Part shown: piece after piece, positions 1 through 39,730 of the stretch | Position numbering within the stretch: position 1 is the first letter of the stretch | Layout of the letters: the number at the start of each line of letters is the position of its first letter | NCBI GenBank assembly: GCA_964359755.1 | Contig: CAYHUB010000004.1 | Location: 1 to 39,730, forward strand | From: an uncultured Candidatus Saccharibacteria bacterium | Lineage (GTDB): Bacteria; Patescibacteriota; Minisyncoccia; GWC2-36-17; WO2-46-25 | DNA length: 39,730 nt | Direction: 5' to 3' | Position numbers and translations under genes: made by a program | The notes under the pieces: model-generated | What the model saw: the letters and a program-made list of their open reading frames with translations, nothing else | Database searches by the model: none | Told to the model about the DNA's origin: nothing

Positions 1-1
1 C

Positions 2-580
2 GGGCACATACAGCGTGTCGTGTTCCGGGCGTCCGTGGGGTGGCGCGTATTCAAGAACATAATATCTTCTCTTTATAGCATCGCTAATGCGCTCGGTTAT
101 GCCTCGGAAAATACCGATGCCGTGGTCGATGTGCACGAGAAAATCTCCTTCTTTCAGATTATGGAGGTGGGAGATCTCCCGCTTAAGCATTTCCTTTTTC
201 AACAGATGCGCCTTACGCTCGCCGCCGGTTTCTTCTTTTTCACAATGTGTTATTTTCTCAATGCTGTTTCCAAGAAATTCGATGCGCACGGGGTGGTCGA
301 GGTTGAGGGGGAATACCGTCACCGCGCCGCCGATGACGGAAAATTCTCCCTCACCTGCGATACGCTGTGTTTTTTCGTATTCAAGCTCGTCGAGCGCGCG
401 CAAAAACTCCGACATGCTGATGCGCATGCCTTCTTCCACTATCGTCGCGCGCTTTGCCCAAAACGGGTCGGCGGCGGCAAGCCGTTGTATTTTTTCGTCG
501 TTTTCCACAAACCACAAAACATCCCTTTCAGCGAAGATGGGGATGAATGCGGCAATCAGTATTTTATTGTGTTTGCCCAT
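2..580 (-). CDS. mfd: Transcription-repair coupling factor Mfd, 5' part (runs off the window start; not in the ORF track)
   Basis: Minus frame from ATG at 580 reads MGKHNKILIAAF...GEFSVIGGAVTVFP...PVRIEFLGNSIEKI (UvrB-homology segment), then GDFLVHIDHGIGIFRGI...YYVLEYA...DTLYVP (CarD-like RNAP-interaction domain). The frame is open to the window edge. Confidence 0.85.
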   Translation of the reverse strand, partial: MGKHNKILIAAFIPIFAERDVLWFVENDEKIQRLAAADPFWAKRATIVEEGMRISMSEFLRALDELEYEKTQRIAGEGEFSVIGGAVTVFPLNLDHPVRIEFLGNSIEKITHCEKEETGGERKAHLLKKEMLKREISHLHNLKEGDFLVHIDHGIGIFRGITERISDAIKRRYYVLEYAPPHGRPEHDTLYVP

Positions 581-636
581 GCGCTTGTATGGTACTCCTC
601 TCTTGCCGCTTTTTTCAATACGGAGATATTACCTTG

Positions 637-664
637 TTGACACTCTGTGGCGAGGGGGTACAAT
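637..664 (+). promoter_or_regulatory. Sigma70-type promoter for the 693..1028 ORF
   Basis: TTGACA (637-642), 16 nt, TACAAT (659-664). Confidence 0.65.
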
Positions 665-692
665 ATAGGTATAAAAAGAATACATAAAGTAT

Positions 693-1028
693 ATGGAAAT
701 AAATCAAAAAATCACGCAAAAAGAATGGAAGGATTATGTTGAAAATCAGATGTATCATCATGGTTTTACCCCAAAAGAAAGAGCGCATGTAAATGCGGCT
801 TTTTCCGGCGATATGCGGGATGCCGAGCACGGGGAGACGGCGGGATTTTTAGGTCATGTCAAACCCGGGATAACTTCAAACGAGTTGGCGGACGCCATGG
901 CTATGCTCAAAGATGAGCATTCGGATTTTTCCAAAAATGCAAAACTCCGGCTGCATCCGGAAAAAGTAGATAAACTCGAAGAGATATTGCACAAGGCTCT
1001 CGTTGAGAATAAAGAAAGCTTTTTTTAA
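693..1028 (+). CDS. Hypothetical protein, 111 aa (possible degenerate EF-hand-like helical protein)
   Basis: Fills the gap between mfd and pth, has its own promoter and a protein-like composition; no family recognised with confidence. Confidence 0.7.
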   Translation: MEINQKITQKEWKDYVENQMYHHGFTPKERAHVNAAFSGDMRDAEHGETAGFLGHVKPGITSNELADAMAMLKDEHSDFSKNAKLRLHPEKVDKLEEILHKALVENKESFF

Positions 1029-1036
1029 ACCGCGTT

Positions 1037-1603
1037 TTACGCGTTATACAGCGTCATCGCTTTTTGCGGGCTTTCGGTGACGGCGCAGGTGAGTGCTTCC
1101 ACCGCTTTTTTCAAAACCTTTTTCAGCTCGAGCGTTTCTTTGGGCGTGAAATTTTTGAGTACGACATCCATCGCTTGCTTTGTTTTGCGTGCGCCGCTGA
1201 TGCCAATACGGAGGCGGTAAAATTCATTCGTCTTGAGATTTTTCATGATATGCTCGACGCCCTTGTGCCCGGCGGAACTTTTAGCAAACGATATTTTCAT
1301 TTTCCCGACGGGGAAATCGATATCATCATGCACGACAAAGATATACTTCGGCTTTATTTTGAAATACCGCGCGAGCGCCGCGGTAGCAAGCCCCGATTTA
1401 TTCATAAAGGTCTCGGGGAGCGCGAGCGTCACTTTTTCTTTCTCCATTTTGCCGGTCGTAACGAGCGCGTTTGATCGTTTATCGAACGTGAACGGCAAGA
1501 GGTCGTGCTTTTTGGCGAGTCGGTGGACCGCCATTCTTCCCGCGTTATGTTTTGTGTTTTCATATTCTTCTCCCGGGTTTCCGAGGCCTACGATGAGGTA
1601 CAT
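1037..1603 (-). CDS. pth: Peptidyl-tRNA hydrolase
   Basis: LIVGLGNPG..Y..TKHNAG, PETFMNKSG, VVHDDID, GHKGV, RLRIGI motifs. Confidence 0.97.
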   Translation of the reverse strand: MYLIVGLGNPGEEYENTKHNAGRMAVHRLAKKHDLLPFTFDKRSNALVTTGKMEKEKVTLALPETFMNKSGLATAALARYFKIKPKYIFVVHDDIDFPVGKMKISFAKSSAGHKGVEHIMKNLKTNEFYRLRIGISGARKTKQAMDVVLKNFTPKETLELKKVLKKAVEALTCAVTESPQKAMTLYNA

Positions 1604-1610
1604 ATAAGTA

Positions 1611-2615
1611 TTATTTATTAAATATATTTTCTGCGGCTTCTCTCATGCCGTAGTAATCAAAGTCGCCGGTCTTTGGCACAAGCACGAATGCAGGCATACC
1701 GCCAAGCTCAACTGTTTTGCTCGTGAGTAGTGCGCTTTGATCTTTCGGGTCACCGTCGATGACCGTATGTACCACAGTATCATAGCTGATATTTTGAGCA
1801 ATGTCATAGAAGCGCTTTACTTCTTTTTCGGTGATGTCGGTTTGGATGTGCGTCTTGAGCGTGCGGTACAACGAAAGTACGGTGGGGAAGTCGTAGAGCA
1901 TATTAAGCCCGAACACTTTTTTGCGAAGCGCTTCAATGACCGCCTGTTGTTGGCGCATACGCGCGAAATCGCCACCTTCGGAATGGCGCGTGCGGAGATA
2001 TTTCTGCACCGTCGCCCCGTCAAAATAGCGCCATCCTTTTTCTACCGTAAATGTTTCTGTGCCGGCATTGTCGGTGGGAAACGCCGGGTCATTCACGTCA
2101 TCGGGGACGAGCACATTCAACCCCCCGAGCGAATCGACGAACTGCTTTACGCTGCTGACATCCATGACGAAATAATAATCAATCGGCTGGCCGGTTATTT
2201 CTCCCGCTTTTTTTACGATAAGAGACGGATCTCTTTTATTCATCGCAAAAAGCGCATTGATCTTTGTGCGCGCGCCGCCGGACAACTCTACTAAAAGATC
2301 TCGTGGTAAAGAAAGGAGCGCGAGCTGGTGCGTGCTTGGTTTGATGCTCGCAACAATTATAGTGTCGGTAAGAAACGGCGCAGGGTGGGGGATGCCCGTC
2401 ATCCCGAGTAAAAGAATATTGATGCGGTCGCGCGCCTCTCCCGCAAGCGGTGTTTCGGTATCAACAAGAAAATTGAAAGCGATCTTGGTGAGTGATAGTG
2501 GCGGCTTATGCACCAGCGCGCGGTCGCCTGAGATAGCCGAGGGGCGCATGAAAAACACCGCCGCGGCAAGCGCACTTACCGCGGCAAGTTTGAGGATAAA
2601 AGAAATGATCTTCAT
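1611..2615 (-). CDS. LytR-CpsA-Psr (LCP) family cell-envelope phosphotransferase
   Basis: N-terminal TM segment; INILLLG, TDTIIVAS, LLSLPRDL, KINA, VDSLGG, YLRTRH..GDFARMRQQQ motifs. Confidence 0.92.
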   Translation of the reverse strand: MKIISFILKLAAVSALAAAVFFMRPSAISGDRALVHKPPLSLTKIAFNFLVDTETPLAGEARDRINILLLGMTGIPHPAPFLTDTIIVASIKPSTHQLALLSLPRDLLVELSGGARTKINALFAMNKRDPSLIVKKAGEITGQPIDYYFVMDVSSVKQFVDSLGGLNVLVPDDVNDPAFPTDNAGTETFTVEKGWRYFDGATVQKYLRTRHSEGGDFARMRQQQAVIEALRKKVFGLNMLYDFPTVLSLYRTLKTHIQTDITEKEVKRFYDIAQNISYDTVVHTVIDGDPKDQSALLTSKTVELGGMPAFVLVPKTGDFDYYGMREAAENIFNK

Positions 2616-2653
2616 TCCTTATATCATAGCGAAATTACGCTCGCCACGCACTC

Positions 2654-2682
2654 TTGACAAGTTATTGTTTTTCAAGTATACT
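2654..2682 (+). promoter_or_regulatory. Near-consensus sigma70 promoter for the 50-aa ORF
   Basis: TTGACA (2654-2659), 17 nt, TATACT (2677-2682). Confidence 0.75.
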
Positions 2683-2745
2683 CATGCAAACTACAAAAGT
2701 AGCTGTTTGAAAATCAAATAGCCCAATGGGCAAAGGAGGAAAGTT

Positions 2746-2898
2746 ATGGCACCGATTGTGCTCCTCGTGATTGGTTTAGGCGTGCTCATGTACACCATGA
2801 AGCGCCTTCATTCAAAAAAGGAGGATATTGAGGCCGAGCTTATCTTTATAGCTTGCCTCATGATCTTTCTTAGTGGCTTCATGCAAGTCATTAAATAG
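2746..2898 (+). CDS. Small two-TM membrane protein, 50 aa (missed by the ORF track)
   Basis: MAPIVLLVIGLGVLMYTMKRLHSKKEDIEAELIFIACLMIFLSGFMQVIK*. AAGGAGG RBS just upstream, promoter at 2654 and terminator downstream. Confidence 0.75.
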   Translation: MAPIVLLVIGLGVLMYTMKRLHSKKEDIEAELIFIACLMIFLSGFMQVIK

Positions 2899-2899
2899 G

Positions 2900-2954
2900 G
2901 CCGATATATCGGCAAACCCCGTGTCTTTATCAAAAAGCGCGGGGATTTTTCTTT
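2900..2954 (+). terminator. Hairpins/intrinsic terminator after the 50-aa ORF
   Basis: GCCGATATATCGGC palindrome, then a CCCCGTG...CGCGGGG stem followed by ATTTTTCTTT. Confidence 0.65.
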
Positions 2955-3002
2955 GCCGTAGAGCGTCTTGTAATCTTCGTTTTTTTGTGCTATCATCGCG
3001 CT

Positions 3003-3539
3003 ATGACGCTTAAGGCACTTGGCGCTTTTTTATTTGAGACGTTCAAGCTGGTGCTCGTCTCGTTTCTGATCATTGCTCCGATCAGGTATTTTGTCGTCCA
3101 GCCGTTCTTCGTCCTCGGAGCTTCCATGGAGCCGACATTCCAAAACGGCGATTATCTTATCATTGATGAAATAAGTTATAGCGTGGGAGATCCTGATCGC
3201 GGCGATGTCATCGTGTTCCATTATCCTTATAATACGAAGCAGTTCTATATTAAGCGCATCGTAGGCTTGCCGGGGGAGATCCTTACGCTTGATGATAAAG
3301 GCGTTACGGTGAAGAATAAAGATAATCCAGAAGGGTTTGCGCTCTCTGAAGAATATCTGCCCGTGAAAGAAGAATACGGCAACATGACGATGACGCTTGG
3401 CAATGACGAATATTTCGTGATGGGAGACAACAGAGATGCGTCGTCTGATTCGCGGCGGTGGGGCGCGCTGAAGCGCGAGTTTATCGTTGGCAAAGTATTG
3501 GTACGCGCGTTTCCGTTCCAGAAAATGGAAGCATTTTAA
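3003..3539 (+). CDS. lepB: Signal peptidase I
   Basis: TM segment, then GASMEPT (catalytic Ser), YIKRIVGLPGE (catalytic Lys), YFVMGDNRDASSDSR. Start moved to ATG 3003. Confidence 0.96.
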   Translation: MTLKALGAFLFETFKLVLVSFLIIAPIRYFVVQPFFVLGASMEPTFQNGDYLIIDEISYSVGDPDRGDVIVFHYPYNTKQFYIKRIVGLPGEILTLDDKGVTVKNKDNPEGFALSEEYLPVKEEYGNMTMTLGNDEYFVMGDNRDASSDSRRWGALKREFIVGKVLVRAFPFQKMEAF

Positions 3540-3544
3540 TATAT

Positions 3545-4861
3545 ATGACCACTAAAACAAAAAGACAATTTCAATCGCCGAAAGGGACGTTTGATATCCT
3601 TCCCGAGGACCAGAAATATTGGGAGAAAGTGCGCAAGGTAATCGCGCGCGTGGCGCTCGGGTATGGGTTTGAGCGCATCGATACGCCTATTATTGAAGAC
3701 GCGGATATTTACGCGCTTGCCGCAGGCGAAACCGCCGATGTGGTAGAGAAGCAAATGTACGTGTTCAAATCAAAAGGCGGCGATATGCTCGCGCTTCGGC
3801 CGGAGGGCACCGCGGGCGTGATGCGCGCGTTTATCGAGCACGGCATGGCATCGTTGCCCCAGCCGGTGAAGTTGTATTATCTCGCGCCGATGTTCCGGTA
3901 TGAACAGCCGCAGGCGGGACGATACCGCCAGCATCATCAGGCGGGGTTTGAGATCATCGGCGATCAGGATGCCGTATATGACGCGCAGCTTATTCATATG
4001 TATGTGGTGATCGGCGAAGAGCTTGGGTTGAAAAACCTGAGCATCGAGATCAACAGCATCGGGTGCGCGAAATGCCGGCCGACCTACCGCGCGCAGCTCT
4101 TACGGTATTATCGTTCGCGCACGGCTAAATTATGCAAGGATTGCAAGCGGCGGATCAAAAAAAATCCGTTGCGGTTGCTTGACTGTAAGGAAGAGAAGTG
4201 CGAGCAAATGCGCGTAAATGCGCCCAATCTTATTGATCATCTCTGCCATGAATGCCACGATCATTTTAAAAATGTGCTTGAATATCTTGATGAAACAGGC
4301 GTACCGTACGTGCTCAATCCGCATTTGGTGAGGGGATTCGATTATTACACGAAGACGGTGTTTGAGGTGTTTTTGGAAGACGAACATATTGAGGGAGGCA
4401 ATGAAAAAACGCATCAGCGGGCAAAGCTCGCCTTGGGCGGTGGCGGCAGATATGATTATCTCGCAAAAACACTCGGCGGCAGAGAAACTCCCGCGGTGGG
4501 TGCCGGGCTTGGCTTGGAGCGCCTCATCGGGGTCATGAAAAAACAAGGCATCAAGGCGCCGCCGTTGTACAAGCCCGATGTGTTTTTGGTGCAGCTTGGC
4601 GCACTGAGCAAGAAAAAAAGCTTGCGGTTGTTTGAAGAATTGCGCAAAGCGGGCATTGTGGTTGCCGAATCGTTCGGGAAAGACAGCATCAAGGCGCAGC
4701 TCCGCTCGGCGGACCGTCTGGGCGTAAAGATGAGCTTGATCTTGGGCCAAAAAGAAGCGATTGACGGCGTTATTTTGGTGCGTGAAATGGAAACCGGCGC
4801 GCAAGAATCGGTTGAGATAGAAAAAGTGGCAAAACTGATAAAGGAACGATTGAAAAAATGA
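3545..4861 (+). CDS. hisS: Histidine--tRNA ligase
   Basis: PKGTFDILP, LRPEGTAG, FRYEQPQAGRYRQHHQ, LVRGFDYY, GGGRYD; Cys-rich insertion; start at ATG 3545. Confidence 0.98.
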   Translation: MTTKTKRQFQSPKGTFDILPEDQKYWEKVRKVIARVALGYGFERIDTPIIEDADIYALAAGETADVVEKQMYVFKSKGGDMLALRPEGTAGVMRAFIEHGMASLPQPVKLYYLAPMFRYEQPQAGRYRQHHQAGFEIIGDQDAVYDAQLIHMYVVIGEELGLKNLSIEINSIGCAKCRPTYRAQLLRYYRSRTAKLCKDCKRRIKKNPLRLLDCKEEKCEQMRVNAPNLIDHLCHECHDHFKNVLEYLDETGVPYVLNPHLVRGFDYYTKTVFEVFLEDEHIEGGNEKTHQRAKLALGGGGRYDYLAKTLGGRETPAVGAGLGLERLIGVMKKQGIKAPPLYKPDVFLVQLGALSKKKSLRLFEELRKAGIVVAESFGKDSIKAQLRSADRLGVKMSLILGQKEAIDGVILVREMETGAQESVEIEKVAKLIKERLKK

Positions 4862-5211
4862 CCTGTATTTTTTGCGACATCGTGAATAAGAAAATTCCGT
4901 CCGACATCATTTTTGAAAATGATGCGCTGGTTGCGTTTCACGATATCCGCCCGAAAGCGCCGGTGCACGCGCTGATCGTTCCCAAAAAACACGTGGCATC
5001 GGTGAATGAATTTACGACAGAAGATGCGCCGATCATTGCCGCGCTGATGTTTGCGGCACCCGTGGTAGCCGAAGCGCTGGATGTGAAAGACGGGTATAAG
5101 ATTGCGTTCAATGTCGGGAGAAAGGGCGGTCAGCTTATCGATCATGTGCATATGCACGTGCTCGCATGGCCGGACAGCCCGGAAGGAAAAAAGGAGGTGG
5201 CCCCTATATGA
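4858..5211 (+). CDS. HIT-family nucleotide-binding protein (HinT-like)
   Basis: CIFCDIV, AFHDIRPKAPVHALIVPK, HVHMHV histidine triad. Confidence 0.95.
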   Translation: MTCIFCDIVNKKIPSDIIFENDALVAFHDIRPKAPVHALIVPKKHVASVNEFTTEDAPIIAALMFAAPVVAEALDVKDGYKIAFNVGRKGGQLIDHVHMHVLAWPDSPEGKKEVAPI

Positions 5212-5426
5212 TAGAAGCAAAAAGAAAAGACGGAGAATCGATTGGTGCATTTTTGCGTCGCTTTACGAAGAAAGTACAGTTAAGCGGCGTATTGAAAAAA
5301 TCGCGGCGTCTTCGGTTTCGTCAAGATGTGAAGACGAAGCGGGAGAAACAGCTTGCGGCAGTACGAAGATCAAATGTTACGCGCGAGCGTGAACGGTTAT
5401 ACAAACTCGGCAAGCTGGAAGATTAA
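5208..5426 (+). CDS. rpsU: 30S ribosomal protein S21
   Basis: MIEAKRKDGESIGAFLRRFTKKVQLSGVL...; AAGGAGGTG RBS; conserved HIT-rpsU-yqeY order. Confidence 0.88.
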   Translation: MIEAKRKDGESIGAFLRRFTKKVQLSGVLKKSRRLRFRQDVKTKREKQLAAVRRSNVTRERERLYKLGKLED

Positions 5427-5429
5427 TCT

Positions 5430-5465
5430 ATAAACCTGTTGTGGAATTTTCTGCAACAGGTTTAT
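5430..5465. terminator. Stem-loop between rpsU and yqeY
   Basis: ATAAACCTGTTG...CAACAGGTTTAT inverted repeat. Confidence 0.55.
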
Positions 5466-5479
5466 TGCACTACACCATA

Positions 5480-5935
5480 ATGACGCTGTACGAAAAAATC
5501 ATCGCGGATTTCACAGACGCATGTAAAGCGCGCGATGCGGTAAAACGCGGCACGCTTGCGATGCTCAAATCCGCGATCCAGAATAAAGCGATCGAAAAAG
5601 GAACAAAAGACATTCCTCCTACTGATGACGAGGTGATGGATGTCATCGGCTCTGAAGTCAAAAAACGAAGAGATTCCATAACGCAATTCCGCGCGGCACA
5701 GCGCCACGAGCTCGCCGACAAAGAGGAACAGGAGCTCGCAGTGCTCATGGTGTATTTGCCCGCACAGCTCACTGAAGACGAGTTGGTGCCGCTCGTTGCG
5801 GATGCGGTTATGCGCTCAGGCGCATCAAGCGAGAAGGAGATGGGGAAGGTGCTTGGGCTTTTATCGAAAGAACTCAAAGGGCGCGCGGATATGGCGTTGG
5901 TCGCGCAAATTGTCAAGAAAAAGATTTTAGGATAA
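5480..5935 (+). CDS. yqeY: GatB/YqeY domain protein
   Basis: LAMLKSAI, EVKKRRDSITQF, ELADKEEQELAVLMVYLP, MGKV..GRAD motifs. Confidence 0.93.
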   Translation: MTLYEKIIADFTDACKARDAVKRGTLAMLKSAIQNKAIEKGTKDIPPTDDEVMDVIGSEVKKRRDSITQFRAAQRHELADKEEQELAVLMVYLPAQLTEDELVPLVADAVMRSGASSEKEMGKVLGLLSKELKGRADMALVAQIVKKKILG

Positions 5936-5936
5936 A

Positions 5937-6395
5937 ATGAAGGCATACATTGACGTTGCCGTGCGCAACATGACCACGCGGCGAGCGCACAAGCGCGCAG
6001 TGAAAGAAGCGGTACGCTGTGCGCTCGAGCTTGCGGGCGCGCGCGGGAACGGCGAGGTGAGCGTGGTGATGGTTTCGGAGCGCGCGATACGGGCGCTTGA
6101 AAGAGAGTGGAAAGGAGAAGACAAGGTTACCGATGTGTTGTCGTTTCGGTTTGCGGAGGGAGGACGCGCGGGTGCGCGCAATCCCGGCGAAGCGGAGCCG
6201 CTCGGGGAAATTGTGATCTGTCTCCCGTACGCATACGCGCAGGCGCGAGAGCTTGGCGTGCAGGGGAAAGAACATATCATTACGCTTGCGGCGCACGGTG
6301 CCATTCATCTTGCCGGCATCGATCATGAACGGTCGGCGCAAGAAGAGCGGCGCACGAAAGCGATTCAAAAAAAAGTTATCAAACACATACTATAA
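5937..6395 (+). CDS. ybeY: rRNA maturation endoribonuclease YbeY
   Basis: TDVLSF, LGEIVIC, HGAIHLAGIDH (H-x3-H-x5-H). Confidence 0.93.
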   Translation: MKAYIDVAVRNMTTRRAHKRAVKEAVRCALELAGARGNGEVSVVMVSERAIRALEREWKGEDKVTDVLSFRFAEGGRAGARNPGEAEPLGEIVICLPYAYAQARELGVQGKEHIITLAAHGAIHLAGIDHERSAQEERRTKAIQKKVIKHIL

Positions 6396-6419
6396 ACAGG
6401 GACGTAGGTTTCACGAGAT

Positions 6420-7667
6420 ATGGCACGAGATACCATTATTTGCGGTCTTGATATCGGATCGAGCGCGATCAGAACCGTTATTGCTCATAAAAAAAGAGGA
6501 AGCGAACAGCTTTCGCTTATTGGCGTAGGCGAGGTTCCTTCAGTGGGCGTGCGGAAAGGGGCTATCGTTGATAACGAAGAAGCGGCCGCCGCAGTGAAAG
6601 AATCGATAAAAATGGCACAGCATGCCGCAGGCCATACGGTGCGTTCGGTATACGCAAGCGTATCAGGGGCGCATGTTTCTTCGCGGTATTCAAAAGGGAT
6701 CGTTTCGGTTTCTCGCGCGGACGAAGAAATATCGGAAGATGATGTCGCGCGGGTAGTGATGCAGGCGCAGTCCATTTCCATACCGCCTAATAAAGAAATT
6801 CTTCACGTGCTTCCGAAAGAATATATCGTTGACGGAGAAGGAGGTATTCAGGATCCGGTGGGAATGCGCGGCAAACGGCTTGAAACAAATGCCGTGATCG
6901 TCGAATGTTCCGCGCCGGTCATTCGCAATCTTGCCAAGTGCATCGATGCGGTTAATGTTGATATTGATGGTTTCGTCGCGGCACCAGTGGCAGCGGCGCG
7001 CGCGGTGCTTTCAAAAAGGCAAAAGGAACTCGGGGTATTATTGTTGGATATCGGCGGCACGACGTCCGGCATTGCGGCGTTTGAAGAGGGAAACATGATC
7101 CATGCGGCAGTGTTGCCGGTGGGAGCGGCGCATATCACCAACGACATTGCGATCGGACTTCAGGTGGATATTGATATCGCGGAGATGATCAAGGTGCGCT
7201 ATGGCGTGTGCAGGCCGGACACGATCAACCGAAAAGAGATGATCGACACGATGATGGAAGACGGAGGAGAGAAAATAGATAATATTTCGCGGAAAGAGGT
7301 CGCAGAGATCATTGAGGCGCGCATGGACGAATTATTCGATCTCGTAGAGAAAGAGCTGAAAAAAATAACCAAACAAGTGCTGTTCCCCGGAGGTGTGGTG
7401 ATTGTGGGCGGAGGAGCGCAGATGGGTGGGATAGTGGAATTTGCAAAAAACCGCCTGAAATTGCCCGCGCATGTGGGTATTCCCGACAATATCGACGGGG
7501 TTGTGGACCAGCTTGCGTCTCCGCAATACGCCACTGCGGTCGGCTTATGCCTTTTGGGGTTTGATGCGGAAGAAAAAAGCACCGGTTCACGGATATTTCC
7601 CTCATCGGGGCCCGCAGGGCGGTCTGGGGAATGGATGAAAAAGATACTGAAGATGTTTTTACCCTGA
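6420..7667 (+). CDS. ftsA: Cell division protein FtsA
   Basis: GLDIGSS, LHVLPKEYIVDG, DPVGMRG, LLDIGGTT, ITNDIA, VGGGA; C-terminal amphipathic helix WMKKILKMFLP. Confidence 0.98.
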   Translation: MARDTIICGLDIGSSAIRTVIAHKKRGSEQLSLIGVGEVPSVGVRKGAIVDNEEAAAAVKESIKMAQHAAGHTVRSVYASVSGAHVSSRYSKGIVSVSRADEEISEDDVARVVMQAQSISIPPNKEILHVLPKEYIVDGEGGIQDPVGMRGKRLETNAVIVECSAPVIRNLAKCIDAVNVDIDGFVAAPVAAARAVLSKRQKELGVLLLDIGGTTSGIAAFEEGNMIHAAVLPVGAAHITNDIAIGLQVDIDIAEMIKVRYGVCRPDTINRKEMIDTMMEDGGEKIDNISRKEVAEIIEARMDELFDLVEKELKKITKQVLFPGGVVIVGGGAQMGGIVEFAKNRLKLPAHVGIPDNIDGVVDQLASPQYATAVGLCLLGFDAEEKSTGSRIFPSSGPAGRSGEWMKKILKMFLP

Positions 7668-7789
7668 CGCTTGTGTTGCGTGAGAGAATCGTAGTAGTAT
7701 AGAGGCAAGAATCGAGTGCAAAGCGAAAAATATATATGGGAATGTTTTTTTCGCTTTGAACTTTTCGATTTTCACGTTACATTGTATGT

Positions 7790-8995
7790 ATGGCTCGTCT
7801 CAAACCTGATTTGGAAACATTTGCGAAAATAAAAGTGGTGGGCGTCGGCGGCGGCGGCAATAATGCCATTACGCGCATGGTGAACGATAAGATTCGCGGC
7901 GTGGAATTCATCGCGATCAATACCGACGCGCAAGACCTGCATTACGCGCAAGCGCAGACCAAGATCCACATCGGCAAAAACATCACGCGGGGCCTTGGCG
8001 CAGGCATGGACCCCGATTTGGGCAAACAGGCGGCGGAAGAGTCTCGCGAGGAAATACAAGAAGTACTCAAAGGAGCGGACCTTGTGTTTGTTACGTGCGG
8101 GCTTGGCGGCGGCACGGGCACCGGTGCATCGCCGGTCGTTGCCGATATCGCGCGCAGTCTCGGCGCTCTTACTATCGCGGTGATCACGAAGCCATTTACC
8201 TTTGAGGGAGCTCAACGCACGAAACTTGCGGAAGAAGGGCTGGTCAATTTGAAAGAGAACGTCGACGCGCTCGTGGTGATCCCCAACGACAGGATATTTG
8301 CCATTATCGGCGAGGACACTTCGTTTTTCAATTCATTTGAAATGGTGGACAACATTCTCAAACAGGCGGTGCAGGGCATTTCCGATCTCATCACCCTGCC
8401 CGGCATCATCAATGTTGATTTCAATGACATAAAATCGATCATGCAGAACGCCGGCTCAGCACTCATGGGTATCGGCATCGCATCGGGCGAGGAGCGGGCT
8501 ACGAAAGCCGCGAAAGCCGCGATCAATTCGCCCTTACTCGAGCTTTCCATTGAAGGTGCGCGCGGCGTGCTGTTTAATATTTCAGGGGGAACCGATCTGG
8601 GCATGATGGAGATCCATCAGGCGGCAAAGGTGATCACCGATGCGGTTGATTCCGATGCGCGGATCATTTTTGGCGCGGTAAACGACCCGAGGCTTAAAAA
8701 AGGCGAGCTCAAGATTACGGTGATCGCAGCAGGGTTTGGCGATGGCAGGGGACCGGGAGGTTCAACACAAAGAAAGGAGCAGCCGCGGACGATTTCCATT
8801 ACCCCAACAGAACCCGTGTTTAAAAAACCGGAAGAAAAGGAAGTTCCGGTGCGGCACGTGCCAATAACGAGCACTATGCCGTCTGCAGAGAAAAAGCCGG
8901 AACAGAAAGCAAAAACAGCGTTTGCGCCCGAAGTTACTAAGATCGCCGACGATGGGTGGGATATTCCCGCATTCATCAGGCGGAAAAAGATGTAA
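7790..8995 (+). CDS. ftsZ: Cell division protein FtsZ
   Basis: KVVGVGGGGNNA, GLGGGTGTG tubulin signature, NVDFND, C-terminal DIPAFIRR. Confidence 0.99.
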   Translation: MARLKPDLETFAKIKVVGVGGGGNNAITRMVNDKIRGVEFIAINTDAQDLHYAQAQTKIHIGKNITRGLGAGMDPDLGKQAAEESREEIQEVLKGADLVFVTCGLGGGTGTGASPVVADIARSLGALTIAVITKPFTFEGAQRTKLAEEGLVNLKENVDALVVIPNDRIFAIIGEDTSFFNSFEMVDNILKQAVQGISDLITLPGIINVDFNDIKSIMQNAGSALMGIGIASGEERATKAAKAAINSPLLELSIEGARGVLFNISGGTDLGMMEIHQAAKVITDAVDSDARIIFGAVNDPRLKKGELKITVIAAGFGDGRGPGGSTQRKEQPRTISITPTEPVFKKPEEKEVPVRHVPITSTMPSAEKKPEQKAKTAFAPEVTKIADDGWDIPAFIRRKKM

Positions 8996-9020
8996 TGAGC
9001 CGACGCACCCCCATAGTGCG

Positions 9021-9055
9021 AAGCCCCTATGCGCCGCATACGGGCTTTTGTTTTT
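9021..9055 (+). terminator. Intrinsic terminator after ftsZ
   Basis: AAGCCC.TATGCG.CGCATA.GGGCTT followed by a T-rich run. Confidence 0.7.
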
Positions 9056-9149
9056 ATCGTAGCGCGTGAAATAGTATCCACAGTTGTCTATGGGTAGGGG
9101 TGCGTGATATTATTAGTATTACTTATTATTATCATTTAGCGTTACGCGT

Positions 9150-11924
9150 ATGTCCATAAGGCAGATCAAAAAAAGAAGCGGTGATGTTGTTGTATTCGAT
9201 GCGGGGAAAATAAGCAATGCGATGGATAAGGCGCTGAGCGCGACACGCACGCCATATACCGCAGAGGAGCTCGCGGGTGCGACTGCGGAGGTGGTATGCA
9301 AGGCAGAAGTGACAGCGGGGTGCGAAGGCGTGCCGCACGTGGAACAAATACAGGATATTGTGGAAAAAGAACTTATGGCGCGCGGGTGGTTTGATGCGGC
9401 AAAAGCTTATATTGTATACCGGAAAGAGCGCGAACGCGAACGATTTGAAAAGCAGAACAAACTACTTGAAAAAATAGATGCACAAGACCTTTTTGTCATG
9501 AAGCGGTCCGGTGCAAAAGAAAAATTCGATGCAAAGAAAATGCGTGGCGCGCTGGTGTCGGCGGCGCACGGGTATGAAAATGAGATCAATATCGATGCGC
9601 TTGCATTGCAGTGCAAAGGCGGCCTGTACGACATGATCACCACGAAAGACATCCGCAAAGTAATGGTGATGACCGTGCGTTCATTCATTGAGAATGACCC
9701 CGCGTATTCGTTTATCGCATCCCGGCTCGTACTTCACGGTTTATATAAGGAAGTGATCGGAAATGACGTTGATTTTCGCGATATCACAAAAGCATATCGC
9801 ACAGCGTTTGAGCAAAATATACACGATGCAATTACTGCTGGCGTGCTCGCGCCCATACTTGCGGAGTTTGACCTTGCGGCGCTCGCGCAGGCGATAAAGC
9901 CGGAGCGGGATCTACTATTTAATTATCTCGGCATGCAAACGCTTGCCGATCGTTATTTCGCGCGCGATGCGAACACCGGGCGTATTTTTGAAACGCCGCA
10001 GGCATTTTGGATGCGTGTGGCGATGGGTATCGCTCAAAACGAAAAAGAAAAAGAGAAAAAAGCGATAGAATTTTACGAGGTTATGTCGACCCTTCATTTT
10101 GTGCCGTCCACGCCGACATTGTTTCATGCGGGCACGCCACATGCGCAGATGAGCTCGTGCTATGTGAATACGGTAGAAGACGACCTGGCGCATATTTTCA
10201 AGTGTTTCGCGGACAATGCCCAGCTTTCGAAGTGGTCGGGCGGCATCGGCACCGACTGGACGAACTTGCGGGGCACGGGCGCGCTCATTAAAAAGACCGG
10301 CGTCGAAAGCCAGGGGATCATTCCGTTTCTTAAGATCGCAAACGATGTGACGCTCGCGATCAACCGTAGCGGCAAGCGCAGAGGAGCGACGTGCGCGACG
10401 CTTGAAACGTGGCACTATGATATTGAAGATTTTCTCGAACTGCGTAAAAACACCGGCGACGAACGGCGCAGGACGCACGACATGGATACGGCCAACTGGG
10501 TTCCTGATCTTTTCATGAAGCGCGTGGAAGCGGACGGGGAATGGACGTTGTTTTCTCCCGATGAGACGCCGGACCTCCATCATATCTACGGCAAAAAATT
10601 CGAGGAGCGCTATACCGCGTACGAGGCGCTCGCGCGCGAAGGGAAGATACGGCTGACCAAGACAATGAAAGCGCGCGACCTATGGAAGAAAATGGTCACG
10701 ATGCTGTTTGAAACAGGGCATCCGTGGATCACCTTTAAAGACCCTTGCAATATCCGCTCGCCCCAAGACCACGTGGGCGTGGTGCATGGGTCCAATCTGT
10801 GTACCGAAATTACGCTGAACACCTCGAAAGACGAAACAGCGGTATGCAACCTCGGCTCGGTAAATCTCGCGTTGCATGTGAAGGATAAAAAGATGGATGC
10901 CGCGATGATCGAGCGCACCGTACGCACGGCGATGCGCATGCTCGATAATGTTATCGATATTAATTTTTATCCGACGCCTGAAGCGCAAAACGCGAATTTC
11001 AAACACCGGCCCGTGGGGCTTGGTATTATGGGATTTCAAGACGCGCTGTATCACATGGACATCCGGTTCGATTCTGAAGCGTGCATAGAGACGGCGGATG
11101 AAAGCATGGAGCTGGTCGCGTATCACGCTATTGCGGCATCTGCGGAGCTTGCCCGCGAGCGCGGCGCGTATGAAGCATATAAAGGGTCAAAGTGGGATCG
11201 CGGTCTTTTCCCGCAAGACACTATCGCATTACTTGAGCAGGAGCGGGGAGTGCGCATCGATATTCCTAAAGGCGGGAAGCTCGAGTGGGCTTCCGTGCGC
11301 GCGGCGGTGAAGCAGTACGGCATGCGCAATTCAAATTGTCTTGCGATAGCGCCGACCGCAACGATCGCCAATATCACGGGCGCGACGCCTTCTATTGAGC
11401 CGGTGTATAAGAATTTATACGTAAAATCAAACCAAGGCGGCGAATTTATCGTGGTGAATGACTATCTTGTGAAAGAACTGAAGACGCTTGGCTTGTGGGA
11501 TCATGAACTTCTGGGTAAAATAAAATACCACGATGGCGGCATCGCGCGCATCCACGAGATCCCGGAGCGCATCAGAGAAAAATATAAAGAAGCGTTTGAG
11601 ATCGATCCGATGTGGCTTATCCGCGCCGCGGCCCAGCGTGGGAAGTGGATCGATCAAAGCCAGTCATTGAACATCTTTTTTAAAGGATCTTCCGGGCGCG
11701 ACATATCGAATATCTATATGTACGCGTGGGCGATGGGGCTGAAAACCACCTATTATCTGCGCACGCTCGCGGTGTCGCAGGTGGAAAAATCGACCGTAAA
11801 CACCGCGGAGTTCGGCGCGACGCACAAACGAGTTGTTGAGGAACCGTTCCAAAAACCAGCAGTGCCGGTGAGTGCGCCAAAATTGTGCGCGATAAAAGAC
11901 CCGACATGCGAGGCGTGCCAATAA
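9150..11924 (+). CDS. nrdA: Class I ribonucleoside-diphosphate reductase alpha subunit with two N-terminal ATP-cones
   Basis: Two IKKRSG/VMKRSG...FD..K ATP-cone starts; PSTPTLFHAG..QMSSC, SNLCTEI, AVCNLGS, IAPTATI, KTTYYLR; C-terminal CEACQ. Confidence 0.97.
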   Translation: MSIRQIKKRSGDVVVFDAGKISNAMDKALSATRTPYTAEELAGATAEVVCKAEVTAGCEGVPHVEQIQDIVEKELMARGWFDAAKAYIVYRKERERERFEKQNKLLEKIDAQDLFVMKRSGAKEKFDAKKMRGALVSAAHGYENEINIDALALQCKGGLYDMITTKDIRKVMVMTVRSFIENDPAYSFIASRLVLHGLYKEVIGNDVDFRDITKAYRTAFEQNIHDAITAGVLAPILAEFDLAALAQAIKPERDLLFNYLGMQTLADRYFARDANTGRIFETPQAFWMRVAMGIAQNEKEKEKKAIEFYEVMSTLHFVPSTPTLFHAGTPHAQMSSCYVNTVEDDLAHIFKCFADNAQLSKWSGGIGTDWTNLRGTGALIKKTGVESQGIIPFLKIANDVTLAINRSGKRRGATCATLETWHYDIEDFLELRKNTGDERRRTHDMDTANWVPDLFMKRVEADGEWTLFSPDETPDLHHIYGKKFEERYTAYEALAREGKIRLTKTMKARDLWKKMVTMLFETGHPWITFKDPCNIRSPQDHVGVVHGSNLCTEITLNTSKDETAVCNLGSVNLALHVKDKKMDAAMIERTVRTAMRMLDNVIDINFYPTPEAQNANFKHRPVGLGIMGFQDALYHMDIRFDSEACIETADESMELVAYHAIAASAELARERGAYEAYKGSKWDRGLFPQDTIALLEQERGVRIDIPKGGKLEWASVRAAVKQYGMRNSNCLAIAPTATIANITGATPSIEPVYKNLYVKSNQGGEFIVVNDYLVKELKTLGLWDHELLGKIKYHDGGIARIHEIPERIREKYKEAFEIDPMWLIRAAAQRGKWIDQSQSLNIFFKGSSGRDISNIYMYAWAMGLKTTYYLRTLAVSQVEKSTVNTAEFGATHKRVVEEPFQKPAVPVSAPKLCAIKDPTCEACQ

Positions 11925-11928
11925 CAAT

Positions 11929-12963
11929 ATGCCCATACAAAAAACAACACAAAAAGTAGATATCAATAAGCGGCGCATCATTAACGGTGCGGATGCCGAT
12001 GTGATACAGCTCTACCCGATGAAGCATGCATTCGCGTGGGACGCGTACAATAACGGCAACGCGAATCATTGGCTGCCGACCGAGATCAGCATGCAGCAGG
12101 ATATCGAGCAATGGAAATCGTCATCGGTGCTGTCTGACGACGAGCGGCTCGCGTTCAAAACAGTGCTCGGGTTTTTTTCCACCGCCGATTCCATTGCGGC
12201 AAACAATATCGTGTTGGCGGCGTACCGTCACATCACATCGCCCGAGTGCAGAATGTATTGCTTGCGTCAGGCGTACGAAGAGGCGATCCACACGCACGCG
12301 TACCAATACATTGTGGAGTCGCTTAGTCTCGATAGTTATGAGATATTCAATATGTACCGCGAGCGGCAGAGCATTTACGATAAAGACGCGTTCATTTTAT
12401 CGTTCAACGAAGGCATTTTCGATCCGTCGTTCAAAACAGGGACATTCGAGAACGATCAGAAATTCCTCGAGAATATCGCCGTATTCTCGCTTATTATGGA
12501 GGGTATTTTCTTTTACAGTTCGTTTGCGGTGATGTTCAGTTTCCAGCGCCAAAACAAGCTCGTGGGCTCTTCCCAGCAGATCCAATACATCATGCGCGAT
12601 GAATCTCAGCATCTCAATTTTGGTATTGAAATGATCAACACCATCAAAGAAGAACAGCCGGAACTGTGGACGAAAGAATTTCAAGAAAGAATAGTCGGGC
12701 TGGTGAGAAAAGCAGTGGAACTTGAATATGCATTCGCGGTGGATTGTTTTCCAAAAGGGATATTAGGCATCAACTCCGAAAGTTTTAAAACATACATCGA
12801 ATACATCGCCGATCGGCGGCTTCAGCGCGTCGGCTTGCCCGTGCAATACGGCAGCCCCAATCCGTTCCCGTGGATGTCTGAAGCGGTAGACCTCAACAAA
12901 GAAAAGAATTTCTTTGAAACCCGCGTCACCGAATATAAAACCGGAGGAACCCTGGAGTGGTAG
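11929..12963 (+). CDS. nrdB: Class Ia ribonucleotide reductase beta subunit
   Basis: NHWLPTEI, FFSTADS (Asp ligand), EEAIHTHAY (radical Tyr present), MEGIFFY, RDESQH, EKNFFETRVTEY. Confidence 0.97.
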   Translation: MPIQKTTQKVDINKRRIINGADADVIQLYPMKHAFAWDAYNNGNANHWLPTEISMQQDIEQWKSSSVLSDDERLAFKTVLGFFSTADSIAANNIVLAAYRHITSPECRMYCLRQAYEEAIHTHAYQYIVESLSLDSYEIFNMYRERQSIYDKDAFILSFNEGIFDPSFKTGTFENDQKFLENIAVFSLIMEGIFFYSSFAVMFSFQRQNKLVGSSQQIQYIMRDESQHLNFGIEMINTIKEEQPELWTKEFQERIVGLVRKAVELEYAFAVDCFPKGILGINSESFKTYIEYIADRRLQRVGLPVQYGSPNPFPWMSEAVDLNKEKNFFETRVTEYKTGGTLEW

Positions 12964-12971
12964 AAAAACCC

Positions 12972-13000
12972 TTGCGTAAACAAGGTTTTGTATTTAAAAT
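12972..13000 (+). promoter_or_regulatory. Candidate promoter overlapping the hairpin after nrdB
   Basis: TTGCGT, 17 nt, TAAAAT; overlaps the AAAACC.TTG...CAAGGTTTT stem. Confidence 0.45.
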
Positions 13001-13018
13001 TTTAAATAAAAACTATTT

Positions 13019-13651
13019 ATGTCAATAATTAATGAAAATTTTTATCGACTTGAGGGAGTAGTTCCTTTATTAAAGAAAATGGGAGATATTACTCAGACAT
13101 CTTCTCCTCGACGACTTTGGCTAAGGAGATTTGCTTTGTTGGAAAATTTAAATAATTATTATCGCTTTTCGGTAAGTTCAGTAATGCTTTTTCAAGAATC
13201 GATTCAGAAAAGCGTAAATGCTTTGTCGGAAGATAAGAAAACAGATTGTTTTGATGATGAATCACATTCTTCAGCAATCGCTTTTTATAGTCATTGTCGG
13301 GTTTGCTTAGAGTCGAGTCGATTATTATTTGAAGAGGCAATATTTTCTTCTGCTAACGACGACCATGCAAAATTATTACAGCAGCATCGTGATAATTATG
13401 TTAAATGGGCTCGCGAGGTTATAGAAAAAAGAAACGATATAACTGCACATCCTCATAATGTACGGAAAATGATTGTTGGAAGCCCGAGTTCGTGGGGTAC
13501 TAATGGAAAGGTAACGTTCAATATAATAGATTTAGAGCATATAACTATACCTGAAAAAGTTTATGAATTAGATCCTGCGGAAGATCTTCTGACGTTAAAA
13601 AAATACACTGAGGAAGCCGTGTCACACTTGAGATTAATTTGGGGTATTTAG
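13019..13651 (+). CDS. AT-rich hypothetical protein, putative HEPN-domain RNase
   Basis: Helical-looking sequence with W...VIEKRNDITAHP (R-x5-H HEPN-like motif); base composition visibly differs from the flanking genes. Confidence 0.6.
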   Translation: MSIINENFYRLEGVVPLLKKMGDITQTSSPRRLWLRRFALLENLNNYYRFSVSSVMLFQESIQKSVNALSEDKKTDCFDDESHSSAIAFYSHCRVCLESSRLLFEEAIFSSANDDHAKLLQQHRDNYVKWAREVIEKRNDITAHPHNVRKMIVGSPSSWGTNGKVTFNIIDLEHITIPEKVYELDPAEDLLTLKKYTEEAVSHLRLIWGI

Positions 13652-13665
13652 TTTGGTTTTTGGTC

Positions 13666-13694
13666 TTGCAAGTTTTAGTCATAAAAACTAAAAT
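13666..13694 (+). promoter_or_regulatory. Candidate promoter for the DUF4190-like gene
   Basis: TTGCAA, 17 nt, TAAAAT. Confidence 0.5.
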
Positions 13695-13741
13695 AAAGAT
13701 AATCCTGTTTTCAGTACTTTAATTTTTTTAAATGTATTAAT

Positions 13742-14011
13742 ATGAGTCAAGAAGTGCCAGAAAATAGCATGGAGTTAAAAGTGAAAAGGTATAATAAGCC
13801 CGCAATAATTGGTTTTGTTTTGTCCATTTTTTCGATTTTCGGGCTTGGTTTAGCAGGATTAATTGGCTTTATTCTAGGCATTGTCGCTTTAACGCAGATT
13901 AAACATACTCGACATAAGGGTAGGGGGTTTGCTATCGCGGCAATTATTATTGGATTTATTTGGAGTTTTGGCGTTGGAATACTAAGGCGACTTATGGAGG
14001 CGGGATTTTAG
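13742..14011 (+). CDS. DUF4190-like small membrane protein
   Basis: N..AIIGFVLSI....GLIGFILGIVALTQIK....KGRGFAIAAIIIG matches the DUF4190 pattern. Confidence 0.85.
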   Translation: MSQEVPENSMELKVKRYNKPAIIGFVLSIFSIFGLGLAGLIGFILGIVALTQIKHTRHKGRGFAIAAIIIGFIWSFGVGILRRLMEAGF

Positions 14012-14063
14012 AAGTGTTAATGCGAAGCTTCTTACGGCGAGATAGTTAGGATATTATCATAGA

Positions 14064-14121
14064 CATATGTCCAAATCGCAGATATTTCTCGCGCTCATGT
14101 TGTTTTTTGTCGGAGGCGTTG
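14064..14121 (+). repeat. Direct repeat copy 1 of the comEC 5' end (58 bp; copy 2 at 14713-14770)
   Basis: 55 of 58 positions identical to 14713-14770 by manual alignment. Confidence 0.93.
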
Positions 14122-14129
14122 AGATCTAA
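14067..14129 (+). pseudogene. Truncated comEC N-terminal remnant (20 codons)
   Basis: MSKSQIFLALMLFFVGGVEI* versus intact MSKSRIFLAVMLFFVGGVAL... Confidence 0.8.
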
Positions 14130-14159
14130 TTATTTGTTTTTTAAAAAAAAGTAGAAATG

Positions 14160-14193
14160 AAAAAAGGCGGCTATATTACAGCACGCCTTTTTC
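14160..14193 (-). terminator. Terminator of the 133-aa membrane protein gene (possibly bidirectional)
   Basis: AAAAAAGGCG.GCT...AGC.CGCCTTTTT stem with A/T tracts on both sides. Confidence 0.65.
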
Positions 14194-14207
14194 GTTTATG
14201 TTTCTCC

Positions 14208-14609
14208 TTAGTTTCCAAGGAGAAATTTTTTTATTTTTTTCCGTGCGATGTCGTCGAGGTATAATGTCATTAACGACAGTGGTAAAAATATAACGCCTGC
14301 CATTAAGCCGATCTCCAGTCCGAAGACGAGCCCAAGGAATGGAGAACCAATCAGACTGATGCCAAAAAAATTACCCGCCATTGATGGGCGCACTAGTATC
14401 CTTTCTAGTACCCATCCGTTGGTGAGAAGAAGGGTAAGGATAGCGGTAAATGGGGGCACTAATAAAACGTCCCACCATCGTGAAATACCAAACAGGTGAG
14501 AAACTGGAACAGACCCCATGGAGAGATACCATGTTCCCCAGAATATCCCGGTGATCATTGTAGACAAAAGCGTCAACCTCACTACCAAGTTCTTTCTTTT
14601 CCAGTCCAT
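14208..14609 (-). CDS. Hypothetical multi-pass membrane protein, 133 aa
   Basis: About four hydrophobic segments and a basic C-terminus; AAAGGAGG RBS, own promoter and terminator. Confidence 0.8.
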   Translation of the reverse strand: MDWKRKNLVVRLTLLSTMITGIFWGTWYLSMGSVPVSHLFGISRWWDVLLVPPFTAILTLLLTNGWVLERILVRPSMAGNFFGISLIGSPFLGLVFGLEIGLMAGVIFLPLSLMTLYLDDIARKKIKKFLLGN

Positions 14610-14657
14610 AATTCTACCCTCCTTTGTTATTTAGTTTTTAAGGTTTCTATTTACACG

Positions 14658-14707
14658 AGCATATCACAAAATAACAATTTGTCAATAGGCGCTTCTTTTA
14701 GTAGAAT
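14658..14707. promoter_or_regulatory. Divergent promoters with overlapping -35 boxes (133-aa gene on -, comEC on +)
   Basis: Minus strand TTGACA-16-TATGCT with a TG extension; plus strand TTGTCA (14679-84)-17-TAGAAT (14702-07). Confidence 0.55.
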
Positions 14708-14715
14708 GAATGCAT

Positions 14716-16068
14716 ATGTCCAAATCGCGGATATTTCTCGCGGTCATGCTGTTTTTTGTCGGAGGCGTTGCGCTCCGCTCTTTTTTTGCCATTGAAGAAA
14801 TATATGTGCTTATCGGCATCGGGGTGCTTGCATGCGTGATGCTTGCGTTCTCGCGCGACATGAAGGTTGTGCTGTATTCCGCGATGGCGGGCGTGTCGCT
14901 TGTCGGTATGCTATGGTTTGCATCATTTGAACCGCGGCAGTTCGTGCTCGAAAAACAAGTGGGGACGAACATAACCATAGAAGGAGAGGTGGTGCGCGAC
15001 CCTGAATTCCGCAATACCACTCAGCGGCTGGTGGTGGCGCCGCAGAGCGCGTCCGCAGAAAAGATACTCGTCGTTGCGCCGCGGTATCCCGAAACGGCAT
15101 ATGGCGATACGGTGCGTGTGACGGGCATACTCAAACGGCCGGAAAATTTCAGCGGATTTGACTACGCGGGGTATCTCGCGAAAGACGATATTTATTTTAC
15201 GATGAATTACGCGGATGTTGCGCTGGTGCGCGAGGGGAGCGGTATACGGCGAAGCCTGTTTGCATTTAAAAATCAGCTGAAAGAAAATATCGATCTCGCG
15301 ATGCCGTCTCCGCATGCCTCATTTGTAAACGGCATACTGCTGGGGGATACCGCTGACATGCCTAAAGAACTTGATGAGGCGTTTGTCGCATCAGGCGTAT
15401 CGCATCTTACCGCACTTTCGGGCTACAACATCACTATCATCGCGGTATTTGTCGCGTTCGCGCTGTCGTTCTTTTTTACGTCATCGGGGGTGATCACCGT
15501 GCTTTCTATTATAGGTATCGCGCTTTTTGTGCTGATGACGGGCGCGTCGCCGTCGGTCGTGCGAGCGGCGATCATGGGTGTCGCGCTTCTTTTGGCGCGC
15601 CACGCTGGGAGGCAGAGCGCGCCGCTTATCGTGATCGTATTTGCCGCGTTTGTGATGATTGTGGCCAATCCGCGCGTGCTGGTGTTTGACATCGGCTTTC
15701 AGCTTTCATTTTTGGCGGTGCTCGGGCTTGCGTATGTCGCGCCGTATCTGCAAAAGAAAATGATGCGCGTACCCGAGTTTTTAAAATGGAAAGAAGCGTT
15801 TGTTGCAACTATTTCCGCGCAGATTGCGGTACTCCCGCTTCTTGCGTATCAGTTCGGGCAAGTATCGCTTGTGTCGCCGATGGTCAATGTACTTGTGCTT
15901 CCGCTTATGCCGTTTGCGATGCTGTTTGGGTTTTTGACCGGCGCGGCGGGGTTTATTGCGCCGCTTGCGGCAAAAGTATTCGCATATCCGCTGTGGTGCA
16001 TCACCGCGTACCAGCTTTATGTCATTGAATATTTCGCATCGCTCCCGCATTCGCTTATTTCACTGTAA
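14716..16068 (+). CDS. comEC: ComEC/Rec2 DNA-uptake channel (OB-fold/DUF4131 plus Competence domain; no MBL domain)
   Basis: YGDTVRVTGILKRP..FDYAGYL, GILLGD, SGVSHLTALSGYN, PSVVRAAIMG, DIGFQLSFLA. Confidence 0.95.
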   Translation: MSKSRIFLAVMLFFVGGVALRSFFAIEEIYVLIGIGVLACVMLAFSRDMKVVLYSAMAGVSLVGMLWFASFEPRQFVLEKQVGTNITIEGEVVRDPEFRNTTQRLVVAPQSASAEKILVVAPRYPETAYGDTVRVTGILKRPENFSGFDYAGYLAKDDIYFTMNYADVALVREGSGIRRSLFAFKNQLKENIDLAMPSPHASFVNGILLGDTADMPKELDEAFVASGVSHLTALSGYNITIIAVFVAFALSFFFTSSGVITVLSIIGIALFVLMTGASPSVVRAAIMGVALLLARHAGRQSAPLIVIVFAAFVMIVANPRVLVFDIGFQLSFLAVLGLAYVAPYLQKKMMRVPEFLKWKEAFVATISAQIAVLPLLAYQFGQVSLVSPMVNVLVLPLMPFAMLFGFLTGAAGFIAPLAAKVFAYPLWCITAYQLYVIEYFASLPHSLISL

Positions 16069-16075
16069 TCATATC

Positions 16076-16189
16076 TGGTAACCGTTTCAATTCCTTTTCT
16101 TTTAATCCTCTCACGCCCCTTTATATAAATAATAATGAAGGGCTGCGCTTCCGTTAAGATAAAAAGAAAAGGAATTGAAACGGTTACCA
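16076..16189. repeat. Long-hairpin repeat element, copy A
   Basis: 28-bp perfect inverted arms (16076-16103/16162-16189); core shared with 39459-39581 in the opposite orientation. Confidence 0.88.
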
Positions 16190-16200
16190 ACAAAAAACAA

Positions 16201-17052
16201 ATGAATAAACGATATTATTTTTTCTTTCTTGTTTTCACCGCGATATCCGTGTGGGCTTTTGCGGTTGCAGGCGCCCCGCGCGATTTTCTTTCGGTGTATG
16301 CACTCGACATCGGGCAGGGTGACGCTATTTTTATCGAAACGCCACAGCGGCATCAGATACTGATTGACGGAGGGCCGGATGCGCGCGTGGTTTCGGAGCT
16401 TGGGAGCGTCATGTCGTTTTGGGACAGAAGCATCGATCTTATCGTGCTCACACACCCGCAGGAAGATCATATGTTCGGTCTTCTTGAGGTGTTGCGCCGC
16501 TATGATGTGGCGAATGTGCTTTTGACCGGTGTGAATTATCACACGCGCACGTATGAGGAGTTCAAAAAAGCGGTAGAAAAAGAAGGCGCGCGCGTGACAT
16601 TGGCTCGTGCAGGCGAGAATATCCGGTTTGATGACGGCGTAGCAATAGCTATTTTGTTTCCGGCAAATGCGATAGCGGGAATAGATGCGCCTGCCGATGT
16701 GAATGACACTTCTGTCGCGGCGCGCCTGCGGTTTGGAGAAAAGACATTTCTTTTTATGGGAGATGCGGGCATGCAGGAAGAGGCGGCGCTGATACATTCC
16801 GGGGACAATATTGATATTGATGTATTGAAGGTGAGTCATCATGGGTCAAAAACCTCCACATCGCAGCTGTTTTTGGAAAAGACGACGCCCGCGCTTGCGG
16901 TTGTGTCGGTCGGCGCAAAGAATAAATACGGGCACCCGCACCAGGATACGCTCGCGCGGCTGAGAGGCGTTCCGTTGTATCGCACCGATACGCAGGGAAG
17001 GATCGCGGTATATACCGACGGCGAGCGTATCAGTGTCGCAACGGAGCGCTGA
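16201..17052 (+). CDS. Stand-alone ComEC-type metallo-beta-lactamase-fold nuclease
   Basis: N-terminal TM, LDIGQGDAIFI, LIDGG, LTHPQEDH, FMGDA, KVSHHGSKTS, NKYGHPH, RTD..G. Start 16201 preferred because 16135 lies inside the repeat. Confidence 0.92.
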   Translation: MNKRYYFFFLVFTAISVWAFAVAGAPRDFLSVYALDIGQGDAIFIETPQRHQILIDGGPDARVVSELGSVMSFWDRSIDLIVLTHPQEDHMFGLLEVLRRYDVANVLLTGVNYHTRTYEEFKKAVEKEGARVTLARAGENIRFDDGVAIAILFPANAIAGIDAPADVNDTSVAARLRFGEKTFLFMGDAGMQEEAALIHSGDNIDIDVLKVSHHGSKTSTSQLFLEKTTPALAVVSVGAKNKYGHPHQDTLARLRGVPLYRTDTQGRIAVYTDGERISVATER

Positions 17053-17077
17053 CGTGTATCAATAAAGTAATACAATT

Positions 17078-17113
17078 ATCACAAACTCACGCGTATGCGT
17101 GAGTTTGTGATTT
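17078..17113 (+). terminator. Terminator hairpin after the comEC MBL gene
   Basis: ATCACAAACTCACGC-GTAT-GCGTGAGTTTGTGAT, a perfect 15-bp stem. Confidence 0.75.
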
Positions 17114-17194
17114 ATGGGCGATGTGCGCGCGGGTGGGCGCTTGTATTTTCGTTGAAGATATGATATTTTTCGAGCATTAATTTTAAAAAACGCC

Positions 17195-17701
17195 ATGTCA
17201 AAAACAAATGAACGCACGTTAGTTATCTTGAAGCCCGATGCGCTTGATCGCGGTATCGTCGGCGAGATTCTTACTCGCTTTGAACGGGTGGGTACGAAGA
17301 TGGTAGGTATGAAGCTTTTGGTGTCTGAAAAAGATGCGGCGGAACGGCACTATACTGAAGATCTCGCGAAACGCCGGGGGGAACACGTGCGTACGATGAT
17401 GATCGAGATGCTTACCTCGGGACCGATTGTGGCGATGGTGCTTGAGGGTATTGATGTGGTTGAAGTGGTGCGCAAAATGATCGGTGCCACCGAGCCGAAG
17501 TCCGCCGCCCCGGGAACCATCCGCGGCGACTACGCGCATATCTCATATCGGTTTGCCGATGAAAGAAAAATAGGCGTGTTCAACCTTATTCACGCGTCCG
17601 CCACGCCCGAAGAGGCGGTTGTGGAGATCGATATTTGGTTTAAGCCGGAAGAGCTCGTAAAACACGCTCCCAGCTACACGAAATTGACCCTTCACGAATA
17701 G
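17195..17701 (+). CDS. ndk: Nucleoside diphosphate kinase
   Basis: ERTLVILKPDA, SGPIVAMV, GATEP..AAPGTIRGDY, NLIHAS (catalytic His). Confidence 0.97.
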   Translation: MSKTNERTLVILKPDALDRGIVGEILTRFERVGTKMVGMKLLVSEKDAAERHYTEDLAKRRGEHVRTMMIEMLTSGPIVAMVLEGIDVVEVVRKMIGATEPKSAAPGTIRGDYAHISYRFADERKIGVFNLIHASATPEEAVVEIDIWFKPEELVKHAPSYTKLTLHE

Positions 17702-17713
17702 GGTTTTTGGGGT

Positions 17714-17742
17714 TTGCATTTTCCTCCCGAAAGGAGTATAAT
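17714..17742 (+). promoter_or_regulatory. Promoter of the 6S RNA candidate
   Basis: TTGCAT, 17 nt, TATAAT, about 7 nt before the RNA closing stem. Confidence 0.7.
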
Positions 17743-17749
17743 ACCGATA

Positions 17750-17895
17750 GCTCTACAGGGGTAGGCAACGACTTAAGGTCAAATAATTGTTCTCGGGAGC
17801 CTTACATTGATGTGAATTGCTGGTTCGTCCGGAATTCATATCTGCGGGCACCCACGTGGACACTAGCTTAAGTCCGAGCCTCCCGTATGCAGAGC
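17750..17895 (+). ncRNA. ssrS: 6S RNA candidate (about 146 nt)
   Basis: Rod-like fold: GCTCT/AGAGC, AGGC/GCCT, GACTTAAG/CTTAAGTC closing stem; AT-rich central bubble; GGGAGCC...GGCACCC motifs typical of 6S RNAs; GATGTGAATT/AATTCATATC terminal stem. Flanked by promoter and terminator. Confidence 0.75.
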
Positions 17896-17898
17896 AAG

Positions 17899-17943
17899 AA
17901 ATTCTCTGATTCGCCATGTGGCGGACGGAGAATTTTGTTTTTT
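17899..17943 (+). terminator. Intrinsic terminator after the 6S RNA candidate
   Basis: AAATTCTCTG.TTCGCCA..TGGCGGA.GGAGAATTT followed by a T run. Confidence 0.75.
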
Positions 17944-18053
17944 AGAAAGACCTCTTGTTGATTTTTTTATGCCGGTAAATCGTCTCTATTTTTCGCACGG
18001 ACTTCCCATTCTTTTGGCGATCTAAATGGTTTATTTAAATGAAGTCAGTCGAA

Positions 18054-18100
18054 GACCATGAGCGGAGACATAGATTTATCTATGTTGAAGTCGAATGGTC
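18054..18100 (-). repeat. REP-like palindrome fused to the tRNA-Pro 3' end
   Basis: Minus strand GACCAT-TCGACT...CGCTC-ATGGTC with a nested ACATAGAT/ATCTATGT hairpin; the TTCGACT..CGCTCA core also occurs at about 22675. Confidence 0.6.
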
Positions 18101-18169
18101 GGGCCACTGGGAATCGGACCCAGACTACAAGACCCCCAGCCTTGCGTACTACCACTATACGATGGCCCG
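18096..18169 (-). tRNA. tRNA-Pro (GGG), CCA encoded
   Basis: CGGGCCA/TGGCCCG acceptor stem, TAGTGGTA D-loop, CAAGG-CTGGGGG-TCTTG anticodon arm, CTGGG-TCCGATT-CCCAG T arm, ACCA end. Confidence 0.95.
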
Positions 18170-18199
18170 TAAAATAATGCTGCCATTATGCCATTAAAA

Positions 18200-18228
18200 C
18201 AAAACCCCCGCCATAGGCGGGGGTTTTG
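18200..18228 (-). terminator. Terminator after rpmB
   Basis: CAAAACCCCCGCC-ATA-GGCGGGGGTTTTG, a perfect 13-bp stem. Confidence 0.8.
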
Positions 18229-18237
18229 AGAAGAATG

Positions 18238-18426
18238 TTATTTACTTGCTTTGTTTGCGGTCCTGATGCATTGCGTGCATGCGCGAACGCGAGCGTTGTT
18301 GATGATCGCCCACTGGATATTCGGGTATTTGCGTCGCTTGCAGGTCGGATTGTATTTACCTCTCAGTTTCTTGAGAACGGTAGATAATGCAGATGTTTTT
18401 TCGCACACTTTACATGATCGTGGCAT
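18238..18426 (-). CDS. rpmB: 50S ribosomal protein L28 (Zn-ribbon type)
   Basis: MPRSCKVCEK...KRRKYPNIQW...VRACTQCIRT; start moved to ATG 18426. Confidence 0.88.
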   Translation of the reverse strand: MPRSCKVCEKTSALSTVLKKLRGKYNPTCKRRKYPNIQWAIINNARVRACTQCIRTANKASK

Positions 18427-18516
18427 AGATTTGTATAAAAACTTTACGGCTGGAGTGTAGCATACTCTTTTAAACGAAGCAAGAGTTTGGTATAGTATTG
18501 TTTGGTATAAAGCATT

Positions 18517-19131
18517 ATGGATTTTCAACTCGCGTTATTTCAAATAACGGTACTTATTTTCTCCGCGGTGATTCACGAGGTGTCGCATGGAGCGATGGCT
18601 AATCATTTGGGCGACCCGACCGCGAAAAATCTCGGCCGGCTGACGCTCAATCCGCTCAAGCATCTTGAGGTGTTCGGCTCTTTTTTATTTCCGCTGATGA
18701 CCTATTTTGGGAGCGGGGGAAGTTTCTTATTCGGGTGGGCAAAGCCCGTACCGTATAACCCTTTATTTTTGCGCGACCCAAAGCGCGGCGCGGCGTATAT
18801 CGCCGTTGCAGGACCGCTCGCGAATTTTTCCATCGCGCTGGTGCTTGGTATGGTGCTACGCACCATCTCCCTTCCTGACGCGTTTGCGATGGCATTTGCG
18901 ATTATTGTATATATCAATATATTACTGGGAGTGTTCAATCTCGTGCCGATCCCTCCGCTTGACGGGTCAAAACTGCTGTTTGCCGTACTGGGTGATAAGC
19001 ATGCGGCAATAGAGCGGTTTTTGGAGCAGAACGGCATGCTCATCCTCCTTCTTTTTATTTTCTTCGGTTTTCACCTCCTCACGCCTATCATCGGAGTTCT
19101 TTTCCGTCTCTTTTCGGGCACTTCATTCTAA
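18517..19131 (+). CDS. Site-2 protease (peptidase M50) family protein
   Basis: IHEVSHG, LGDPTAK..GRLTLNPLKH, FGWAKPVP, AGP..N, FNLVPIPPLDG. Confidence 0.95.
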   Translation: MDFQLALFQITVLIFSAVIHEVSHGAMANHLGDPTAKNLGRLTLNPLKHLEVFGSFLFPLMTYFGSGGSFLFGWAKPVPYNPLFLRDPKRGAAYIAVAGPLANFSIALVLGMVLRTISLPDAFAMAFAIIVYINILLGVFNLVPIPPLDGSKLLFAVLGDKHAAIERFLEQNGMLILLLFIFFGFHLLTPIIGVLFRLFSGTSF

Positions 19132-19149
19132 TTTCTTTTTTGTGCGGGG

Positions 19150-19178
19150 TTGACTTTTTCGCGCCAATTTGATACTTT
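19150..19178 (+). promoter_or_regulatory. Candidate str operon promoter
   Basis: TTGACT, 17 nt, TACTTT with a TG extension. Confidence 0.45.
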
Positions 19179-19219
19179 TCATATACGCGCATTGCGCGCA
19201 GTTTTATTATAAGAAACCT

Positions 19220-19636
19220 ATGCCGACTATTAATCAATTGGTGCGAAATCGAAGAAGGAAGGTTTCAGGTAAATCAAAGTCTCCCGCACTGGGGACGAGT
19301 TTTAACGTTATTCAAAATAGACCGAAAGATTACAACTCTCCGTTTAAACGAGGAGTGTGTATCGTGGTAAAAACCATTACGCCGAAAAAACCGAACTCAG
19401 CGCTTCGGAAGGTTGCGAGAGTGCGGCTGACAAACGGGCAGGAAGTAACGGCGTATATCGGCGGCGAAGGGCACAGCTTGCAAGAACACTCGGTGGTGGT
19501 CATCCGCGGCGGGAGAGTGAAAGACCTTCCGGGTGTGCGCTACCATGTGGTGCGCGGCGTGCTTGATGCGTCGGGTGTTGAAAACAGGAAACGAGGAAGA
19601 TCAAAGTATGGAGCAAAGGTTGCAAAAAAAGCATAA
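19220..19636 (+). CDS. rpsL: 30S ribosomal protein S12
   Basis: [36 protein letters not shown]. Confidence 0.99.
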
Positions 19637-19654
19637 TAAGGAAATAAGGAAAAA

Positions 19655-20122
19655 ATGAGGAGAAAACAAAAATATAAAAGGGAAATAGAGCCGGATTATC
19701 TGTATAACAATCCGGTGGTTGCGAAATTCATCAATATTGTGATGAAAGCCGGCAAAAAGACGATTGCCGAGAAGGTTGTTTATGGCGCGCTTGAAAATAT
19801 AAAAGAAACAACAAAAAAGGACCCCATGGAGTTTTTTGACACAGCGATCAGAAATATTTCTCCGCTGGTGGAGTTGAAGTCAAAAAGAATGGGCGGAGCG
19901 AATTATCAGGTTCCTCGCGAGGTGCGCGGGGAGCGCCGGCTGGCGCTTGCATTTCGTTGGCTTATTACCGCGGCAAACGCGAAGAAGGGAAAGCCGATGG
20001 CATTAAAGCTTGCAGAGGAGATCATGCTCGCGGCAAAGAACGAAGGGGCCGCCGTGAAGAAGAAGATGGACACTCATAGAATGGCAGAAGCCAATAAGGC
20101 GTTTGCGCATTTCAGCTGGTAA
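19655..20122 (+). CDS. rpsG: 30S ribosomal protein S7
   Basis: KFINIVMKAGKK, RMGGANYQVP, HRMAEANKAFAH. Confidence 0.99.
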   Translation: MRRKQKYKREIEPDYLYNNPVVAKFINIVMKAGKKTIAEKVVYGALENIKETTKKDPMEFFDTAIRNISPLVELKSKRMGGANYQVPREVRGERRLALAFRWLITAANAKKGKPMALKLAEEIMLAAKNEGAAVKKKMDTHRMAEANKAFAHFSW

Positions 20123-20126
20123 ACAT

Positions 20127-20176
20127 AGTTATAAAGTCTATAAAGTCCTTATGGACTTTTAGCTTTATATAAACTT
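20127..20176. repeat. AT-rich hairpin built from 9-mer repeats between rpsG and fusA
   Basis: TATAAAGTC x2, then the complementary GGACTTT.AGCTTTATA. Confidence 0.6.
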
Positions 20177-20186
20177 TTTATTTTTT

Positions 20187-22292
20187 ATGTCACGAGCATA
20201 TCCGCTAGAAAAGGTACGAGATATCGGTATCATTGCGCACATTGACGCGGGTAAGACCACGGTGTCTGAGCGCGTTCTTTTTTATACGGGCGTTTCGCAT
20301 AAGATCGGCGAAGTGCATGAGGGCGCTGCGGTCATGGACTGGATGGAACAAGAGCGGGAGCGCGGGATCACTATCACCGCGGCGGCAACGACCTGTTTTT
20401 GGATTCCTACGTATCAGAAGGGAAATAAAGCATTTGAACATCGTATTAATCTGATCGATACCCCGGGACATGTCGATTTCACCGTCGAGGTGGAGCGTTC
20501 GCTTCGCGTGCTTGACGGGGGCGTCGTGGTGTTTGACGGGGTAGCGGGCGTGGAGCCGCAGTCAGAAACGGTATGGCATCAGGCGGACAAATATAACGTG
20601 CCGCGTATTTGTTTTATCAATAAACTTGATCGCGTCGGCGCGCGATGGGAAAAAGATGTCGCGTCTATTCGGGAGCGGCTGAACCCCAAGGCGGTGCCGA
20701 TCCAAATTCCTGTAGGCGAAGAAGAAAATTTTGCCGGCGTGATCGATCTGATCACGGAAAAATTCATCATGTTTTCGGGCGATCACGGAGAGACTCTTGT
20801 TGTTCAAGAAATTCCTGATGCGGAAAAAGAGCGCACCAAAAAATATCGTGAAGAAATGATCGACGCTATCGCGTCAGACGACGATACGATTACGGAAAGA
20901 TATCTTGCGGGAGAAGTGATTCCCGTCGCTGATATTAAAGCAGTGATCAGACGGTTGACGATTGCAGGAACCATCAACCCGATATTGTGCGGTACGGCGC
21001 TTAAAAACAAAGGAGTGCAATTGATGCTTGATGCAGTCGTTGATTATTTGCCGTCGCCGCTTGATCGCGGTGCGGTGACCGGCATTGATCCCAATACGGA
21101 AAAGGAAATTACACGAAATCCAAATGATACGGATCCGTTTTCGGCGCTTGCCTTTAAGATTGCGACCGATCCGTTCGTGGGTTCGCTTGCGTTCTTCCGT
21201 ATTTATTCCGGAACGCTTACAAAAGGATCATACGTATACAATTCTACAAAAGGAGAGAAAGAGCGCATCAGCCGCATTCTTCGCTTGCACGCGAACCAGC
21301 GTGAAGAAGTAGATCAGATCTTTGCGGGAGAGATTGCCGCTGCGGTCGGGTTGAAAGGCACTACCACGGGCGATACGCTGTGCGATGAGGACAACCCAAT
21401 TATTTTAGAGCGCATTACTTTTCCTGAGCCGGTTATTTCGATCCGTATTGAGCCAAAAACAAAAGCAGATCAGGAAAAAATGGGTCTTGCGCTTCGCCGG
21501 CTTGGCGAAGAAGATCCGACCTTCCGTATCCGCGTTGACCAAGAAACCGCAGAAACCATTATTTCGGGTATGGGCGAGCTTCACCTCGAGATCATTGTGG
21601 ACCGCATGTTCCGTGAGTTCGGCGTGAGCGCGAACGTGGGCACGCCGCAGGTGGCATATCGGGAAACCATCAGAAAGATGGCTGAGGCGGAAGGGAAGTA
21701 TATTAAACAAAGCGGCGGAAGAGGCCAGTATGGCCATGTGCGCTTGCGCGTAGAACCCCGAGAACGAGGCGCAGGATTTGAATTTGAAAGCGAGCTAAAA
21801 GGGGGAGTGGTTCCTCAGGAGTTTGTGCCTGCGGTTGAGAAGGGCGTGAAAGAAGCGCTTGACAAGGGCGTACTTGCCGGATATCCGATAAAGGACGTCA
21901 GAGTAATTATTTATGACGGTTCCTATCATGAAGTTGACTCGTCCGAAGCTGCGTTTAAGATCGCAGGTTCTATGGCATTTCAGGAGTGCGTGCGCCGCGC
22001 CGATCCGGTTATCTTAGAGCCGATCATGAAGGTGGTGGCAATAACCCCTCCGCAATTCATGGGCGATGTGACGGGAGACCTGAATTCGAAGCGAGGAAAA
22101 ATAGAAAGCATCGATGATCGAGGTAATATCAAAGTCATTACCGCGAAAGTGCCGCTGGCGAAAATGTTTGGGTATTCTACGCAGATCCGTTCTATGACAG
22201 AAGGAAGAGCTTCTTTTTCCATGGAATTTTCTCATTATGATGAGGTTCCGAGAAATATCGCGGAAGACATCATTGCGGGAAAGATAAAATAA
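20187..22292 (+). CDS. fusA: Elongation factor G
   Basis: [39 protein letters not shown]. Confidence 0.99.
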
Positions 22293-22301
22293 ACTACGGA
22301 T

Positions 22302-22661
22302 ATGTATGATGACATTTCCAAAATACTAAAGTCTATCACGAAAGGCGTGGTGGTGATGGAGGACGGAAAGCCCGCGTATGTTGTGGTGCCATTTGAGGAG
22401 TATAAGGAAAGCATGAAGGCAAAGAAGATCGAGGGGGTGCGGATGTGGGCAGATCCGCGCCAGCAACAGCTGGATGACGCGACCGTTATTCAGAAACTGA
22501 TCGATTACGATAGAGGAGTATCACCGCAGGATATTTTAGGAGCGGAGGAAGAAGAAGTCAGATCGCTCCTTAATTCACTTGACCGAGAACAGGAAGAAAG
22601 GGCGCCTGTTGCGGAAAACACAAGAGAAAGAGGTGTCCATTTGGAAGATTTGCCGTTTTAG
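22302..22661 (+). CDS. Hypothetical protein with a Phd/YefM-like N-terminus and an acidic tail ending EDLPF
   Basis: GVVVMEDGKPAYVVVPFEEYK resembles the Phd/YefM DNA-binding strand motif; starts 9 nt after the fusA stop. Confidence 0.75.
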   Translation: MYDDISKILKSITKGVVVMEDGKPAYVVVPFEEYKESMKAKKIEGVRMWADPRQQQLDDATVIQKLIDYDRGVSPQDILGAEEEEVRSLLNSLDREQEERAPVAENTRERGVHLEDLPF

Positions 22662-22663
22662 GG

Positions 22664-22732
22664 GGGGTTGACGCTTCGACTGCGCTCAGCATCACTTTTT
22701 GGCCAACCCTGAGTTTACCCGAGGGGTTGACG
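22664..22732. repeat. REP-like doublet flanked by a 10-bp direct repeat
   Basis: GGGGTTGACG at 22664-73 and 22723-32 encloses GCTTCGACTGCGCTCAGC and CCCTGAGTTTACCCGAGGG. Confidence 0.65.
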
Positions 22733-22755
22733 AAACCCTTATCTTTCCTTACAAT
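22727..22755 (+). promoter_or_regulatory. tuf promoter
   Basis: TTGACG, 17 nt, TACAAT. Confidence 0.7.
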
Positions 22756-22813
22756 GCCTCTATCTCGTTTTTGAGCTTTTTGTATTTATTATAACTTATT
22801 AATTAAATAATCT

Positions 22814-24007
22814 ATGGCAGAGAAATTTGAGCGTACAAAACCGCACGTGAACGTCGGAACCATCGGTCATGTCGACCACGGGAAGACAACGTTGACCGCG
22901 GCAATTCTCCACTCTCTTAACCTTACAGGGCATAAGGTAAGACTGGAGAGCATCGACCAGATCGATGCGGCACCGGAAGAAAAAGCGCGCGGTATTACGA
23001 TTGCGCTGCATCATTCGGAGTATGAATCCGACAAGCGGCATTATGCGCATATTGATGCGCCGGGCCATGCGGACTATATCAAAAATATGATCACCGGTGC
23101 GGCGCAAATGGACGGCGCGGTATTGGTTGTGGCGGCATCAGACGGTCCGATGCCTCAGACTCGAGAACACATTTTACTCGCGCACCAAGTAGGCGTGCCG
23201 CGATTGATCGTGTTCCTCAATAAGATTGACATGGTTGATGATCCGGAGCTTATTGACCTTGTTGAAGAAGAGATTAGGGATCTTCTTACAAAGTATAAAT
23301 ATGACGGCGCGAATACGCCGATCATTCGCGGTTCAGGTCTTAAAGCACTCCAGGCAACCTCAAAAGATGACGAGTGGGTAAAGAAGGTGGTTCAACTCGT
23401 AGAGACCATGGATGAGTACATCCCGGATCCTGTGCGCGATCTCGATAAGCCGTTCCTGATGCCGATCGAAGACATTTTCTCAATTGAAGGCCGCGGTACG
23501 GTGGTCACCGGGAGAGTGGAGCGCGGACGGGGGAAGGTGAATGATGAGGTAGAAATCGTCGGCTTGCGCCCAAACATGAAAACAGTGATCACCGGTATTG
23601 AAATGTTCAATAAATCGCTTGATGAAGCGATGGCTGGCGATAACGCGGGCGTGTTGCTCCGCGGTGTTAAGAAAGAAGATGTAGAGCGCGGCCAGGTTAT
23701 CGTGAAGCCGGGTTCGGTTACGCCGCATACCGAATTTGAAGCGGAGGTCTATGTGCTTACGAAGGAAGAAGGAGGAAGGCACACGCCGTTCTTCAAAGGA
23801 TATAAGCCGCAATTTTACATCAGAACAACGGACGTAACGGGCGATGTGACGTTGCCGGAAGGCGCTGAAATGGTAATGCCGGGAGACACAGTGAAAGTCA
23901 AGGTTAAATTAATTGCGCCGATCGCGCTTGAAGAAAAGCAGCGATTTGCGATCCGCGAAGGCGGTAAGACAGTTGGTGCCGGCGTGGTGACTTCTATCAT
24001 CGCGTAA
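22814..24007 (+). CDS. tuf: Elongation factor Tu
   Basis: [43 protein letters not shown]. Confidence 0.99.
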
Positions 24008-24023
24008 GCATTACATATGGGGT

Positions 24024-24350
24024 ATGGCAGTAAAAGAACCGGTCGCGCAAAAATTAAGGATCAAGATCAAAGCGTACGATAACAAGATCATCGATAACAG
24101 CGCACGCCAGATCGTGGAGGCGGCTGAACGACAGGGTGTTTCGGTGTTTGGGCCGATTCCCTTGCCGACCGAGATCAAAAAGTACGCCGTGAATCGTTCG
24201 ACGTTCGTACACAAAAGCTCAGGTGAGCATTTTGAGATGCGCGTGCATAAGCGCTTGATCGACATCGGCGAGCCAACCCCGAAAACCATTGATGCTCTTA
24301 CGAATTTAAACCTGCCTGCAGGGGTAGACATCGAGATTAAGATGGTTTAG
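24024..24350 (+). CDS. rpsJ: 30S ribosomal protein S10
   Basis: [38 protein letters not shown]. Confidence 0.99.
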
Positions 24351-24376
24351 ATTACACATGCTTCCGCGCCACAGCA

Positions 24377-24553
24377 GAGCTCATTTCAAAACTCTTTTCG
24401 TAGCGAAACCTTTGATTTTTGGACGAGACAAGGAAGATGAGTAAAATGCCCGGAAGCGTAGCAATAGCTACGATGAGGACGTTTTAAGAAATCTGACGCA
24501 GTCGCGTTCAAAAAGCGAAGGCTGTAGTAGAAAGAGGGTTTTGAAATGAGCTC
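24377..24553. mobile_element. MITE/RPE-like palindromic element (177 bp) nested in a larger hairpin (24351-24576)
   Basis: 16-bp perfect terminal inverted repeats GAGCTCATTTCAAAAC; internal CGTAGC-AATA-GCTACG hairpin in a GAGACAAGG...GCGTA..TACG.TGAGGA...GACG layout reminiscent of Rickettsia palindromic elements. Confidence 0.7.
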
Positions 24554-24582
24554 CGTGTCGCGGAACGATGTGTAATGTAAAT

Positions 24583-24658
24583 GAGAAGCATTCGCCATTA
24601 CAACTGAAGCGCAGTATCGAGTCTGAGCTTTTAGCAATGGGCTAACAGCCCATTTTTT
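24583..24658 (+). promoter_or_regulatory. Candidate structured leader/attenuator upstream of rplC
   Basis: ACTG-AAGCG-CAGT hairpin inside a GAAGC/GCTTT stem, then the AATGGGCT-AAC-AGCCCATT-TTTT terminator. Confidence 0.5.
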
Positions 24659-24688
24659 GTGAAAAAACCTCACCATAGGGAAAGAAAT

Positions 24689-25291
24689 ATGAAGTTTTTA
24701 TTGGGAAGTAAAATTGGGATGACACAGATATTCGACGACAAGGGCGCCGCTATTGCGGTGACGCTTATTGACGTACCACCGTGCGTTGTTACCCAGATTC
24801 GCACGAAGGAGTGTGATGGATACGACGCGGTGCAACTCGGGTTTGGTAAAAAAAACAAAACAAACAAACCGGAAAAAGGGCATGCGCGCGATCTGGGAAC
24901 GTTTGCCGTATTGAAAGAATATCGCGTAAAAGAAACGACAGATAAGAAGGTGGGGGATGCGATTGATGTGTCTCTGTTTGCGGAAGGGGACGCGATCCGT
25001 GTTTCCGGCATAAGTAAGGGAAAGGGATTTCAAGGCGTCGTGAAGCGCCACCACTTCGGGGGCGGCAGAGCATCGCACGGACAAAAACACAGCGAACGCG
25101 AACCGGGATCCATCGGCTCGACATGGCCGCAACGAGTGCTCAAAGGGACGCGTATGGCAGGAAGAATGGGCGGCGAAAGGAAAACAGTGAACGGGCTTAC
25201 GGTTGCAAAGATTGACGCGGAACATAATATATTGGCGGTAACCGGAGCTGTTCCTGGAAGACGGGGAACATTGCTTGAAATCAAAGCGTAA
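24689..25291 (+). CDS. rplC: 50S ribosomal protein L3
   Basis: LGSKIGMTQIF, SKGKGFQGVVKRH, PGSIGS, MAGRMGG. Confidence 0.99.
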   Translation: MKFLLGSKIGMTQIFDDKGAAIAVTLIDVPPCVVTQIRTKECDGYDAVQLGFGKKNKTNKPEKGHARDLGTFAVLKEYRVKETTDKKVGDAIDVSLFAEGDAIRVSGISKGKGFQGVVKRHHFGGGRASHGQKHSEREPGSIGSTWPQRVLKGTRMAGRMGGERKTVNGLTVAKIDAEHNILAVTGAVPGRRGTLLEIKA

Positions 25292-25300
25292 TACATTTAT

Positions 25301-26095
25301 ATGGAAACGACGGTATACAATCAACAGGGAGAAAAGCTGGGAACATATAATCTTCCCGATCGTGTATTCGGCGTGCCGTTTAAAAACAGCGTGGTGCATC
25401 AGGCAATGCGGGTACAGCTTGGGAACGCGCGTAAAGTTATTGCTCATACGAAAGACCGGAGCGAAGTTTCCGGAGGCGGGAAGAAGCCGTGGCGGCAAAA
25501 AGGCACCGGTCGCGCGCGACACGGTTCCATTCGGTCTCCGTTATGGAAGGGCGGCGGCGTTACTTTTGGACCGCGCAACGACCGGAATTTTTCCCTTAAA
25601 ATCAACAAAAAACAAAAAAACAAAGCGCTCGCAATGATGCTTTCTTCAAAGGTGAAGGATGGAAAGATCGCGGTAGTTGATGCGCTTGCATTCAAGGAGC
25701 CAAAAACAAAATATATGACAGAGGTACTTCGCGCATTTACAGGCATATTGCCGGAGGTAAGCACGCGAAAAACACTTATTGTTGTTCCTGATACGAATAC
25801 GAATATTATATTTGCAGCGCGCAATCTTCAAAAGACAAAAGTAATGCGTGCAGACAGTTTAAATGTGAACGACCTGTTAACGTATCGATACATGATCCTT
25901 CTGAAAGAATCGATTGAAGTGATTGAAAAAGTGTACGGAGGGATGAAAAAACCCGCAGCGCATGAAGAGGTAAAAGCGGCAAAAAGGGTTTCCGCGCAAA
26001 AGGCTGTAAAAGCTGCGCCGATAAAAAAAATGAAAAAACAGGAGAAGAAGCCGGTAGTAAAGAAAACAAAGAAGGCAGTAAAGAAAAAAGCATAA
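25301..26095 (+). CDS. rplD: 50S ribosomal protein L4 with a Lys/Ala-rich C-terminal extension
   Basis: TKDRSEVSGGGKKPWRQKGTGRARHGS; about 50-aa K/A tail. Confidence 0.99.
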   Translation: METTVYNQQGEKLGTYNLPDRVFGVPFKNSVVHQAMRVQLGNARKVIAHTKDRSEVSGGGKKPWRQKGTGRARHGSIRSPLWKGGGVTFGPRNDRNFSLKINKKQKNKALAMMLSSKVKDGKIAVVDALAFKEPKTKYMTEVLRAFTGILPEVSTRKTLIVVPDTNTNIIFAARNLQKTKVMRADSLNVNDLLTYRYMILLKESIEVIEKVYGGMKKPAAHEEVKAAKRVSAQKAVKAAPIKKMKKQEKKPVVKKTKKAVKKKA

Positions 26096-26104
26096 TTTTC
26101 CAGT

Positions 26105-26527
26105 ATGTCCATCATCGGCACCATCAAGAAAAAAGTATCAAAAAAAGAAGGAAGCGCTCATCAGGAAGAGGCGAGTGAGGCGCGCGTAAAAAAAGCATCG
26201 GCTCAGGAAAAGGCGCCGGAGAAAACAAAATCAGCGCAGGGAAGACCGGTGCATGCGGGGCGAGTTATTGAATCTCCCTATATTACGGAAAAGACGTCTT
26301 CGCTTGCCGCGCACAACACCTATGTATTTAAGGTTGCGCGCGCAACAACAAAAAATGAGATCATCAAAGCAATTCAGCGCATGTTTAAGGTGACGGTGAT
26401 GAAGGTGAATGTGATAATCATGCCTGAAAAGAAAGTGCGCGTCGGGAGACATGAAGGGCATGTTCCCGGATTTAAAAAAGCAATGGTAACAATAAAAGAA
26501 GGCGAAACGATAGATATCGGCGTATAG
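26105..26527 (+). CDS. rplW: 50S ribosomal protein L23 with an N-terminal extension
   Basis: PYITEKT, YVFKV...TKNEI..AI, FKKAMVT. Confidence 0.97.
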   Translation: MSIIGTIKKKVSKKEGSAHQEEASEARVKKASAQEKAPEKTKSAQGRPVHAGRVIESPYITEKTSSLAAHNTYVFKVARATTKNEIIKAIQRMFKVTVMKVNVIIMPEKKVRVGRHEGHVPGFKKAMVTIKEGETIDIGV

Positions 26528-26537
26528 CATAAAGCAT

Positions 26538-27365
26538 ATGAAATTATTACGACCAACAACTCCCGGACAACGACAGCGAACGATCGCTGACTATTCCACG
26601 CTCACAAAGAAAGAGCCGGAGAAATCGCTGACGTTCGGACGCAAGCGCAGGATGGGTCGCTCAAAAGCAGGAACGATCACCACCCGCCACAAAGGCGGCG
26701 GCAATAAGCGGCTGTATAGAGAGATCGATTTCAAACAGAATAAAATGGATATTCCCGGAAAGATCATCGCGCTTGAATACGATCCGAATCGCTCTGCGTT
26801 TATTTCACTGATCCAATACCACGATGGCGAGAAGCGATATGCGCTTGCGGTAAAAAACATGAAAGTAGGTGATAAGGTGATAACATCGGAAACCGCACCT
26901 CTTGAGGATGGAAATCGTCTGCCGCTTGCAAAGATCCCCGTCGGATTTTTTATACATAACATGGAGATGCAGCCGGGAAGGGGCGGGCAAGTCGTACGAA
27001 GCGCGGGATCTTCCGCGAAGGTTATGGCGAACGAAGGAAAATATACGCACATACGGATGCCTTCAAGCGAGGTGCGTAAAGTTCTGTCGACCTGTTTGGC
27101 GACTATCGGCGTACTTTCGAATCCGGAGCACAATCTTATCAGCTTAGGAAAGGCGGGCGCATCGCGATGGCGCGGCATCAGGCCTACGGTGCGCGGAACA
27201 GCGATGAATCCGTGCGATCATCCGCATGGCGGCGGCGAGGGTTGCCAGCCGATCGGTCTTCCGTATCCGAAAACGCCGTGGGGAAAGCATGCGCTTGGCA
27301 CAAAAACCCGCAAAAAAAATCATACTACGAATAAATTTATTGTTTCACGAAGAGTAAAGAAATAA
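26538..27365 (+). CDS. rplB: 50S ribosomal protein L2
   Basis: [35 protein letters not shown]. Confidence 0.99.
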
Positions 27366-27369
27366 ACAT

Positions 27370-27690
27370 ATGTCACGAAGCCTTAAAAAGGGACCCTACA
27401 TTGACGAGCGATTGCTCGAAAAAATAGCGAAAGGAAAGCAGGGAACGGTTATCAATACCTGGGCGCGCGCATCCATGATCTCGCCGGAAATGATCGGATT
27501 CACGATCGGCGTTCATAATGGCAAGTTGCATATTCCCGTATTCGTCACGGAAGACATGGTCGGGCATCGGCTCGGTGAGTTTTCGTTGACGCGTAAATTT
27601 GTCAGACACGGGGGGAAGATGCAGAAAGAATTAGAAGCAAAGGCTAAGACACCGGTACCCGCCGCCGCCGCTGTAGCTCCAAAGAAATAA
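27370..27690 (+). CDS. rpsS: 30S ribosomal protein S19
   Basis: [24 protein letters not shown]. Confidence 0.99.
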
Positions 27691-27707
27691 CACGGTAAGC
27701 AATATAT

Positions 27708-28280
27708 ATGCACGTACAAGCCCATCTTCGTAATATACGAATATCGCCGCGAAAAGTCAGAGTAGTTGCTGCGCTTATTCGCGGACGCACTATTCCCGAC
27801 GCAAAAACACAGCTTACGTTTCTTATGCGGAAAGCGGCGTTGCCGATCATAAAACTTATCGATTCTGCGGTTGCGAACGCGGCGCATAATTTCAAGATCG
27901 ATCCGAACAATCTGTATATCGCGGAAATTTTTGTAAATGAAGGGCAGACATTAAAGCGCGGTATGCCGCGCGCGCGAGGGAGTTCCTATACAATCCGGAA
28001 GAGAATGTCTCATATAAGCTTGACTTTAGCGGAAAAGAAGGATAGAAATATGACGCGCCCCGGGAAGAAGGTTTCTCAAAAAAAGAAAGTGATCAGCGCG
28101 CTGGCGCAGAAAGTGGCGAGCACGATTAAAAAGACAGCGAGCGGAGAAGTGAAGAGTAAAAAAACAGAAACATCGAAGAAGAAGCCGACTGAGCAACCGT
28201 CTCGTGAAAAGGCAGCGACAAGCGGTCGTCGTTTGACCGGTGTTGCGCGAAGAGCGTTTCATGCGCATGAGGATAAATAA
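27708..28280 (+). CDS. rplV: 50S ribosomal protein L22 with a long basic C-terminal extension
   Basis: RISPRKVRVVA, SAVANA.HN, PRARG....IRKR.SHI; about 80-aa tail. Confidence 0.98.
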   Translation: MHVQAHLRNIRISPRKVRVVAALIRGRTIPDAKTQLTFLMRKAALPIIKLIDSAVANAAHNFKIDPNNLYIAEIFVNEGQTLKRGMPRARGSSYTIRKRMSHISLTLAEKKDRNMTRPGKKVSQKKKVISALAQKVASTIKKTASGEVKSKKTETSKKKPTEQPSREKAATSGRRLTGVARRAFHAHEDK

Positions 28281-28292
28281 TATAAGATACAT

Positions 28293-28976
28293 ATGGGAAA
28301 GAAAGTAAATCCATTGGCCTTTCGGATCGGCGTGAACGAAGGATGGAGGTCACGATGGTTTCAACAGAAAACATATAGGGATTTTTTGAAAGAAGATTAT
28401 TATCTTCGTAGTTTTTTAGTTGAAAAATTCAAAAAAAACGGACTTGAAAGGATCGAGATCGAGCGGTCGGCAAACAAGATCACCGTAATCATTCATACGT
28501 CGCGACCCGGGCTGATCATCGGAAAAGGCGGCGGCGGCATTGAGGCGCTGAAAGCGGAGATCGAAAAGAAATATAACGCGATCCGCGTTGATAAAAAAGC
28601 GAAAACGGATATCCGCGTGCAGGTGGAAGAGGTATCAAAGCCCGAAGGCCATGCGCCGATCGTTGCACAGCAAGTCGCAGATCAAATTGAAAAACGGCTT
28701 CCATTTCGGAGAGTGTTGAAGCAAACACTCGAAAAAACAATGCAGAGCGGGGACGTGGTCGGGGCAAAAATTAGGATGTCAGGACGGCTCGATGGAGGTG
28801 AAATGTCGCGCACGGAATGGCTGAGCAAAGGGAGAATGCCTCTTGCAACATTGCGCGCGCATATTGATTATGCGACTGCAAATGCATATTGCACCTATGG
28901 CGTTGTCGGCATTAAGGTTTGGATTTACAAAGGAGACGTTTTTGAAAAGAAAGATAAAAAAGAAGATATAAAATAG
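28293..28976 (+). CDS. rpsC: 30S ribosomal protein S3
   Basis: MGKKVNP..FRIG, RPGLIIGKGG, SGRLDG, YGVVGIKVWI. Confidence 0.99.
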   Translation: MGKKVNPLAFRIGVNEGWRSRWFQQKTYRDFLKEDYYLRSFLVEKFKKNGLERIEIERSANKITVIIHTSRPGLIIGKGGGGIEALKAEIEKKYNAIRVDKKAKTDIRVQVEEVSKPEGHAPIVAQQVADQIEKRLPFRRVLKQTLEKTMQSGDVVGAKIRMSGRLDGGEMSRTEWLSKGRMPLATLRAHIDYATANAYCTYGVVGIKVWIYKGDVFEKKDKKEDIK

Positions 28977-28982
28977 ACACGT

Positions 28983-29402
28983 ATGTTATTGCCAAAGAAA
29001 GTAAAACATAGGAAATGGCACAAAGGACGAAAACGCGATAGCGGTGTGGAGTCGCGTGGCGTTCATTTGAGTTTTGGAGCATACGGCTTGAAAGCGAAAG
29101 AGAGAGCGTGGCTGACATCGCGGCAGATTGAGGCGGCGCGCCGCGCCATGACCCGTTATGTGCAGCGCTCGGGAAAGATATGGATACGAATATTCCCCGA
29201 CAAACCGATTACCAAAAAAGGACAGGAGGTGCCGATGGGCGGCGGGAAAGGGTCCGTTGACCATTATGTCGCCGTGGTGAAGCCGGGAAGGATATTGTTT
29301 GAAATGGACGGCATCGACGAAAAGACTGCGCAGGAAGCGATGCGAAAAGCATCGTCAAAGCTTCCGCTTGCGACGAAATTCATAAGACGCGAAGTAGTAT
29401 AA
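28983..29402 (+). CDS. rplP: 50S ribosomal protein L16
   Basis: [33 protein letters not shown]. Confidence 0.99.
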
Positions 29403-29406
29403 AACA

Positions 29407-29601
29407 ATGAACAAGAAAGAAATATTGCAGGCAAAATCACCTATAGAACTTGAACGCGATCTTCTTACATGCGAAGAGGAATTGAAGTCGCTCCGGTTTG
29501 ACCGCGCGTTCAATAAATTGAAGAATGTGAAGGCGATAGGAGTAGCACGGAAAAATCGGGCAAGGATACTTACTTTACTTCGCGCGAAACAGCTGGTATA
29601 A
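29407..29601 (+). CDS. rpmC: 50S ribosomal protein L29
   Basis: Position in the S10 operon; EL..LRF....KL.N...I...RK..ARILT. Confidence 0.93.
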   Translation: MNKKEILQAKSPIELERDLLTCEEELKSLRFDRAFNKLKNVKAIGVARKNRARILTLLRAKQLV

Positions 29602-29623
29602 TCGGTTTTTTATTGTAACTACC

Positions 29624-29878
29624 ATGGAAAGCATAGAACAAAAAGTACAAAAACGAACATTGCAGGGAAAAGTGGTATCTGATGCCATGCAAAAAACAGT
29701 GGTTGTCTCGGTGGAAAGCATTAAAGAGCACCCGATTTATCGTAAACGATACAAGATGACGAAGCGATATAAAGCGCATGACGAAAAGAAAGAATATAAA
29801 GTCGGCGACAAAGTAGTGATTGAAGAAATGCGCCCGCTTTCGAAAGATAAAAAATGGAAGGTGATCGGAAGAGTATAA
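29624..29878 (+). CDS. rpsQ: 30S ribosomal protein S17
   Basis: [32 protein letters not shown]. Confidence 0.99.
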
Positions 29879-29894
29879 TATTTATAAGAACGCT

Positions 29895-30260
29895 ATGATC
29901 CAGCCGCGTACCATGTGTAAAGTTGCAGATAACAGCGGGGCAAAAATTGTCCAGTGTTTTCGCGTATTGGGCGGCACGCGCAAGCGCTATGCGAGGATCG
30001 GCGATATCATTGTTGGTGCGGTAAAGGTCGCCGAACCGCGAAAAGCAGTTAAAAAATCAGATGTCGTGAAGGCGGTTGTGGTGCGCCAGCGCAGATCATT
30101 CACAAGGCAGGACGGTTCTCATATCCGGTTTGATGATAATGCGGTCGTGATCTTGGACGGAAAAGAGCCGAAAGGCGGAAGAATCTTCGGGCCGATTCCC
30201 CGTGAGCTGAAAGAAAAAGGATTTACAAAATTAGTTTCGCTCGCACCGGAAGTAGTGTAA
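29895..30260 (+). CDS. rplN: 50S ribosomal protein L14
   Basis: [28 protein letters not shown]. Confidence 0.99.
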
Positions 30261-30270
30261 TGTAACGAAT

Positions 30271-30576
30271 ATGAAAGTAAAAAAAGGCGACAATGTAGTG
30301 GTTACCACAGGAAAAGACCGAGGAAAATCGGGAAAGATCCTGCAAGTGCTTCTTAAAGACAGCGCGGTAGTCGTGCAGTCGCTGAATATGCGGAAAGTAC
30401 ATGTGCGTCCCCGAAAACAGGGCGAAAAAGGACAGATCATTGCAAAGGAAGCGCCGATGGATGTTTCCAACGTGATGCTGGTATGCCCGAAATGCTCAAA
30501 ACCAACGCGCGTAGGATATCAGATTTCGAAAGATGTGAAGTCGCGAATATGTAAAAAATGCAACACAACGATATAA
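30271..30576 (+). CDS. rplX: 50S ribosomal protein L24
   Basis: KKGDNVVV..GKDRGK.G, EAPMDVSNV, CPKC...TRVG. Confidence 0.98.
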   Translation: MKVKKGDNVVVTTGKDRGKSGKILQVLLKDSAVVVQSLNMRKVHVRPRKQGEKGQIIAKEAPMDVSNVMLVCPKCSKPTRVGYQISKDVKSRICKKCNTTI

Positions 30577-30578
30577 CC

Positions 30579-31118
30579 ATGAATCGTCTTAAAGAAAAAT
30601 ATATAAAGGAAGTGGTACCCGCGATGAAAAAAGAATTCGGGTATCGCATCGACGCGCAGGCGCCAAAGATCCAAAAGATCGTATTGAATTCCGGGGTCGG
30701 AAAAATTTCCGGCGACCAAAAAGCCGTTGAATCGGTGGAACGCGGGCTCACGCTCATCGCGGGACAAAAAGCGACGCAGACGAAAGCGCGCAAATCCATT
30801 GCGACGTTCAAGCTTCGCGAGGGAACGCCTATCGGCATAAAGGTAACGTTGCGCGGAGAAAAAATGTACAGCTTTCTTGACAGGCTTGTTTCCGTTGCGT
30901 TTCCACGTACGCGCGATTTTCACGGCGTCAGCACGAAAGGAATAGATCAGGCGGGTAATTTGACTATCGGTATAAAAGAAGATATTGTGTTTCCTGAGGC
31001 GAGTCACGAAAAAGCGGGAAATATCTTCGGTTTTGAGATGACCATCGTAACGAACTCCGGGGATAAAAAGGCCGCGGAATACATGTTCCGCATGATGGGA
31101 GTTCCCTTGCAGAAATAA
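30579..31118 (+). CDS. rplE: 50S ribosomal protein L5
   Basis: [36 protein letters not shown]. Confidence 0.99.
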
Positions 31119-31129
31119 TATTTGTTGGT

Positions 31130-31315
31130 ATGGCAAAGACATCAACCATTGCGCGATCAAAAAAGACACCGAAGTTTTCGACACGGAAAACAAACCGCTG
31201 TTTTCGGTGTGGGAGAGCGAGGGGATATATGCGCGCATTTGATCTGTGCAGAATTTGTTTCAGGGAGCTTGCACAAAAAGGGGAGATTCCGGGAATAACG
31301 CGGTCAAGCTGGTAA
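31130..31315 (+). CDS. rpsN: 30S ribosomal protein S14 (Zn-binding type Z)
   Basis: RCFRCGR...[15 protein letters not shown]. Confidence 0.98.
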
Positions 31316-31326
31316 TTACACTATAT

Positions 31327-31716
31327 ATGGATCCTATTGCAGACATGCTCACGCGAATACGCAATGCGAAAATGACCGGTCATGAGACGGTGAGTATTCC
31401 GTATTCACGGATCAAATCGGCGATACTCATGATCCTGAAGCGGGAGAATTTTATTGAGAGTTTTGAAAAGAAGGGGAAATCGGTGCGCAAAAGCATTGTG
31501 GTAAAATTGCGCTATTTGAAAGACGGATCTTCCGCAATCAGTGATATCACGCGCGTATCAAAACAAGGCCAGCGGGTGTACAAACCGTCTGCAAAATTGC
31601 ATTCCGTACGGGAGGGGTTTGGTATCGCGGTGATTTCGACGCCTGAAGGGCTTATGACCGATAGGGAAGCGCGTCGGAAGCATGTCGGAGGAGAGGTTAT
31701 TTGCGAAGTGTGGTAA
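31327..31716 (+). CDS. rpsH: 30S ribosomal protein S8
   Basis: MDPIADMLTRIRNA, RVSKQGQRVY, ISTPEG, GGEVICEVW. Confidence 0.99.
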   Translation: MDPIADMLTRIRNAKMTGHETVSIPYSRIKSAILMILKRENFIESFEKKGKSVRKSIVVKLRYLKDGSSAISDITRVSKQGQRVYKPSAKLHSVREGFGIAVISTPEGLMTDREARRKHVGGEVICEVW

Positions 31717-31726
31717 ACAGAGTCAT

Positions 31727-32263
31727 ATGGCAAGTCTTATAAAAAATTCTATAAAAATTCCCGAAACGATAGACGTACGCGTTGAAGGAAGCATGGTTTC
31801 GGTGAAAGGACCGAAGGGTGCATTGGCGTTGCACGCGCATCCTGCCGTTACGATCACGCAAGAGAACGGTCTCGTGATAGTGCAAAAGGCATACGAGGGC
31901 GCCTCAAAAGCTTTTGTAGGGCTTACCCGAGCGCTTATTGCGAATATGGTGGGAGGCGTGCATGAAGGGTTTGCAAAAAAACTCGAGTTGGAAGGCGTTG
32001 GCTATCGCGTAGCGCTTTCAGGAACTAAGCTCGTGATGCAGCTCGGTTTTTCTCATCCTGTTGAGTTCGAAGCGCCCGAGGGTATTACGTTTCAGGTTGA
32101 AAAGAACGCCATTACGATTTCAGGAATCGATAAAGCACTCGTAGGACAGACTGCGGCAAATATCAGAAAGCTTAAAAAGCCTGAACCATACAAAGGAAAA
32201 GGGATCCGATATGCGGGAGAGATAATCCGCCGCAAGGAAGGCAAGCGCGCGGGAACCGCATAA
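31727..32263 (+). CDS. rplF: 50S ribosomal protein L6
   Basis: VKGPKG, GLTRALIANM, GVGYR, LGFSHP, PEPYKGKGI. Confidence 0.99.
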   Translation: MASLIKNSIKIPETIDVRVEGSMVSVKGPKGALALHAHPAVTITQENGLVIVQKAYEGASKAFVGLTRALIANMVGGVHEGFAKKLELEGVGYRVALSGTKLVMQLGFSHPVEFEAPEGITFQVEKNAITISGIDKALVGQTAANIRKLKKPEPYKGKGIRYAGEIIRRKEGKRAGTA

Positions 32264-32275
32264 AGGTAAACATAT

Positions 32276-32605
32276 ATGAATAGAAAAAGAATTCACAAAC
32301 GAATACGAGCAACAATACAAGGAACTGCCGCCACGCCGCGGCTTGCGGTATTTCGGTCTTCGAAATATATCTATGCTCAGCTTATTGATGATGCGAAAGC
32401 GGTGACATTATGCGCAGCGTCCGATGTCGGACACAAAGGGAAGCACACGAAGTCGGAGCATGCAAAAAAGATCGGCGAGGAGATCGCAAAAAAAGCGAAA
32501 GAAACAGGTATTACGAAAGTAGTATTTGACCGCGGAGGGTTTCCGTACCATGGACGTATCAAGGCCGTTGCGGATGGCGCGCGGGAAGGGGGCTTAATAT
32601 TTTAA
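32276..32605 (+). CDS. rplR: 50S ribosomal protein L18
   Basis: PRLAVFRS, YAQLIDD, VVFDRGG..YHGRI. Confidence 0.99.
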   Translation: MNRKRIHKRIRATIQGTAATPRLAVFRSSKYIYAQLIDDAKAVTLCAASDVGHKGKHTKSEHAKKIGEEIAKKAKETGITKVVFDRGGFPYHGRIKAVADGAREGGLIF

Positions 32606-32607
32606 GT

Positions 32608-33129
32608 ATGGCAATGCAACGACAAAAATCAGAATTTGACCAAAAAACACTCGACATCAGGAGAGTGGCGCGTACCATGGCGGGAGGAAGACGATTTAGT
32701 TTTCGGGTAACGATGGCGCTCGGGGATAGGAAGGGCGGCGTCGGCGTCGGTACGGCAAAAGGGCTGGATGTTGCCGCATCCATTGAAAAAGCGATGCAGC
32801 AAGCGAAAAAAAATATTACCAAGATCTGCACGCATAACGATACTATCCCGCATACCGTTAGTAAGAAGTTTCGGAGCGCGCGCGTGCTTCTGAAGCCGGC
32901 AAAGCCCGGGACGGGTATTATTGCGGGCGGAGCGGTGCGGGTGATTTGCGAGCTTGCGGGAATCAAGAATGTTACCGGGAAAATTCAAGGGAAAAGCTCA
33001 AACAAGATCAATGTAAGCGCGGCAACGATCGCCGCATTAAAGAGCTTGAAGCCGAGGAAACAGAAAACAGTCAAGACGGGAGCACCGACACAAGGTGCGG
33101 CGACAGACGAGAAAACAGCGTCACAATAA
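32608..33129 (+). CDS. rpsE: 30S ribosomal protein S5
   Basis: RVARTMAGGRRFSF, PAKPGTGIIAGG. Confidence 0.99.
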   Translation: MAMQRQKSEFDQKTLDIRRVARTMAGGRRFSFRVTMALGDRKGGVGVGTAKGLDVAASIEKAMQQAKKNITKICTHNDTIPHTVSKKFRSARVLLKPAKPGTGIIAGGAVRVICELAGIKNVTGKIQGKSSNKINVSAATIAALKSLKPRKQKTVKTGAPTQGAATDEKTASQ

Positions 33130-33133
33130 TCAT

Positions 33134-33562
33134 ATGCAACTTCACGAACTTACGAATAAAAAGAAAAATAAGAAACGCATCGCTCGCGGCGGCGCTCATG
33201 GAAAGACGTCCGGACGAGGCACAAAAGGCCAGAAATCGCGCGCAGGACATAGAATACGTCCCGCAGAACGCGACCTGATCAAAAAGATCCCTAAATTACG
33301 CGGGTATCGTTTTAAGAGTATCGGCGCGAAATACGCTGCAGTGAATCTTTTCACGATAAATGCGGCGTTTGTATCGGGGGATTCGGTTACGCCGGAGTCG
33401 TTGTGCGTTCATGGTCTTATCGAAAAAAGAGGAAGCAAGTTTCCTTTGGTAAAGATACTCGGCGGCGGAGTGCTGGAGAAAAAGCTCAGCGTGGAACGAT
33501 GCTTTGTTTCCGCATCGGCGAAAGAAAAGATCGAGAAGGCTGGCGGCGCGGTAAAGGAATAA
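33134..33562 (+). CDS. rplO: 50S ribosomal protein L15
   Basis: RIARGG..GKTSGRGTKGQKSR, VKILG.G, SASAKEKIEKAGG. Confidence 0.98.
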   Translation: MQLHELTNKKKNKKRIARGGAHGKTSGRGTKGQKSRAGHRIRPAERDLIKKIPKLRGYRFKSIGAKYAAVNLFTINAAFVSGDSVTPESLCVHGLIEKRGSKFPLVKILGGGVLEKKLSVERCFVSASAKEKIEKAGGAVKE

Positions 33563-33565
33563 GAC

Positions 33566-34840
33566 ATGGTAGGAAAACTAATACAAATTTTTAAAACGAA
33601 GGATCTCCGCAGGAAGATCTTTTTCGTGCTCGCATTGCTTGCAGTATTTCGTGTTGCCGCGGTGATCCCTGTGCCGGGAATCGATGTCAGCAGGCTACAG
33701 AGTTTTTTTGAAGGGAACCAGTTTTTCGGGTTGCTCAATGTTTTTTCCGGAGGCGCGCTTGATAATCTTTCCATCGTGATGCTCGGTGTCGGTCCGTATA
33801 TCACCGCGCTTATCATTATGCAGCTCCTTACTATGGTCTTCCCGCAATTAAAGGAGTTGTACCAGGGCGAAGGCGAGCAGGGGAGGCAAAAATTCAATCA
33901 ATACACGAGGCTGTTGACTATTCCGCTTGCCGGCTTGCAAGGGTATGGCCTCTTAGCATTGTTGCAGAGTCAGAACGTTATTGATCGGCTTGATCTTTTT
34001 TCTCTCATCACCAATCTTACGGTGATTATCGCGGGAACCGTATTTCTTATGTGGATCGGCGAGATCATCTCCGAGAAAAAGATCGGCAACGGTATTTCGC
34101 TGCTCATCTTTGCGGGTATTATTGCGGCTATCCCGACGCAGATACGGCAGTTTTTTCTTAATTTCGACCCGTCCATGGTGCCGACCGCGATCGTGTTTCT
34201 TGCCGTCGCGGTGATTGTAACCGCGGGCGTCGTGTTTATTAACGATAGCCAGCGAAATATTCCCGTTTCCTATGCAAAAAGAGTACGCGGGTCAAAAGTA
34301 TATGGAGGAACATCGACCTATCTTCCTCTGAAAGTGAATCAGGCGGGGGTGATCCCTATTATTTTTGCGATATCGATTTTGTTATTCCCGCAGATGCTCG
34401 GCAACTTTATGCAGCTTTCGGGTATGGAATGGATTCAAAATGCCGGACGATCGCTTTCAGGGTTTTTCCAGGCGGGCGGATTTTTGTACGGGCTTCTTTA
34501 TTTCACGCTGGTGATCCTTTTCACATATTTTTATACCGCGGTTACGTTCGATACGAAGCAGATCGCGGAAACCGTTCAAAAGCAAGGCGGGTTTGTGCCG
34601 GGCATCCGCCCGGGGAATCCAACTGCGGATTTTCTCGCAAAAGTAATGAACAGGATCACGCTTGCGGGAGCGACATCGCTGGGCGTTATCGCGGTTCTGC
34701 CGTTCATTATCCAGTATTTTACCGGCACCGCCACCTTGACCATCGGCGGCACGGCGCTTTTAATCGCGGTTTCTGTCGCGCTTGATACGATGAAACAAAT
34801 CGATGCGCAGTTGGTCATGCACGAATACGAAAAGTTCTAG
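33566..34840 (+). CDS. secY: Preprotein translocase subunit SecY
   Basis: LGVGPYITA, IGNGISLLIFAGI, LKVNQAGVIPIIFA, PGIRPG, GGTALLI. Confidence 0.99.
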   Translation: MVGKLIQIFKTKDLRRKIFFVLALLAVFRVAAVIPVPGIDVSRLQSFFEGNQFFGLLNVFSGGALDNLSIVMLGVGPYITALIIMQLLTMVFPQLKELYQGEGEQGRQKFNQYTRLLTIPLAGLQGYGLLALLQSQNVIDRLDLFSLITNLTVIIAGTVFLMWIGEIISEKKIGNGISLLIFAGIIAAIPTQIRQFFLNFDPSMVPTAIVFLAVAVIVTAGVVFINDSQRNIPVSYAKRVRGSKVYGGTSTYLPLKVNQAGVIPIIFAISILLFPQMLGNFMQLSGMEWIQNAGRSLSGFFQAGGFLYGLLYFTLVILFTYFYTAVTFDTKQIAETVQKQGGFVPGIRPGNPTADFLAKVMNRITLAGATSLGVIAVLPFIIQYFTGTATLTIGGTALLIAVSVALDTMKQIDAQLVMHEYEKF

Positions 34841-34882
34841 CGATTTTTAACAAATCACGCGACGTGATACCATGAAGGAGTA

Positions 34883-35581
34883 ATGGAAAAAGAACCACTC
34901 AATCTCATTATACTCGGGCGCTCGGGAAGCGGAAAAGGAACGCAAGCCCAGATACTCTCACACGAGTTTAATTTGGAATATATCGGCACGGGAGATCTTT
35001 TACGAAAATTTTCAGAACGAGAAAATGCGGCGGCGCATCGCATGAAGGAAACAATGGCACAAGGGAAACTCGCTCCTTCCTGGATGCCATTTTTTATTTG
35101 GATGGAAAAACTCGCGTATACCGATGTGCATAAGGGCGTGCTTTTTGACGGCAGTCCGCGGATGCTCGGAGAAGCTATTACGCTTGACGAAGTGCTTGAT
35201 TGGTTCGAGCGAAAAAACATAAAAGTGATATTGATCGATATTTCCCGCGAAATCGCGCTTAAACGTCTTATGAAGCGGCGCGTGTGCGGCACGTGCAAGC
35301 GCGGCGCGTACGTGGAAAACGAAAAAGAAACGCCTCAGACGCATTGCCACTATTGCGGAGGAGACCTGACGATCCGCGCGGAGGATAATCCCGAGGGAAT
35401 TGAGGCGCGGCTTAATTGGTTCGATCAGGAAGTCGCTAAAGTCCTCGATCATTATCGCGCGAAGGGAAATCTTATTACGGTAAACGGAGAAAAAGATTCA
35501 AACATTGTGCATCAAGAGATTGTAGAGGCGCTTGCTGCACATAATATTTTTCCTCAACATCAGGACGGAGCGAAAGCATAA
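34883..35581 (+). CDS. adk: Adenylate kinase (Zn-lid type)
   Basis: GRSGSGKGTQA P-loop, TGDLLR, DGSPR, RRVCGTC...CHYCGG lid; follows secY. Confidence 0.93.
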   Translation: MEKEPLNLIILGRSGSGKGTQAQILSHEFNLEYIGTGDLLRKFSERENAAAHRMKETMAQGKLAPSWMPFFIWMEKLAYTDVHKGVLFDGSPRMLGEAITLDEVLDWFERKNIKVILIDISREIALKRLMKRRVCGTCKRGAYVENEKETPQTHCHYCGGDLTIRAEDNPEGIEARLNWFDQEVAKVLDHYRAKGNLITVNGEKDSNIVHQEIVEALAAHNIFPQHQDGAKA

Positions 35582-36354
35582 TGACTTCTATCATTATCAG
35601 CACAGAAAAGGAGATCATCGCGATGCGCCGCGGAGGAAAGATCTTGGCGGAGGTACTTGCACGACTTGCAGAAATGGCTGTCCCTGGCGCAGATGCCTCG
35701 GAGCTCAACAAAGAGGCGGAAAAACTCATCGCCAAGCATGGTGCGACCCCTCTTTTTTTGGGATATCAGCCGGAAGGAGCGTCATCACCCTATCCTGCGG
35801 CGCTATGTGTGAGTATTAATGATGAAGTAGTGCATGCGGTTCCGTATACAGGAAAAATCATCAAAGAGGGAGATGTGATAAGTCTTGACCTCGGTGTTCG
35901 CTATGAGGGTATGTGCACCGACAGCGCGCTTACGGTTGCGGCAGGTGCTGTTCCTGTCCGAACGCGAAAACTTATCGCGGTAACGAATAAAGCGCTGTAT
36001 GAGGGTATCGCTGTCGTGCGCGCCGGCGCGCGGATCGGCGATATCGGGCATGCTATCCAGCAGTGCATCGAGCAGGAGGGGTTTTCTGTGGTGCGCGAGC
36101 TTGCGGGGCATGGCGTAGGGCATCATGCGCACGAAGAGCCGATGATCTTGAATTTCGGAAAAAAGGGAACAGGCGAGCAACTTGTTGCGGGTATGACGAT
36201 CGCGCTTGAGCCGATGGTGACCGACGGCGATTGGCGCATCAAAACCGATACGGATGGATGGGGCATTCGCACCATGGACGGGTCGCTCGCGGCGCATTTT
36301 GAACACACACTCCTTGTGACGGAGGAAGGGTGTGAGATACTGACAGAACTCTGA
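35581..36354 (+). CDS. map: Methionine aminopeptidase type I
   Basis: CVSINDEVVH, SLDLG...TDSA, GHGVG...HEEP, ALEPM, AHFEHT. Confidence 0.98.
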   Translation: MTSIIISTEKEIIAMRRGGKILAEVLARLAEMAVPGADASELNKEAEKLIAKHGATPLFLGYQPEGASSPYPAALCVSINDEVVHAVPYTGKIIKEGDVISLDLGVRYEGMCTDSALTVAAGAVPVRTRKLIAVTNKALYEGIAVVRAGARIGDIGHAIQQCIEQEGFSVVRELAGHGVGHHAHEEPMILNFGKKGTGEQLVAGMTIALEPMVTDGDWRIKTDTDGWGIRTMDGSLAAHFEHTLLVTEEGCEILTEL

Positions 36355-36479
36355 ATTTCTAATATTTAATTTCTAATCAATGACCAAATTCTAATGCCCA
36401 ATGATTAAAAAACTGTGCATCTATCAAACATTTTATCATTGTGATTTGATTAGGAATTAGAAATTTGTCATTAGAAATT
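36354..36479. repeat. AT-rich heptamer-periodic inverted-repeat element
   Basis: AATTTCT-AATATTT-AATTTCT-AATCAAT-GACC... mirrored by ...CATTG.GATTTGATTAGGAATTAGAAATTTGTCATTAGAAATT. Confidence 0.75.
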
Positions 36480-36481
36480 AT

Positions 36482-36865
36482 ATGAAGTTTTTAGGCATCG
36501 ATTACGGAGAAAAGCGCATCGGCATTGCGGTGTCCGATGACGGCGGCATGATCGCATTTCCGCATGTAACGATCGAAAACACATCTTTTACGCTTTCAGA
36601 GATCAAAAAAATATGCGATGCCCAAAAGCCAGTGCATATTATTATCGGGATGCCGATGCTTATCGGCGAGGTGTCGCCGCTCATGCGGACGATTGAGCGA
36701 TTTGGCGAGGCGCTTGCGCGATTCGCGCAGATCCCGGTGGCGTATGAAAACGAAATGTTTACGACGAAAATGGCCATCCGCGATGGCGCGAAAAAAAATA
36801 CGGTAGATCAAAGCTCCGCCGCGCTTATTTTGCAAAGTTATTTAGACAGACAAAAAAGGGTATAG
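36482..36865 (+). CDS. yqgF: YqgF/RuvX family nuclease (pre-16S rRNA processing)
   Basis: LGIDYGEKRIGIAVSD, IIIGMP, ENEMFTT, VDQSSAALILQSYLD. Confidence 0.95.
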   Translation: MKFLGIDYGEKRIGIAVSDDGGMIAFPHVTIENTSFTLSEIKKICDAQKPVHIIIGMPMLIGEVSPLMRTIERFGEALARFAQIPVAYENEMFTTKMAIRDGAKKNTVDQSSAALILQSYLDRQKRV

Positions 36866-36891
36866 TATAATAGAGTCACCAACAACTAAGC

Positions 36892-37632
36892 ATGGAAAAA
36901 GAAGTTTTTTTATCGGTCGTGATTCCTGCATATAATGAAGAACATCGTCTCGGCACAACGCTTGAGGCGGTTGATGCATATCTCAAAAAACAAACATATG
37001 AGTATGAAGTGCTGGTGGTAAGCGACGGGTCGTCGGACCGCACCGGAGCAATGGTGAGAGACCGCGCGCGCACCATGCAGGGGCTCGTGCTTATCGATAA
37101 CAAAGAAAACAACGGCAAAGGATATGTCGTGCGGCAGGGGATGCTTGCCGCGCGTGGAAAGTTTAGGTTATTCATGGATTCCGATCATTCCGTATCAATT
37201 GAGTACGTGGAAAAATTTCTGCCGTATTTCTCGCAGGGGTATGACGTAGTGATCGCTTCCATAGAGCTTCCGGGGGCGACCATAGAAGAACGCGCGGCGT
37301 GGTATCGGCGCATACTCGGGCATTATGCAAAACTCCTTATTCGCCTGCTCGCTATTTGGGAGATACACGATACCCAGCGGGGGTTCAAGATCTTTTCCGC
37401 TCGCGCCGCGAATGAAGTTTTTTCTTTGCAAACGCTTACGCGATGGGGGTTTGACATCGAGGTATTGGTGATCGCAAAGAAGCTTGGCTACCGCATGAAA
37501 GAGCTTCCGGTGATATGGAAAAATAGCGGAGAATCAAAAGTGGGCTTAAGCGCGTATGTCACGACATTGCGTGATTTGTTTATCGTGCGAAAGAATATGC
37601 TTTTGGGTAAATATCGCCGTATAACAAAATAA
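36892..37632 (+). CDS. GT2 glycosyltransferase (polyprenol-phosphate glycosyltransferase, ALG5/DPG-synthase-like)
   Basis: SVVIPAYNEE, VVSDGSSDRT, NNGKGY, FMDSD, DTQRGFKIF, WGFDIEVL. Confidence 0.93.
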   Translation: MEKEVFLSVVIPAYNEEHRLGTTLEAVDAYLKKQTYEYEVLVVSDGSSDRTGAMVRDRARTMQGLVLIDNKENNGKGYVVRQGMLAARGKFRLFMDSDHSVSIEYVEKFLPYFSQGYDVVIASIELPGATIEERAAWYRRILGHYAKLLIRLLAIWEIHDTQRGFKIFSARAANEVFSLQTLTRWGFDIEVLVIAKKLGYRMKELPVIWKNSGESKVGLSAYVTTLRDLFIVRKNMLLGKYRRITK

Positions 37633-37647
37633 GCGTAACGAGTATTC

Positions 37648-38673
37648 ATGGCAATAAAAAAGAAAAATATATCGGAGTTACGGCAGGACCTGGTATCGGG
37701 GGATTGGGTGGTGATCGCGCTTGCGCGCGGAAAGCGCCCCTATGCATTTGCGGCGGGGGAAAAGCCGAAAAAAAAGGACACGCCCCTTTCTCAGTGTCCG
37801 TTCGAATCGTTATCGGAAAGGAAAGAGAAGCCGTTCGTACGATATGACTATCAGCAGGGAGGCCGGGCGACCGGGTGGTCGGTGGTGGCTGTTTTGAATA
37901 AATTTCCCGCATTCAGCAAAGGAACATGCAATTCTTTTTCCAAAGAAGGCCCGTATACGTTTGCGGAAGGAGTTGGGTCGCATGAGGTATTTATTTTACG
38001 GGATCACAAGCGCTATATTCCCGATCTTGATGCGGAAGAGATGATCAATCTTGTGCGCGCGTATCGGGAGCGGTACCGGGCGCTTGAGCACCAAAAATGC
38101 GTTGCCTACGTGCTGGTGTTTCATAATCATGGCCGAGAGGCTGGCGCGTCGCTTCCCCACCCGCATTCGCAGTTGATCGCGATGCCGGTAATCCCGGCCG
38201 ATGTGTCGCGGAGTTTGCGGGGATCGGAACGTTTTTTTCATGAGCACGGAACCTGCGTGCACTGCGAGATGATCCAATATGAGCTGCGGGTGAAAAAAAG
38301 GATCATCGATGAAAATGACCGGTTTGTCGCATTTGCGCCGTTCGCTTCGAAAGTGGCATTTGAAGTGCGGATCTCTCCGAAAATCCACCAGCCGAATTTT
38401 GGCATGCTTGAAGACGATGATCTCGCGCTGGTCGCAAAGATGCTGCAAAAGCAGCTGACGCGTTTGCGGAACGGTTTAAATGATCCTGCGTATAACTTTT
38501 TTATTCATACGGCGCCCGACGGCGAGAAACATGGCCATTATCATTGGCACATCGAAATCCTGCCCAAGACGTCCATTTGGGCCGGCTTTGAGATGGGTAC
38601 GGGCATTGAAATATCCGCGCTTGCTCCTGAAGCCGCCGCGGCATTCCTAAGAAAAGTTAAGATTTCGAAATAA
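37648..38673 (+). CDS. galT: Galactose-1-phosphate uridylyltransferase-like (GalT/HIT superfamily)
   Basis: SELRQD...WVVIA..R.KRP, NKFPAF, G.HEV, NHGREAGASLPHPHSQ, HWHIEI.P, AGFEMGTG. Confidence 0.88.
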   Translation: MAIKKKNISELRQDLVSGDWVVIALARGKRPYAFAAGEKPKKKDTPLSQCPFESLSERKEKPFVRYDYQQGGRATGWSVVAVLNKFPAFSKGTCNSFSKEGPYTFAEGVGSHEVFILRDHKRYIPDLDAEEMINLVRAYRERYRALEHQKCVAYVLVFHNHGREAGASLPHPHSQLIAMPVIPADVSRSLRGSERFFHEHGTCVHCEMIQYELRVKKRIIDENDRFVAFAPFASKVAFEVRISPKIHQPNFGMLEDDDLALVAKMLQKQLTRLRNGLNDPAYNFFIHTAPDGEKHGHYHWHIEILPKTSIWAGFEMGTGIEISALAPEAAAAFLRKVKISK

Positions 38674-38694
38674 AATTATTACCGAAAAGGGTTT

Positions 38695-39435
38695 ATGAAA
38701 CTTATTGTTGCAAATTGGAAAGCGTATGTTGCTGCCGCGAAAGAGGCGGAGTGCCTCGCAAAAAAAATAGCGCAGATAAAGATAAAAAAAGGTACCGCGG
38801 TCGTGGTATGCCCGCCGTTTGTGTTTCTTGATGCGGTCAAAAAAAAGATAGGACGAACAATACGCCTTGGTGCGCAGGATATTTTTTGGAAGGAGAGCGG
38901 TCCATATACGGGGGCGATCACCGCGGATATGCTCAAGGGGCTTGGCGTGCAAACAGTGATCGTCGGCCATTCCGAGCGGCGTCAGCATTTTTTAGAGAGC
39001 GATGATGTCGTACGTAAGAAGGTGGACATGGCGCTTGCCGGGGGGTTTGATGTGATCATCTGCGTCGGCGAACGAGAGCGGGAAGACAAGAAAGCGGTTC
39101 CCGAATCAGTAGGAGAACAAGTACGCGCCGCGCTCACCGGGATCTCGAAGGGTGCGCTTGCGCGCATTACTATCGCCTATGAACCGATATGGGCGATCGG
39201 TACGGGAGTTTCCGACACGCCTAATGACGCGCTTTCTGCGGCGATCTATATTAAAAAAGTTGTGGGCGAAATGTTCGGTTCAGCGCAGGCAGCTATGGTG
39301 AAAGTACTGTATGGGGGGTCGGTGGACTCCCGCAATATCCGCGACTTCGTTTTTCAGGAGGGGATTGATGGTGTGCTGGTAGGACGAGCATCGACCGACA
39401 AAGAGGAGTTTGCAAAGATGCTCGCATCTCTCTAA
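38695..39435 (+). CDS. tpiA: Triose-phosphate isomerase
   Basis: VANWK, GAQD, VGHSERR, AYEPIWAIGTG, LYGGSV. Confidence 0.98.
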   Translation: MKLIVANWKAYVAAAKEAECLAKKIAQIKIKKGTAVVVCPPFVFLDAVKKKIGRTIRLGAQDIFWKESGPYTGAITADMLKGLGVQTVIVGHSERRQHFLESDDVVRKKVDMALAGGFDVIICVGEREREDKKAVPESVGEQVRAALTGISKGALARITIAYEPIWAIGTGVSDTPNDALSAAIYIKKVVGEMFGSAQAAMVKVLYGGSVDSRNIRDFVFQEGIDGVLVGRASTDKEEFAKMLASL

Positions 39436-39458
39436 AATATTTTTTGAATTCGAAAGAG

Positions 39459-39581
39459 TTCCCCCGTCGCTCTCAATTCTTTCTTTTATCTTAATCCGCC
39501 GGCTGGCGGACAGCCCTTCATTATTGTTTTATATAAAAGGGCGTGAGAGGATTAAAGAAAGAATTGAGAGCGACGGGGGAA
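39459..39581. repeat. Long-hairpin repeat element, copy B
   Basis: 28-bp perfect inverted arms (39459-39486/39554-39581); core is the reverse complement of the 16076 element core. Confidence 0.88.
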
Positions 39582-39614
39582 GCGAAATCGACTGGCACTG
39601 ATTGAAAAAGCACG

Positions 39615-39728
39615 TTAGTCGTTGCGCGTGAAGAGCGTGATGTCGCGCCACCAGCGGCGGATAACCGCGGGATTACGGGTAACGGAGTAAAAATAATAGA
39701 GCTCAACAAGCTGTGCGAATACCCAGCC
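39615..39728 (-). CDS. Probable 3' end of a convergent gene (partial, unknown product)
   Basis: Open minus frame from the window edge: GWVFAQLVELYYFYSVTRNPAVIRRWWRDITLFTRND*, ending just before hairpin copy B. Confidence 0.4.
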   Translation of the reverse strand, partial: GWVFAQLVELYYFYSVTRNPAVIRRWWRDITLFTRND

Positions 39729-39730
39729 GA

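Follow-up and report, generated by a model that had tools for sequence, protein, structure and literature searches.

Two long hairpins in the window

The window, i.e., the entire 39,730-nt stretch of DNA analysed here, carries two long hairpins, copies A and B, each consisting of a long stem (P1) that encloses a conserved core. Copy A is flanked by the two parts of comEC and copy B lies downstream of the gene for triose-phosphate isomerase:

14710..16068, + strand: comEC N-terminal part (DUF4131 and Competence domains), left of copy A
16076..16107, + strand: copy A, 5′ arm of P1, outer ~18 nt copy-specific
16108..16157, + strand: copy A, conserved core in '+' orientation
16108-16114, + strand: copy A core, unpaired CTCTCAC
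16115-16143, + strand: copy A core, hairpin P2 (GCCCC, AT-rich loop, AAGGGC), followed by TG
16146-16153, + strand: copy A core, small element CGCTTCCG
16154-16157, + strand: copy A core, TTAA
16158..16189, + strand: copy A, 3′ arm of P1, pairs with 16076-16107 apart from a single conserved mismatch close to the junction
16201..17052, + strand: comEC C-terminal part (metallo-beta-lactamase domain), right of copy A
38695..39435, + strand: triose-phosphate isomerase (tpiA), left of copy B
39442..39455, + strand: eroded TIR-like motif TTTTGAATTCGAAA, just past the tpiA stop codon
39459..39490, − strand: copy B (read on the minus strand), 3′ arm of P1
39491..39549, − strand: copy B, conserved core, inverted relative to copy A
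39495-39510, − strand: copy B core, 16-nt palindrome variant TCCGCCGGCTGGCGGA, replacing CGCTTCCG
39550..39581, − strand: copy B, 5′ arm of P1 (inverted-repeat search)

In an inverted-repeat search, the stem of each copy comprises 28 perfect base pairs, or 32 with a single mismatch. The 32-nt arms are 97% complementary in both copies and are separated by spacers of 50 nt in copy A (16076-16107/16158-16189) and 59 nt in copy B (39459-39490/39550-39581). The core is common to A and B and lies in opposite orientations, with positions 16101-16129 pairing with 39528-39556 (29 nt, 97%) and the core comparison matching 46 nt at 93.5%. No sequence relation exists between the outer arms. The perfect 28-bp arms, the shared inverted core and the unrelated outer arms had all been described in an earlier note on this DNA, and all were reproduced, as was the location of copy A at the split point of comEC, between 14710-16068 and 16201-17052. 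The inner part of the copy A 5′ arm, CAATTCCTTTTCTTTTAATC, equals the conserved inner stem of the family plus three extra bases, and these inserted bases are mirrored exactly in the opposite arm. The TCCGCCGGCTGGCGGA variant is present in 4 of the 19 copies of the genome.

The hairpin was considered as the cause of the comEC split and rejected, because the split is order-wide: 17 of the 19 genomes of the order encode the C-terminal part in a frame of its own. An intrinsic terminator was also rejected, as a scan limited to loops of 3-8 nt reported no terminator-like site at the long stem and, on reading, the 3′ flanks of A and B carry no T run.

A family of intergenic palindromic repeats

Copies A and B are two of 19 hairpins in this 794-kb, 99.5% complete genome, each of which is ~125 nt long and intergenic. 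Relatives contribute more than 80 further copies and metagenome contigs another 28 distinct ones, with family matches in 7 of the 11 genomes of the taxonomic family and 9 of the 19 genomes of the order. The host is an ultra-small groundwater bacterium. CPR/Patescibacteria have tiny, gene-dense genomes whose repeats have for the most part not been charted.

An Rfam scan of the window returned no family at gathering score save a tRNA; around copy A, the best matches were generic miRNA-precursor hairpins, scoring 13.6-36.7 bits against cut-offs of 55-160. Furthermore, literature searches that covered MITEs and palindromic repeats of CPR/Patescibacteria turned up no description of such a family. 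The hairpins constitute a family of small, mobile palindromic repeats that had not been described before. The earlier note had spoken of a repeated, unfamiliar and possibly mobile hairpin, and this is borne out by the 19 copies, by the filled and empty sites described below and by the lack of a matching Rfam family. It saw two copies, both of them real, but the family numbers 19 in this genome, and the core search that it suggested, genome-wide and in relatives, recovered many.

Mobility and termini

We examined twelve sites at which relatives carry the hairpin and this genome does not, and in all 12 the empty site lacks the entire hairpin, both arms included. Both arms thus come in with the element instead of being copied out of flanking DNA. 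The first alternative put forward in the earlier note, namely, that the arms are self-made at insertion as an inverted copy of the target flank, would account for outer arms that are copy-specific and perfectly paired. However, the empty-site alignment that the note had called for shows that such sites exist and that neither arm pre-exists at any of them; in addition, the arms of separate copies share a diverged consensus, and two genomes carry the same arm allele at different loci. We regard flank copying as extremely improbable.

The element is short, non-coding and multi-copy (19 loci in 794 kb) and is variably present at orthologous sites (12/12), like MITEs. Many copies are bounded by CTTTGAATTACGAAA inverted ends (TIR) located 20-25 nt beyond the stem. 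Nine hairpin-bearing units have such ends, the TIR-bounded hairpin units measuring 172-205 bp, plus one with looser pairing at 238 bp. Among the 19 TIR-bounded units listed, three have perfect 7-bp duplications at their sides, namely, ATATTAA, TAAGATA and TATATTT; just one of these, TAAGATA (L066), belongs to a hairpin-bearing unit. Several other listed units have duplications matching at 5 of 7 positions. Across the order, the TIR motif is strongly enriched over a reversed control (e.g., 27 versus 1 and 21 versus 0). The initial contrast with MITEs, which conserve their outer termini, is partly an artefact, because the conserved CTTTGAATTACGAAA termini outside the stem had been overlooked. 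At A and B they are eroded, and neither window copy has good termini: TTTTGAATTCGAAA, next to copy B, matches CTTTGAATTACGAAA by eye with one base deleted and falls short of the 2-mismatch motif threshold. A recognisable TIR motif lies within 55 nt of 32 of 80 copies, on both sides in 8 of the 80, and 3 of the 12 filled-versus-empty cases have no TIR. Given that termini are often absent, the hairpin may also move or persist without the TIR unit.

Search for a partner transposase

Searches of 11 genomes for Y1_Tnp, rve, DDE_Tnp_1, DDE_3 and TnpB (PF07282), the last three of which are absent from all 11, yielded no autonomous element that shares the termini. Y1_Tnp and rve genes occur in relatives but not in the 19-copy genome; the TIR motif is not beside them, and the termini of the rve elements differ from CTTTGAATTACGAAA. 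Widely spaced pairs of the TIR motif enclose host genes.

The Y1_Tnp genes, present in 8 of the 11 family genomes and bearing a weak likeness to REP-associated tyrosine transposases (36-38 bits versus a cut-off of 80), raise the question of whether the hairpin is a folded single-stranded DNA substrate of an HUH/Y1 transposase, REPIN-RAYT- or IS200/IS605-like, recognised by its shape and a few bases. A stem that keeps its structure while its sequence is free, and that retains an asymmetric mismatch, would be consistent with such recognition. Nevertheless, the 19-copy, 99.5%-complete genome has no PF01797 (Y1_Tnp) match, and co-occurrence is poor, with Y1 lacking the element in three genomes and the element lacking Y1 in two. 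A scan for the TIR motif found none in the vicinity of four Y1 genes. Moreover, Y1 elements are not known to make target duplications, whereas 7-bp duplications and inverted termini are found here, and the GTAG-type REP head is absent. Overall, a Y1 substrate appears quite improbable.

Arm pairing

Pairing is far above chance level: across 29 copies, standard pairs occupy 96.1% of pair cells, compared to 78.5% after shuffling (none of 500 shuffles reached 96.1%) and 42-54% in a slid-partner control. Of the 30 pairs of helix 1, 24 vary in both partners and none in one partner alone, and G.U occupies just three cells of the 29 copies. Wobbles are similarly scarce among 80 loci (2006 Watson-Crick pair cells versus 26 G.T) and in a fresh set of 28 copies (811 versus 7). 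The covariation includes many double transversions, for instance, AU, CG and GC in a single column, and between positional orthologs the outer-stem pairs underwent 81 two-sided versus 10 one-sided changes. Stem length varies from 24 to 34 bp with a mode of 31, and 49 of 53 well-formed copies retain a mismatch at stem position 4.

Conservation and inversion of the core

Identity between positional orthologs declines from 88% in the core to 82% in the inner stem and 56% in the outer stem. In the second family of the order (f5), GCTCAC and CTGCGCTTCCGTTAA are kept and P2 covaries; the f5 homologues are without the AT-rich loop. That the core and inner stem stay nearly constant as the outer stem drifts suggests that the core has a sequence-specific role, possibly recognition by a protein or as a folded single-stranded form. 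Such strong conservation offers a concrete target for a binding-protein search in organisms that are not yet culturable alone.

Of 14 comparisons between positional orthologs, 5 show the core in inverted orientation, the comEC site among them, and a contig of a ~92%-identical strain links 16061 with 16161 on opposite strands. Core orientation relative to flanking genes is unbiased (20 sense, 21 antisense). At one locus with ~92% identical flanks, the hairpin allele of a relative (G008) matches another locus of the 19-copy genome, showing, in this one case, that whole hairpin alleles are exchanged between loci.

Some of these patterns would fit a structured RNA whose long duplex and three-way junction are upheld by selection on its fold, either a small RNA in its own right or a cis element of operon transcripts, such as an RNase III processing or stability hairpin. 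Besides the contrast between core (88%) and outer stem (56%), the survival of core motifs in the second family as P2 covaries, the restricted stem length and the conserved asymmetric mismatch point in this direction, and the 19 intergenic copies lie mostly between co-directional genes and so are likely transcribed. RNA-library contigs hold the cores of several copies, albeit as weak evidence, because DNA carry-over or read-through could have produced them. A first count relative to the core strand gave 58 A.C versus 26 G.T mispairs after de-duplication, but this asymmetry was not replicated in the 28 fresh copies (G.T 7, A.C 5) and is not seen when counting by gene strand (18 versus 20). Furthermore, selection on RNA does not sit well with the near-total absence of wobble pairs, with one-sided variation at 0 of 30 stem pairs or with transversion-type mismatches as common as wobbles; double transversions and mirrored indels are hard to reach via RNA intermediates, and in a 31-bp helix, which is very stable, single mismatches would probably escape selection. 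Orientation is random with respect to genes and flips between orthologs, and therefore a read-through transcript carries either core strand. A consistent promoter was not found, the single 9/12 match in copy A not being conserved elsewhere, and Rfam provides no match. We consider a structured RNA rather unlikely.

A probable MITE-like repeat with proposed arm-to-arm copying

Of the options raised in the earlier note, homogenisation of the arms fits best the Watson-Crick-only pairing, the mirrored indels and the core flips. Combining this with the evidence of mobility, the family is probably a non-autonomous MITE-like repeat in which arm-to-arm copying at the DNA level keeps the arms complementary and flips the core. 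The predicted unit would be a ~125-nt T-shaped palindromic module, built from a stem of ~31 bp and a conserved core that forms a three-way junction with two small inner hairpins, that belongs to or rides in a 172-205 bp element with CTTTGAATTACGAAA ends and ~7-bp AT-rich target duplications. Once inserted, the arm sequences would be free to change, staying Watson-Crick paired through the copying of one arm from the other, by replication template switching or gene conversion. The same copying would repeatedly invert the core, a flip-flop that would explain the opposite orientations of A and B.

Both outcomes have published counterparts. In one report, template switching at short inverted repeats leads to arm homogenisation and reversible spacer inversion (PMC8604942), and another describes hairpin stems kept perfect, with multibase compensatory changes (PMC8794818). 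The published inverted repeats lie in ordinary genes or rRNA, with arms of 7-16 bp and only a few bases between them, whereas the hairpins described here have ~31-bp arms, a conserved module of 50-60 nt or more as the spacer, and are mobile and multi-copy. The published inverted spacers of only a few bases (PMC8604942) count against arm copying here, where 50-60 nt or more would have to invert. Also against it, indiscriminate homogenisation would tend to erase the position-4 mismatch, and the narrow stem length could mean selection on the folded form. The MITE-like part of the reading has its own difficulties: termini are often missing, perfect duplications accompany 3 of the 19 listed units and no partner transposase was found.

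A different reading, which we judge unlikely, is that the hairpin is more than the decaying body of a MITE, namely, a domesticated, functional T-shaped element, kept at 19-25 copies per 0.8-Mb CPR genome, with its junction (GCTCAC ... CTGCGCTTCCGTTAA) read in the folded state. The junction would be bound as RNA or single-stranded DNA by a putative protein, and the 31-bp stem would be kept perfect by programmed or structure-driven flip-flop copying. If true, this would establish a new class of intergenic elements that are defined by their structure and switch orientation.

The family is an unusually clean natural case, in which the stem drifts yet remains Watson-Crick paired, indels are mirrored and a 50-60-nt core flips at fixed sites. 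It is well suited to the question of how much 'compensatory' covariation arises from template switching or arm conversion at the DNA level rather than from selection on RNA, and is a caveat for covariation-based RNA discovery.

Comparison with known repeats

Correia/CREE of Neisseria, ERIC, RUP and similar bacterial MITEs with palindromic bodies are likewise small, non-coding, intergenic repeats in many copies, with inverted termini, short target duplications, presence/absence at orthologous sites and a body that, when transcribed, is entirely a long hairpin. The hairpins described here have no sequence relation to any of these. Unlike them, they have a stem that is near-unique to each copy yet perfectly paired, a core that flips at fixed loci, mostly eroded termini with a persisting hairpin, and a CPR host with a 0.8-Mb genome in which no partner transposase was found.

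REPINs, which are doublets of REP units forming intergenic hairpins and tied to the RAYT transposase, resemble the family in being intergenic hairpin repeats that are long-lived in a lineage, and Y1 genes are present in some relatives. By contrast, our element is not built from two REP units, the 19-copy genome has no RAYT/Y1 gene, and the Y1 proteins encoded by relatives do not come close to the NCBIfam cut-off.

The T-shaped terminal hairpins of parvoviruses combine a long stem with two small inner hairpins and exist in flip and flop forms. The present element is similar in shape, by analogy only, in its ~125-nt T form, three-way junction and inner part found in two orientations. It lies within a chromosome instead of at the end of a genome and shows no sign of rolling-hairpin replication.

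Identification and distribution of the hairpin family

Two hairpins of the window belong to one repeat family of about 125 nt per element, and their earlier description is correct. In the window-wide repeat search, both have arms of 32 nt that are 97% complementary, with the following positions and spacing:

16076-16189, copy A, arms 50 nt apart, between the two halves of the split comEC gene
39459-39581, copy B, core in the opposite orientation, arms 59 nt apart, directly after tpiA

BLAST recovered the perfect, copy-specific pairing over 28 bp in each copy, and sequence comparison showed the outer arms of the two copies to be unrelated. The core common to both was found in opposite orientation by two methods, as 29 nt paired at 97% (repeat search) and as a 46-nt match at 93.5% (BLAST). 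The location of copy A at the comEC split point likewise stands. A role of the arms as guides was rejected, given that their matches elsewhere in the genome extend over just 12-13 nt, which is chance level.

The genome containing the window (794 kb, 32 contigs, 99.5% complete) harbours 19 loci identified by BLAST and an nhmmer profile, including two cut by contig ends, one without the 3' arm and one that is badly mismatched. Scanning one genome per species for the exact pattern gave 33 stretches, of which 17 were chance matches lacking the second anchor; all 16 true members come from records labelled Candidatus Azambacteria or Patescibacteria. Using a covariance model (R1), we detected the element in 7 of 11 genomes at the level of the taxonomic family and in 9 of 19 at the order level, with weaker matches in a second family of the order; a search of metagenome contigs contributed another 42 loci. 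Phage and plasmid collections yielded no match to the element. The earlier note did not recognise the family, and Rfam offered no fit at the gathering score, a permissive scan around copy A returning generic miRNA-precursor hairpins; the sole Rfam match in the window at that score is a tRNA gene (18099-18169, minus strand). Literature searches on CPR/Patescibacteria combined with MITEs or palindromic repeats yielded no description of the family. The family is real and undescribed; it is a palindromic, MITE-like repeat found in CPR bacteria related to Azambacteria, and it displays an unusual combination of features, namely, arms that are free-running in sequence yet perfectly paired and a conserved core that switches orientation. 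Its main value lies in providing a natural model of DNA-level 'compensatory' evolution and a lead to a putative core-binding factor.

Anatomy of the module

Components of the module in the 'core +' sense, that is, the reading sense of copy A
P1: long stem of ~31 bp, the outermost part
CCWCTCAC: unpaired, after the first arm
P2: hairpin GCCCTT...AAGGGC with an AT-rich loop, after CCWCTCAC
TG: after P2
CGCTTCCG, or a 16-nt palindrome instead (4 of the 19 copies, including copy B): after TG
TTAA, then the second arm: 3' end of the module

Ungapped stems of 24-34 bp, with a mode of 31, are present in 53 of the 70 copies with both anchors, and in 49 of these 53 the fourth position from the junction remains mismatched. 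In some relatives, the small third element is enlarged by an insertion, or a second module separates the core from the 3' arm. The insertion is structured and measures ~70 nt (~125 nt in one case; loci L105, L107, L108, L113 and L114 in the related genomes G007/G008 and L095 in G006), and the second module (ATTCCCTGTTTGTCC...GACGGGGC) was observed in the composite loci L097, L109, L110 and L112. Distant homologues from a different family of the order retain GCTCAC and CTGCGCTTCCGTTAA, with P2 replaced by other, still paired, sequences.

Evolution of the arms

Across 29 copies, standard pairs account for 96.1% of the pair cells, compared to 78.5% after shuffling and 42-54% when the partners are slid, and both sides change in 24 of the 30 pairs of the long stem, one side alone changing in none. 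The stem cells of 80 loci comprise 2006 Watson-Crick pairs, 26 G.T, 60 A.C and 70 other combinations; the respective numbers for 28 fresh, distinct metagenome copies are 811, 7, 5 and 12. Many columns contain AU, CG, GC and UA together, so that the changes are not limited to the transition path via wobble pairs. Among 11 pairs of positional orthologues, identity is 88% in the core blocks, 82% in the inner stem and 56% in the outer stem, and the outer pairs show 81 two-sided against 10 one-sided differences. Furthermore, when compared with copy B and the rest of the family, the inner stem of copy A has an insertion totalling three bases, and the mirror-image three are found in the other arm. 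Mirrored indels, double transversions and near-absent wobbles are the prediction of DNA-level copying from arm to arm, in agreement with one of the two mobile-element options considered previously, that the element homogenises its arms, and are not expected from stepwise RNA compensation. In addition, a 31-bp helix is probably too stable for selection to detect a single mismatch.

Selection on a structured RNA is considered unlikely. Conservation of the core and of the asymmetric mismatch, together with the constant length of the stem, suggests that the element has a sequence-specific role, perhaps as a folded single strand. In the first count, A.C exceeded G.T mismatches (58 versus 26 after de-duplication) and the asymmetry followed the core strand rather than the gene strand, suggesting that the 'core minus' strand tolerates mismatches of the wobble type; however, it was not reproduced in the 28 fresh copies (5 versus 7). 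Family cores occur in five of the seven contigs of RNA library X18 that match positions 14000-18000, but these contigs show no strand, ends or level, and a multi-copy repeat seen in contigs only does not demonstrate a discrete RNA. Promoter and terminator scans found no consistent promoter and no terminator.

Two other functions were rejected. As for a promoter or terminator, the scans gave one sigma-70-like match (9/12, minus strand) inside copy A, none inside copy B and no terminator-like site at the long stem. As for a small peptide, visual inspection shows a frame starting from an ATG/TTG at the 3' side of P2, but this reading was dropped because the 16-nt variant changes the frame.

Inversion of the core

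At the comEC junction, the element is present in all four species of the genus, with the core inverted in G006 relative to the window's genome, G007 and G008. Overall, 5 of 14 comparisons of positional orthologues show an inverted core, and both states coexist among relatives at single loci. A flipped form also exists at copy A, where, in a single contig (depth 3.7) of a ~92%-identical strain, position 16061 is connected to position 16161 of the opposite strand. The core is oriented independently of the flanking co-directional genes (20 versus 21). At one locus with ~92% identical flanks, the hairpin allele of G008 matches a different locus of the window's genome, indicating that alleles move between loci.

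Template switching between short inverted repeats is linked in PMC8604942 to arm homogenization and reversible spacer inversion, and PMC8794818 credits it with maintaining perfect stems. Acting between the arms of the present element, template switching would both keep them paired and invert the core, and it is the best available mechanism for the two phenomena. The spacer in the published cases is much shorter than in this element; recombination of the RecA type between the two 31-bp arms would be an alternative compatible with the same data.

Termini and mobility

The other mobile-element option raised in the earlier note, that insertion generates an inverted copy of flanking DNA, is refuted by empty sites. 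When the flanks of the relatives' copies were mapped onto the window's genome, 12 sites filled in relatives had flanks that were adjacent or 0-70 unrelated bases apart, and neither arm was present at any of the 12, so the arms come in with the element. In nine cases, (C)TTTGAATTACGAAAT and its inverted copy delimit the inserted block and lie 20-25 nt beyond the stem. Units bounded by the inverted terminal (TIR) motif CTTTGAATTACGAAA measure 172-205 bp (238 bp for one looser pairing); perfect 7-bp direct repeats lie outside 3 of the 19 listed units, and five of seven positions match in several others. The hairpins had been set apart from MITEs as lacking conserved outer termini. Such termini do exist, but the motif is recognisable beside only 32 of 80 copies, on both sides in eight; in the window it is absent at copy A and eroded at copy B (39442-39455).

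Compared to a reversed control, the TIR motif is enriched throughout the order, also in hairpin-free genomes, and the window's genome contains a second family (61-247 bp) with the same termini but free of the hairpin. Copies of 61-121 bp with CTTTGAATTACGAAA inverted ends are located at C6:11267-11386, C20:4982-5102, C6:21251-21369 and C14:11996-12056 (contig:positions); they have a different central hairpin, GCTGTACT..AGTACAGC, and one is flanked by a perfect 7-bp duplication, ATATTAA. Window positions 24346-24581 hold a long imperfect palindrome of 236 nt (predicted fold -112 kcal/mol), single-copy in the genome, with ends, TTTAGATTACACATG...CGATGTGTAATGTAAA, that resemble the terminal motif; it may also belong to this terminal-repeat superfamily.

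Searches for an autonomous partner found the TnpB domain (PF07282) and the DDE transposase domains PF01609 and PF13358 in none of the 11 genomes of the family. Y1_Tnp (PF01797) and rve (PF00665) are encoded in eight and seven of these, respectively, neither in the window's genome, and the terminal motif lies beside neither. Widely spaced pairs of the motif enclose glycosyltransferase, Wzy_C and SIMPL genes, with no autonomous element among them. A partial Y1_Tnp domain is present in proteins of ~240-250 aa (e.g., G006:C26:4896-5129 and G006:C30:11093-11329; eight of 11 family genomes, not the window's), which bear only a weak likeness to REP-associated tyrosine transposases (36-38 bits, cut-off 80).

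The comEC junction and neighbouring repeats

In the window (14710-17052), the split comEC consists of two genes, one for DUF4131+Competence and one for the metallo-beta-lactamase part, an order-wide arrangement independent of the repeat. The metallo-beta-lactamase part of ComEC forms a separate frame of ~290-360 residues in 17 of the 19 genomes of the order, including element-free ones, whereas the element occupies the junction only in the window's genus and is lacking from the junction loci of the relatives G001 and G009. The element can thus be dismissed as the cause of the split; it occupies an old gene boundary and is not its creator.

Several other repeats were observed in the window. Positions 14067-14126 and 14716-14775 form a 63-nt direct repeat (92% identity), the former being a stop-terminated fossil of about 20 initial codons of the gene for the ComEC N-terminal part, located 649 nt upstream of where that gene actually starts. 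Directly after the metallo-beta-lactamase gene lies a 49-nt repeat (17067-17115) with a perfect 15-bp hairpin (CACAAACTCACGCG..CGCGTGAGTTTGTG), present in five copies in the window's genome (contigs C4, C10, C26 and two on C11) and in more in G006-G008. Finally, positions 36354-36479 hold an imperfect, AT-rich palindrome (43-nt arms, 72% complementarity), to which three other contigs show weak and partial similarity.
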